The position numbers were made by a program, and so were the translations under genes. Below are positions 1-64,000 of a stretch of 64,000 nt of DNA, in pieces. The notes beneath the pieces are model-generated. The model worked only from the letters and a program-made list of their open reading frames with translations. It ran no database searches and was not told where the DNA came from. Position 1 is the first letter of the stretch, and each line of letters opens with the position of its first letter. Source of the DNA: Eledone cirrhosa. Its lineage: Eukaryota. The stretch spans positions 147,498,001-147,562,000 of the forward strand of contig OZ024741.1 of NCBI GenBank assembly GCA_964016885.1. Direction: 5' to 3'.

Positions 1-178
1 TCTTTTTTTGTGTCTTTACTGGACCCTCTTTCTGTTTCTCCATTGTGATCCTGCCTCTATTTGTACTCTTGTACTCCTGAAGAAGGCTTAAGCCCGACAC
101 GTCGAACTTTCTTTCCCCTTTCTAATATAAAACCGTGAAACTAATAAGACTTTTGTGCCTCTGTTTGTTGTCTCCTTG

Positions 179-180
<2 letters not shown>

Positions 181-248
<68 letters not shown>
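181..248. repeat. (TA)n microsatellite
   Basis: Perfect TA run of about 65 bp, followed by (ATC)n-like repeats. Confidence 0.95.
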
Positions 249-249
<1 letters not shown>

Positions 250-251
<2 letters not shown>

Positions 252-1020
252 CATCATCAACATCATCATCATCAACATCATCGCCGTTTGTGTTTGTGTT
301 AGACGAGTTCTCCCGTTGTGACTCAAGTCAGGTCAGATAGCTTGTCTTGCCCATACAGAACTGTTTCTGGTTTTGTTTCTACGTCTGGATACCCTTCCTA
401 CCGCCAACCACACTTACATTGTAGATTGGGTGCATTTTATCGTGGCACCAAACCGACCACTTTACAGTATGGACTGGGCGCTTGTTGTCGTAGCACCAAA
501 ATTACAATTTTACAATGTGGGCTGGGCGCACTTTGTCGTATCACCACTTTACAGTCTTGACTGTGTGCTTGGCACCATAACGGCCACTTTTTGTTGTGTC
601 ACCATCATGACCCTTTTACATATTGGATTGTATGCTTTTGCTATGACTCCATCACGACTATTTCGTCCACTTTATAGGATAGACTGGACGTTAACACGAC
701 CATACTATAGGGTGGACTGAGCGCTTTTGTCGTATCACCAACCCACCTACTCCACATAGCGGACTAGGCGCCTTCTGTTGTACCACCAACACACTCTATC
801 TACTGGGTGGGTTGGGTGCCTCCTGTCGTGTCACCAACATGACCACCTTACAGGGTGGACTGTGTGCTTATTTGTCATGTCCTCTGCACGACCATCTTGC
901 CGAGAGGTCTAGGTGCTCTCTTGTCATGGCATCAAGTTGAGCACCTTACATAATGGACTAGAGGCTTTTGTTGTGTCACCAGCAAGACCACCTTACAGGG
1001 TGGCCTGAGAGCTATTAGCC
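250..1020. repeat. Degenerate ~45-bp tandem repeat array within an (ATC)n-flanked interspersed repeat
   Basis: Recurring unit like ttgtcgtgtcaccaacacgaccaccttacagggtggactgggcgct. A related array with the same (atc)n start and ggatgcccttcct motif occurs at 43345-43760. Confidence 0.7.
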
Positions 1021-1067
1021 ATAAGCCATTTCAGCAGCATTGTGGGAGAGCGTGATCATCTTGCCAA

Positions 1068-1110
<43 letters not shown>

Positions 1111-1840
1111 ATATTGTTATATTTGAGGATGGTCATGTTGCCAGCAATCAGCAATGCCAATAAAAAAGAAACCCGCTATATGATTTTCATTTTTTCACTT
1201 TATTTTTTATTACTAGTTAGTTTATCAAACTTCTTTCGTCACATATTCTGTGACCTCCCCAATGACTAGCAGTTCTCTTCTGTGTCTCTTCTTCTTTCTG
1301 GTCTTAATGTGTTTCTCCATCTTGTCTTTTATTTTGAGGCGCATTTTTCGTGATTCGTGTGTGTGTTTTTGTGTTTGTCATGTCTATATGTGTTTTGTGT
1401 GTGTGTGTGTGGGTTTGAGTTTGTAGCTTTTAATAACTTGTAAGAAAAATGGAAACTCAAGAGAGGGAACACAGTTATATCAAACGTTGGTGAAATTAAT
1501 AAATTCTTCTCCAAACACAAACATAGAGGGCGTTATCTTATTTTTACATGCGAACATGGATTAGAATTATAATATATGTGTGTATGCATTTGTATGCGTT
1601 TCTGTATGCGTACGTGCTTATCTGTGTGTGCTTGTGGGCCTCTGTGTGTGTGTGTGTGTGTGTGCGTGTGTGTGTGTGTGTGTGCACGCGTCTGTGGAGA
1701 GGTGCCTCTGTGTATGGATGTGTGTGTGTGTAACACTATGAACAAGTATTTGAATTCAAAACATTTTCATTGAGTTACCAACCTACGTGAATTAAGAATC
1801 AAGAGTTTGGGTAGGTAGATAGGTAAGTTAGTTAGTAGGC

Positions 1841-1908
<68 letters not shown>
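1841..1908. repeat. (GATA)n tract forming the tail of a minus-strand Tx1 element
   Basis: Perfect GATA repeats directly abutting tttctttatt (minus-strand AATAAAGAAA). Confidence 0.95.
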
Positions 1909-1976
1909 TTCTTTATTTGCCACAAGGGCGCACAAGAAAAGGGGACAATACAAAGACACATGCCAGGGACTTTACA
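1909..1976 (-). mobile_element. Tx1-like retrotransposon 3' terminus (detached)
   Basis: Reverse complement matches the 3' UTR end of the copy at about 27496-27561, including AATAAA. Confidence 0.85.
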
Positions 1977-4519
1977 GTGGACGTGGACAAACCGCAGCGG
2001 GACATCTAGATGGTATTTAGATAGGTTCTTTATTAGAGAGAGAGAGACAGGATGTTAAACTGTCCACAAATGTACATCGTTGCCTATTCAGACCACAAAC
2101 TAGTCATCTGCATAGTCAACCATGATAGAATACATAGGCAAGGACCCAAATACTGGAAGCTGAACATGATGTTACCGACATGTAAAGCCTACAGTGAACG
2201 GATAAGTAGATTAGTTAAGCAACAGTTAACGGGAGCCATCGTCAACAATAGATGGTGATACTCTCTCAAGAGAGAAATTAGAGTAGAGTCGATAGCTTTT
2301 AGCAGAGAACTATCCTTAGAGAAAAACAAAACAGAAAGAGAACTAGTAGCCAAGGTAGAGGAGGCGCTTAGGAGTGGCAACGCGGCTAGAGTGCTAGCAG
2401 CGAGAACGGCACTGGACCAGTTATTCGATGCAAAACACGAAGGCTGCGTGGTCAGAAGTAAATCACGTGCTCTAGGAAACTAGGTAGCGAAAGCTGTTAG
2501 CTGTTAGCCGGAGTGGCAGAGGCGAAAAGTGGCAACAAGTCTACGATTCAGTCTTTGAAAGACCAAAACGGACGCATACTACGTGACTCCAAGCGGATGT
2601 GCGCGGCCTTTCAGCGGCACCTTGCGCATCTGTTCGAGTTGAGCGGCGGTGCGACGAACAGGGCAATGGACATCGGTTCATACCTCGACGGCCTGCCGCG
2701 ACTCTCAAGCATGGACGCCGAGTTCTGCGAAGACCGATCACAGCCACTGAGATACATGACGCTCTGGGCCGCTGCAAACGCACATCTCCCGGTCTAGATG
2801 GTCTACCCTATGAGTTTTACATAGGCATGCCGGACTTGTTCTCTGGCGTCCTCGAAGCCGTCTACTGCAACTGGCAGCAGAACGGGAGAATTCTCAGTTC
2901 TGCAGGCAGGGGCGTAGTAACGCTGATCAGGAAAGACGAGAAAAAGGGGGATGAACTAAGCAACTTTAGGCTCATAACTCTACTCAACACAGAGCTAAAG
3001 ATTTTGGTCAAGGTGTTAGAAATATTAGCGTCGAGAACCTGGTAGGAAAAGCGCAAACGTGTGCAATCCCGACTAGGTCCATACACGACAACCTCCACCT
3101 TATGCGATACATCATAGAGAGGGTAGGGTGTAAACCCGGCTTCGGTGGGGCTCTGATCAATTTAGATCAGTCTAAGGCGTTCCATGGCGTCGACCATCGA
3201 TACTTGGAAGCGGTTCTCAAGGCGGCCGGTTTCGGAACTGTCTTCAGAGGCTGGATCAAAGCAATGCACATCAACATCTGCTCGACGATCAAGGTGAACG
3301 GCTACCTATCAGAGCCGTTTGCAATCACGTGTTCCATCAAACAGGGATGCCCTCTCTCCTCCATTCTTTACATACTGACGCTAGAGCCGCTACTGCGGAA
3401 GTTGGAGCTTCTGCAGGGCATCCCGTTGGAACCGGGACTGCGGAAAGCGACGTCGGCTTATGCCGTCAACGTAACAGTAATGGTGTCGAAAACCTCGGAA
3501 ATCGGGGCGATTGCCAAATTACTGCAGGAATATGAAAGGCTCACAGGAGCAAAACTGAACCCGGACAAGTCCATCGGTTTGCAACTCGGAGCGTGGAGAG
3601 GCAAACCGATACCGTCCGACAGCGTCGTCGGACCGGTAAAATTGCTCGGGTTCTGGTTCGGTCCAGACCTCCAGGTGGAGAAAAACTGGAACGAGATCAC
3701 GGCCAAGGTATTTGCGCTCACTCAGAAGTGGGCAGAGTACAAACTATCCTTGAAAGGTCGAGCAGAGGTGGCGAACACTTTCATAGCGTCCGTCATCTAC
3801 TACCGCTTGACCGTCGTGCCTTGTCCCCGTGAACACCTCACCAAGATGGAACGTATGCTCTTCCAGTTCCTTTGGAAGAAGCAGGCTCCACTGGTGAGGA
3901 GATCCGTCTGCTATCAGCACCCTTCCAATGGAGGGCTTGGAATGCCGTGGCTGAAGATGCGCAAACATGCGCTGAGGCTACGGCATCTCCAGGTATTCCT
4001 CACCGACCAACCGGTGTGGGCACCGTTTGTGAGACAGGCCTTCCCACAACTTGTCTTGCTGAAGGAGCTGCAGTCCTGGGTCAAGCGGCGACCGAAGAAG
4101 ATGGGCGCCTGGCACATTGAATGCGCTCAGGCGCTCACAGTCTTCTGTCAAGCGGGCACAGCAATCAGTGGAGACTCCACTTCGGCATTCTATAGAGGTT
4201 TAGTACGTCACAAGGGCGACGACGTGCTCGGAGAGACTCTGGGCGTCGAAGACAACGAGCTCACCAGTCTGTTTGGTAGGACTTTCCGCCCGGGACACAT
4301 GGACAACTTCCAGAGGTCCCTGGCCTGGCAGTGCTACCGAGGAGCTCTACCCGTTCGAGACAAGATCCACAGGCACGGACGCCCCGGCAGGGATCCTTCC
4401 AAGAGGACGTGTCCAGGATCCGAGCAGGATATTGAAACCGTCTTGCACACAATTGTACACTTCCCGGGCGTAGCTGACCTGTGGAACTACGCAGAACAGT
4501 GGACGTGGACAAACCGCAG
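1974..4519 (+). mobile_element. Tx1/L1-clade non-LTR retrotransposon ORF2 segment (APE C-terminus, RT, C-terminal region), pseudogenised
   Basis: YSDH, GPKYWKLN, SPGLDGLPYEFY, NFRLITLLN, LDQSKAF, IKQGCPLS, degenerate YAVN for YADD, LSLKGRA. Multiple stops and frameshifts. Confidence 0.93.
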
Positions 4520-5118
4520 GGGGGAAGCGCCTCAAATGGGTTCTTTAATACCCCGTCGATAAAACAACCCTCAACTTCAGGAGCGTGTTGTGCAAGTACT
4601 CCTTTCTTCCTTTTGCTCGCTTCTTCAACCTACAGGCTTATAAACAGAGAAGGCCCAATCACTCGGGCCATTTTCGCTTCATTCACCCACCTTTCAGTAA
4701 ATTTACTGGGGTGCAGTGCCTCTCTCTCCACCCTGATTCTCCTTCTAAAGTGATACTTAAAGAACGGAATCAATTGTTGTCCGAAGAGAAAGGCATCTGT
4801 CCTCAGTCCTCTCAAACTCGTCCACCATATAACTTCTTTCACCATAGCCACCGTACAGAGGAAAAACCGCCTCTCTTTCGTTTTTGAAAGAGGCTGGCGG
4901 TTTGATCCTTACTATGGACTCGGCAGTCAACTGGATTTGTCCCATACGCGACAGCAGTTGTTCTGCATAGTTCCACAGGTCGGTTACGCCCGGGCAGTGT
5001 ACAATTGCGTGCAGGACTGTTTCAATGTCCTGCGCGCATCTTGGACACGTCCTCTTGGAAGGATCCCTGCCGGGGCGTCCGTGCCTGTAGAACTTGTCAC
5101 GAACCGGTAGAGCTCCTC
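4520..5118 (-). mobile_element. 5'-truncated Tx1 copy (ORF2 end plus part of 3' UTR)
   Basis: Near-identical to 26235-26850 and, in part, 26997-27435. Begins immediately after the GATA tail of the full-length copy. Confidence 0.9.
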
Positions 5119-5125
5119 GATAGAG

Positions 5126-5166
<41 letters not shown>

Positions 5167-5404
5167 TGTTTCTTTATTAGCCACAGGGGCACAAAAGAAG
5201 GGGACAAATACAAATGGGGAAGTTTACATACAATAAAAACGTGTAAAATGTTATCACAAATGCAATTTAAAAAGTTAGTCGATTTTCCCCAATGGGGGAG
5301 ACAGTTCATATGGGTAACACATACCCCCGAAAAAATGTGCAACCCTCAACTCCAGGAGTACGAAGAGTTTGTACTCCTTTCCTCTCCTCTTCCTTTTCCT
5401 CAAC

Positions 5405-8400
5405 CTACAGGCTGATATAGAGAGAAGTCCCATTCACTCGGGCCATTCTCGCCACTTTCACCCACCTTTCATAAAACTTGCTGGGGTACAGCACCTCTCT
5501 CTCCCTCCTGATTCTTCTTCCAAAGTAGTATTTGAAAAAAAGAATCAGTTGTTGGCCGGAGAGAAAGGTGCCTGACCTCAGCCCTTTCAACCTTGTCCAC
5601 GATACAACCTCTTTCGCCATAGCTATCACACAAAGGAAAACCGCCTCCCCTTCGTTTTTAAAGGAGGGTGGCGGTTTTATCATGACAATGGACTCGGTGG
5701 TCAACTGGATTGGTCCCACCCGCGACAATAGTCGTTCTACATAGCCCCACAGGTCTGGGACGCCCGGGCAGTGTATGAATGCGTGCGCGACGGTTTCTTC
5801 GTCTCGCACACACCTCGGACAGATCTTTGTTGCAGGGTACCTTCCCGGGAGCCCATGTCTGTAGAGCTTGTCTCGGACTGGTAGAGCTCCTCTGTAGCAC
5901 TGCCAGGCCAGGGACTTTTGGAAGTTGTCCATGGGTCCCGGGCGGAAGGTCCTACCGAACAGACTGGCCAGTTCATCTTCCTCTACGCCTAGAGTTTCAC
6001 CGAGCGCGTCGTCGCACTTGCTGCCGATCAACCCTCTATAGAATGACGAAGTGGAGTCTACACTGATCCCCGAGTCCGCCTGCCAGAGGGCTGTGAGCGC
6101 CTGAGCACATTCGATGTGCCAGTCGCCCATTTTCCTCGGTCTTTGCTTGACACAGGACTGGAGCTCGGTCAGCGAGACGAGTCGTGGGAAGGCTCGCCTC
6201 ACGAACGGGGCCCACGCCGGTTGTTCGGTGAGGAATACGTAGAGATGCCGCAGCCTGAGCGCGTGTTTGCGCATCATCAACCACGGCATCCCCAGCCCTC
6301 CGTTAGAAGGGTGTTGGCAGCAGATGGATCTTCTCACCAGAGGAGCCATCTTCTCACCAGAGGAGCCCGCCTCTTCCAAAGGAATTGGAAGAGCGCGCGC
6401 TCCATTTTGGTGAGCGTTTTGGCTGGACAAGGCACGACGGTCAAGCGGTAGTAGATGGCGGACGCTATAAAAGTGTTCGCCACCTCCGCTCGACCTTTCA
6501 AGGATAGTTTGCACTCGGCCCACTTCTGGGTGAGTGCAAACACCTTGGCCGTCACTTCGTTCCAGTTCTTCTCCACCTGGAGGTCCGGACCAAACCAGAC
6601 CCCGAGCAACTTTACCTGTCCTTCCGTTCAGCGTCCGACGACGCCATCGGAAGGCATCGGTTTGCCTCTCCGCGACCAGAGTTGCAAACCGATGGACTTG
6701 TCCCGGTTCAGCTTCGCTCCTGTGAAACTTTCGTATTCCTTCAGTAAGGTGCCGACTTCCTCGATTTGCGAGGCGCTCGACACCATTACTGTCACGTCGT
6801 CGGCGTAGGCCGACGCCGCTTTCCGCAGTCCCGGTTCCAGAGGGATGCCCTGCAATAGCTCCAACTTCCGCAGTAGTGGCTCGAGAGTCAGTACGTACAG
6901 AAGGGAGGAGAGAGGGCATCCCTGTCGAATGGATCGCGTAATATGGAACGGCTCCGAGAGGTAGCCGTTCACCTTGACCCTTGAGCAGATGTTGCTGTTG
7001 TGCATTGCAGCCTCTCTATGATGTATCGCATGAGGTGGAGGTTGTCGTGTATGGACCTGGTCGGGATTGCGCATGTCTGCGCTTCTCCCACCAGGTTCTC
7101 GACGACAAGCGCCAGCCTCTTTGCCAACACCTTGGCCAAAATCTGTAACTCTGTGTTTAGCAGAGTTATGGGCCGGAAGTTGCCTATGTCATCCCCCTTA
7201 TTCTCGTCCTTCCTGATTAGTGTGACCACGCCCCCGGTTACAGAACTGGGACTTCTCCCGTTCTGTTGCCAGTTACAGTAGACCGCTTCCAGGAGACCGG
7301 AGAATAAGTCCGGCATTGCTACGTAAAATTCGTAGGGTAGACCGTCGAGACCTGCAGATTTGCGTTTGCCGCATTGGCTCAGCGCGTCCCCTATCTCAGC
7401 GGCTGAAATCGGCTTTTCGCAGAACTTTGCCCCGCTGTCCGAGAGTCGCGGTAGGCCGTCGAGGTATGGACCGAAATCCATAGCCACTCCCAGCGCGCCG
7501 CCCCTCCCGAACAGTTGAGCAAAGTGCCGCTGAAAAGCCGCCAACATCTGCTTCCTCTCACGTATCACGCGTCCGTTTTGGTCCTTCAAAGACCGAATCG
7601 TGGACTTGTTGCCACTTTTTGCCTCCGTCACTCGGGCCCAGCTAACAGCTTTGGCTCCCTCGTTTCCGAGAACACGTATTTTGCTTCTGACGACGCAGCC
7701 CTCGTGCTTTGCGTCGAAGAACTGGTCCAAGGCCGTTCTCTTGGCTGGCTACGTTGCCACTTCTAATTGCCTCTTCTACTTTATCTACCAGTTCCTTCTC
7801 GGTTCTATTTCTATCTAACGCTAATTCTTTACTAAAAACTAACCAGTTTAATCTAACTGCCCTCTTGAGAGAGTACCACCATCTGTTGTTGACAATTGCC
7901 CCCGTCAAACGCTGCTTAACTAGTGTGTTAATCCGCTTACTGTAAGCTTTGTTTGTCGGTAATGACAAGTTTAGCTTCCAGTAACCGGGTCCCTGTCTAT
8001 GAGTTCTATCAAGGTTGACCACTCCGGTCAACAACTTGTGATCCGAATAGTCAACCATGAACATTCGTGGACAGCTTAATATGTCCCTATCCTTATTTCT
8101 AACTAGGAACCTATCTAGGTACGACCTGGATGTTCCACTGCGATTACTCCACGTCCACCGTGGCACAGTCGGAAAATCCAGTCGATATCTATCGGCCAGG
8201 TCAAATCGGTCGATTAACTGTTTGAGGCTGTTACACCTCCCATTATCGGGACATGCTCCCACATAGTCCCAACGTGCATCTAGGATTCCATTCCAGTCCC
8301 CCACTAAAAGCAAGGAGTGGAACGTTCCCAGAAAAGTCTCTAGACGTTTGAAGAAGTCTGGCCGCGGTGTCCCGGATGGGGCATATGCGGCAACCAGCCT

Positions 8401-8720
8401 GAAGGCTCCACCTTCACTACCGTCAACGTCTAGGACCACCAGTCGACCCTCCGGGTCCAGATGTACCGTCTGTGTTACGAGGCCCAGGTGTTTCCGCAGA
8501 AAAACGGCAACTCCGCCCCCACCCCCCGGTTGACAGAGAGATGCGTAGATCTCAAAGTCATCGAAGATGGGGGGGCCAGCTGTCGCTCGCTGTGGATCCT
8601 GGACTCGCAAATGGCTACCACATCCATACTGTGCGACCTGAGGTCGTTTAAGAGCTTGCCCTGTTTCCAGGGCATCCCCAGGCCGCGTACGTTCACACAT
8701 CCAACTCTTATATTGGCCAT
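5405..8720 (-). pseudogene. Tx1 ORF2: APE endonuclease plus reverse transcriptase (frameshifted, internal RT deletion near 7008)
   Basis: MANIRVGCVNVRGL, GDWN, SYLDRF, YSDH, GYWKLN, DGLPYEFY, RQGCPLS, YADD, CPRC..ETVAHAFIHC. The segment containing LDQSKAF is missing. Confidence 0.92.
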
Positions 8721-10741
8721 GTTGGTGCTGAAAAGTTAAAAGAGGAAAAGAGATCACTCACCCTTCGTCTCCTGGGGACCAGGCTGCAAGATTTCCATGG
8801 GGTGTTGGAGGGGTTGTCTGGGTGGATGGTGGTTTCCGGCGGGGTGGGGACGGAGATGTTTGGTGGGGTGGGGTCTGGTGGGATGGGGGTGTCTGAGGTG
8901 GGGAGACATTTGAGAAGGACGCGGTTAAGTGGTTTCACGCAGGAATTCCCCACATCCTTCTCAAATGTTTCTTTTAGGGACCTATAAGTTTGTATAGGGA
9001 CCCTAATCAGTTTCAGGTTCAGTTTTTTGTTATTTTTAATAGAGTGGGCGAAAGTTTTCCCTTCGGTTTTCACCGAAGGGTCGTTCGTGATGATCTCCAT
9101 TAGTGTTTTGTTTTCAGTGTTTATGTAAGTGTAAGTGTAATTTTTTTCTTTTGTGTTTGTTTTTGTCTGTAGTTCTTGTATGTGCTTTCGTTTTGTTGTA
9201 GGTATTTTGTTTTCAGGAGGCGGGGGTTTTGTTTGTGATGTTTTTGTTGTTTGTGTTGGTGGTTGTATGTTTGTGGTAGTGTTTGCAGGTTTTTGCTTTT
9301 GTGATGTCTTTTCTTTCTTTTCGAGCGATGGGGTTCTCCCTCGTCTTCACTGGGTGATGGCGAGATAGCCTCATCTGTTGTATCGTCTGTGTGATTGGGG
9401 AGGGGTATGTCTTGGGGAGCTGTTGTGTCTGTATGTGATTTTGCAGTGGTTTTAGGTGGAGTGGGGTTGGGTGGGACTGTGTTTGTTGTGGTTATTTTTG
9501 TGTGTTGGTGTTGTTGTGGTGGTGGTGGTGTTGGTGGTTGTGTTGTTTTGATGGGTGTCGGCAGAAGAGCCTTTTTTTTACTCATTAATTTAGGACAGGG
9601 AGCTCTCATGTGACCCCTGCTAAAGCAATGGTAACATGAAGGCCGCCTACCCTCAACCGAAAAGTTTATGCAGGTGAGTCCGTCCAGGAGTACACGTTGT
9701 AGGATCATAGCTATTCGCTCTGGGCTCATTAGCACCAGAACTTCAATGCTAGTTCTATTGAATACATCTCTGGGGGACTTTCCTACTGACAGTATTCTGT
9801 CTTCATCAAAATTGATGAAGCCGCACAGTATCCACCATATGTTCACCTTTGGTGTGACATTCGTGATTTTAATCTTTTGTGACCTTTTTCCCGTGTATGT
9901 AGGGAAAAAGGTATACAGGTTGGATATAATTGGCGACACAGAGTAATTTTGGGCCGTCAATTGATCCTTCATCAGTACCGAAATACTTCCAAAATGTTTG
10001 CTTCTTTGAATGAATGCAATATCATTCATTGAACTTTTGAAAACCAGTTCAATTTCTTTCTGTGACAATTGGACTGGTTTTCGGGTAGAATTGGAAACAG
10101 TCCTAAAACTATCGTTTTGAGAGCAGTTTCCTTGCGAATTTCTACCGGAGAATTGATGCTGAAAGCACCATTTTTTTCGAAAGTGACATCTCCTAGCGTC
10201 CTTTAAAAGTTGTTCGGCATTTGTTATGTCGAGATATGTCAGTTCCTCCTTTTTTTGAACTGTCTGTGCAAAGGAGATTTTTGGTTTCTTTGTGGAATTA
10301 TCCGTCTTGGTGGTGTTGTCATTAATGTTGTTATTCTTGTTGTTATTCTTGTTGTCACTGATATTTATATTATTCGTATTTTCCTTGGTGTTGGTGTTGG
10401 TGTTGTTGTTGTCTTTGATGCTGGTGTTATTGGTGTTGTCGTTATTGTTTTTCTTTGTTGTTGTTGTCATTGTTGTTTTTATCATCATTATTGGTGTTGT
10501 TGTTATTTTTGTTGTCATTGAACTGTTTGTTGTCATTTGTGTTGTTTGGATATGAATTTGTTTTTACATTTTCATTTCGTCTTTCCATCTCCATAGTATC
10601 TAGGGAAGAAGACGATGTTGACTGCGAGCTCTGTAGTCTTACCGATTCTCCACCATCATTATCGTTGAACGCAGCGTTCATAATGTAATCAAACTTTTTA
10701 CGAGGTATTTTCCAAAATTCGATGGAGAAAAAATTTTTCAA
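8708..10741 (-). pseudogene. Tx1 ORF1 (gag-like, zinc knuckle), frameshifted
   Basis: ORFs 10442-10741, 9121-10536 and 8708-9100. CYHCFSRGHMRAPC (CX2CX4HX4C), Asn/Thr-rich N-terminus, Pro/Thr-rich linker. Confidence 0.85.
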
Positions 10742-10903
10742 ACGAATATTTCGCCCCTGTAGGGGCGAAAATGATTTGACCCACCACCTGAAGGTCCAGA
10801 TGGGGGGTCAAGTTACACAATAATATAAAATTTAACTGAAAACTCACGTTTTTTTCTTACATAAATTAACGGAAACTTCTCCGCGAAGTTACACACGTCT
10901 GGT

Positions 10904-10907
10904 AGAG

Positions 10908-10938
<31 letters not shown>

Positions 10939-10939
10939 G

Positions 10940-11003
<64 letters not shown>
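10904..11003. repeat. (GATA)n tract
   Basis: About 100 bp of near-perfect GATA repeats. Confidence 0.95.
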
Positions 11004-11005
<2 letters not shown>

Positions 11006-11157
11006 GTTGACGTCGGAACGATTCTGCCATAATAGAATGTATGGCACTTGTCTTTGGTTATATACATTCTGTTGACCTCCTGAGTTCATTCACTTATATA
11101 CTTATCAATATGCACACGTATATTTATACATTATACATACTTATGCACCCGCGCACG

Positions 11158-11197
<40 letters not shown>

Positions 11198-11726
11198 CAT
11201 ATGTATGTATGTGAATGTATTTATTTGTGTATATACATAAATGTGTAGGCATGTAGGTAGGTATACATAAATATACATTTTTCTATTTTGTTATTTTTGG
11301 CATTATTGTACTTCTCAAAATTTTCCTTGATTTCATATTTCTTTCACGACTTCTCATCCCATTTCTTTATATTCTTTTTCATTTTCTTTTCTATTCACCC
11401 TCGCCCACTGAGAGAGAGTTAATGAGAGAAACAGAGGAGAGAAGAGAGAGAAATGGAGAGTGTTGTACTCCACCGAGTTGATATGTATCTGCCAGTGGAA
11501 AAGTGTTATTGTTTCGTATCCAACCGCAAACATTTCACCCTTTCTTTACCAAACTAACTGAAACTGCTCTTCGTTCCGCAATACAAAACTGTTTGTTTTA
11601 AAGTGTTTATGTTTATCTAAAATATTTTCATCATAATTTTGTGTAAGAAACCTTGTTACAAAATATCTACAAATTCTTGATTATTTTCAAATTTAATTGA
11701 AAATCATAGGCACCCACATATACGCG

Positions 11727-11755
11727 TGCACACACGCACGCGCGCACACACACAC

Positions 11756-11846
<91 letters not shown>
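11727..11846. repeat. (CA)n microsatellite
   Basis: Long CA run. Confidence 0.95.
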
Positions 11847-11847
<1 letters not shown>

Positions 11848-12379
11848 TAAAACCCACAGAAAAATGCACACGGGCACACACCGGACACATATACATACAA
11901 ATCATATAATGTTTAGGAAACAGTATATATTTTAAGGTGGGAAAGTTGTTATTTTTTTTACAGCCACCATTTCATAATTAGTAGAAGTGGAGTGAACATC
12001 TATCTAAGCAATCAATCATCGATTACTAACAATCGATTTTGATATAGCTCTAGAAGACGCGGCACTAATCGTCAGAGGAAATCGTCTTATAAGTTCCAAT
12101 AAAGTACAAAATACCTTTATATCTGTCATGTTCCGAGAAGTAGTCAATCCATACCTCGTGGTGTGAATTAATTTTTAACAGTGGTGGCAGATATAAATAG
12201 GACTGGACGTCGCGTCCGCTAGTAAGAGGTTCTATGACACAGCACAGTCAGCTCAACAAATTAAGAATTTTGAACAGATATATACTAATTTAAAGTATCA
12301 TAACATATATGATATGTATGATGAATATGTTTCTCAGCAGAAAAATTCAATAGACATTTGTCCAGAACATTAGTAATTC

Positions 12380-12640
12380 AAATTTAAAAACAAATATGCA
12401 TATAGCCATAATATATCACTAAAGAAACACATAGTATTTGTACATATATATATATATAAAGCATATAATATTTAGGAAATAGTTTATACTTTAAAGTGGA
12501 AAAGTTATAAGTAAAATAATAACTTTTCCACTTTAAAGTATATAGTTTCCTAAATATTATGCGCTTTATATATATATGTGTACACAATACTATATTTTCT
12601 CTAGTGATATATTATGGCTATATACATATTTTTTTAATTT
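12380..12640. repeat. Foldback/MITE-like palindrome with ~125-bp arms
   Basis: Left arm ...tatagccataatatatcacta...tactttaaagtggaaaagttat matches the reverse complement of ataacttttccactttaaagta...tagtgatatattatggctata. Spacer about 10 bp. Confidence 0.85.
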
Positions 12641-12712
12641 AGATTATTGATGCGCTGGACAAACGACCATTGAGCTTTTCTACTGAGAAACATATTCATC
12701 ATATATATTATA

Positions 12713-13258
12713 CTAGTTGACGTACCCAGCTTCGCCTGGGTAAACAGATGATAAGAGAAAAGGTCCTTATTTACACCCTTCACAACTCTGTATGTTAGAC
12801 TGACAGACAGGCACACAGACAGATAAACTGCGTGGCGATTGTGGAACGCCGCACGTATACACACATACACGCATGGAAACGCGCACACGCACGCAAACTT
12901 AAACACGCACCCGTGCACTTACACACACGCACACACGTTGATAGTTTTTTACTTTCTGTAGAACGCTGCACGCACGCACACACACATAAACATACGCGCA
13001 CGTACATACACACGCACACATGTTAATAGTTATTGCTTTCCTTCCCCTCTTATTTCCACACACATCACACACACACATGTCTCTACACTGACACATATAG
13101 CGTTCACACTCTCCCCTCTCACTCCCTCATTGGCATTATGCATATTAATTTCAGTTTGGCGTCGTTGGGGTGGGCAGAGTCGTTTGAAACCTATGAACCA
13201 ATGATAATCGAGAATTATGACACACGGAATACTGACGTTGTTCAAATTAATATATAGA
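12713..13258 (-). mobile_element. Non-autonomous Helitron (internal-deletion derivative of the adjacent autonomous element)
   Basis: Minus strand starts TCTATATATTAATTTG and ends with hairpin TACCCAGGCGAAGCTGGGTA followed by CTAG|T. Body is homologous to 18490-18845. Confidence 0.9.
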
Positions 13259-16200
13259 CTAGCTGACGTACCCAATTTCGCCCGGGTAAACAGATGATAA
13301 GAGAAGACAGGTAAAAGAGAAAATGACTGTAATGGATGTTTGTCTGGTTACTGTATGAGGCGAGTCAGTGGTGTCTGTGTGATACCAAAAACAGTAAAAA
13401 AAATCTTCCAGATATACCAGATTCTTCGTTGTACCGTTTGTGCATAGTATATGAACAATTCTAGGTGCTTCCACCTAGAATAGTGACCTCTAGGAGATGG
13501 TTCATCTTCTGCCTGACTGTAAAACGTGTATCATTGCATAGACGTGGTTGTTCCACGTTTCTCAAAAGGATGATGGAAGTTCCAATCTTTTATATTATAT
13601 GTAGATATAGATATAGATAATTAATATAAAAGATGTCCGTCAATGTAAAAAAAGGTCCCTATTTACTTGAAATGGTTTATACAAATGCCAAATTAATATG
13701 GATATGGATAACATGCTTATCTATAAGCAGTCAGCTATAATAATAAAACAACAAATTATATGAGACAAAAATTTATTCAGTAATTTCCAGGCTCTTAGCC
13801 ACTGAGTAATAGACAGTCAATATTGCCCAGAGTTCAACTCGGGGAGGTGGCCTGGTTTGAACTCCAAATGGCGGATCCTTCTACTTCGAAAATAGAATCG
13901 TTTTTCAATATTACTCTTGCCCTGGCCGGCCATAAGCACCAAACGTTTTGCCAGACTCAGCATATGATGAGGTTTTATTACCACCTCTATCAGAAGCGAT
14001 AAATTTGAAGGCAATTTCTACCAATACTTGTTTTTTATTGCTCATTATCGACAATGAATGACATTGAACAGAAATGATAACTCTGTCAAAGCTCACAATA
14101 CTGATCAAAGGACACCAATGTCTGAATCATTTACGTCGAATATTCATAGCAATGAAGGCAATTTCTACCAATACTTGTTGGTATTTATTGCGCAACATAG
14201 CAGTGAAAGTAATTTTTACCAATACTGTAATACTTTGTTAGTGGTATCAATTGCAAATTTTATACCATCAGGATCGCACACTCGAGATGCAGCAACAAAC
14301 AGTTGCCCATGGCTGAATGCTGGATCATTCAAGTAGACCCCGACTCGCTTGAAAGTCTGTCCCTGTGCCTTGTTGACAGTCATGGAGAAGGCCAAATTGA
14401 CGGGAAACTGTCTCCTTTGCCAAAGGAATGGCAGCAGATCTTCACTTGGTCTCAGCATGATCCTCGGAATGAGAACCGATTCCTCTCTGCCTGGGAGTTT
14501 AGCTTCTAAAACTCGTCCGTTAATCAATCTCTCAACAATCAATCTAGTACCATTGCAAAGACCCATTTTATGATTGATATTTCTAAGCAATATAATCGGC
14601 ATACCCTTTTTCAACCTCAAAATATGTGGGGGGAATCCGGATATTTGAAGTGAATTCAGATACTCAGTCGGAACATCCATATTATTCTGCTGATTAGGCT
14701 CCATTGCATCCGCACTGACGGTCAACCATTCCTCTCCAGGAAACATTCCGGCTACTTGTGAATTTATTTCATCGACCGTTGCATTCGTATGAGTTAGAAT
14801 AACGCGTTCCGATATCCAGGAGATATTCTGCCAAAAAGCATTCAAATTAGGGAACACCCAGTCAATCAATGCTTGGCGGTCCAGTGGCATGACCAAATAG
14901 TCTGGGATTCTTACAGTCTGATTATCACCAACGTGTGGCAATTCATCGTTTCCCAACTGCATCAACCATATGTCTCAGCCTCTTCGTTTTGCCCGAACAT
15001 ACGAAGTCGCATATTATCGTGTAATCGCAAAACTCTGAAATGGCGCCACAACGGGGACTTTTTCAGACATGCATCGACAATTTGCGCTCTTTGAGCATTC
15101 CTAACAATTGGTAGCACCTGTCTGAAATCGCCACCAAGAACGATAGTCTTACCACCGAATGGCAGGTCATTACCGCAGATATCTCTCAAAGTTCTGTCCA
15201 ATGCCTCCAGCAAATATATGTGTGCCATTGGAGCCTCGTCCCAAATAATCAGAGACGTATTGCGTATAAGGCCCGCGAGTTCACTTTGTCCTGTAATGTT
15301 ACAGACACTCAACTCATCCGGAGCCAATGGAGCCTTGAAGCATGAGTGGCCACAGGGAGAGCAATCTTCCTCTGAGCTCTGACTGCCGATAACATAGTGT
15401 TGAAACCGGTGCCTCCTGGAGCATCTATGAAAGCACAAAGTTGCTCATTAGTGGAAATCGAGTGGAGAACGCCATCGCCCAATTCTCTCTGAGATGATTG
15501 GGTCAACATTGGTATACGTTCATCCACAATACGTTGCTGTTCCAGTGGATCAAACTGGAATAGTTCCCTCCGATCGAGTGGCAACCGTCTAAGCTGCAAT
15601 CTCATGTTCAATGCTAAGACACGTTGCCGCATTTCTTCATCAGGAATTGGCAAATTGAAATCTGTTAAACATTTGAAATGAACTTCAAGCAGTTGCTCAA
15701 TATTGAGCAAAACAATAGCTTTCATCAAATTTTCATCATCGACCTGAAGATGATGCCTAAAATCATCAGCCATAATTCCCCAATGGCGTTCAAATAACTC
15801 TCTTGGATCGGCAGGATTGCAGAATCCTAGAATCGTGACAAACAACTGCCTTATTTGAGCTGGCATCTGTGTTGTTCCTGCAGCTCCCATGGCGTTATTC
15901 CCCTCACCGTCATCCTGAAGGAGTCCCAGATGCTGACACACAGCCTGGTATGTTTCATATTCCACGCCATTGATTGTTTTCAAATCAGCGAAGCTCTGTT
16001 TACCTCTCGAAAAATCATTATGCAACAGAATTCGGAGATAAAACACATCATCAGATGCTGGATGGACATTACAAACCCGTCCAATAGTCATGAATCTCAA
16101 CTTTTGTTTTCTATCATTCCATTTCTTTCCCTTCTTATCCCACGTATAGTGCGAAGGGGTATCGCAGTAGAGTTGCCTTTGATCCGGGTTCAAAGCATGT

Positions 16201-18845
16201 TCCCTATTATGCTTGAACCACTCAGTCAATTCCGTCTTAGGAGGTGGTGCGTTAGCAATTCTTTCGACACCTCTTCTAGTGTCCTGAAAACAGACCATTT
16301 GCCTATATTCTCTAAGTGAACCGTCAGTTTCTGAACGCTGGGTTTGCGTTCATTGAGATCAAAATCGAACAATCTCTAGCAAACTTCGCTAGATCCAATC
16401 GAGCAAACATCCTGGAACCTGCCAACTTCATCTCCTTGGTTCGCTTCTTCATTCCTGACATTGATCATTGCCCGATCCTGACCTTTGTAAACATATTTGA
16501 ATAGATATTTGCAAGCTTTCACTGAGCTACAAATTTCCACATTAATATGACAACGATATTTCATAATCAAATATGGATTGTAAGGCACAACCCATTGATT
16601 TGTAACCTGTCGACCGTTTACATTTTCGACCAAACCGCCATCTGCAGGCGACCGTCTTCTGTATGAGGGATGAGCATCCCCATCGTTCCAGGAAGTGTTC
16701 GTGACAAAAGATTTCGGAAAGTGCTTACTGCATTGGCCATTTTTCATGCAAGGCGCTTTCCGATTTGCCACTCCGCATTGGTTGTGGACCATTGACTTTG
16801 CCACCGAGTTGCGTAGTGCACAATATCAGGACGGTCCTTTGGCTGTTGTCCTGGCAAAAGTGCATCCTTAATATCAGTCCATTCAGGATTACATGCAACC
16901 GTTATAAACAAATCTGGCTTTCCAAACTTTCTGACAATAGCCATTGCATCCTGGTAGCGAATGTTCATATATCTCGATGAACGACGATGGCAAAATGATG
17001 CGTCGACTAATTTGCTTGTAATTGGCATCATCGGCTGTTATCGCATCCTGTATATTATTATACAATTCAGCTCTGATATGTTGCTGATGTGTAGCTATAT
17101 AATTTAGCCTTTGATTTTCGATCTTTGCGAATGCCATACAACAGTATTTCTGGAACAATCTGCTGGCTTGAAATAGCGCATTTCTCTGTTGATTCCTCTC
17201 GTTCAAATGGAACGCGTAAAAGCCGCGAATCGAATTATTGTGTCTATTGCCACCTCCCTGTTGATGCTGATTCTCATGATCATCTAAATGAACAGACATA
17301 TTCCATCCATTTTCACCTTTTGGGAATAAAAGAACATAATGCAATGGATCGTATGCCCTATTTGACTCATTGATAGTCTTGAGACCACCACATCTGCGAT
17401 TGAGGAGGATATCTCTCGAACCAGGCTTATCGTCCATCAACACAGCAACTTCACGAAATCCTTCAGGGGCATTATATCGCCGTTCGTGTTGATTCCTTGG
17501 CACTGCGTCAGCCTTAATCACCAATGTTTGCTGCTGAACATTTTGCGGTTCAGCCACCAACATGAAATCCATAACATAAGGATTACACTGTCTAAGCCAT
17601 GATTGCAAATCACGGATCAAATCACTTAACCTTTGCCGTTCAAGTTCAATCATATTTCCCGGCAACTTCATCCAACCGATCCTGATATCCTTCTCCGATT
17701 CACTATAATCTGGATCGTTAACGTAAGTTTGAGCGAATCGAGGTCTCTCTCCTGAGGTAACTTCTAAATTACCGATACAATGATACAAACGGCCTTGAAT
17801 GACTACATTCGGTTGCCATGCTCCACTCTCAAACATCTCACTAACTCTCTGCGATGCTAAAACTAATGAATTGTTAATTTGCCGCGAATATTTGCGCAGT
17901 AATCTACCTCGGCCTCCTTGATCACCCCACATACTTAGTATTTTAAACTCCGGTGACTCCTCATCATCCGGCATTCGCAAGGGTTCTAGTTGAACTGCTC
18001 CTTTATGACAGCACATTGTGGCCCACGTCTTTTTATGCCTCAATGTGGACACAATGTGGACACTCTGTTCGTCCACCAATCTGAAAATGACACGGTTGCC
18101 ATGATCCATTTTTAATATCATCCGTTGCTGTCTTTTTACTGGAATGAGGAGCACTTTGGCGACACATTCTCTGAACTTCTGTATTGCGCTGGCGCTGTTC
18201 AGCCAGCTCCTCTTCATCCATCGCAGCACGCCGTTGCTGCTGAATTCTGGTCATCTGCTGATGATGCTCAGCCAGTTCGTCTTCAACCATCGCAGCACGC
18301 CGTCGCTGTTTGGCTCCAGTGTTTCGTTGGCGTTGTTCCGCCAGCTCCACTTCATTGCTGGCTGCACGCCGTCGCCGCTGTTGTTCTCTGTTTGATAAAG
18401 TCGAATTGCTTTTATTATCAGTGTTCATTTCGAGCAATTGTCAAAAAATGTGACAATAATAAATATAAAAGATGTCCCTCAATGTAAAGAAAGGTCCCTA
18501 TTTACTCCATTCACAACTCTGTGTATGTTAGACTAACAGACAGGCACACAGACAGATAAACTGCGTGGTGATTGTGGAACGCCACACACATACACGCATG
18601 GAAACGCGCACACGCACGCAAACTTACATACGCACACACTCACACATGTTGATAGTTTTTACTCTCTGTGGAACGCTGCACGCACGCACACACACATAAA
18701 CATACGCGCACGTACATTGGCATTATGCATATTAATTTCAGTTTGGCGTCGTTGAGGTGGGCGGAGTCGTTTGAAACCTATAAACCAATGATAATCGAGA
18801 ATTATGACACACGGAATACTGACGTTCTTCAAATTAATAAATAGA
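13259..18845 (-). mobile_element. Autonomous-type Helitron (decayed)
   Basis: 5' A|TCTATTTATTAATTTG at 18845, 3' hairpin plus CTAG at 13259-13262, RepHel coding sequence inside. Confidence 0.92.
14216..18437 (-). pseudogene. Helitron RepHel transposase (HUH Rep plus PIF1-like SF1 helicase), fragmented
   Basis: FGKPDLFITVACNPEW (Rep motif 1), YLFKYVYKG (motif 3), DAPGGTG, IIWDEAPM, GGDFRQVLP, GLCNGTRL, MTVNKAQGQT, FSHGQLFVAASRV. HUH motif 2 is not seen (deletion near 16815). Confidence 0.93.
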
Positions 18846-18867
18846 TTTGTTATGATACTTTAAATTA

Positions 18868-18928
<61 letters not shown>

Positions 18929-18949
18929 GTGTGTGTGTGTATTGGGCAT

Positions 18950-19640
18950 ATTTGGAACACATATATCGAAGAAAAAATGTCCATTTGGAATATGGTCAAG
19001 AATAAGAACAACGCCAAAGTTTATGAAAAGTGGTTGAATTCTACTATGTTAATTTTACCCCAAACACTGGAAATAAAAGCATTAAATTATGAACCAGAAT
19101 AACAAAGAATAATATCGAAAAGAATGACTTTGGAGAAAAGGGACATGGTAGAAATAAACCAAAATACAAAGATATTGATTAACAAATGGTGGAAAACTGG
19201 GTTAAAAATAGGATTGCATTTGCAAAATATAAGAAATTTGGAAACAAGAACATAAAAAATAAAGCCTTGTACCATTCCAATGGTGGAAGAAGAGTGAAAA
19301 TAAGTACTGCATTAAGAAAGTATACAACTCAGACAACCCATTTATAAAAAGGTTAACAAAGAAGCAAATATATATGGAATCGTAATATGACATCAAACCA
19401 TAAATTTTACATACCAAAGGCCTAAACCAAAGCTTAGTAAATTCAGAATAAACAAAGTTGATAATAGAAAATCCACATTCAATATATATTATGATAACTG
19501 GACAGTCTTTTTGTCTGTCTGTCACATGCGAATGCTACGACCTGTCAAAGATTAATTAGAATTCATGGAACACAAATATAATATACAAAAGTGTGGAGAG
19601 CAAATATTCTAAAATGCTTTCATTCATACCAGTAATCAGT
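18950..19640 (+). mobile_element. Possible highly decayed Penelope-like fragment
   Basis: Broken reading frames ending in RFMEHKYNIQK, resembling the GIY-YIG R..EH motif. Weak. Confidence 0.3.
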
Positions 19641-19647
19641 ATTCTCT

Positions 19648-21320
19648 CGGGATTGCGGAAAGCGGTGTCGGCCTACGCCGATGACGTAACAGTAATGGTG
19701 TCGACGGCCTCGGAAATCGGGGCGATCGGCACCTTTCTGGAGGAGTACGAAAGGTTTACAGGGACTAAGCTGAACCGGGACAAGTCGATCGGTCTGCAAC
19801 TCGGCATGCGGAGGGGCAGATCGATGCCCTCCGGTGGCATCGTCGGGCGCTGGACGGAGGGCCCGGTGAAGTTGCTTGAGGTCTGGTTCGGACCAGACCT
19901 CCAGGTGGAAAAGAACTGGGGTGAGGTAACGAACAGGGTGTTTGCACTGACCCAGAAGTGGGCCGAGTGCAAACTGTCCCTGAAAGGTCGGGCGGAGGTG
20001 GCGAACACTTATATAGCGTCCGTCATCTACTACCGCCTGACCGTTGTGCCTTGCCCAGGGGAAACGCTCACCAAAATGGAGCGCGCACTCTTCCAATTCC
20101 TTTGGAAGAAGCGGGCTCCTATGGTGAGGAGATCCATCTGCTGTCAACACCCTTCGAAAGGAGGGCTGGGGATACCGTGGCTAATGATACGTAAACACGC
20201 ATTAAGGCTACGGCACCTCCAGGTATTCCTCACCGGTCAACCGGTGTGGGCCCCGTTTGTGAGGCGAGACTTTCCCAGACTCGTCTCGCTCACCGAGCTG
20301 CAATCCTGAGTCAAGCAAAGACCGAGAAAACTAGGCGCCTGGCACACCGAGTGTACCCAGGCGCTCACGGCTCTCTGGCAGGCGGAACCGGCTGTCAGTG
20401 GAGAATCCACCTCGTCATTCTATAGAGGGCTGGTGGTTAGCAGGTGCGACGACGCCCTCGGAGAAGCCCTAGGCATGGAGGAAGACGAACTGGCCAACCT
20501 GTTCGGTAGGACATTCAGCCCGGGACCCATGGATAACTTCCAGAGGTCCCTGGCCTGGCAGTGCTACCGAGGGGCTCTGCCCATTCGAGAAAGGCTCTAC
20601 AGACACGGGCGCCCGGGTAGGGACCCCTCGAAAAAGATCTGTCCCAGATGCGTGTGCGACGAGGAAACCGTTGCACACGCATTGGTACACTGCTCGGGCA
20701 TTGCCGATCTGTGGGGCTATGTCGAACAACTGCTGTCAAGGGTGGGACCGATCCGGTTGACCACCGCGTCTATTGTAACGATCAAGCCGCCTCCCCTCTT
20801 CAAAAACGAAGGAGAGGCGGTGTTTCTGTGCATAATAGCCATGGCGAAAGAGGTTGTATGGTGGACGCGTCTGAAAGGACTGAGGTCAGACACCTTTCTC
20901 TCTGGCCAACAACTGGTCCGTTTCTTCCGATATCATTTCGGAAGAAGGATCAGGATGGAGAGATAGCTGCTGCACCCCAGCCGTTTTTATGAAAGATGGG
21001 TGAAAGTAGCGAGAATAGCCCGTGTGAATGGGCCTTCACTCTACATCAGACTATAGGTGAGGAAGATGAAAGATCAAGGGAGCACCCCCTTTCTGTGCTC
21101 CTGAGGAGAAGGGTTGCACACTTTTTCGGGGGTGGGTGCGACCCCCCAAGGCGCCTCCTCCCTATTGAGGATTTTGTTATTAAATTTATTTTTGTTATAT
21201 TTTATTTTATCTTTATATCTTGTTATTGCCTCCTCCTTATTGAGGACGCCTTTTTATGTAAACTCCCCCCATTGTACTTGTCCCACTTTTTGATGCCCTG
21301 GTGGCAAATATAAAGAAAGT
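19648..21320 (+). mobile_element. 5'-truncated Tx1 copy
   Basis: YADD, LSLKGRA, CPRC..H..C, 3' UTR, then a degenerate TATC tail at 21321-21354. Confidence 0.92.
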
Positions 21321-21354
21321 TATCTATTATCTATCATCTATCTCTATCTCTATC

Positions 21355-24300
21355 GGACGTACGGTAGATCGCTGGTAAGTTTTTGTAAAATTTTCCATAC
21401 AAAAACAGAATTCATTGTGTAAAATGTTATATTGTTTGATAGATTAACACCCAGGGTGAATTGTCAGCTGGGTGATAATCTCAGTTTTCGCTCCACAGGG
21501 GCGGAAATTTAATTTAAAAAATTGACAAGTTTTAAAAAATGTTCCTAACTTTAACAATGTGTGACTTACAACGAACGCTAGACTGCGAGAAGAGAGGGAA
21601 AGAGACAGATATAAACGTTATATCTCCCTCTAGTTCCATAGAAGTATCTATGGAAACGAACAACAACAAAACTTCGTTTCGTAAAGAAATGGATATTTAC
21701 ACAACAATAGATGAAAATAACAGCCCACAACAGACACCAAAAAATAAGAAAATACAGAAATTGAAACAATTGACACAACTACAAACGAAAAAACCAACAA
21801 CAACAAAATCGAAAAAACAACATTCGCACAGACAGTGATAAATAAAACAGAGTACAAACACATCGACATAAGCAACTCCAAACAAATGTTGACCGATGCA
21901 AAATAATTCATAACCTTTGAAGAAAAGTGTGGGTTTCATATAAACTCACCCTTGCAAATTAAACGAGTAACAGTTCGAAGGACAGTAACCTTCCGAACTG
22001 TTTCAAATCAAACGAAAAAACCGGTATTCCTCAGTCAAGGACAAATTGAAACAACCCTGAAAGAGGCTCTGTCGGACATTGATTTTATGCAGAGGGCCAG
22101 ACTATATGGAAGTGTTTCGGTACTTTTTACAAGCGAGGCCCTCGCACAAAAGCATTCTGTTACACCAGTGATCACAAAAGCACACACCTTTTTCCCTACT
22201 TACATGGGAAAAAGAACTCAAAAGATTAAAATAAATAATATACCACCGAACATCAACATTTGGTGGATCTTGGCCGGTTTTATAGAGCCATAAAGTGATA
22301 CAATTCTTTCGGTCAGGAAATCGACCAGACAAAGGTGGGCAGGGACAAATTTGGAAATTCTGATACAAATGACACCAGAAAGAATTTCCAAAATCCTCGA
22401 AAGAGTGCTGGTCGACAACCAGAACTACATCAACATCGTAACTGGGGGGGCAGAAAGCCTCACTGTCTTCGATGTGCAAGCACATCACACCTAAAAGCCT
22501 CCTGCCCTTTACAAACAAATCTTTTTTTTTAAAAGTACTTTTACCAACACCAAAACAATCACCACCACAACCACCACCACCACCACAACAACAACAACAA
22601 TAACAGACGAAACGAGCAAACACACCAAAACAAACAGCCACTCAACCAACAACAGAAAAAAACAGAGACAACACCCCTGAAGAACACAGCCCCACCCCAT
22701 CTCACTCCATCAAACACTACCACAAACACACACACCGAAACACCACCACCACACAACACACCCCTACATCACACTCCTGACGATGATTATTCATCGACGG
22801 ATGAAGCTGCTTCTCCTTCTTTAAGTGAAGAAGAGGGAGAGCCGCGGAAATCTAAAAAACAAAAAAAGAGACACCACAAAACCACAAAACTCCAATCACC
22901 AACACCAACACACAACCACAGACCCAAACATAAAACACAAACAACACCACAGTTAAACATCCCCCTACAAGCAAACCCAACACTAACACCACCCCAAACA
23001 CAAGCACCCACCATAAAAAGAAAACTCCCGGACGAGCAACAAACTAAAACAACACAACAAAAACACAAACAACAATACGCTTACATCAACACAAACAACA
23101 AGAGTTTGATGGAGGTCATCTTCCAAAACCCCAAGGTGGAGACGGAGGGCAAAACTTTCGTCAAGGCAGAATCGTCTCCACGCCTTAAACTTATAAGGGT
23201 TTCTATGGAAACCTATAATGACCTGAAAAATAAATTTTCACAGGACGTGGGCAACCCCTGCCAGAAACCCATCAACCGCGTCCTGTTAAAATGTTTCCCT
23301 ACCCCACCCAACACCCCATCCAGCATCCAAATGGAGATTGAACAACCCGATCTCCAGGAAACGAAAAGGTAAGTGCACCTTTTCGTCCATTTTCTCCAAC
23401 TTTTCTTCACCAACATGGCTAGTTTACGAGTTGGAAGCGTAAATGTGCGTGGCCTAGGGATGCCCTGGAAACAGGGTAACTTTTAAACGACCTTAGGTCA
23501 CACAGTATGGATGTGATAGCCATCACCGAGTCCAGGATCCACAACAGGCAGCAACTAACCCCCATCTTCGACGACTTTGAGATCTACTCATCTCTCTCTC
23601 AGCCAGGAGGTGGAGGAGGAGTGGCTATCATGTTTCGGAAGAACCTGGACGGCGAAGTACAGCAACAAGTACACTTGAACCCGGAGGGTAGACTGGTAGT
23701 CCTAGACGTGAACAGTATTGGAGGTGGAGCCTTCAGACTGGTGGCCGTCTATGCCCCGACCGGGCAATCGCAATCACGGCCAGACTTCTTTAAGCGTCTA
23801 GAGTCTTTTCTGGAAACGTCTCGCTCCTTACTTTTAGTGGGGGACTGGAATGGTATCCTAGATGCACGATGGGACTATGTGGGAGCATGTCCAGTAGAGG
23901 GGGGTGCAACAGCCTCAAAATTTTAATCGGCCAATGACAACTGGCCGATAGGCATCGACTGGATTTCCCGACTGCACCACAGTGGACGTGGGCAAACCGC
24001 AGTGGGACATCTAGATCGTATTTAAATAGGTTCTTCATTAGAGAAAGGGACAAGGAGATGTTAAGCTGTCCACGAATGCACATGGTTGCCTATTGAGATC
24101 ACAAATTAGTCGTCTGCTTAGTCAACCGTGATAGAACACATAGACAAGGACCCGGATACTGGAAGCTGAACGTGTCGTTGCCGGCACGTAAAGCTTACAG
24201 TGAACGCATATGTAGTCTAGTCAAGCAACAGTTAACGGGAGCCATCGTCAACAATAGATGGTGGTACTCGCTCAAGAAAGCAATTAGAATAGAATCGATA

Positions 24301-26975
24301 GGATTTAGAAGAGAGTTATCCTTAGAGAAAAACAAAATAGAAAGAGAACTAGTAGCCAAGGTAGAGGAGGCACTTAGAAGTGGCAACGCGGCTAGAGTGT
24401 TAGCGTCGAGAACGGCACTGGACCAGTTATTCGATGCGAAACAAGAAGGCTGTGTGGTCAGAAGCAAAACACGTGCTCTAGGAAACTAAGGAGCGAAAGC
24501 TGTCAGCTGGGCCCGAGTGGCGGAGGCGAAAAGTGGCAACAAGTCCACGATTCGGTCCTTGAAAGACCAAAACGGACGCGTGCTACTTGACCCCAAGCAA
24601 ATGTGCGAGGCCTTTCAGCAGCACTTTGCGCGACTGTTTAAGCAGAACGACAGTGAGCCGAACGGGGCAATGGACTTTAGTTCATACCTCGACGGCCTGC
24701 CGCGTCTCTCGAACACGGACGCCGAGTCCTGCGAAGACCGATCACAGCCACTGAGATACGGGACGCTCTGGGCCGCTGCGGGAAACGCAAGTCACCCGGT
24801 CTAGATGGTCTACCCTATGAGTTTTACATAGACATGCCGGACTTGTTCTCTGGCGTTATGGAAGCCGTCTACTGCAATTGGCAGCAGAACAGGAGAATTC
24901 CCAGTTATGCAGGCAAGGGCGTAGTAACGCTGATCAGGAAAGACGAGAACAAGGGGGACGAAATTAACAACTTCAGGCCCATAACTCTGCTCAACACAGA
25001 GTTAAAGATTTTGGCCAAGGTGCTAGCGACGAGGTTGGCGCTTGTCGTCGAGAACCTGGTAGGAAAAGCGCAAACGTGTGCAATCCCGACCAGGTAAATA
25101 CACGACAACCTCCACCTCATGCGATACATCATAGAGAGGATTGGTAGTAAACCCGGCTTCGGTGGGGCTCTGATCAATTTGGATCAGTCTAAGGCATTCT
25201 ATAGGGTCGACCATCGATACTTGGAAGCGGTTCTCAAGGCGGCCGGTTTCGATCCCGTTTTCAGAGGCTGGATCGAGGCGATGCACACCAGCATCTGCTC
25301 GAGGGTCAAGGTGAACGGCTACCTATCGGAGCCGTTCGCAATCACGCGTTCCATTCGACGAGGGTGCTCTCTCTCCTCCATTCTGTATGTATTGACTATA
25401 GAGCCACTACTGCGGAAATTGGAGCTGTTGCAGGGCATCTCTCTAGAACCGGGACTGCGCAAAGTGGCGTCGGCTTGCAACTCGGTACGTGGAGAGGCAA
25501 ACCGATGACGTCCGACAGCGTCGTTGGACGTTGGATGGACGGACCGGTGAAATTGCTCGGGGTCTGGTTCGGTACAGACCTCCAGGTGGAGAAAAACTGG
25601 AACGAAGTCACGGCCAAGGTCTTTGCGCTCACCCAGAAGTGGGCAGAGTGCAAACTGTCCTTGAAAGGTCGAGCGGAGGTGGCGAACACTTTCATAGCGT
25701 CCGTCATCTACTACCGCTTGACTGTCGTGCCTTGTCCCCGTGAACACCTCGCCAAGATGGAACGCATGCTCTTCCAGTTTCTGTGGAAGAAGTAGGCTTC
25801 GCTGGTGAGGAGATCCGTCTGCTGTCAGCACCCTTCCAATGGAGGGCTGGGAATGCCGTCGCTGATGATGCGCAAACTTGCGCTGAGGCTGCGGCATCTC
25901 CAGGTATTCCTCACCGACCCCCAACCGGTGTGGACACCGTTTGTGAGACAGGCTTTCCCACAGCTCGTCTCGCTGACGGAGCTGCAGTCCTGGGTCAAGA
26001 AAGACCGAAAACGATGGGCGCCTGACACATTGAATGCGCTCAGGCGTTCACAGTCCTCTGGCAAGTGGGCGCAGCAATCAGTGGAGACTCCACTTCGACA
26101 TTTTATAGAGGGAACGTACGTTACAAGGGCGACGACGTGCTCAGAGAGACTCTGGGCATCGAAGACGTTCAGCTCACCAGTCTGTTTGGTAGGACTTTCC
26201 GCCCGGGACCTATGGACAACTTCCAGAAGTCCCTGGCCTGGCAGTGCTACCGAGGAGCTCTACCGGTTCGTGACAAGATCTACAGGCACGAACGCCCCGG
26301 CAGGGATCCTTCTAAGAGGACGTGTCCAAGATGCGAGCAGGACATTGAAACCGTCCTGCACGCAATAGTACACTGCCCGGGCGTAACCGACCTGTGGAAC
26401 TATGCAGAACAATTGCTGTCGCGTATGGGACAAATCCAGTTGACTGCCGAGTCCATAGTAAGGATCAAACCGCCAGCCTCTTTCAAAAACGAAAGAGAGG
26501 CGGTTTTCCTCTGTACAGTGGCTATGGTGAAAGAAGTTATATGGTGGACGTAATTGAGAGGACTGAGGACAGATGCCTTTCTCTCCGGACAACAATTGAT
26601 TCCCTTCTTTAAGTATCACTTTAGAAGGAGAATCAGAGTGGAGAGAGAGGCACTGCACCCCAGTAAATTTACTGAAAGGTGGGTGAATGAAGCGAAAATG
26701 GCCCGAGTGATTGGGCCTTCTCTGTTTATAAGCCTGTAGGTTGAAGAAGAGAGCAAAAGGAAGAAAGGAGCATTTGCACAACACGCTCCTGGAGTTGAGG
26801 GTTGTTCTATCGACGGTGTATTAAACAACCCATTTGTAGTGCTTCCCCCCTATTGGGGATTTCGATTGTTGTAATTGTTTGTTTTTATATTTTTTACACG
26901 ACTGTATGCAAAATCCCCGGCATGTCTTTGTATTGTCCCCTTTTGTTGTGCGTCCTTGTGACAAATAAAGAAATA
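21355..26975 (+). mobile_element. Full-length (decayed) Tx1 copy flanked by TATC repeats
   Basis: 5' UTR, ORF1 (CLRCASTSHLKASC knuckle), ORF2 from ATG near 23415 to 26739 with APE/RT motifs (YADD region deleted near 25475), AATAAA at 26964, TATC tail 26976-26996. Confidence 0.95.
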
Positions 26976-26996
26976 TATCTATCTATCTATCTATCT

Positions 26997-27561
26997 GCTG
27001 TCGCGTATGGGACAAATACAGTTGACTGCCGAGTCCATAGTAAGGATCAAAGCGCCAGACTCTTTCAAAAACGAAAGAGAGGCGGTTTTCCTCTGTACGG
27101 TGGCTATGGTGAAAGAAGTTATATGGTGGACGAGGTTGAGAGGACTGAGGACAGATGCCTTTCTCTCCGGACAACAATTGATTCCCTTCTTTAAGTATCA
27201 CTTTAGAAGGAGAATCAGGGTGGAGAGAGAGGCACTGCACCCCAGTAAATTTACTGAAAGGTGGGTGAATGAAGCGAAAATGGCCCGAGTGATTGGGCCT
27301 TCTCTGTTTATAAGCCTGTAGGTTGAGGAAGAGAGCAAAAGGAAGAAAGGAGCACTTGCACAACACGCTCCTCGAGTTGAGGGTTGTTCTATCGACGGGG
27401 TATTAAACAACCCATTTGTGGCGCCTCCCCCCCCCCCCCTATTGGGGATTTCGATTGTTGAAATTGTTTGTTTTTATATTTTTTACACGACTGTATGTAA
27501 AATCCCCGGCATGTCTTTGTATTGTCCCCTTTCTTGTTGCGCCCTTGTGGCTAATAAAGAA
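26997..27561 (+). mobile_element. 5'-truncated Tx1 copy in tandem, with (TATC)n tail 27562-27590
   Basis: Near-identical to 26415-26975, AATAAA at 27553. Confidence 0.93.
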
Positions 27562-27889
27562 ATCTATCTATCTATCTATCTATCTATCTAGAAACATATC
27601 TCTATATTTTTCTATCTATATGTACACACACCCATGTACCCACAAAGAATCGAGAGGAGTCTTTAGTTGTGTCAGGGGCCTGGCAACTCCTTTAGTGTTT
27701 GTAATCTGCATAATAAATGCACCCAGTTAACTCTGAAAGATCAGTAGATCCATTTGAGTACTGATTGGATTGAGGCAGAATGTCGAATCCTTTCTAGCAG
27801 GGAAAACGGATATTAAACGATGATGAGGCGGATGAAGAGGAGGAGAAGGGGGAATATGAGGAGAAGGAGGAATATGATGATGATGATAT

Positions 27890-28975
27890 ATATACAAAAT
27901 TGTAATGTAAAGTCCATTGTCTACGAAGCAGAGATTAAATATACAAACACCAACCAGCCAGAAACTCGTGGAAAATATTTGGGTATGGCGCAAGAACGAG
28001 TTAAACAAAAATTTTACTCGGACCTCTCCTCATTTAGGTATCCCGATATGAAAACTAGCACAGCGCTGGCAAAAAGACGCCATACATAAATGGAACTAAG
28101 AGATGCCCACTCTGCCTCAGTAAAAAATTTAAGATTCTGCAAGGACTCACCAAACAAGTATCTAAAATCCAAAATTGAATTACTTAGACATTGTTTGCAT
28201 CGGAAAAGCCATTTCCTGTCCAACTGGAAACCCACACCCCAAGATACACCCTCATTAAACCTGCTAAATTCTCCATGAACCTATTTTGCTATCACCTACA
28301 CATGCACAAAAATACGCATATAACAGATTCCCAAGCACACACACACACACACACACACACACAAGATATACACTACCTTACAAAGTCCCTCGATTTTTGA
28401 GTGTTCTGGTTTTAATTTTTAAAGAAACTTTTAGAAGTCGTTTAAGATTTACAAAATTACATTACACACTACGTAAAAACATACATTTCTAGTCAAACCT
28501 GTCTATACAACTTCCATTAAGGGTATGAGAGAAAAAAACATTCGTCCAATCCTCCATTTCTGTAAGAGAATTATCTCCCTTTGTTTTTTTTTGAAGATGA
28601 ACAGTTGACGATATACGACCTATTGTAATGAGCTCCTTTAAGGTTTTTTAAGATCTGTTTTTAATTCACAACTTAAGCCATGCACATATTATACATACGC
28701 ATCTATTCAAATCAAATTACACATACCCCTCTGTACGTATAGTGATGTATTAGTATAATCTGGGATGTTTTGGGGAATTACCTCCTTTGCTCTTGAAGAG
28801 AACTCTCCACGAAATATAACCATATTTCGTGAAGTAACGGTTTTTCTTTAAATATTTGTCCTTACACCTGACGAGTGAGGTCAGTTTTAGAATAACTCCT
28901 CCACTATATAGTGGTGGCCACAACTAGACCCCGAAATCTAAGTTCGCACAAGCATGTTAAACATGAAATTTTAAT
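27890..28975 (+). mobile_element. Penelope-like element 3' remnant (GIY-YIG endonuclease C-terminus and downstream region)
   Basis: NCNVKSIVYEAEI..YLGMAQERVKQKFYSDLSSFR..STALAK, CPLCLS, KSKIELLRHCLHRK match the Penelope GIY-YIG pattern. A hammerhead-like CTGACGA..GAAA motif lies at 28868-28936. Confidence 0.75.
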
Positions 28976-29015
28976 ACACAACCACACACACACACGCGCA
29001 CATACACACACACAT

Positions 29016-29089
<74 letters not shown>

Positions 29090-29091
<2 letters not shown>

Positions 29092-31320
29092 CTATCTATC
29101 TATCTATCTAGGGCGGGTAAAATTCCCGTGATCCATGGACGAGTTCTCTCCAGCGTTCTTTGTTCCTCATCATCGCTGCCATGTCCTGCATCTCCAAGAG
29201 ACCGGTGTCTGTCCTTAGGGCATCAACATATGTCAACCTCGGTCTCCCTCTTCTAGTGTTCCCGTGCAGGGGCTTCCATAGGAGCACTGAGTACAGTGTC
29301 AACGCTGGATGTCGGTCAGCATATCCAGCTAACCTGTCTACTCTGTGCTACTTTCGAGCTGATTTTTGGGAGGCTCCCATATAGTTTTGAGTTCTTCATC
29401 CTCAGTGTATACTGATTAATGTTCAGAGCCATCCTCAGCATTCTCGTGTAGCACCCATCCACCATCTGAGTACGTTTCTTGGTCAGTGTCCAAGTCTCAG
29501 ACCTGTGCAGCAGCACAGACTCCACTGCAGCAACGAAAAGACGGATCTTCAGGTCTTCACGAAGGTCCGACTTCCACACCGATCTCAAACTGTGGCACGC
29601 CTCCCAGGTTTTGCTCTTCCTCTCAATCACATCATTCTCTATGTTTCCAATTTTTGCTCCCAGATACAGGAAGTCCTCAACCAATTCTAGCGGCTTCCTG
29701 CCTACATTCATAATCTTCTCTGGTTTCTTAATATTCTCTACTAGATACTTCGTCTTAATCTCATTCATTCTCAGCCCCACACTCATCAACACAGTCTCTA
29801 CCTCCTGCATCAACTCCTTTGACTCCTTCACTGTGTTTGTCACCAGAACTATGTCGTCAACAAATTCAGCATCTGACATATTTTTTGCCTTAACTCTCCG
29901 GCTCTGAGCCAGTGCCACAGTAAAGCCAGAGTCCTGGTGTTTCTCCAGCGCAAGGCGCATACAATAGTCCACACTTCTCTCTCCTCGGCACCGGGGTCTC
30001 ACTTGCTTCCGCCACTGCATTGGTGAAGTACCCATACCTCCTAGTCACACTCTCCTCAGTCCCTCCAATCTCTCTCCTCGCCTCACCACACAGAGCACTG
30101 AACCTGTTCCTCACTTCTACTGTGAACCTCTCCTGTAGCTTATCATCTTCCCTGAAAGCTCCCAGTTATCGATTGCTCTCCGGGGCTGAGCCTTACTCTT
30201 TCTTAAGCTTACCTGGACTTCACTCATAACAAGCCGGTGGTCACTGTCCAGTGTACTGAAAGAATTGTATGGTTCTGTGTTCAGAACACTATTCCGCCAC
30301 TTTTCCTCACCAGAATGAAATCAATCTTGGACTTGGACAGGCGCATATCAGAGATGTAGGTCCACATCTTCCCCGGATTTTTCCTAAACCCTAGGTTGGT
30401 TGCCATCAAGTTCGCCTCCAGCAGGGTGTCTCTCAGTAGTCTTCCATTTCGGTTGGTGTTGTTATGTAAGTACCAGCAAGGATCTTCACTGCTATCCTTA
30501 CTCAGATGTACATTGAAGTCACCCAGAACAAGCAGGATGTTATGAGCCGGTGTGGTGTTGACAGCTCTACACACTTCCTCATGGAACTCCTCCGCACTCA
30601 CATCACTGTCTCCCTCGGTTGGACTATAGGCTGAGATGACTGTCAGTCTTGGGTTTCCATTGAAGGTCACCCTCAACACTCGCAGGGAGACAGGTATAAT
30701 TTCTCTCACCAATAGATTGGTTTTTGCACTGAACACAAAACCCACTCCTCCTACTGCAGTATTCGTTGTGTTCCTCACTGCTGATGTGGTGATGAGCTGA
30801 CTCCACTTCCCAATCATCACTCTCTTCACGGGCTCATCATGTAGGATCCTGTGTTCTTGAATCGCAAGTATCTGCATACCACTCTCCTCGAAAAGGTGAC
30901 CCAACTCCTCTCTCTTCTCCAGCGTCCGAACAGTCCTCACATTCAGAGTGCCGATTTTAATCGCTATTCTGCAAGAGAAAACTGCATTCTTTATATTTGT
31001 CTCAGAGACATCTGATCCATCATCCACTGGCCCTTCTCTAAACCAGCAGAGTCATAATGACCAGACTGCTCCTTGACAGAGTAATTAGGGGCTCTAACCC
31101 TAGTGCTATTAAATCCACTCTCCATTGTTCTTTTCAATGGCTGATAATACCTTACGGGCGCCACTCGAATAAGGTAATTATTTAACCCATAAATGGGGCC
31201 CTAACAGGTACTACTACTCCGGGCCAGAGAAGACCTGGGAGTGATAACAACTAAGGAGAAACTCCACATTCCCCACAGCTCCTGAACTCCCGAACTGGAG
31301 CCTTGCCACTGAATGCAGTT
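29090..31320 (-). mobile_element. RTE/RTEX-like LINE, internally deleted, with (ATAG)n tail
   Basis: APE ORF 30281-31027 (GTLNVRT, AIQEHR, SAYSPT, LGDFN, IDFIL). RT C-terminal part 29316-29960 (EFVDD, FLYLG, SETWT). RGRPR..W terminus whose TAG runs into the ATAG tail. Confidence 0.88.
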
Positions 31321-31434
31321 ATATAACTGTATACTATCAGACTTCATATATAGGTTCGATTAGACCGTCTTCCGAAGAAGACAGTTTAATCGAACCTATG
31401 TATGAAGTCTGATAGTATACAGTTATATAACTGC
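31315..31434. repeat. 120-bp near-perfect palindrome (58-bp arms, CGAA loop)
   Basis: gcagttatataactgtatactatcagacttcata..gtcttc CGAA gaagac..tatgaagtctgatagtatacagttatataactgc, with 3 mismatches. Confidence 0.92.
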
Positions 31435-31663
31435 TCAACCCTCCGAAACAATCGTAAAACAATGATATGAATTGGTAAAATAACTTGACTTTGTTGTTAT
31501 TATTTTCATTGTTAAATTAATACCTGATATCTGAATCTGTATCTAAGGAATTAACTCAACGGAACACGGAACTTTTCTATGGATTTCACTGGATTACTCC
31601 CCATGAGATTACACTGAGTTCTATCCACGGTACAGACCCTACCACCAAGGGTAGACCACATTG

Positions 31664-31702
<39 letters not shown>

Positions 31703-31716
<14 letters not shown>

Positions 31717-32245
31717 TTTCGTATCTCCAAAGAAATACCGTTTTAGGAAGCCGTAGCTATGCAAACACCGGGGGGATAACGCCCTCTGGTGATGTCCAGC
31801 AGAAGCAAGGGGGACAAGCGTTTCAGGCTTAATTGGCCTTCGTCAGGACGGTCCCTCCCACCGCTTGCGACTGCTAGACTAGAAGACAGGCGAGAATATA
31901 TACTTTTCTCGTCTGTGTAAATGAGGTGATTAATCTCATTTGCATATGAAGCTGCATAAGTTGGCTCAACTTATAATAAAAAAGAAATAGGATTTCGCTT
32001 CAAGCATAGCTTCAGCCTGTCTTCTAGTCCAGCAGTCGCAAGCGATGGGAAGGACCGTCCTGACGAAGGCCAGTTAAGCCTGAAATGCATAGACGGTTGT
32101 CCCCCTTGCTTCTGCTGGACATCACCAGAGGGCGTTAGTCCCCCGGTGTTTGCATAGCTACGGCTTCCTAAAACCGTATTTCTTTGGAGATACGAAATAT
32201 TTATATATATTGTATAAAGCTATGCTTGAAGCGAAATCCTATTTC
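31703..32245. mobile_element. Inverted-repeat element with hammerhead motifs (Penelope pLTR-like, non-autonomous)
   Basis: About 180-bp arms (31711-31890 and 32016-32207), an extra 29-bp inverted pair (31984-32012 and 32217-32245), TA-repeat flanks. Confidence 0.75.
32053..32098 (+). ncRNA. Minimal type I hammerhead ribozyme
   Basis: Helix I gaccgtc/gacggtt, core CTGACGA, helix II aggc/gcct, GAAA, palindromic helix III ATGCAT, NUH triplet AUA (cleavage 3' of 32091). Confidence 0.85.
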
Positions 32246-32832
32246 ATATATATATATATATATATAACTCCGTTTTTTAATTTGATATATATATGTGGGG
32301 GGGGGGGGGTGGAAAAGGAAAATGTCTCTTGTATTCCTGGAATTGTGGTCATTATTGGGCCTGGAAGCCATGAGTAGCGCTTTTGTTCCGTGTATGAACA
32401 TAAATACTATAATATATATATATTTCACAAACATATTTTCTTTTAAAGTTTGGCAAAGAAACAGAATATTACTTATTCCATTCAGAAGTGATACATATGG
32501 CGACAAGAAACGACGCAAAGAACGGCTCTCCTACCTAAACATAATATTCTCACCGAAAACTGCCCTCTTAACACATGTCAGATGGATTACAATATTCATT
32601 ATTGCAAATACTTTCACTATTCCCTGACTTGTAGAACCAGTTTCAATATAACATCCCTTTAACGAAGTAAATCTGATTTTCGCCAACAAACCACGGGTAG
32701 ACATGAATGATAAAAAATAATAAATCACTACATCCCGTCGGCATCACATTAAGTACACCCCAAATTCTATAAACAGCAATATACACACACATATACACAC
32801 AGAGTGAAAAGAAATCACATTATTTCGTATGA

Positions 32833-33010
32833 ATTGGCAGTATCGGCAGAAGGTCGGACGCCATGCTTTGCAGCATAGAGGTGCGGTCCTTTACGGTCTG
32901 AGTTCAAATCCCGCTCAGGTTAACTTTGCCTTTCATCCTTACGGGGTTGATAAAATAAAGTACCAGTAAGTACTGGGATAATTGCTGGCCTTGTGCCAAA
33001 AGTAGAAACA
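32833..33010 (+). mobile_element. tRNA-derived SINE (family 1), 5'-truncated, 14-bp TSD
   Basis: A-box-like tggcagtatcgg, B-box gagttcaaatccc, core ctttgcctttcatccttacggggt. TSD attatttcgtatga at 32819 and 33011. Confidence 0.9.
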
Positions 33011-33107
33011 ATTATTTCGTATGAGAGACACTATAGTAACCATCGTAATGTTGGACATAAAGCACTCTGGTCATTGACTTCCTTTCTAACCCACATACAC
33101 CTTTTAA

Positions 33108-34153
33108 TCTACTATATAAATTGGAAGTGGTCGGACGTTTTATATTTAAGTAAGTAAGTAAGTGTAGTCGTATAAACGTCGAAACGGCTTGGTGGAATTC
33201 AGCAAAAATTTACACAGTGATGCAGAATGACCCGAGGAGGCGTTGGGTCGACTTTTAGGGTACAAGCTTCCATGGTTACGGAGAAAATCGATGAAACAGG
33301 AATTTCCATTCAAATTGAACTGAGAGTAATCTGTGAACGCAGAAGTAAATATTTCGACAAACGTTCCAACCGAAGGAAAACAGGAAAACGATATTTTGGT
33401 TCGTGAAGACGTTCCTTGGCAATGAACGGAAAAAAGGCGAGGATAATACGTCGTTATGTGGAGCGAGAAGAACAATTTCATGCAAAGACAAGGCCAAGTT
33501 TATGGTATAAATGGAGTCGTTAGACTAATATTCTATTTAGCATAACAGAATGATTTCCAGCCCCGGAGTTTAAGATGATGCAAAATAAAATTGAAACGAA
33601 AATGACAGAGGTTATTAAAATAGTAAAAGTAAATAGTGAGATTAGACCAGTACATACGTATGCTCCGAAGAACATTCACATACATACGCACACACAAATA
33701 CATACCCCCCCCCCCACACACACACAAACACTAGCGCGCGTTTCTACAGTATTTTCACCAACTTAAGACATAGGTTACTTATGTACTCCGGATGGTCATC
33801 GGCACTTTCATTTTCCAGATATTGATTATAGGGTCTCCCGGCAGATAACCCCCTTTAACCACTTTCTTGGAGTCGACTGAAGCACTGCAGTGCATGCAAC
33901 AAAATGTAATAACTTCTGGAGTTCGCAACCGATTTTCACAAAACTTGACACATGGGCTACGTTTGTCCTACAGATGAATGTGAACTCTCAGATTGGCACA
34001 TATTGAGTAGGGGACGCCTGGGGGCAGAACCCCCTTTTGAAAAAGCCGATGATTTTGTAAAAGTATAGTTTTCGAAGCAGCACTGAAGTATTGACATAAA
34101 TGGTATACACAACTGCTATTTAATACCCGAGCAACGCCGGGTACCTCTGCTAG
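33108..34153 (+). mobile_element. Non-autonomous Helitron
   Basis: A|TCTACTATATAAA 5' end, 3' hairpin tacccg-agcaacgc-cgggta, then CTAG|T. Pairing of the two ends is inferred. Confidence 0.7.
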
Positions 34154-34319
34154 TTATATATACGTGCGGAGATATTTTGTATACACACACACAATACTTA
34201 GGAAAACGTTAAAAAAAAACATTTTATTTATATCGTTAACAAGTGTGCTAAACTAACGCAGCATATCCTATTTGTTTACATTTTGTTCTACTTTACGGAT
34301 AGACAGACAGAACAAAATT

Positions 34320-37300
34320 GCTATGGTAACATCTATGGATGAAGTGTGTGATAAAACTGGTTACTGTTCCAAAATAGAACATTGCCCAGAAAATCCCGAC
34401 TGTCATCTATGCACAGAACCCAAGAACTCCTTCGAAACCGATGGGTTGAATGTGGTAAATGTCGTGTTTTCTGTCCTTCAATGTGCCAAACTTTCGAAAG
34501 ATCCCAGGCAAAAAAAGAGACACCATATTTCTATGATGGACTCTGGGAAATGGTCCAACTACCAAATTGGTACTTTCAGTGACTGGACTGTGTGTCTGCC
34601 TCTCTACCATTGCTGTTCAACTACAACAACAAAAACCGACGACCGTCTCTTCTTCTACACTTGTTGCTGAACAACGGCAAAAACCGACGACCATGGTTTC
34701 CTCTACCATTCCCTGTTGAAGAATATCAACAACAACCGCAACGATATGTCTCCCGTTACTTCCTCAACAACAACAACCGACGACCTAGTCTTCCCCTACC
34801 ATTCCTGTTGAAGAACAACAACCGCAACCCATCAATACGACAAATGATTTCTGCTTTAAGCCGAGAAATGGCAGGAATCAAATCAATCATTCGTGTAGAA
34901 CATCACAATGAAAGATCTTACCGGTGTACCTTGCTAAAAAATCTCCCTGTTGCTCTTGCCGAACCTAGATGCATTGAGAAAGCCACTGAATCTGTCAATC
35001 ACGAAGTAATTGCCATTGGTGTATCAGAAACGATAGCTGATCTTCAGACATTGCTGCCAGCTCATCCAAAGACCTAGACTGTGCTCCCCCAAAAGATGCT
35101 CTCTGCCTTGGTCGACCAGATCCAAACCGCAGACTAATTAGTCTTTTCAAACTCTACTGAGGCTCGTTCATACCATTTAGCCTCTGATAAAGCTAGGCGT
35201 GAAAATTGGATTACCTTTGGAACACGCCCTGACTACCACCTGATGTACATTCAAAGCTACGTTGCTGCAGCTTCCTTAAATCGCAACTCAGCACAACATG
35301 AAAGCTTCAGCCTACGTGACGATGGGCAAATATAGAAGTTTATTAAGCTGGTGAAACATGGAAAAGAGATACCAGCTGGTCTGAGCACACTGTACCCACA
35401 ATAGCTGGCAATGAAAAAGCTGTGGGAAACTAAATCAGAACAAACGGCCATCCCCTACATATCATCATAAACTGAAATCAAGCTACAAATTGTTGTCCTT
35501 AAACTCTATGCAACAAGATACATCTTTTTGATTCTTACGTCGAAAGTATCGACCCTGATTTCATTACAGACACGGAAACATGGGCATATTCCTTACTCTG
35601 TGATGGGGTTTCAACTTGTTTCACAAAGACCGTGGTGGTGGTGTGATGTTCTATGTTCATTCAAACTTTTCAACAATTCCTTGCTTTGCTTTGAACAAAT
35701 CACAAGAAGTATTTTTCTGCGATATACGTATGGCCATGTCAACATTGCTACTTGGAGTTGTTTACTGCCCAACAAGAAGTGACAACACTTTGGATCCACT
35801 CTTTACCACTACTCCTGAAATTATTAGTGTTACTACTGAGGAAACTTTAGGTGACTCTGATCATACTATGATCATTGCCAATCTGTCTCTTATGGGTAGT
35901 AACAAAAATCACAGCCATCGCCCAACCTGGCTTGAATTTTACGACTCTGGAGATGTGAACACTATACTTCAGAACATTCTGAACTCAATATGGACAGGAT
36001 GTGCAGCATCAGTAACACATAAGCACAAAGAATAACCCAAAGGTGCAATTTTGGAGACTGCAGCAGTCAGACTTGCCAGGAAAGAACGCTGTAATGCTGA
36101 ATGGGAATACAAACTGAATAAATCAGAAATCAATATAAAAAAAGCGCAATATATCATCCAACCATCTGAAGCAGATGACAAAAAGGGCAGAGCTTGAATT
36201 TGAACAGCACATAGCAACCAGCCCTGACAGTAAGGTGTTCTGGAAATATGTACATTTAAAGCAGAGACCTCAATCTCCAGTTGGTCCTCTTCACAATCCC
36301 GACACAAACCAGATTACTGATGATCCCAAAGAATGCACAGAACTCATTTCTGAATGATATGCAGGCATTTTTACTGTTGGAAACCAAATCTTACCATCTC
36401 TACTGTCGTCCAGTCAGTATTACTAACTGCATTTCCAAACTGATGGAATCATGTGTCAGGGAAACACTCTGGAACTTCTGGAATTCTCACAGCCTTATCC
36501 GGCCCTTGCAATCTGGATTTATCCCTAATTCCAGCTGCTGTGATCAACTTATCAAGTTTCTTGAAGAAATCACCCGGATCACTGATGGCAGCTCATGGGT
36601 GGATGTTATTTACCTTGAAGTGCGGTGGATTGGCAGTATCAGTAGAGGGTCGGACGCCATGCTTTCCAGCATAGTTACGTCCCTTTACGATCTGAGTTCA
36701 AATCCCGCCAAGGTTGACTTTGCCTTTCATCCTTACGGGGTCGATAAAATAAAGTACCAGTAATGCACTGGGTAATTGCTGGCCTTGTGCCTAAAGTAGA
36801 AACAGTTATTTACCTTGACTTTGCTAAAGCTTTTAATTCTGTTCCACACAAAAGACTTATGGCAAAACTCTCTGCAATGGGTGTAAAAAATTATCTTTTT
36901 AACTGGTTGAAGTCCTTCATTCTCAGTCGAAAAGAGGTAGTCACGGTTCCAGGACAGCATTCTTCACCCTATGAGATGTCATCTGATGTACCACAGGGAT
37001 CTGTTCTTGGTCCCCTTTTGTTTGTTGCATATATTAATGAATAGATGCCAAATTAAAGAATTCCACAGTGCTGAAATATACAGATGACATCAAGCTGTAC
37101 CTTTAGATAAAAAGAACAGATCCTGAACACTACAGATCTTTCCTGCAAGCAGACCTGGACACAATGCAACAATGGATCATGGACTGATAACTCAAGCTGG
37201 CTGTGGACAAGTGTACCACCATGCATTTTGGGAGGGAAAACCCATCATCCCCATACTCCCTCCACAACACTAATATTAAGAAAGTCTTCTTGTGAACATG

Positions 37301-38048
37301 ACCTGGGCATTAGTCAGCAGCGATTTACGTTGGACAAAGCACATCTCTAAAATTGTCAAGAAGGCCGAGGGTGTTTTGGTATCATTCAGCAAGACCTTTG
37401 TCAGCCACTCTCCAGATATCTATTTAAAGCTGTATATAGCTATGGTGCGGCCACAATTAGAATTTTCATCACCAGTCTGGAACTCCTATCTTTCTCAGAA
37501 CATTGACCTCTTGGAAATTGTTCATGGACGTGCAACCAAGCGAATACTCTCCATCAGGCATCTACCATACTCTGAACGCTTTACTTCCCTTGGTATGAAT
37601 ATGTTGAAGCTCTGACATCTGGCAACTGACTTGGTAAACACCCACAAAATTATTAACTATCTTGCCAACAACAACCCTGAGTACCTTTTTGATTTCCATG
37701 TGTCTAACACACATGGGCATGCCCACAAAGTCAGAAAACAGCACAGCTCCCATGTTTTCGGAAACCTTTTTTCACGCTCAGAGTTGCTGAAGCATGGAAC
37801 AGACTACCTGCATCAGTTGTTAGCTGTCGAGACACTGCATCATTTAAAACCTCCATGCTTCCTGAGATTCGCCAACACTACACCTGATATCTCCCCTCTA
37901 TACACACGCACACATGTATATCATGACTCATACACTATTCACTTCCCTGACATTTGTACATTATTCTATGTACTATACATGCACCTGTGATGAGTTGTAG
38001 TGCACCTGAGCACTGTACACAATAATTTCATTATTATTATTATTATTA
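34320..38048 (+). mobile_element. CR1-clade LINE, near full-length, decayed
   Basis: Frameshifted PHD-like CHLC..WVECGKC..LQC in the ORF1 region. APE DRGGGV and LGDSDH. RT RPVSITNCISKLME, IYLDFAKAF, VPQGSVLGPLLF, YTDD. 3' stem-loop near 37998-38015 and (ATT)n tail. Confidence 0.85.
36619..36804 (+). mobile_element. SINE family 1 inserted in the CR1 RT domain, 14-bp TSD
   Basis: TSD gttatttaccttga at 36605-36618 and 36805-36818, duplicating the VIYL codons. Confidence 0.93.
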
Positions 38049-38249
38049 TATAAGACATCAATCTTTCCAGCAAACTAAATCTCCAGAAAGATAGAGGGAC
38101 TAATTAGATACGCATTAGAAACTCTCCGAACTTTCAAAGAAATATAAACTAGAATGTGTGCAATTCAAAAGGGTGTTCTTTTATTTTAAGTAGATACTAA
38201 TCTCTGATTAATAATTCCATTTTACATTCATTTAAAAAATGAATTATGA

Positions 38250-38535
38250 GTGTTCCAGTTGACTTGATCAACGGAAGTCTACCTGTGAAATTAACAAGCT
38301 AGTGGATGAGAATTCTTCAGATATCAACACAGTTCTCAGGGAGATTCAGCATGACAATGTGTGTAACAAGGCTGACCCTTTGAGTTACAGATACAACTCA
38401 TTTTTCCAGGTGAGTGGGCTAGAGCAATGTGAAATGAAGTGTCTTGTTTAAGGACACAATGCACCAGCCAGAATCAAACTCACAACATTATGATCATGAG
38501 CTAAAAGCTCTAAACACCTAGGCATGTGCCTTCAC
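38250..38535 (-). mobile_element. tRNA-derived SINE (family 2), decayed
   Basis: Reverse complement contains gtgtccttaaacaagacacttc. Homologous to 46495-46800 and 43100-43255. Confidence 0.7.
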
Positions 38536-38807
38536 TATTTTAACCGTTAGGAAGATTTTAACCTCACACTTATTTCTGTATTATTTTCCTCTGATGTCTG
38601 TATTAAATTTCGTCTGATTAGTTTCTTACAAGGTCACAGACGTGTAAAGATTTAGAATTCTATTGTGTCGAGTCTAATGCATAATGATTACTTATTTTAT
38701 TCATACCAGGGGAATTAAAAAAGCAAAGGTAATAACAATGGAATTTAAACTCATAAGAATATAATATATTCTGAAATATACATTAGATCATCACGATTTA
38801 CCAATAG

Positions 38808-39297
38808 CGGGGGTCTGGGATCTTTTCAATCTGAAAAACCACTTTTAGCTAAAAGAAAAAATTATAATTGAGAATATTGGAGCCGCATAATTTATAAACC
38901 AAGAAATATGAATTTAGCCAACATTTTTCTAACTCAATGTGATCTGGAGGCTTAAATGTTATCTGAAATTGCTTCAATGTCCAGTCAAGGCTTTTATTTG
39001 TTTTACCCTTTTGATACCAAACCACCAGCAACTGCTCTGGATTTATGATACAAAATTGCTAATTTTAGAATATTTATATTTATATTAAGACCTTCCAGCA
39101 TAATTTTATTTAAGAAATGTTTGTTTAGTAATGTTCTAATTATTGAATTCCTCTAAATATTTGATTATTTTCAAAATTAATTAAAACATATAGGCAGTGT
39201 ATTTCATGTTAATGAAATTATTAAATAATATGATAGAATAGTAAATATCCGAGCACCCACTCAAGATATGCTAAGGAGCTGCAGTTTCCTGACCCCT
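38808..39297. mobile_element. Possible hAT-like MITE
   Basis: Imperfect TIRs ggggtctggga / tcctgacccct, with internal gagccgca/gagctgca motifs. No clear TSD. Confidence 0.4.
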
Positions 39298-39909
39298 AAC
39301 ATTGTAATTCGTTTGTGAGCCATTGAGAGAATCATCGTTTTTATATCCATTCTTCCATAGTTGGACGAAAGTCGGAGCTTATCCCAGTTTCATGAGGCTT
39401 TAAGTGATTGAATGTATAAGGCTCTACCAACCCTATACCCCAAACATTAGCCTCGCCATCACCCGATGGCAACGCTGCGAGTGTGCTGGCTTGCCTCAAA
39501 AATCATTAGAGAGGTTGCCCAGTACTCCTTGCGATGCTGCTGTCTTTTGCTCTGGTGTTGGCTCGGTTGTTCACCCCTTCCTTTACATTTTCTTTAATAT
39601 TGCAACATTAAAGGAATATATCCTTCTGAAAGAATCGCGAGCAATTTATAATGTTATTTATGTATATATTTAAAACATTTATTATGTTATTCTACTGTAA
39701 ATTTATTTATATGTTTTGTATATATCATGTGTTCATATTTTCACTCCCATTTTGTAACGTTATTTAAGTCTTCTACTGAATACTGAACATAAAGGGTTGG
39801 ATTGAAATACTATAATGGATTTTTAACCCGTTCAGACATATGCCTCGGTGTCTAACTTTACACTCCACCTGGCTTAGAATCAATAAAAAAAATTTTCAAG
39901 CGAATAAGA

Positions 39910-40097
39910 ATAATTGTTTCTACTTTTGGCACAAGGCCAGCAATTATCCAGTGCCTTACTGGTACTTTATTTTATAGATCCCCGTAAGGATGAAAGGTAA
40001 AGTTAACCTCGATGCGATTTGAACTCAGACCGTAAAGGGACGTAACTATGCTGGAAAGCATAGTGTCGGACCCTCTACCGATACTGCCAATTCACCT
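39910..40097 (-). mobile_element. SINE family 1
   Basis: Reverse complement of the family consensus. Confidence 0.88.
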
Positions 40098-40699
40098 AAT
40101 AGGCCTACTCAACTGTCGTCAGTATTCTGCCTTAGTATGCCGTCAGTTCAGCATGTTAACCCGAATAGGTTGCATGGATCTTTTCATATGTACAAACGAG
40201 CAGATGAATGATAATTTCCAATGAAGGCAAGATCAAGTTCCTGACTGCACCTAATGAAATACATTTGAGGGAGAGTCTGCTGGCCTTTTAGCATTGAAAA
40301 GAACGAAGGGATTATAATAAGATCACATGAAAAATTTTATAAACAGACGCCTTGGTCACTTGTAATGCTTGCGACTGTGGTTCAAATGTGTCATCTGGTC
40401 GTTCTTGTTACGTCTGCAGCGAAGTCTATTAGTTGTAGTAAATTCGGAGAATAAGTAAACATGAGTACCGAAATACTAATTCAATAACTAGTTTTACTTC
40501 ACTTCACAAAAAAATAAAATTAATAATGTTCAATGCGATACAATTGTTAAATTTGTTTCTGTATACGTGGCACAGTTGTTTTTATATCGTCGGAATAAAA
40601 ACCCATTAAAAAGTGCAAGGCTTATTTCAAAACAGAGTATGTGTTTGCGACGGCAATAATCTAGTAGTAGCCATATTTTTTTGTTGATGTTACGGGTGA

Positions 40700-41960
40700 A
40701 TTGTTGCAAACTGGCTAGGCCGAAAATCCCAGCTATCTTTCTCACAAAAGTTCGTTACTTAGAACAATCTAATTTTGGTACCATGATTCTTCTATATGTG
40801 AAAGTTATGTCTCAGAGGCCATAGGTCAGTGCCCTGGTGGTCGTAGCGTTCGGAAAATCACCATGAGAAATTTTACTCGCTACACATCCACCCATAAATG
40901 AATTGTAGTTTTTTACAAGATTAGGCATTCGTATTTCTGACACAGAGCCATCCTTGTTTCTTCAGTTGGCTGTCAAAACATCTAGATCATTATAATTTGA
41001 TATCAGAAGAATTGGCTTTCTGTCCTGCCACACTATGCATGTCACGCTCCTTTGACAGAGATGTCGGGAATCTCCACACTGGGGTAGCTTCTTCACTTTT
41101 AGGGATTTGGGGACGAGTTTCCGATTCGTCATCAATGTTCCCACAACTCTTGTATGCATTTCATTCAGGGCAGGAGAACTAAGTTGTAATACCTGTCCAT
41201 CATGAGGACATAAGATTTATTTTCCAGTTCAAACGATTTGAGTAGTCGCACGATTTCTCTTGCAATGATTTCGCAATGATTTCTCCTGCCCAGTGTAAAT
41301 TTCTGCATTCATCATATCACTAGTCTCTGCTTCACACAATAAAAAAGATTTTATTCCCCATTTTTGTTGGTTTATCCTTTATATACTGTTTGATTGCAAG
41401 TCGATTTTTATTGGGGATCATCCCCTCATCCAGGCTGAGATGTTTACGTAGTTTGTAGTAATATCTACATTTCTGCAAGAAATTGATTAGCCCGAGTCGT
41501 ACTTTATAAATTCTGTCAGTCTTGTCAGTTGTCTGATCTTCTTCGTCAAGAACATGTAGAAAGTCCAGATTGCAAGAAACCAATCGCAAGTCATGACACT
41601 GTGAGAATAACCTAAAAAGTCAACACCGTCATTTAACCAGTAGTCCCTGTAACTAGGTTTCATGCACAAGTATTCCATATACACCCTTATCCCTATAAAA
41701 TCTTTCATTTCTTATAGAGAAACATCCTTGAAAGATTTAACATGATATGAATTAGGCTTATCCTTGCGAACTTGGCTGGCACATAGAGTTGTCACCCATG
41801 CCAAATTATCCCCCAAATCCATCATCTCCAAACAATCTGAGAAAATGTAATTTGTTATGAACTCGGGAATGTTTCGTAGACCTAAATAATTTTCCCTAAA
41901 CTGTAGATCTACACAAGGCATCCACCCCTATCAGTATCAGCTGTGCGAGGGCCACACCAA
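40700..41960 (-). pseudogene. piggyBac (PGBD4-like, DDE_Tnp_1_7) transposase relic
   Basis: LSLDEGMIP..IKQYIKDKPTK, YVLMMDRYYN, WQDRKPILLISN, KNYNSFMGG. A TTAA-CCC candidate end lies at 39823-39829. Confidence 0.85.
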
Positions 41961-42030
41961 ATTTGTTCACCCGAATCGCTATTTTCCTCACCACGTCTAC
42001 AAGTATCATTGTCTGAATCACTCTTGTAGC

Positions 42031-42152
42031 GGAGTTGCGTCCCTTTGTGACGGTCGCGACTCCCCGTGGCAGATACGTATAGGAGTTGCGTCCCTTTGTG
42101 ACGGTCGCGACTCCCAGTGGCAGATCCATATACTAAATGGAGTTGCGTCCCC
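42031..42152. repeat. 51-bp GC-rich tandem repeat (about 2.3 units) at the 5' side of the piggyBac relic
   Basis: ggagttgcgtccctttgtgacggtcgcgactcc.. at 42031 and 42082, partial at 42139. Confidence 0.85.
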
Positions 42153-42852
42153 CTGGGGACTATATATTTGAGAACATCGAGGCAGTAACTCTCACTTCCT
42201 GCGCTGACAGCCGAAAGGACCACTTGAACCTTACCAAGAGAAGATTTCTGTTCTTCTCTACATACTCATCAACATGTGGTAAAAATTATTTCTATTAATT
42301 TATTTGACTTCTGTGAAGTAAAACCATGTCACAACACTCACCTGCATTTATTGTCATTCTTAATAATATATATACACTGATACTCATATTCTAAACTCTC
42401 ACTGTCTACGTAAGGGTAAACTTGTTGAAATTTTTTCTTGCCTTCATTTGAAGAATAAATACCATCAATACTTCCCTCAACTGTAAAGAGTCTAGGCTTT
42501 GCTCGTTTACCAAACGAATTGCTTGGTTCCTCAAACGCTTGTTTCATCGCAAAAAAAATCCATTTTCTTTTTTTTTCCATTAAAAACAAAAGTAAACAAC
42601 AGTTATAGGGGACGCCGTTAACAATGAGTCATAAACACACGTAACTACAAAGCTGCAACGTAATCGGTTGTCTATTTTTAGTATTTTAACTTCTTTTTCC
42701 GCGTGCATTGTTCATTACCGCTTTAATGGGAATCCTGTAGAGATTGCGTTTAGGTAATTCCCTACTGTTCCTAATAGATGAAGTATGGTTGAATATTTAA
42801 GAAGTTTGGTTCATAATTATAAGGTACAGGGCATCTTAGGTATGTGTATTTT

Positions 42853-43038
42853 CAGACCTGCCAACCTCTAAAAACCCAACGGGGAGTACCACGAAGAAAA
42901 ATGCCCCAAAACGGGAAGAAATTAGGCAAAATTTTACATAATGAAAGCTATACCCATTTTCACAAGAGAAAATATCTTTCACCCACCCCAAAGTGTATGG
43001 GAGATTACCCCGTCCAACGGGGATAGTTGACAGGTCTG
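42853..43038. mobile_element. Possible MITE
   Basis: TIRs cagacctgccaac / gttgacaggtctg. TSD not evident. Confidence 0.55.
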
Positions 43039-43344
43039 GCCTTTTACTAGAGCCATGCATCAATCCAAACTTTGTGAGAGAAATTTGGTGGACAGAAACT
43101 GTTTGGAAGCCTGTTAGATGAACTGTACCTGTAATTTGAAGGTGCATACTGTATCATGCTGAATCTCCTGAACGTGTCTGAGGAACACTTAGTCATTTGT
43201 CCATTAATTTCACAAGCAAGTTGTACCATTGACGAAACAACTGGAACTTTCATCACTGAAATTGACAGAGATTCATTCGATTCCACATATCCTATTATCC
43301 AATCATTTCTTTAAACGAAGTTTATCAAGAGTATCAATTGTGTA

Positions 43345-44345
43345 ATCATCATCACCATTTAACGTCTATATTCCATGCTTGCCTGCATTAGATGGCTGTC
43401 ACATGCTGAGGCCAGACTGGTCAAGTGACTATGTCCCAATGAGATGCTTTGTTTTGGTTTGATTTCTATAGCTGGATGCCCTTCTTAATGCCAACCACTT
43501 TACACCATATACGAGGAGCATGGTTTCTATAGCCAGATGTCCTTGCAAAGCCAAACTACTTTACAGAGTATATTGGGAGCATGGTTTCTATGGGTGGATG
43601 CCCTTCCTAATATCAACCACTTAACAGTATTTTATCATGACTCTGGCACTACTACCATACAGCGTGGACTGTGTGCTTTTCATCATTATACCAACACTAC
43701 CACCTTACAGGGTGGACTGGGTGCTTTTCTCATAGCACCAGCATTACCTCATTACAGCACTAGGGTGCTCAGTGTACTTGATCTAGCTAGGGAGGCTGGG
43801 ATAAAGACATTACACTGTTGCTGGGAGGGGTCATAGTGGTGGCCTTGAAGCAAGCAGATGGTGTCTGATATATTGTAGGATGTGCCCAGCTTCTCTTGGT
43901 GGGCTAAAATGGATGTTTAAATCCTGCATGGAACAAGTGAGTGGGTGGGTGTTGTCTGTCATTTGGGGTGAGGTGTCAGGCTTTCCTGGGTTGAGAGAGT
44001 GTTGAGAGTGCAAGGATTCAATAGGGAAGGTGAATCAGTGAAGCTTGATCCTAGCTTTCCATGCTAACATGGATTGTGTGAAGAAGTCAGGAGTATACTA
44101 ACAAGTGAGAACTTGAGAGCTGTTCCATCTCTCTGCTTCTTCAGTTTTAGGGTGAAAGGGAACAGGGGCTTACAGGAAGGGAATTCAGGAGTATACTGGC
44201 AGGTAGGGGATGAGACCTGAGTGTTGTATCATCCTACTATGATCTATAACTCCTGATAGTCATAGGGGTGCTGTTGTGTCATACAGAATGTCTTGGGAAT
44301 TTTTAAAACCTGGTGTAGCCCATCCTCTCTCCATGTCTAAACACA
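43345..44345 (-). repeat. Decayed RTE-type interspersed repeat with (ATG)n tail
   Basis: Terminus atcatcatc..tttaacgtc..ttccatgct is shared with 49826-49868, 51180-51245 and 51665-51728. Confidence 0.55.
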
Positions 44346-45483
44346 TTGATTTCATCCCGAGAAGAAGAGAGAGAAAGGGGTGAGGTGAAAAAAAGATATA
44401 GATGAAGAATTGACCCCAGTGCTGAACTGGCACTTTTTGATCAACCTTAAAAGAATGAAAGGCAAAGTTGACCTCAGCAGGTAAGTTGAACTCAGAGGGT
44501 AAGAGTTGAAATTAATGCCACAAAGCATTCTATTGGCACCTTCATAATAAGGAAAGCTACAATTTTAACATGTGAATACACACCAACATATTTGATTTTG
44601 CAGTTTTATTCAATTTAGTACAACAATGTTTATTCCTTACTAAATGGTTACTGCCCTAAGTAATTTGACAGAGCTGAGATAAAAACCAGCTTCTGAAGTG
44701 AAGTCCAACTTGTAAACAAAAAATTAGTGAAACAGCACCTCCAATGAGATTTGAACCATTCAGCTACTAATTTAGTTATAAAAAAAATGTTTTGAAATAT
44801 TGCAAGTAGAAACTGAAAACACAAACAGAAAATATTTTCAATAATTATATCATTGAATAAAAAAAAAAATGAAGAATTAATATAATCAACTTTTATCTTA
44901 GCTCAAGTGGGTTAAATGACATTCAAACATGGTGAAAGTGGTTTCAATTCCTTGTTTGTATTTTACATAAATAGACAGATGTAAAATAAAAATGTTTGTT
45001 TAATTATTTCACAAAAATATGTTAATGAATATTTTTTTTTTTTAAATGTTAACAATATTTGTACCGTTTATGATTGACACTTCAAAAACAAGGACTAGTA
45101 TCTTCTTAAATTCTATTTTAACTGTTGTTTTCAGCACTTAATTAAATGAGACTGTCTTCTAACATGACAGTATTGTCAATGAGAAAATGTTGTTAGAACT
45201 GTGAGAGAAAGAGAAAGAGAGAGTGGGGTATGCATGCCAAGCACATTTTTTTTAAATTCAAGTCAGAACTGAGATCAACTATGATTTTGCCTTTCCAGTT
45301 CAACAACAAAAAAGAATATATTTTCTCCTTAAGCTGTTCAGAAGAAATTAATATTAGATTGCTAACATAATGTATTTTGAAGCATCAGGTAAGTGATCCC
45401 CAATATTTTTGACTTTGTATCACACTGAAGGTCTTCTTCCACTTATTCCTGAAAGAAAATAAGTAGGCTCCTTTCAGAGGGTC

Positions 45484-45569
45484 CTATTCGAAGCAATCAT
45501 CTCTCCAAATGAGACCAATCATCTTGTTCATGGGTCTTCTGCTGGCTGACTTTGCTCTTAAAATCTGTC
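45484..45569 (-). CDS. Putative terminal coding exon of an unidentified host gene
   Basis: Acceptor ttgatcttacAG, phase-1 frame (G)QILRAKSASRRPMNKMIGLIWRDDCFE*, followed by AT-rich UTR-like sequence. Confidence 0.6.
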
Positions 45570-45905
45570 CTGTAAGATCAAATAATGTAAATTACTGGAG
45601 CAATTTGCATGGAAAGCTTCTTTTTTTTTTACATATTTAATGTTTAAAATTGAGATTGAAAACAAAAAAAAAAGAAAATGAATGCTTATCTTGTTTTATT
45701 GATCATATATTTGTATTACAAAACCATGAACAACTCATTTTTTAAGATTCTCAATAATTTTTGGGTAGTAGACTTAATCCATTAACCTGTTTAATATCAC
45801 AACCTAACTCTTAGGCACTTTTAGTGAAATTCACTCTGTTGCACACATTTTGACTAAGTCTCTACTTTCAGGATAATTTCTTTCCCCTATCCCATCCCAC
45901 CTCAC

Positions 45906-45959
45906 CATCAGTCTCAGAGGCCATGAATAGGGTTATGGGCAATAATTGACCTCCTCTAC
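45906..45959 (-). CDS. Putative 54-nt penultimate coding exon
   Basis: Acceptor tttttgttttcAG, donor GTGAGG. Phase 1-1, encodes (G)RGGQLLPITLFMASETD(G) in frame with the next exon. Confidence 0.6.
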
Positions 45960-46494
45960 CTGAAAACAAAAATCATTAAAAATAATTGTTTGGATTTTTT
46001 AAAAACTTTTATGTTCAAACATTACTTTAATTATATTTTTGAAATTCTTTGTAGATGCTTTCATCTTCTAAGCTGCTATCTTTACATTTCTTGTAGAAAC
46101 TTATTTGTGTATATCTTAATGATATTGTGGCAGAATTGGTAGAGCATTGAACAAAATTCTTTGCAGTATTTAGATACACCTCTTTACTTTCTGAGTTTAA
46201 ATTCCATCAAGGTTAACTGTATATTTCAGCTTTCTATAAAAGTAGCAACCAAGTACTGGAGTTGATTTAATCAATTAAACCCTCCCCTAAATTTGTCAAC
46301 TGGAGCTTATGTTATATAGCAATAATATCATTGATTTTAAGTTCATTAAATTAATTTTATATAGAAAAGCTTCATAATCTTACTTATTTTAGTAAAAAAT
46401 ATCTATTTCATTCAAATCTCCCACAAATCACACTCTAGCATCTTAAATATGCAGGAACAAAATGAATGATGCAGATATATCACAGATGTCAAAA

Positions 46495-46800
46495 CATGGG
46501 GTTTAGTAGTTAAGATGTTTGGCTTATGATTGCTTGACTCATGAGCTCATTTTCTGATGGTGCATTGTGTCCTTGAACAAGACACTTTAATTCATGTTAC
46601 TCCAGCCTACTCGGCTGGGGAAAATGAGTTGTACCTTTAATTCAAAGGGTCGTCCTTGTCACACACTTAGTCATGCTGAACTGCCTTGAGAACTATGTTA
46701 ATGGTACACGTGTCTGTGGAATGCTCGGTCACTTGCACGTTTATTTCATGAGTAGGCCATTTAATTGATAAAAAAAACTATGATAACTCGTTATCATAAC
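46495..46800 (+). mobile_element. tRNA-derived SINE (family 2)
   Basis: A-box-like tttagtagttaag, core ttgtgtccttgaacaagacactt. Confidence 0.7.
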
Positions 46801-47634
46801 CAATGGAGGTTGAACACAGTATCTCAGATGTGCAAAGGTTTTAAAACTATAGTGTAGATAATCTTTCGAAAAAAATGCTGATTAATGAATCCCAATAAAA
46901 AAAATAAAATATACAGTATCTGAATCAATTAAGGAAGAATTTGGAGGCATTAATTATAAGCAGGAATTATTTCATTATTAAGATGCTATTTGTTGTACAA
47001 CTTAACAAAAGATTCCTATATCAAATCATGTTGGAATATATAAAATTTAATTAGAAACTCTTTAAGATTGGTAGATTTGTTTCATACAATCCAGGACAGT
47101 TTGGGGCGGGTTAGTATCAAAAGGCTTAAAGCAGTAGTGTATTTTTTTTTTTTTTTTAATTGCTGATTTATCAGTTGTCAGTGATTAAATGAATTTTGAT
47201 ACATATAGCAGTGGTGTACCAATTACATGATGCAGTCACTATAGAAGCAAATCAGTAGAGTGATTATATTGAAGCTGGTTCAACAAGAGAAAAGAGAAAA
47301 CATATAAATAAACAAATACTGAATGTCAATATAAATATCTGTAGAACAAACAAATAAAACATGAGATTACGGCATTTTTGTTAGATATACATAATTATTT
47401 TTATATAATGAGCAGCAACAATGAAACTTTGCAAGTTACAAAACCTAGCATGTTCAGATGACTGGGAAATCACGATAGAGTAAACTATTTCAACCTTCTA
47501 GGATCTCATTAGTCACCTGCAGGCTTTACACAAAATGACAGAAGTCACGTTCCAGCCATTTAACAATGATTGCATGCAAAACAAAATATCTCTAATATTG
47601 GAGGCATACAGATGTGTATGAACACACTGTCAGA

Positions 47635-47774
47635 TATATGTATGTATGTATGTGTATATATATATATATACATGCACACACACATATATATATATATAAA
47701 CATATATATATATACGGGGTAACAAATTTTAAAAACCTTTTTTGTATAGCAAACCGTGTCACTCTTCTTTCCTG

Positions 47775-47820
<46 letters not shown>

Positions 47821-47852
47821 ACAAACCTGCACACATACACACACACAAATAC

Positions 47853-47909
<57 letters not shown>

Positions 47910-47926
47910 TACGCACACACAAATAC

Positions 47927-47973
<47 letters not shown>

Positions 47974-48080
47974 AACCTACACATACACACACACAAATAC
48001 AAATGTACATATATAAACATTTACATACATATTCACACATGTACACACATGTACACACATGCCATACACACACACACACA
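47635..48080. repeat. Compound (TA)n/(CA)n microsatellite
   Basis: Alternating TA and CA runs with duplicated subunits. Confidence 0.9.
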
Positions 48081-48321
48081 GAATAAAAAGATAAATAGAT
48101 ATATCACATGAACTGTTATTTTCATCAGTTGCAAACTACTAAACAATCACAACAGTCACGTTTTCCAATATTTTCCTACATATAGATATATATTTTTTTT
48201 TCTTTACACATTACTGTTTTCCTACAAGTAGCAAAAAAGAGTCATTATTTTATAGTTTTATTGTCTCTTCTTCAACTGCTTCCACCAACCAGCAACTCTC
48301 TCGCTCTCTCTCTCTCTCGCT

Positions 48322-48375
<54 letters not shown>

Positions 48376-49875
48376 TGCATATTTTGGTGTTTGCCACTGA
48401 TCCTGATGTTTAAATATATCGCTTGATAAAAGAAAACTCGCAATGATTTGAAAAGAATCACTCCAATGTTTAGTGTAGTTAGATCATATAGTAATTAGCA
48501 ATAAATATGGAAACCATTTGGAAAACCAGCAGCTTTAACACTTTTGTTACCATATCTCTAATGAAATACACATTTTCTATTCATTTTGAAAATAATAGAA
48601 AAATAGTTTAACATAGCTTAACTTGTTTCATTAAGCTGATATTTTGGCCTATTAAAGAACCTTTAATAAATTATGAATTCATTGTGTACGTCAATTAATT
48701 TTACAAGTAGATCATTCAGTTAATCAAACAACTCATCATCAAAACCAATATGGGGAAGCAGGGTGCATTTCACTCTAAGATGCCAAATATAATTATTGAA
48801 CAAAACAGGAACCCCACTACTATGCTTGTAGTACAACTATTATTTTCATTGTCTCCTTTCAAGTTTCATTTATTACAACTGTTTTGAGTTTAAACTTTTA
48901 TATATGTGTATAAATTACTGGAGGCAAGTATCTTTGATGTGAAGTCTCTGCGAGTTCTATGAACCATTATATCAAAGCAGCAGAACTAACCAATAAATGA
49001 AAGAAATCATCGACATCATTGTGGGTAGTCCTGTGAATATTGTATGTAAGCTGAGATCCAAAGTCTATTTTGATATTGTGATTTCCTTGAGGGATGCTTT
49101 AAAGCAACACAGTGCATCATTTTGAATTAGTTTGCTGCAGAAGATAGGAATATATTTAAAAGGCCAAGATTGTCTCATTTTCAATAATAAATATAATAGT
49201 ATGACCTTGCAAGCTTTCCAGAAAGCCAATTTTAAAGCAAAGATTTACAACTCTTTATATAAGTAGGTTAATAAGTAACAGAGCTGGGAAGATATGTTTG
49301 ACTAAAGACACCAAAAGAGAAGCAAAATTGTTGCAGATGATTTAAATATCCAATAAGAAACAAAAAATAAAGGTTTGTCTAATTGTTTGATGTATTATCA
49401 GAGAAAAATACAAAACTTTCAATATATTGAATGGAATAAAAAAAAAAAAAAAAAAAAAGGGAGGTGATAAATCTATTGACAAGTATAAAACCATTCTCTA
49501 AAGATGGAAATATATTCTATTTTCTTCAAATGAGATATTTCTTCACAGAATTTTGACAACTTTCAATTTCCAGGCTAAAGTAGGATTGTTTTCTCCCTCA
49601 ACAGCTCTCTTTAAACATATGGATTGATATTAAACATAATTTGTAGAATCGCTATCTTCATTTGTTAGGTTCCATTTTTCATATAGATGTCTTTCCATAT
49701 ATTGCATAGCAATCAATTCCCTCTCCAGCCAGAGAATACGTTTGCAAAAATGCATTTACATAAATACCTAAAGATATGCATATATATATATATATATTTA
49801 CACACACACACACACATATATCCAGACCCATGCTAGCATGGAAGATGGATGTTAAATGATGATGATGATATATAT

Positions 49876-49906
<31 letters not shown>

Positions 49907-50074
49907 CATGTATTTTGGTGTGTAAAGTTTAGTTACTGATGGTCCAACAGTTTGAGTACTCAATACTAATAGTTGGGTCCGGCTACTGATGTGGGAATCT
50001 ACGTTTGGTATTTTGCCATAGTTTGTATGCTTAAGAAACAGTGTTCATAATCCTAATCATAATAATAATGATGA

Positions 50075-50696
50075 TTTCTACTAGAGGCACAAGGTTAGCA
50101 ATTTTGGGGAAAGGGAAAGTCGATTAAATCAACCAGTTTGTGACTGGTACTATATTTTATCGACCCCCATAAGGATGAAAGGCAAACCTAACCTTAGCAG
50201 TTAGCTTTGCCTTTCATCCTTATAGAGTCGATAAAATAAAGTACCAGTCACAAACTGGGGTCAATTTAATCGACTCCCCCCCCCCAAAAAAAGAAAGTGT
50301 TGGCCTAGTGCCTATATCAGAAACCATTGTGGATTGGCAGTATTGGTAGAGAGTCGGACGCCATGCTTTCCAGCATAGTTACGTCCCTTTACGATCTGAG
50401 TTCAAATCCCACCGAGGTTGACTTTGCCTTTCATCCTTACGGGGTCGATAAAATAAAGTACCAGTAATGCACTGGGTATTTGCTGGCCTTGTGCCTAAAG
50501 TAGAAACAATTATTATTATTATCATCATTGTTGTTATTATTATTATTATTGAGCAGGAATAAAGTATCAATATAACATTATTATATTTTTTATTATGTTT
50601 TATTATGTTTCATCCTTACGGGGTCGATAAAATAAAGTACCATTAATACACTGGGATAATTGCTGTCCTTGAGCCAAAAGTAGAAACAATTATTAT
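50075..50696. mobile_element. Cluster of SINE family 1 copies (one minus, three plus, some partial)
   Basis: Repeated ctttgcctttcatcctta..gtcgataaaataaagtacca core with ATT tails. Confidence 0.85.
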
Positions 50697-50700
50697 GTTT

Positions 50701-50897
50701 TTTTACATGTGACACACATTTCACAATTGATCAGCTCAAGGTATGATCAGTAGTGATTAAGCCTGACTCTGGAATTGATAGCTCATCAGGCTTGTGGATT
50801 CTTGAATACCATTTGAGAATCCACAAGTCTGATGGCTCAATCACTACTGATTGTACTTTGAGTTGATCGATCATGAAACATGCACCACTTGTGAACA
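50701..50897. repeat. Decayed foldback palindrome
   Basis: gatcagctcaaggtatgatcagtagtgatt / aatcactactgattgtactttgagttgatc and atcaggcttgtggattct / agaatccacaagtctgat. Confidence 0.8.
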
Positions 50898-50967
50898 AAT
50901 ATAAAGATGTTATATTCATACTTCGTTCCTGCTCCTGCTCCTGGTTGTTATTATTATTATTATTATA

Positions 50968-51174
50968 AAGGGCGGTGGATTGGCAGTATCGGTAGAGGGT
51001 CGGACGCTATGCTTTGACGCATAGAGTTATAGCCCTTGCCATTCTGAGTTCAAATCCTGCCAAGGTTAACTTTGCCTTTCATCCTTACGGGGTCGATAAA
51101 ATAAAGTACCAGTAATGTACTGGGTAATTGCTGGCCTTGTGCCAAAAGTAGAAACAATTATTATTATTATTATT
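50968..51174 (+). mobile_element. SINE family 1, full-length, inside an ATT tract
   Basis: ggcggtggattggcag.. through agaaacaattattatt, with ATT repeats on both sides. Confidence 0.9.
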
Positions 51175-51727
51175 ATATATCATCATCATCATCATAATCG
51201 TCGTCGTCGTTTTAACATCTGCTTTCCCTCCTAGCATAGTGGGTTGTACAGGTCTACATAGACCAAGTCAGTACTGAAGCGATGGCTACTGATCTCACTC
51301 TCTGGCTGGTGCTTTACTCCAGCCACAAGTCACATCAGTAGTCCACAGAAGGTTGTCACGCAAGAATTTCCAATTATCCTCTACGTTATATGTATCTAGC
51401 TCATCATCCCTCTTATCAAATGTATCCTGTAGGGCCTTTCTAAACCTATATTTAACCAAAAGGTCCTTTAGCTTCCAAACCCTCCATTTCCATGTCTTCC
51501 TGTATATTTTGTTCTGTCTTGCGTTTATTTTGATGTCACTAATAACTAATTTGTGTTAGGCAGCACTTTCTTCCACAAGGGAAGGCTTTAGCTTTCATTA
51601 CAGTTCATTTATTCTGTATGATCAAGACACGGTCTCTTGACCATTCTTGAATCAAATGGAACAAAACCGTCTAACCCATGCTAGTGTGGAAGATGGGCGT
51701 TAAATGATGAAGAGGATGATGATGATG

Positions 51728-51760
<33 letters not shown>

Positions 51761-51763
51761 TAC

Positions 51764-51814
51764 CCATTTGAAAATGCAGTCTCGAATGAATCAGATTGTG
51801 CAACACATTTGTTA
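51764..51814 (-). CDS. Possible further 51-nt exon of the same gene
   Basis: Strong pyrimidine tract plus AG, donor GTATGT, open in phase 1 (TNVLHNLIHSRLHFQM). Could be chance. Confidence 0.3.
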
Positions 51815-54212
51815 CTGAAGGAAGTCAATGAAGACAAAAGTGAATTACCAGAAGCTTAGAAAGGCTGTAGATTTTGTGCATGCTATAATGTAGTTTGATT
51901 GGTTGCCTTGATGAGCCAGAGTCATCAATGGTTGAATGATTACAGTGTTTTCTATTGATAAAGCAGTCAAGAGTTTTGAAGAGTCAATGTGTTGAATACG
52001 AGTATGTAATAAGATTAACTCTTAACATCCTGCCATGATTTACCTGAAAATATCTAAAAACGAGTTAATTTAAATATTTATCGTATCTGATGAAAGGATT
52101 GTTGCAAAAATTTGCAGAACACTAAAGTAAAGACTCTCATTTTTAATGTGATGCAGTCGTAATGTTGCTTTCTAATTTTGAACATCTTGCTAATGTAGCT
52201 TCATGTAGAACCATATTTCTGATGAAAAACGTTTATACATCTCAATTAAATAATCAAGAATTTAGAGGGATTTAGGAATGTAACTAACTTTCTCATTTTT
52301 AATCTTGCATTTGGAATATAACTTGACAAAGTTTCTTACATAAAATTATGCTGGAAGGCTTTTAGATAAATATAAACACTTTAAAACAAACAGTTTTGTA
52401 TTGTATAACCAGGAACGGTTTCAGATGGTTTGGTATTAAAAAGGTTGAATGTGCTCAGGAAATCTCAATACAGTAAATGAGTCAATCGCTATGTTAATGG
52501 TACTGATATGGAAGGATTTTGAGAGTAAATATTTGAGTGCATTGGAGTTACCAATTAGAATGCCTTCAGAAGTGATTAAGTGAGATCAATCAATCAATAA
52601 GTCAAAGTTCCCACAATTGGTGCAGCCAGTCGTTGGGATGCCCCTCGAAATGTTTGTGTTTCTATCATCTCATTTCAGTGGGCCTTAGAAATGCATGGTG
52701 GTGCCCATCTCCCCATACCTAGAACAGCCAGTCGACGTGCCAGACTATGTTTTACTGTTTCTATTATGGCATTTCAGGGGACCTTAGAAATACTTGGCAG
52801 TGTCCATCTCCTCTCCAAGCATCCAATCCCTTACTAAGTCTGCCAGAAGAAATAGTTACCAAGGTGTGTGGCTGAGAAATATCCCAGAGCCAGAAGTGAG
52901 TCATGTGAGAACCATTGTAGCCATCCATCCTTAAGGATGTTACTGTTAGACATCAAGTTTTTCTCTCTACCCAATTACTCAGGTTTTGAGGTAATGATTC
53001 TTTAAATCCTGGATAACAATATCCAGTATTGCAATAATGTTGCTTTAAATCACTTCACTCTATTACATGAGATAGAAGTCTTCAATGCAAAACAAGAGAC
53101 AGTTCAGCTACTTGTTATTAGAGTAATTTAAAGAATGGTACAGGCAGCAAACAAAATTAGAGAAATGAGGAAGGGGTAATTTTAGCATCCAGGTGAAATA
53201 GCTAAGGAATGGAGAGATTGGATGCCACATAGAGTACAATACCAAGGTTCACGAAAAAATAATAAAGTTGTAATAAAGTATGGCTAGGACAACAAAAATA
53301 ATATATTTGTCTCAGAAAAAATAGAATTCATAGTTTGATTCTTAGGAAATTGCGAGCTAAATTAAATGTTGGCCTGAAGTTGTATAGAGGACATAAAATC
53401 CTTCTACACCTATTTCCCAATAAAAATTGGTTTTGTGCTATGCCACAGAAAAATTATTTTTATGTTATAAGTACAAAACAAAATGGGTCAGTAGCTTTAC
53501 TATAGTTTTCATAATCAATATTTAGTGGTTGGTGATACCAATTAGCTTAAAGTGACAGAGAAGTGGAAATTGTGACGTTTATGTGTTTTCATAGGTCATC
53601 AGCTACATAAGAAATGAAATAGCTTTAGCTCATCCTTACAAGTGAATCACATACTTAACTGGCAAGAACTTTGCAGTAATGACTCTCTTCCTTCTTAACA
53701 ATCATAAATTCTTACAATGGCACATCACCAAAATATATAGTGAAGAGCAATTATAGTCAATCAAATTCACTCAGTACATGACTGGTAGCAAAGAAAAAGA
53801 GCTGTAATCAGGTGATGTAAATACTCAAATAGTTAAACAGCCCAGAGCCTTTAGTCTCATACATACTTGCTGTCATCACCTACTGACACAAAGACATGAA
53901 TTCCTAGAAAATTAGTGTTATTCATTTAATCGTTTCTGAAATATAAATACTGGTAGAAATGAAAGAACACAAAGTGAACTCTGAAAAGATTTGACTGACA
54001 TGCGTACATACATATATTCACACATATACAAATATATATACATACATATATATATATATATCTTCTCATTCCATCCTCATATCTGAGGTTTGGGGGTCAT
54101 GGACTTATGGACCACCACACTCCATCTTTTCCTGTCTTTTGCCATTGCCATTCAGTCTGCCGTACATTCCGCCAAACTCCTTCCTGTCCATTCCCTAATA
54201 GATTCCATTCAT

Positions 54213-54419
54213 TATGAGTAATGTTAGAGATGACAAGTTCATAGGCTGACCAAGATACTCTCATGGAATGACCGAATGAGATTTATTTTTCAACATAGTC
54301 CCTGGAAAGAAACAATGCAGTTATTAATAAGAAAAGTTAAAATTAATGCATGCAAGATTTCACAACTCTAGCATCACTACTTGATAGTCAGCCTATGAAC
54401 TTTTCAGCTGACACTCATA
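54213..54419. mobile_element. Tc1/mariner-like MITE
   Basis: TIR core aagttcataggctgac / gtcagcctatgaactt, TA at both outer ends. Confidence 0.7.
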
Positions 54420-54931
54420 CCACAGCCTGATTTATACACATGACATTACACATATATGAAAAGGAATCCCATTTCTTTCAATCTATCAATATTATAAAAG
54501 AGAATCTATTTCTCCCTCTGTCTGTAACATCCCATCTTATATGTAGGAGGGCAAAACAGGAGGAGTGAAAAGTTGTTGTTGTATGTGTATATATTGTGTA
54601 TATATATATATAAACTGACATCGCTTAGTAGGCATCGCTCAAAATGGACATCATTTTAACTTCAACTTAACTTCGCTCATTATCATCTATCCATCTCCTT
54701 TTCTGTCATCCTCTGGCCCTTTTTCCCTGTATTCATCCCTCAAGGATGTTTATCATTGATTGCCCAACAGTTAAAAATACAAATATAAATATAATTTCTT
54801 AAAGTTCTTTCTCCTATGTATATTGTTGTCATGGTTTTGCGGGTACCCTCTGTACATCTTATGCTACAGACTACATTTCAACGCACAATTTCATATCAAA
54901 ATTGCTGGCCTTGTGCCTAAATCTGAAACCA

Positions 54932-55770
54932 TTATTATTATTATTTGTAATGCTTTGCTTTGGCAGATGTTATATTCACTCTATACCAAAAGAGCAAGCC
55001 ATAACCAATGGTCAAAGGTTCTTTGGGTCATTCTTTCTTCTTCAATTTTCTTACACCCACCTTAGAATCCTTGCTGTTCCTAGCAAGGGTTTTTTTTTTT
55101 TGCAACAATCCTACTCTGATGGTAATTCCTAGCTTCTTAAGCCATGTATCCAATCTTTTACTATCTGCTTACTGTGTGCCAACTGCAATCAGCATCACTA
55201 CTATGTGTCTGATTCTCCATAGTTTCTGGATTTCCTTCTTCAGCTCTGCTATTTATCTACTTTCTCACTTTCCTTCTCATTCACCCTGTGGTCCCATGGT
55301 GAAGCAGTATCCACAATAATTGCCTTGTTATTCCTTTTTCCTACAAGAATGTCAGGCTTTCTAGACACAATAAAAAGTAGCACTGGATGATCATCTCCCA
55401 CAAGTTCTTATATCATTCATTTTCAGCAACCTTTTCTGGTTGGTGTTCATAACATTTCTCACTTCTGCTCATGTCATACTTATGACAGAGCTTCCAATGA
55501 ACCAATCTGGCAATGTTGTCATGCCTTCTCTTGTACTCTTTCTGAGCAAGTATATAACATTCACTAATAATGTGGTTAATTGTTTCACCTTTCTCACCAC
55601 ACAGCCTATAAAGTGGGTAATTCACTGACTTGTCAATATTGAACTTGATATAATTCAGTCTCAGTGTCAGTTCTTGGACTGTAAAAATAAGGGCTTCAGT
55701 TTCAATTTTCAAGTCATTTTTTCTAGTCCATTACTAGATTTTATTTTTGTCAACTTTCTCGGGCATTTCT
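54932..55770 (-). mobile_element. Dong/R4-clade (RLE) non-LTR retrotransposon 3' fragment with (TAA)n tail
   Basis: LKIETEALIF..RLCGEKGETINHIISEC..EYKRRHDNIA, KPDI, GTARILR. Ends in aataataat. Confidence 0.8.
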
Positions 55771-55950
55771 CACAAGACCAGCAATTTTGTGGGAGGGGAA
55801 AGTCAATTAAATCAATCCCAATTGTTACTGTTACTATTTTATCGACCCCGTAAAGATGGAAGGCCAAGCTAACCACAGAGGGATTTGAATTCAGACCGTA
55901 AAGGACTGTAACTCTATGTTGCAAAGTGTGGTGTCTGATACTCTACCAAT
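55771..55950 (-). mobile_element. SINE family 1 (decayed), fused to the Dong fragment
   Basis: Reverse-complement core ttttatcgaccccgtaa..ggatttgaattcagaccgtaaagga. Confidence 0.75.
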
Positions 55951-56425
55951 AATATAACTAGACCTGAAAAATGCGCAAGCTCAAAAGAGCCACAGAATGT
56001 TATAATAAACCTTCAAAAGTGTGGGACTAGAGTTGTTGCTCAAAAATATTGTAATCATTATCTATCATACACTCTGTGGCATCCTTTTATAAAAAAGAGA
56101 CTCATAATGAACTCAAGACGACACGATAATTATTAAAGCTAATGTTCAATATCTCATATTAGATGTTTAGTAATGATTAATACGAAATGTACTTAAACCG
56201 AATTCTATATTATAAATTCACTCCTGTATTTCGTCGTTTATCATCAAAATATTTTTCTCGTTTTGGTAAGTTATATTATTAATTTATATATGATTTTTTT
56301 AATTTATATTAACTATTTTTTGTTTCAGTTTGTTATAATATATATAACATGCTTATAATATTGGTTGTATCATATTTACTTGTATATTTGTCCATATTAT
56401 TGTTCGTTTTATGTTAGATTATTTT

Positions 56426-57463
56426 AGCTGCAGTCCTGGGTCAGAAAAAGACCGAGGGATAGCGCTTGGAAACTGGAATATCTCCAGGCGCTCACTGCCC
56501 TCTGCCAGCTGGGCACTAGTATTGGTGGAACATCTACCTCGGCGTTCTATAGAGGACTAGTGGAGGGGAAGAGCAACATCGTTCTCGGAGAGATCCTGGG
56601 CGTCGAAGAAGATCAGCTGTTTGCTCTCTTCCGGAGAACTTTCAGCCCAGGGCCTATGGTTAACTTCCAAAAATCCCTGGCCTGGCAGTGCTACCGGGGA
56701 GCGTTGCCAGTTCGAGATAAGCTCTACAGGCACGGAAGTGCCGTCAGCCGAGCCTGTCCGAGATGCGCGCAGAACGACGATACTGTCATGCACGCACTTG
56801 TTCAGTGCCCGAGCATTGCTGACTTGTGAAGCTATGTCGAACAGTTGCTGTTGCGTGTAGGACTGATCCGGTTATCAACTGAGTCCATTGTGCAGATGGT
56901 CTCGCCGTCTTCCTTTGAGGAAGAAGGGCAGGCAGTTTTCATCTGCCTGGTGACCATGGTGAAAGAGATTGTGTGATGGACAAGGTTAACAGGGTTAAAG
57001 ACAGACACTTTCCTCTTCGGCGAATCCCTGATTAACTTTTTCAAGTTTCACTTGAAGAGGAAAGTCAGGGTGGAGAGGCAAGTGCTGCTTTCTAGCAAGT
57101 TTGTTGAAAGGTGGGTGAATGTAGCGAGAATGGTCTGACTGAACGGGACCACTCTGAATATACGTCTGTAGTTTGAGAGATGGAAAAATTGAGAGAGGGC
57201 GCTTGCGTTGGTGGTCAGGGTGGCCGTGGTCTTTTGTGTGGTTTTCGCCACGAGTAACCCTCGGAGGTTTCCCCCCTATTGGGGAATTTTTCATTGTTTC
57301 AATTTTCATTTTTATTGTTTATATATATATATGTTTCTAAGTCTTTTTTTCTTTTCTTATATAAATAATAAAAATATTTACACGCCCAAAACCCACATCG
57401 TACCGTCCTGTACCGTCTGTAATGTTTTTCTTGATGTCAGCCCTTGTGGCCAATAAAGAAATC
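56426..57463 (+). mobile_element. 5'-truncated Tx1 copy of a second lineage, with (ATT)n tail 57464-57514
   Basis: FQKSLAWQCYRGALPVRDKL, CPRC..H..C, AATAAA at 57452 followed by gaaatc(att)n. Confidence 0.9.
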
Positions 57464-57474
57464 ATTATTATTGA

Positions 57475-57514
<40 letters not shown>

Positions 57515-57516
<2 letters not shown>

Positions 57517-57912
57517 AGGCGGCAGATTGGCAGCATCAGTAGAGGGTTGGACACCATGCTTTCCAGCAGAGAGTTACAGCCCTTTATGATCTGAGTTCAA
57601 ATTCCGCCGAGGTTAACTTTGCCTTTCATCCTTACGGGGTTCGATAAAATAAAGTACCAGTAATGTACTGGGATAATTGTTGGCTTTGTGCCAAAAGTAG
57701 AAACAATTATTATTATGAATTGGCAGTATCGGTAGAGGGTAGGACGCCATGCCTTCCAGCATAGAGTTACGCCCCTTTATGGTCTGAGTTCAAATCCCGC
57801 CGAGGTCAACTTTGCCTTTCATCCTTATGTGGTAGATAAAATAAAGTACCAGTAATGCACTGGAATAATTGCTGGCCTTGTGCCAATAGTAGAAACAATT
57901 ATTATTATTATT
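57515..57912 (+). mobile_element. Two tandem SINE family 1 copies
   Basis: 57515-57716 and 57717-57912, each ending agaaacaattattatt. Confidence 0.92.
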
Positions 57913-58701
57913 GGTCTGTTCGGACGCTTTTTGCTCGCTCCCAGTAAGTCGCTTTATTTACCTGTTATAATTATTTGTTGTTAAATTGTTTTTGTTGTGT
58001 AAAGGATATAAGCCCTTGGACTATGCCCTGTGAAGGGGAAAGTATAATATTTGGGCCTTTTGGACCAAATATTTGAACAATATTTGAATATTTTACTTTT
58101 GAAAATTTCAAAAAAAAAAAAAATACATGGCTGAGCCACGGCCCTTTCTCATTTACCTCGTTTCTCATCCAACATGGCTGTACTTAGAATAGGCAGTATG
58201 TACGTGGCCTGGGGTTATCTTGGAAGCAGGGTCACCTGCTCAATGACACCAGGTCACTAAACATAGATGTGGTGGCCATCAGCGAGACCAGAATCTCCGA
58301 AACACGAGCCTTTGCACCGATCTTCGGCGGCTACGATGTATACGCATCCCCCAGCCATCTAGGATCGGGGGGAGGGGTTGCCGTGCTTTTTCAGAGAGGC
58401 TTGGATCTCGCCATACGGGTATTTTCCTGAACCCAGAAGGTAAGTAGGTGGTGCTGGACGTGACCGGCAGCGAAGGCAATGCTTTCAGGCTAGTAGCCGT
58501 CTACGCCCCAACAGGGGCAGGATGGCCAGATTTCTTCAGACATCTAGAGACCTTTCTTGGAACGTCCCGCTCTTTAGTGATAGTGGGCGACTGGAACGGT
58601 ATCTTAGATGCACGCTGGGATTATGTGGGGCTAGTAGACAGGGCAGGAGGGTGTAAAAGCCTCAAAAACATGCTTAGACGTTTTGAACTGTCTGATAGGT
58701 A
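57913..58701 (+). mobile_element. Tx1 lineage-2 5' fragment: 5' UTR, ORF1 deleted, APE N-terminus
   Basis: Starts right after an ATT tract. MAVLRIG.., AVYAPTG, GDWNGILD. Homologous to 60790-61350 on the opposite strand. Confidence 0.85.
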
Positions 58702-61700
58702 TAAACGAGCTGTGGGAAAACGTGCCTGGCGAACGGCGACCACACCTGTTCACCTTCAAGGAAGCACCAGAGATGTCGCAGCCTCAGCGCATGTTTGCGC
58801 ATCATCAGCCATGGCATGCCCAGTCCTCCACGCAACGGGTGTTGACAGCAGATTGATCGTCTGACCAAGGGAGCGCGTCCCTTCCACAAAAAGCGAAAGA
58901 GGCGCTCCACTTTGGTGAGAGTTAGGCCGGGGCAAGGGATGATGGTGAGGTGGTAGCAGATGACGGATGCGATGTACGCATTCGCCACCTCCGCCCGGCC
59001 TTTCAGGGACAGCTTCCTCTCGGCCCATTTCTGGGTGAGGGAGGCCACCCTGTTCGTCACCTCGTTCCAGTTTTTCTCCATCTGGAGGTCCGGTCGAACC
59101 AGACCCCGAGCAATTTAACCGGTCCGTCCGTCCAACGCCCCACGACGCTGTCGGACGGCATGGACTTGCCTCTCCAGGTGCCGAGCTGCAAGCCCACCGA
59201 CTTTTCCTGTTTTATCTTTGCTCCTGTCACCGCTTCGTATTCCTTGAGAGTGGTGCCGAGCATCTGGACGTGTCTGGTGCTCGACACCACCACGGTGACG
59301 TCGTGGGCATAAGCCGACTCGGATTTCCTGCATCCTAGTTAGCGTGGGACGCCCCTCATCGCCCCCAGTTTGTGCAGTAACGGCTCGAGAGCCAATGTGA
59401 ACAAAAAGGACGAGAGGGGACAACCCTGGCGGACTGAGCGCATGATGCTGAACGGCTGCCACAGGTGACCGTTCACCCTCACAACTGAGCAGATGTCGCC
59501 CGAAACTGGCTGCCTCTAGGACCGCCGCCAGGTACCGATCGTCGACCCTATCGAATGCTTTGGATTGATCCAAGTTGATCAGGGCCCCACCCGTTCCTTA
59601 ACCACCCTCTCTATGATGTATCGCATGAGGTGGAGGTTGTCGTGTATGGATCTGTCCGGAATGGCGCATGTCTGTGCCTCCCCCACCAGACCCTTGACGA
59701 CAAGCGCCAACGTAGTTGCTAACACCTTGGACAAAATCTTGAACTCTGCGTTTAGCAGTGTTATGGGTCTGAAATTATCGATAACATCCCCCTTGTTCGG
59801 GTCTTTTCTCAGCAGCGCCACCGCTCCCCGGCTCTCAAAACTGGGAATCCTCCCGTTCTGCTGCCAGTTGCAGTAGACGTCTGCCAAGAAGTCACCGAAC
59901 AAGTCTGGCATAAATGCATAAAGCTCATAGGGCAGACCATCCAAACCTGGCGATTTACTCCTCATGCAGTTAGCCATCGCTTCCCGTATTTCACCGGCTG
60001 TTATTGGCTTTTCGCAACACTGTGCTGCGGTCGAAGAGAGCCGAGGCAGTCCGTCGAAGTATGCACTGAAGTCTATGCCCCGATCCGGGCCGCCGCTTCT
60101 CCCGAACAGTTCAGCAAAGTGCTGCTGAAAAGCTTCACACATCTGCTCGGGTTCGAGCAACACGCACCCGTTTTGGTCAGACAAAGACCGAATTGTGGCT
60201 TTGTTGCCACGTCGCGCCTCTGCCACCCGGCCCATTGGACGGCTTATGTCCCCTCGTGTTTCAGAGCACACGCTCTAGCTCTGACAATGGAGCCTTTGTG
60301 TTTTGCGTTGAAGAATTGGTCGAGTGCCAATCTCGTCGCAAGCATGTCGGTTGCGATGCCTGTCCTAAACGCCTCTTCTAGCTTTCTGACTAGCTCTCCC
60401 TCTACTTTATTTTCCTCTATCACTAGTCCATTGCTAAACCTAATCGACTCTACTTTAATTGCCCTTTTCAGGGCGAACCACCACCTGTTGTTGACGACCG
60501 CTCCCGTCAACGCCCGCTTAACTAATACGCTAATCCGGTCTCTGTAGGCCTTGCACGCCAGGAAAGACGCGTTCAGCTTCCAGTAACCGGGCCCTTGTCT
60601 ATGAAGTCTGTCTATGTCGATCTCACATATCACAAATTTGTGGTCTGTGTAGTCGACTATTTTAAATTGTGGACAACTTATACTAGCCTTATCTAGTTCT
60701 CTGCAGAATACCCTATCGAGATACGATCTGGATGACCCGATGCGGTTTGTCCATGTCCACATTGGCACATTCGGGTGATCCAGTCGATACCTGTCAGACA
60801 GTTCAAAACGTCTGAGCAGGTTGGTGAGGCTCTTGCACGCTCCTCCCCTATCCACTAGTCCCACACAATCCCAGCGTGCATCCAAGATACCGTTCCAGTC
60901 GCCCACTAACACTAAAGAGCGGCACGTTCCAAGAATGTCTCTAGACGTCTGAAAAAATCTGGCCGTCCTGCCCCTGTTGGGGCGTAGACGGCTACTAGCC
61001 TGAAAGCATTGCCTTCGCTGCCGGTCACGTTCAGCACCACTGACTTACCTTCTGGGTCTAGGAAGATGGCCCATATGGCGAGATCCAAGCCTCTCCGAAA
61101 AAGGACGGCAACCCCACCCGCCGATCCTGGACAGCTGGGAGATGCGTATACATCGTAGCTGCGGAAGATCGGTGCGAAGGCTCGTGCTTCGGAGATTCTG
61201 GTTTCACTAATGGCCACCACATCTATGTTTAGTGACCTGAGGTCGTTGAGCAGGTGACCCTGCTTCCAAGATGACCCCAGGCCACGTGCATTTATACTGC
61301 CTATTCTGAGTACGGCCATGTTGGATGAGAAACGGGGCAAGTGATAAAGGGTCACTTGCCTTGATCGTGTGGTGAAGGGACAGTAAAACCGTCCCTTTGG
61401 CTGGTCATGGGTGTTTCCAAGAGGATGTCAGTGTATATCCTCTTGGTAATCGACCCTCTGAAGTCTCCAACTGCGTTGGTGAATTTTTGTTTTAAAGGTT
61501 TGTACTACTCTATTGAGATTTCAATGATGCTTATGTATAGCGGGAGAGTTGTTGGTGGGGTGTAGTAATTTTTTTCTGTGATGTCTGTGTTCTGCTTTAT
61601 ATATTGTATGAGTTCTTTTTTTACCATGTTTATGGCTGTGTACTTTTTTTTTTTGGGGGGGGGGGGGGGGGATGATTTTGTTGCTGTTTTCTTCTTGTTG

Positions 61701-63085
61701 CTGTTTGGTGTGTGTGTTTTGTTTTGTTTGCGTTGTTGGTGTTTTGGGTGATGCTCGTGGTGGTGTGGTTGCTGTTGGCGGTGGTGCTTGTGATGGTGAT
61801 GGTGGTGGTGTTGCTGCAAGTTTCCTCACTGCCTTTAACCCTCTTTGTGTGCCTTCGCTTTTGGAGGGTGAATCTAAGGGTTTTTTGTTTTTTTGTTTTT
61901 TGTGGCAGACCGTTTGCCACTTCACTCCCGTCTCAAACTCCATGTCTGATTCCGTGGTGTCTGGGAGGGGTATGTGCTCCACGGCTGTTGGTGGTGGTAG
62001 TGGAGCCCTCTTCGGCAATTGTGTTGCTGGTGTAGCTACTTCAAATGTAGCTATTGGTGTTGCCGCCACTGATGCTGCTACTTTAGTTGTCCGTAGCCTT
62101 GGTACGGGTGCTACAGACGTAACCCTCCTATTCACCGTGGAAGAGGCTTCTGCGTTTGTTTCCTGCCCTGCTCTTGGTAGCAGCGGACCAGGTATTGGAA
62201 AGAGAGGGGCCTTCTTCTTCGGTGTCTTCTGCGGGCAAAAGGCCCTGAGGTGACCTTTCGACCCACAGAGATAACATTTTGGACATCTTCCTTCTACGCT
62301 TATAGAGAATTGGAGTCCTTCTTCGATGTCTATGATATTGGGGATAGCGTCGATACATTCCTGGTCAGTTTGTATAAGCATTTGCATGCCTATACCTGAC
62401 CAGTTCTCTCTCCCTATTTTCTCTACTTGCAGCATGGTCGTCCTGTCCTCGATTCCAGCAAGGACAGACGTGGCCAGCCAAGGTATGGGCACGTCGGGTG
62501 GGACCTGGGTCACTTTGACCCTCAGTAGGAGGGCACCAAGACTATCTCCTCACTCTTTAAGGTTTCCAAAGAGTGAGACTTCGCTTCCTGGGTGGTGGCG
62601 AAAAGTACGTCTACTGTGGCGTACTTTCTGCCTCGGGTGATGTGGGTTTTGCGTGCCCAGACGCACCCCAAGGCCTTTTGGATTTGAGCCTCCGTGGCTC
62701 TCTCAACTCGATGTGAGATTTTGCTTACGGTGCGGTAAGTCACCGTCCGTAGCTGCTGGTCCTTGAAAAAATCGGGTAGAGGTTTAAGGGAGACTCTATT
62801 GGCGCTTCTTGTCACCATGGCCCTTGCGACTGCCATCTCTGTCATCATGGCCCTTGCGACTAACACTGTCTCGATATTTCGGGCGACACCTGCAAAAGAA
62901 GTGGTCCTTTTTCAGCAGCACCACTATTGTTGCCGCTACTGGTCTTACTGGTGGTGCTGAGATCGCTATTACAGGTATCGATGTCATTGTTGATGTTTTC
63001 ATTGGTACAGTTGTTGGTGTTGTTGTTGTTTTCGTTGATACTGTTGTTGTTTTCGTTGATACTGTTATTGTGGCTGCCTTTTAGC
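58702..63085 (-). mobile_element. Tx1 lineage-2 copy (ORF1, APE, RT), both ends truncated
   Basis: CYLCGSKGHLRAFC knuckle, MAVLRIGSINARGL, YTDH, GYWKLN, SPGLDGLP, DQSKAFDRV, degenerate YAHD. Confidence 0.93.
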
Positions 63086-64000
63086 AAATGTACTGGGGGC
63101 GCAGTACTTCTCTCTCCACCCTCACCTTCCTTTCCATGTGAAATTTGAAAAAGTTGATGAGGGATTGGCCGAAGAGAAAAATGTCTGTCTTCAGTCCTTC
63201 AACCTGGTCTACCATACAACCTCTTTTTCTACTGCCGCCAAACACAGGAAAATGGCCAAAAGAAAGCGGCGGGTCGATCTTCACTATGGACTCTGTTGAT
63301 AGCCAGATCCGTTCTACACACGACAACAGCTGTTCGATATAACCCCACAAGTCAGTAATGCACGGACACTAGACAAGGGGGTGCAGAATATTTTCGTCAC
63401 TCTGCACGCATCTCAGGCAGGTCCGTCTGACAGCACTTCCGTACCTGTAGAGTTTATCTTGAACTGGCAGTGACCCCCCCCCCCCCCCCCCGGTAGCAAT
63501 GGATTTTTGGAAGTTATCCATGGTACCCTGCTCAAAAATCCTCTAGGACAGATTGGTTAGTTCGACTTCGTTGATGCCCAGAGCCTCTCCGAGAGCGTCG
63601 TCGCACTTGCCCATCCCTAATCCTCTATAGAACTTGAGAGTGGAAGTTTCACTGACCACATTTTCCCCCTGGTAGAGGGCAGTGAGTTCCTGGCAACATT
63701 CCAAATGCCAGTCACCCAGTCTTGGTCTCTTCTTGACCCAGGACTGCAGCTCAGTCAAAGTGACGAGCTGCGAAAACGCCCGTCTGACAAACAGCGACCA
63801 CACTTGTTCACCGTTTAGACAGAATATCTGGAAATGCAGCACCTCAGTGCATGTCTGCGAATCATTAGCCACAGTATGCCCAGCCCTCCGAGTAGAGGGT
63901 GCTGGTAGCAGATGGACCGCCTCATCAATGGAACCTGTCCCCTCCACAACAATTTGAAGAGGCGTCATTCTAACTTGGCAGGGCGCGGACGGGGTCAAGG
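63086..64000 (-). mobile_element. More diverged Tx1 ORF2 C-terminal fragment
   Basis: ELQSWVKKRPRLGDW, FYRGL..CDDALGEALG, WGYIEQLLS. Continues beyond the window. Confidence 0.85.

Follow-up and report, generated by a model that had tools for sequence, protein, structure and literature searches.

A TATC-inserting LINE lineage in Eledone cirrhosa whose target is likely set by pairing of its read-through RNA

LINEs that are specific to a microsatellite have been described in the Tx1 clade, where Kibi and Koshi of teleosts occupy (TC)n and (TTC)n and crocodilian Tx1 families occupy (TTCC)n and (TTTC)n (PMC3812793, PMC4494074). The mechanism of microsatellite targeting is described as poorly understood, and the endonuclease is credited with it (PMC3812793). 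For R2Ol, R1Bm, and the I factor, the 3' end of the RNA anneals to the target (PMC6795142, PMC6530143, PMC6007223). The 3' repeat in the RNA of RTE-clade LINEs and SINEs has been proposed to influence site choice, and near-identical elephant SINEs with different tails have different duplication starts (PMC6007223). Octopus annotations count L1-Tx1 families, with no targets stated in the portions of those reports available to us (PMC13282606, PMC8967140). The lineage described here resembles Kibi, Koshi, and the crocodilian families in being an APE-type LINE, probably of the Tx1 clade, that is specific to a microsatellite. However, its target is (TATC)n and its relatives target (ATT)n and AATA(T), and no TATC target is given in the available parts of PMC3812793 and PMC4494074. 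A literature search found no description of a GATA/TATC-specific LINE. Microsatellite-specific Tx1 families are known; the (ATT)n-targeting sister clade, a SINE that shares its signature, and the AATA(T) offshoot are new here.

The window, which is the whole 64-kb stretch of DNA analyzed, holds copies A to E of the lineage. On the minus strand, the full-length copy B (5167..10902), with an ORF1 of the RRM-RRM-CCHC type and an APE-RT-zf-RVT ORF2, has on its 5' side a (TATC)26 tract (10903..11005) that terminates in a TCTCTA head variant, and it is followed by a (TATC)12 junction tract (5119..5166). Abutting this tract is copy A (4519..5118), which is 5' truncated and of the D/E subfamily; the final 68 nt of its 3' untranslated region (1909..1976) lie next to a downstream (TATC)17 tract (1841..1908). 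Within copy A sits an ORF2 fragment on the plus strand (1974..4497), D-like (87-90% identical to D) and with a 24-nt repeat at each border. The plus-strand series comprises the 5'-truncated copy C (19648..21320), a degenerate junction tract of nine TATC units (21321..21354), the full-length but decayed copy D (21355..26975), a (TATC)5 junction tract (26976..26996), the 5'-truncated copy E (26997..27564), which is 94.6% identical to the 3' end of copy D, and a (TATC)6 tract (27565..27590), or seven units when taken from 27562. The domains found in the window lineage were APE (PF03372), RT (PF00078), and zf-RVT (PF13966). Both full-length copies are frameshifted, and copy B, 94-96% identical to the intact copy L107, also has a 135-nt deletion at position 7011.

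An earlier note on this window had read five 3' ends as running directly into TATC repeats, and all five were confirmed: AATAAAGAAA (1917-1908 and 5178-5169 on the minus strand; 26964-26973 and 27553-27562) or, in copy C, AATATAAAGAAA (21307-21318) leads, after two further bases, into TATC repeats, without poly(A). It was also correct that copies B and D begin immediately 3' of a TATC tract, as do the two truncated copies that start at 5118 and 26997, and that at least three diverged subfamilies share these ends, with B, C, and D being 77-80% identical to one another. The proposed chains need two corrections. The 5' junction of copy C at 19648 is non-TATC. In the minus-strand chain copy A does follow copy B, but the copy starting at 5118 is composite, and polarity is not uniform there because the 2.5-kb ORF2 segment lies inverted in its 3' untranslated region.

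This APE-RT LINE belongs to the L1 group and probably to its Tx1 side. The intact copy L107 encodes an ORF1 of 638 amino acids and an ORF2 of 1145 amino acids with the same three domains, and the best solved-structure match of ORF2 was human L1 ORF2p (E 7e-52), with R2 at 2e-22. In an RT tree (LG+G4 model) that included RTE and other outgroups on long branches, the lineage grouped with fish elements with a ZCCHC3-type ORF1 (99/93), and nine vertebrate-L1-like rows fell outside that group (99/100); labels were taken from Pfam domains and organism names. The fish set includes BAC82621 and BAD04856, which we take to be Tx1 deposits of Kojima and Fujiwara, and the lineage is separate from the group holding them rather than nested inside it. 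A predicted ORF1 model (pLDDT 83) matched tandem-RRM structures at an E value of about 1e-4, and the atlas lead was to ZCCHC3 RBD clusters at 0.90. A CCHC motif is visible in the ORF1 alignment, although Pfam detects it only weakly (E 0.24). Comparing ORF1 profiles against fish protein P0042 gave no match. Tx1 is marked by a Type I ORF1 (RRM plus a CCHC knuckle) rather than by Transposase_22 (PMC5203782), and by its predicted fold and CCHC motif the ORF1 of this lineage is of that type. The Tx1 placement proposed earlier is backed by ORF1 type and by the tree, in a comparison that had no Tx1-labeled row.

We collected copies genome-wide by exact 3'-end patterns, one subfamily having 6,249 such ends. 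Among 98 sampled subfamily B copies, TATC was present at the 5' junction of all 13 full-length and 62 of the 85 truncated copies (75/98), and a TATC or TC repeat was present at the 3' side in 93/98. The same 5'-flank test was positive at 0.25-1.2% of control positions, excluding a chance association. Truncated copies cannot carry a 5' head of their own. Among truncated B copies with 97% or higher identity to an intact copy, 36 of 39 followed TATC, as did 13 of 19 truncated copies with the D/E pattern. At either side, and in a single orientation, the proportion with the target exceeded the 20% of flanks that PMC4494074 takes as its threshold. The lineage accounts for 8,688 of the 53,610 genomic (TATC)3 tract starts, each directly 3' of a lineage end. 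The targeting suggested from the window was upheld genome-wide. It is very likely that this LINE lineage inserts into (TATC)n with target-site duplication. The association was weaker for truncated copies of subfamily C (5/15 preceded by TATC) and for B copies below 94% identity (7/17), and these two counts stand against the explanation favored below.

Target-site duplications are 12-25 nt long and begin at TATC two bases 3' of AATAAAGAAA. This range holds for the ten copies in which the duplication crosses the boundary of the tract (L045, L057, L083, L089, L094, L097, L104, L130, L135, and L140); it starts two bases after GAAA in nine of them and four bases later in L094. The register of GAAA, two nucleotides, and TATC was found at 122 of 138 ends, and a poly(A) or A-run was found at none of the 138 ends examined. 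These duplications, together with 85 of the 98 sampled copies being shorter than full length, are a signature of target-primed reverse transcription (TPRT). Full-length copies carry a TATC/TC head about 13 nt long at the 5' end. When the 3' ends were folded, none showed significant structure (z -0.02 to -1.6), although they repeatedly contain a small GCC-loop-GGC hairpin.

Related elements provide comparisons. The sister clade, with an ORF2 69% identical to that of the TATC family, targets (ATT)n; its 5'-truncated copy in the window (56426..57515, plus strand) ends in AATAAAGAAATC and then (ATT)17. A SINE about 190 nt long occurs twice in tandem within the ATT tract (57526..57912, plus strand). 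SINE duplications begin with ATTAT, the same signature as in the sister family; its head is tRNA-like by eye alone, and ARAGORN found no tRNA in the 64-kb window. Waldo, Mino, and Dong belong to the R1 and R4 clades. These non-LTR elements are specific to the ACAY, AC, and TAA microsatellites, respectively (PMC3812793), and the Dong target is the same in sequence as that of the ATT sister, which is, however, an APE element of another clade. An unrelated RTE-like LINE (29089..31051, minus strand) has a genuine (TAGA)n tail at its 3' end (29089-29110) and served as a tail-only control; elsewhere it is also a landing site (L135). RTE elements have encoded tails and a preference of one or two bases (PMC6007223), unlike the TATC lineage. 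The RTE of this genome behaves in that way, with its element-encoded 3' repeat, which the TATC lineage lacks, and with GATA at only 1 of 26 5' junctions of truncated copies.

The subfamily of copy D is the origin of a young offshoot (92-96% identical to copy D) that inserts at AATA(T), a non-repeat motif, and has 123 exact ends. Offshoot copies are 98.3-99.1% identical to four TATC copies, and their duplications begin with AATA(T). In a sample picked by an internal single-nucleotide polymorphism and not by flank, all 14 copies with a second marker allele had AATA flanks. The offshoot tree is poorly resolved, with zero starred branches. The intact ORF2s of L316 and L322, from subfamilies with different targets, are 98.7% identical. 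APE residues 1-245 are identical between AATA copies L314, L316, and L332 and TATC copy L364, and no fixed endonuclease-domain change was found between offshoot and parent. We also considered mobilization of the offshoot by the protein of the ATT family, which is unlikely: flank-unbiased ends were AATA in 7/30 and ATTAT in 0/30, and ORF2 is intact in three copies of the offshoot.

A target switch without a change in the endonuclease domain suggests that the element's own RNA end likely helps to choose the landing site. We consider the best explanation of the whole, a TATC-inserting LINE with a target likely set by pairing of its read-through RNA, to be reasonably probable, and the sequence comparisons lean slightly toward the specific proposal that target choice is set by such pairing with the nicked strand. 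The APE is predicted to nick the GATA strand and to tolerate other A/T-rich sites. The transcript would extend past AAUAAA into the flank, which is UAUC repeats or, for the offshoot, AAUAU. The free DNA 3' end would anneal to this stretch and prime reverse transcription, bypassing any poly(A), and a second nick 12-25 nt downstream would create the duplication. An off-target source copy would in this way found a subfamily with a new target. We give about an even chance to the further proposal that specificity is programmed by RNA rather than protein, with the read-through 3' flank acting as a short guide among loosely nicked A/T-rich sites and one off-target landing giving rise to a subfamily whose target is new and heritable (TATC to AATAT and, earlier, perhaps TATC versus ATT), the endonuclease being unchanged. 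The likeness to R2Ol, R1Bm, and the I factor would lie in a target-bearing RNA end that pairs with the nicked strand, as we infer for the TATC lineage, and in an exact, poly(A)-free 3' junction. In R2Ol, however, annealing makes insertion at a fixed rDNA site more accurate and more efficient, whereas here a subfamily appears to have been retargeted with its endonuclease domain unchanged.

A possible but less likely reading is that the ORF2 protein itself reads the target, that D932Y or an ORF1 change drove the switch to AATA(T), and that RNA pairing sets only the register. D932Y is the sole fixed ORF2 change and is perfectly linked with the switch (Y in 15/15 AATA copies and D in 15/15 TATC-type copies), and one ORF1-region site is fixed in all four AATA copies that span it. 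However, residue 932 is variable in homologues (D, E, N, A, W, S, R, or L) and adjoins an indel, and the switch is linked almost equally tightly to two silent changes, a pattern that hitchhiking in a new source copy would produce. The lack of fixed APE changes likewise speaks against this reading. In its favor, the APE is more diverged than the RT between the TATC and ATT clades (61-63% versus 76% identity), which fits endonuclease-driven specificity at that depth, and a partner protein that reads ATTAT sites would account for the presence of the SINE there. The same basis is assumed for Kibi and Koshi, and the endonuclease is held to be the main determinant of target choice (PMC4494074).

The read-through pairing account also differs from the earlier note in the origin of the 3' TATC, which had been taken as an encoded (TATC)n tail that replaces poly(A) and adds a new repeat with each insertion. 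We reject this reading as improbable. The repeats after most B ends would suit it, as would the TATC still present at the 3' end of most of the older copies whose 5' flank is not TATC, and a few RNA-templated extra units are possible in pure tracts. However, in the boundary-spanning cases the 5' flank contains a match to the 3' TATC units, and L104 lacks any 3' unit; TATCTATC followed 0/30 offshoot ends; in the ATT-system SINE the duplication begins immediately after the end in 36/45 copies; and 8 of the 23 non-TATC B 5' junctions are internal deletions or inversions. The 3' "tail" is mostly duplicated target, and where the duplication extends beyond the tract end the 3' TATC is the target copied. 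Pure-repeat junctions cannot reveal whether units were added. The idea that the element regenerates its own target stands in that a tract is left on both sides by the 12-25 nt duplication, to which full-length copies add their head, but not by an encoded tail. The RTE with its TAGA tail is a clearer example of an element that seeds new GATA tracts.

For 41 of the 98 B copies, the 400 nt downstream contain a further copy of the lineage, with the same polarity in 41/41. Because insertion has a single orientation and copies 12-25 nt of tract each time, head-to-tail arrays follow, and these have the look of successive insertions into junction tracts with a shared polarity. Survival or unequal crossing-over in GATA tracts without active targeting, with arrays as tandem duplications, is rejected as highly improbable and largely refuted: near-identical neighbors with identical junctions do exist (L077, L103, and L107/L108), but the youngest copies are the most enriched, truncation points differ among copies, the upstream neighbor is from another subfamily in 30/38 cases, and duplications were directly observed.

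This genome offers a natural experiment on how site-specific LINEs switch targets. If true, RNA programming would explain the frequent target changes among Tx1 families and would offer an RNA-retargetable APE retrotransposon. The lineage shapes the GATA microsatellite landscape of its host, which is relevant to users of GATA markers in this group.

The window, part of a 3.0-Gb genome, holds five copies (A to E) of an APE-RT LINE lineage inserting into (TATC)n. Two of them, B (10902>5167) and D (21355>26975), span the full length but carry frameshifts, and copies C and E are both 5'-truncated. Copy A (5118>1909), also truncated, contains a 2.5-kb inverted ORF2 fragment absent from the earlier note; an identical 24-nt APE-region sequence lies at both of its borders (1974-1997 and 4496-4519). 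The positions of the five 3' ends, TATC tracts, and chains that the note had listed were borne out, but the 5' junction of copy C is not TATC. Pairwise identity among B, C, and D, each representing a subfamily, is 77-80%. Between the two arrays lies a decayed Helitron (14216-18250, minus strand; PF14214 and PF21530 Pif1 helicase), near which pieces around 12759-13258 recur at 18490-18845. Self-complementary stretches of 190-500 nt with arms 80-83% identical (12308-12712, 31704-32210, and 50102-50289) are probably MITE-like elements.

Intact copies are present outside the window. The B reference, L107, to which copy B is 94-96% identical, encodes an ORF1 of 638 aa and an ORF2 of 1145 aa, the latter containing APE, RT, and zf-RVT. 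The APE alignment of the lineage retains the catalytic motifs of the L1 endonuclease. Two RRMs and a CCHC knuckle form the ORF1 core, as indicated by predicted fold, structure match, and alignment, and ORF1 is thus a predicted Type I ORF1 as described in the available text of PMC5203782. An RT tree built from 43 chosen rows joined the lineage to fish elements bearing ZCCHC3-type ORF1 domains (support, 99/93), with nine vertebrate-L1-like rows standing apart from both. Within the L1 group, this result would put the lineage on the side of Tx1, in a tree in which no row carried a Tx1 label. The available portions of PMC4889948 and PMC2684134 give no family name for the fish reference proteins. 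The annotated Siphateles boraxobius protein P0042, with an APE at its start and ZCCHC3-type ORF1 domains, may be a gene model fusing two tandem Tx1-like copies. By word match only, at least half of the 3'-region words of the element are present in six DNA runs from three organisms, which makes it probable that other species carry close relatives.

An exact 22-mer from the B 3' end has 6,249 genome matches, and its reversed control has 0. We sampled 98 of the first 100 listed 22-mer places on contig C1, picked by position and not by flank. A TATC or TC repeat followed the 3' end in 93 of the 98 copies, and TATC preceded the 5' junction in 13/13 full-length and 62/85 truncated copies versus 0.25-1.2% of control positions, which upholds the claim of TATC targeting. 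Among truncated copies, 5' TATC was found in 36/39 at ≥97% identity to L107 and in 7/17 below 94%; the 23 without it comprised 8 internal deletions or inversions and 15 other flanks. The best 30 5'-end matches of B, scored by eye, all followed a TATC or TC tract. At 30 loci with the 3'-end pattern shared by copies D and E, 5' TATC was found at 13/19 junctions that could be scored (the other 11 extended beyond the locus), and at 30 subfamily C loci at only 5/15 (15 extended beyond), indicating that subfamily C is either looser in targeting or older. The B copies L002, L004, L020, L056, L060, and L070 are flanked by (TC)n instead of (TATC)n, which could reflect relaxed targeting, slippage after insertion, or a further offshoot.

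An RTE-like LINE in the same genome (9,054 exact 27-mer 3' motifs; loci L191-L220; window 29089-31051, minus strand) has a short (TAGA)n tail, frequently beside (TA)n, and served as the control. TAGA repeats were found at 20/30 of its 3' ends under a lenient pattern, and GATA at only 1/26 of its 5' junctions. RTE tails were also landing sites of the TATC lineage (L055 and L135), and L135 duplicated part of the RTE end.

Target-site duplications are readable where they cross the tract end. Screening gave 23 non-pure matches among 63, of which ten were counted as boundary-crossing duplications of 12-25 nt (L045, L057, L083, L089, L094, L097, L104, L130, L135, and L140); the others were explained by the end of an adjacent copy, by short microhomology, or by tandem duplication. 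The duplication started two bases past AATAAAGAAA in 9/10 cases and four bases later in L094, and the 3' end of L104 lacks any TATC unit. In a sample of 138 lineage ends enriched for array neighbours, 122 read GAAA, 2 nt, and TATC, and none was followed by an A-run. The boundary-crossing duplications, L104, and this fixed register indicate that the 3' repeat consists mostly of duplicated target sequence and is not the TATC tail previously proposed, with the proviso that pure tracts could hide extra units.

A TCTCT variant occurred at the 5' junction of 22/30 full-length but only 3/62 truncated copies, so a few repeat-like bases are carried with the RNA at the 5' end. In two full-length copies at non-TATC sites, belonging to a young AATA(T)-inserting offshoot of subfamily D, a 13-nt duplication is followed by 13 nt of TATC/TC repeat and then the 5' UTR; the two share similar flanks and may not be independent. 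TATC 5' flanks followed another copy's 3' end in 43/75 cases, and 41 of 98 copies had a lineage copy ≤400 nt downstream, always in the same polarity (41/41). The upstream neighbour belonged to a different subfamily in 30/38 cases. These counts fit arrays formed as copies inserted again and again into junction tracts. Of 53,610 (TATC)3 starts genome-wide, 8,688 directly follow the 3' signal (reversed control, 0), a rough figure that misses TC-TATC-phase ends and counts restarts inside broken tracts.

A sister LINE family inserts into (ATT)n (loci L141-L190). Its window copy (56426-57463, plus strand; to 57515 with the ATT tract) ends in AATAAAGAAATC(ATT)n, and its 3'-end 23-mer has 1,777 genome matches. 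By eye, an ATT-type repeat followed 30/30 of its 3' ends. ATT was present at the 5' junction of 10/10 full-length and 9/18 truncated copies (10/38 copies ran off), compared with a background of 1.1-1.7% and 1/98 TATC-family junctions. In RT trees, the TATC and ATT families form one group each and are closely related, with identities of 61-63% in APE and 76% in RT. The sister family also builds arrays, has an intact ORF2 in L185, and shows at least four different 5' ends. Broken related copies at 58142-62549 and 63077-64000 (minus strand) have an ORF1 CCHC region like that of L172 and no intact 3' end; a 560-nt inverted duplicate lies within them at 58142-58702. An abundant SINE of ~190 nt with a tRNA-like head (32830-33016, 36626-36810, 39909-40094 [minus], 50330-50514, 50976-51162, 55825-55951 [minus], and 57526-57912) has a 3' end similar to that of the LINE. 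Among 96 copies, 45 cases were readable; in 36 of these the duplication started directly after the last base, 31 of the 36 with ATTAT. Judged from these sequences, the SINE is likely mobilised by the sister LINE.

In the offshoot of subfamily D, the target switched from TATC to AATA(T) without a fixed change in the endonuclease domain. Seven of 30 D/E-pattern 3' ends read AATA instead of TATC, and exact AATA-type ends number 123 genome-wide. One 30-locus set contained eight or nine distinct loci with duplications beginning with AATA, and another set contained several more; TATCTATC followed the AATA-type 3' end in 0/30. Identity is 99.4-99.8% among the AATA copies and 98.3-99.1% between them and four TATC copies. 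An internal-SNP search, used to avoid flank selection, gave 279 matches; the 30 loci examined comprised 17 AATA, 12 TATC, and 1 AATC-TATC. All 14 copies scored for one allele of a second SNP were AATA, and the 12 with the other allele were 11 TATC-type and 1 AATA, with 4 copies unscored. The AATC-TATC flank (L350/L368) looks intermediate between TATC and AATA (offshoot loci, L283-L316 and L325-L370). The tree, which has no starred branch, suggests a position for the offshoot within the TATC copies.

Cleavage for poly(A) addition usually occurs 10-30 nt past AAUAAA. The element ends ~6 nt past this signal, and therefore a transcript running past it should carry flank sequence. The nicked strand would pair with this flank RNA and prime reverse transcription, which the fixed register and lack of poly(A) fit; such pairing would also hide the nick position, which is unreadable. 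RNA-target pairing was demonstrated for R2Ol (PMC6795142 and PMC6530143) and proposed for RTE (PMC6007223), in the portions of these papers available. Under flank pairing, a single source copy landing at an AATAT site would give rise to the AATA(T) offshoot. We consider it less likely that D932Y in ORF2, or a change in ORF1, altered specificity instead. Across 35 aligned copies, the fixed or near-fixed ORF2 differences are two silent sites and D932Y, which is tightly linked to the target (15/15 versus 15/15 in the two groups). However, homologues vary at site 932, which is located between the RT core and the zinc motif, and APE residues 1-245 of three AATA copies are identical to those of TATC copy L364, other copies carrying private changes or frameshifts. 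In ORF1, for which AATA coverage is limited to two to four copies, at least one site is linked.

Microsatellite-specific APE LINEs are established, including Kibi, Koshi, Waldo, and Mino (PMC3812793) and crocodilian TTCC/TTTC families (PMC4494074), and Tx1 and R1 are the target-specific APE clades (PMC4640811), according to the available text of these sources. The available text of octopus repeat papers (PMC13282606, PMC8967140, and PMC9115989) names L1-Tx1, RTE, or Dong and gives no targets. We found no TATC-specific LINE in the literature searched. If its TATC target were all that was new, the lineage would simply add one more member to these established elements. It is set apart by three targets within one lineage and, above all, by the switch with an unchanged endonuclease domain, and these make it directly testable how site-specific LINEs change targets.

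Follow-up and report, generated by a model that had tools for sequence, protein, structure and literature searches.

A probable LINE-SINE pair with a common 22-nt 3' end: a Tx1-like lineage and a tRNA-type SINE stacked in ATT repeats of Eledone cirrhosa

Anatomy of the locus

The stretch of DNA analysed here, called the window below, comprises 64,000 nucleotides of Eledone cirrhosa (contig OZ024741.1), and its content is that of repeat-rich eukaryotic DNA with numerous decayed LINEs. One LINE group is represented by eleven pieces mapped within the window, four of which lie, together with two SINEs, from position 56,426 to its end. The features of this locus, followed by the related copies that serve as comparators, are listed below.

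56426..57463, + strand: piece A, the 3' third of ORF2 and the 3' UTR of an ATT-tailed Tx1-like LINE, continuing piece C
57464..57514, + strand: (ATT)n tail or target tract of A, doubling as the 5' flank of SINE 1
57515..57715, + strand: SINE 1, near full length, with a tRNA-type head, a body to 57705 and a 3-unit ATT tail at 57706-57714
57716..57912, + strand: SINE 2, with a body to 57897, about 9 nt missing at the 5' end and a 5-unit ATT tail at 57898-57912
57913..58141, + strand: 5' end and 5' UTR of copy B, homologous to the 5' ends of the TATC copies F and I, with no ORF1 after it
58142..58702, + strand: ORF1/ORF2 boundary and N-terminal endonuclease of copy B, with an ATG at 58174; frameshifts and a stop interrupt it, and it does not reach the hairpin loop
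58705..63075, - strand: piece C of the ATT lineage, running opposite to A and comprising ORF1 (without 5' UTR), an endonuclease that carries the WTWTNRIGSSRSYLD loop, and RT
63077..64000, - strand: piece D, 3' part of ORF2 of a third lineage, without 3' UTR or tail, fused to the ORF1 of C
5167..10902, - strand: copy F, full-length comparator of the TATC lineage, with TATC tracts on both flanks
19648..27590, + strand: tandem array H-I-J of the TATC lineage, in which a TATC tract joins each copy to the next

Piece A, in which the ORF2 stop codon occupies 57169-57171, is 68.5-70% identical to the TATC copies F and I. Its 3' terminus reads AATAAAGAAATC and is followed by the ATT repeats of 57464-57514, composed of three ATT units, one GAT interruption and 13 further units. 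An earlier, sequence-only reading of this DNA had described a LINE ending in (ATT)n, then two SINEs with ATT tails, and then a LINE 5' end placed directly after the last of these tails, at 57913, and the three observations were borne out. Regarding the 5' end, a blastn comparison of the window with itself gave no match of 57913-58141 to any LINE 5' end; in an anchored alignment of the first 205 nt from 57913 to the 5' end of copy F, none of 2000 shuffles scored as well, and the same segment aligned to the 5' end of copy I beat 1993 of 2000. As a control for the anchored alignment, none of 3090 real non-LINE windows reached as high a score.

Copy B is internally deleted, its ORF1 being gone, and is truncated at 58702, short of the loop. 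The ORF1 of C was used to look for a full-length relative by which the putative ORF1 start of B might be confirmed, and none turned up among 7999 candidates. Its endonuclease piece is identical to piece C at 478 of 528 nucleotides and 150 of 173 amino acids. Piece C itself matches the Pfam domains Exo_endo_phos and RVT_1, with a weak zf-CCHC match in ORF1, and piece D is 69-70% identical to both A and C.

A and C are two parts of a single element that an inversion has separated. On copies F, H and I, 11 nt separate the end of C from the start of A, both points fall at the same residue, 661, of a related protein (P0007), and the two pieces occupy the same position in separate trees. It is this continuity that ties the loop found in C to the ATT tail found in A. 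The block 56426-58702 is inverted relative to C, in the genome or in the assembly. Twin priming was considered for the split and rejected, as the inverted piece is located on the downstream side of the tail and the next element rather than upstream of them; similarly, D was rejected as the 3' end of C owing to an identity of 69-70% over their overlap.

The shared 3' terminus and the SINE family

The SINEs and the LINE group have a short 3'-terminal stretch in common, which in piece A is located as follows.

57440..57461, + strand: 22-nt 3'-terminal signal, a G-x-C / 5-nt loop / G-y-C hairpin followed by AATAAAGAAA, in register with the SINE ends

The last 22 nt of the SINE match the LINE 3' ends, and A is identical to 11 SINE ends at 13-16 of the 22 positions. 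In an alignment of six LINE and 11 SINE ends, 16 of the 17 rows are free of gaps and keep register with the tail start. A weight matrix was built from the 11 SINE 3' ends only and scanned over 127,947 non-SINE positions, where five of the six LINE ends ranked 1st, 3rd, 4th, 6th and 7th; the sixth, that of copy H, which bears a 2-nt insertion, ranked 23,372. Since the LINE ends are homologous, the five top ranks are counted as one event, the chance of which is about 3 in 1000 by hand calculation, after allowing for about 20 registers and three LINE families. With the same profile, the best rank within the last 135 nt of a CR1-like LINE was 2576 of 127,947, and that at the end of an RTE-like LINE was 855; no other LINE types of the window have a 3' end, and neither of these two matches the SINE. 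Moreover, when the last 24 nt of SINE 2 were used as a query on both strands, the best non-SINE match was the end of A, with 13 against 10 for the next; with another SINE as the query, the end of A tied at 11 with two TATC ends.

The same 22 nt are conserved between the LINE lineages. A is identical to the TATC copies F, I and J at 19-21 of the 22 positions, while the remaining UTR is 65-69% identical with many gaps; compared to H only 12 of 22 positions agree, because of its 2-nt insertion. Such conservation between the lineages suggests that a terminal cis signal is under selection. The similarity between SINE and LINE does not extend beyond the 22 nt, as farther upstream only 4-8 of 23 positions are identical. 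Compared with eight young SINEs, the TATC copies F, G, I and J agree at 14-17 of 22 positions and A at 15-16, so that the 22-nt core fits the TATC copies as well as it fits A, and only the ATT tail singles out the lineage of A.

The hairpin consists of a three-pair stem and a five-base loop. Its outer pair is G-C in 16 of the 17 rows and its inner pair C-G in all 17, while the middle pair is G-C in nine SINEs, C-G in five LINE ends, U-A in one LINE end and unpaired in two SINEs; it thus shows two compensatory states at one pair of a short, three-pair stem, and the swap between G-C and C-G is one evolutionary event. The hairpin appears in the minimum-energy fold of five of six LINE ends and two of five SINE ends, and the folding z falls below -2 in one of 11 folds, so that folding energy lends the hairpin little support. 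A motif count gave 16 hits (six LINE and ten SINE ends), 15 of them with a paired middle, against a shuffle mean of 0.19; this count was designed after viewing the sequences and misses one of the 11 SINE ends, and it is therefore descriptive only.

Besides the two copies at the locus, the following SINE copies of the window bear on the family and its target.

32830..33010, + strand: isolated SINE with a 14-nt duplication starting from ATTATT
36622..36804, + strand: isolated SINE that interrupts the RT of another LINE; its 14-nt duplication begins with GTTATT, and the peptide VIYL stands on both flanks
39915..40096, - strand: isolated SINE without a clear duplication, with CTATT upstream
50329..50508, + strand: SINE immediately downstream of an older SINE whose 3' end has a single ATT
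50609..50688, + strand: 5'-truncated isolated SINE with a 12-nt duplication starting from TTATT
50967..51156, + strand: SINE flanked by two ATT tracts

An A box was matched in all three SINE copies tested, and GTTCAAAT, a candidate B box, is present in all seven aligned copies; ARAGORN and Rfam gave no match for the SINEs. On the basis of these motifs the SINE is classed as tRNA-derived, with a tRNA-type head, and it seems to resemble octopus SINEs. SINE 1 is 85.7-89.7% identical to the six other aligned copies, and the mean identity over the 21 pairs is 89.2%.

The SINE itself is ATT-directed. Target duplications of 14, 14 and 12 nt, beginning at TTATT, flank three of the four isolated SINEs, and the one at 36622 is unambiguous because the RT peptide of the host LINE is repeated on both sides; as a control, 27 of 3000 random pairs gave duplications of at least 11 nt and 23 of 3000 of at least 13 nt. 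TTATT is found at most 21 nt upstream in six of eight young SINEs, over a background of 4.3%, and as four of the eight are located within repeat tails or behind them and do not count as independent, the isolated young copies were also counted by themselves, with TTATT upstream of three of four (P about 3e-4). YTATY precedes seven of the eight young SINEs (background 7.6%), and TATCTATC was found within 30 nt upstream of none of the eight. On the side of the ATT-tailed LINE, the junctions are all embedded in repeats, and it is the SINE copies that show duplications of 12-14 nt.

The window contains 11 ATT runs of at least three units, every one of them adjoining a retroelement. By our assignment, they comprise seven SINE tails, one SINE 5' flank, two parts of the tail of A and the tail of an unrelated LINE, a rival candidate for the partner of the SINE.

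38030..38047, + strand: (ATT)6 tail of the CR1-like LINE

The LINE ending at 38029 is presumed from its RT motif to be CR1-like. As all 11 ATT runs adjoin retroelements and seven are SINE tails, any element targeting ATT would land there by default.

The LINE lineages, their repeats and the endonuclease

As for the clade of the LINE, its ORF2 shows Exo_endo_phos and RVT_1 in C and F and zf-RVT in F, H and I; piece A aligns to the region bearing zf-RVT, the Pfam scan itself having covered C, F, H and I. In ORF1, zf-CCHC stays below the cut-off, with E values of 0.0034 in C and 0.86 in F. The relative P0007, which is 58-79% identical to the pieces of the window in its main matches, reaches 174 bits against human L1 ORF2p and at most 88 against R2, L1 and R2 being the LINE clades compared in the PDB; by these scores the RT appears nearer to the L1 group than to the R2 group. 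None of the 86 protein hits is a named Tx1 reference (Tx1L, Keno, Kibi or Koshi), and the named hits include frog RTs with ZCCHC3-like domains, which we assume to be linked to Tx1 ORF1. A search of the ESM Atlas returned unnamed clusters only. The label "Tx1-like" accordingly stands for a domain layout and an affinity to L1 over R2, rather than for a formal placement in a tree with named Tx1 elements. The single invertebrate name among the named hits is that of an Octopus bimaculoides gene model (P0088), which covers 12% of the LINE query.

The sequence-only reading took the ATT and TATC lineages for close sister relatives differing by a switch of target and tail. The difference in tails is real: in the TATC clade, TATC follows all five 3' ends and precedes four of five 5' ends, and in the ATT lineage, ATT is met at the one 3' end and the one 5' end, these two junctions belonging to a single rearranged locus. 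For comparison, a target preference has been accepted when more than 20% of the flanks agree (PMC4494074, in the text available). The consistency of the TATC-clade copies at five of five 3' ends makes the tails family traits here. "Close" has to be read as about 70% DNA identity and 153 identical residues of 251 in the endonuclease, and "sister" is loose as well. The TATC copies form one clade with 99-100% support, with A, C and D outside it; DNA trees group A and C with D, and rooted protein trees leave the order among A, D and the TATC clade open.

A further proposal was that the two lineages offer a natural pair for mapping the residues of endonuclease specificity, by aligning a hairpin loop of the APE domain. 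The motif quoted for this purpose is indeed the betaB6-betaB5 loop, as shown by a profile, in which it lines up with the loop grafted into the L1-EN chimera LR1; a single endonuclease sequence compared with solved structures gave no match, whereas the profile did. The T and S anchors of the loop are separated by nine residues in both lineages, the same number as in L1. The endonucleases of the ATT and TATC lineages, however, are identical at 153 of 251 residues (61%), with about 98 differing, and at 40 positions the two TATC copies have the same residue and the ATT lineage another. Within the quoted motifs, the S/T difference is not correlated with the target, T being present in the TATC copy E as it is in C. 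Of the loop differences, the remaining two are single-base changes found in C alone, a decayed copy that differs from B by about 10%, and as B stops before the loop, that of the ATT lineage is known only from C. One relative carries the same R-I-G in its loop, so that this change may be genuine. With an identity of 61% and loop differences taken from one decayed copy, the lineages are not a minimal pair for mapping specificity.

A probable LINE-SINE pair and its place among known systems

Taken together, the LINE of the ATT lineage and the SINE family probably work as a LINE-SINE pair with a shared 22-nt 3' end, the driver of the SINE being likely either the ATT lineage itself or a close relative that also targets ATT. 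Their tails and targets agree, being ATT for the SINE and for A and B (n=1 on the LINE side), and their divergence is similar, with a mean identity of 89.2% among the SINE pairs compared to 90.5% for the single pair B-C. According to this model, which takes binding and trans-mobilisation over from known LINE-SINE pairs (PMC3747384, PMC4176376), the ORF2 protein would bind to the short hairpin at the 3' end of its own RNA and of the SINE RNA, thereby mobilising the SINE in trans, would nick the DNA where TTATT or ATT occurs, and would use the ATT tail to prime reverse transcription. Every insertion would leave a fresh ATT tail as a target for the next one, which would yield the stack of LINE 3' end, SINE, SINE and LINE 5' end; that the ATT lineage as a family targets ATT is part of the model. 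Such stacking in ATT would parallel that of the TATC lineage in its own tails (F-G, H-I-J). Most likely, the array has arisen from a LINE and a non-autonomous partner each of which stacks in the tails of the other; the order of insertion within it is unreadable, as every duplication falls in pure repeat.

A wider reading can be entertained tentatively, at slightly less than even weight: an abundant, long-lived tRNA-SINE would ride an ATT-specific Tx1 element through the 22-nt hairpin, the ATT repeats would feed themselves, and, as the TATC sisters share the hairpin, RNA recognition and DNA targeting would be uncoupled.

How the repeat is chosen could also be explained, possibly though with some doubt, by the tail rather than by the nuclease, a reading compatible with the LINE-SINE pair. 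A relaxed nuclease would nick a YTATY-type site and the tail of a read-through RNA would select the repeat by pairing, so that a switch between TATC and ATT would need little or no change of the endonuclease. TAT with a pyrimidine after it occurs in both repeats, in line with the YTATY upstream of seven of eight young SINEs, and the tail of the SINE at 36622 reads GTTATT, the sequence of its target, which fits priming by pairing. In addition, loop grafts altered the nicking but not the integration preference of L1 (PMC1950540), and SART1Bm also enters variant repeats, for which annealing of RNA to the target was proposed (PMC7265360). Nevertheless, swaps of the whole endonuclease between SART1 and TRAS1 do shift the target (PMC7265360), the endonuclease of Tx1L is sequence-specific in vitro (PMC1950540), and the lineages differ at those 40 consistent endonuclease positions.

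It is unlikely that the ATT tail is an accident of one locus, with a lineage that lacks ATT specificity having ended up in ATT through chance, tandem insertion or a misassembly of this rearranged region. Such an accident agrees with the small sample, two junctions at one locus within an inverted block, and with the deleted and truncated state of copy B; on the other hand, the two junctions have opposite polarity and both meet ATT exactly, the 3' ends of the TATC clade show tails to be family traits in five of five cases, and the occurrence of SINEs that have ATT tails and this very 3' end implies a driver directed to ATT.

Rather improbable is also a different ATT-tailed LINE as the driver, such as the CR1-like element, with the Tx1-like 3' end as a relic or a coincidence. 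Insertions of the CR1/L2 type usually have short duplications or none, so that the 12-14 nt duplications of three SINE copies count against this driver, as does the SINE-profile rank of 2576 as the best within its last 135 nt. What favours it is its (ATT)6 end and the partners reported for molluscan SINEs, namely CR1, CR1-Zenon, L2 and Nimb (PMC11481361).

The idea of the sequence-only reading, that the LINE evolved ATT specificity in order to land harmlessly in the tails of an independent SINE, is very improbable and has the arrow likely backwards: although the 5' end of B directly abuts a SINE tail, SINE tails make up seven of the 11 ATT runs and other transposons are among the known targets of Tx1 families (PMC4494074), it leaves the shared 3' end and the TTATT-directed SINE duplications unexplained, at the end of A it is the SINE that follows the LINE tail and not the reverse, and of the two LINE junctions, the one at 57913 alone could represent the insertion of a LINE into a SINE tail.

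If the LINE-SINE partnership is true, it would reveal which element drives a SINE family in a type of genome where SINEs can be abundant, reaching about 12% of the DNA in O. vulgaris (PMC13282606), and would add an animal case from the L1 group to stringent tail recognition, rare there in a survey in which three SINEs with L1-clade tails stand among 58 LINE-SINE pairs, mostly of CR1, RTE and L2 (PMC3747384). The 22-nt end would be among the shortest cis signals for trans-mobilisation, and ATT microsatellites would be explained as products of retrotransposition. Moreover, the same RNA hairpin combined with different repeat targets would offer a clean test of whether the endonuclease or the pairing of tail and primer selects the site, a question that bears on the engineering of site-specific LINEs.

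The target switch proposed in the sequence-only reading has precedents in Tx1 elements directed to microsatellites: Kibi to (TC)n, Koshi to (TTC)n and the crocodilian Tx1 to (TTCC)n/(TTTC)n (PMC4494074). In likeness to these, the present lineages are related APE-type LINEs with differing microsatellite targets, the differences being that the targets are (TATC)n and (ATT)n and that the host is an invertebrate. Regarding the specificity question, the closest comparisons are the LTx and LR1 grafts of L1-EN, which likewise concern the betaB6-betaB5 loop between conserved T and S and which changed nicking without changing the integration preference of L1 (PMC1950540), and the swaps of whole endonuclease domains, which changed the targets of SART1 and TRAS1 (PMC7265360). 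Unlike in those constructs, the loop here differs by two single-base changes in one copy.

In the molluscan literature, the partners named for SINEs are CR1, L2 and Nimb (PMC4824008, PMC11481361, PMC5786205, PMC4758252); in the available text of these papers Tx1 is absent from three and occurs once in the fourth, about SINEU. For the repeats of O. vulgaris, L1-Tx1 is listed as active, and the word "target" is absent from the text available (PMC13282606). Neither does "Tx1" occur in the table of 58 pairs of the survey, as far as this table is accessible (PMC3747384). In the open literature searched, no tRNA-SINE with a 3' end common to Tx1 was found; as far as this literature shows, the new part is the probable pairing of a tRNA-SINE with a Tx1-like LINE through a common 3' tail.

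The nearest precedent for a SINE of a target-specific Tx1 is SINEU of crocodilians, inferred to be moved by Tx1-Mar from their common target and similar ages (PMC4494074). The likeness lies in the assignment of a SINE to a target-specific Tx1 by target and age. SINEU elements have U1/U2 heads, poly(A) tails and a Mariner target, and for SINEU-1 the available text reports no LINE sharing its 3' end, whereas the present SINE has a tRNA-type head, an ATT tail and a 3' end shared with the LINE. This last trait is the one by which known LINE-SINE pairs are marked, namely shared tails with stem-loops (PMC3747384, PMC4176376). As in UnaL2 and ZfL2, there is a common 3' terminus with a small hairpin, a conserved loop, a variable stem and a repeat tail (PMC4176376); unlike in the stringent pairs surveyed, the shared stretch amounts here to just 22 nt (PMC3747384, PMC4176376).

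Copy B and splice-like signals in the 5' UTRs

At window positions 58110-58175, copy B of the Tx1-like lineage with ATT tails runs from its 5' UTR through an A tract and a brief segment opening with ATG straight into the ORF1/ORF2 boundary. Its ORF1 has thus been either deleted or spliced out, and the copy could represent a derivative that is non-autonomous or retains ORF2 only. Splice-donor-like motifs (GTAAGT/GTGAGT) are located near the 5' ends of copy B and of two copies from the related lineage with TATC tails, I and F, at the following positions:

57944-57949, copy B
21375-21380, copy I
about 10845-10850, minus strand, 5' UTR of copy F

In copies I and F, a pyrimidine run ending in CAG lies about 90-120 nt beyond the donor-like motif, and this combination suggests a 5' UTR intron.

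Junctions between Tx1-like pieces

Piece D, the 3' part of an ORF2 from a third Tx1-like lineage, abuts the ORF1 of the ATT-lineage piece C at 63075-63077, possessing neither UTR nor tail at the fusion. A second complex rearrangement, involving the TATC lineage, is observed at 1909-5123, including the following piece:

1974-4498, plus strand, piece E (TATC lineage), nested within the 3' UTR of copy G (minus strand)

About 23 nt of the start of piece E recur at its end (4497-4519), as if it came from the integration of a circular or template-switched intermediate.

Palindromic elements, a Helitron and older SINEs

12308-12712, 31315-31434 and 31704-32210, palindromic, MITE-like or foldback elements
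14216-18250, minus strand, degenerate Helitron encoding Helitron_like_N and Pif1 domains
50075-50323, two older SINE 3' halves forming an inverted repeat, centred near 50195

TA-rich repeats flank two of the three palindromic elements, and a younger SINE is placed after the tail of the right arm of the SINE inverted repeat.

Repeat tails of other LINEs

29089-31050, minus strand, LINE that we take to be RTE-like, with its 3' end in (TAGA)n
about 35500-38047, presumably CR1-like LINE, with a predicted 3' hairpin of its own and an (ATT)6 tail

The (TAGA)n tail corresponds to the TATC-lineage repeat in reverse orientation, adjoined by a (CA)n tract. Given the (ATT)6 tail of the CR1-like element, at least two unrelated LINE types in the window have acquired ATT tails.
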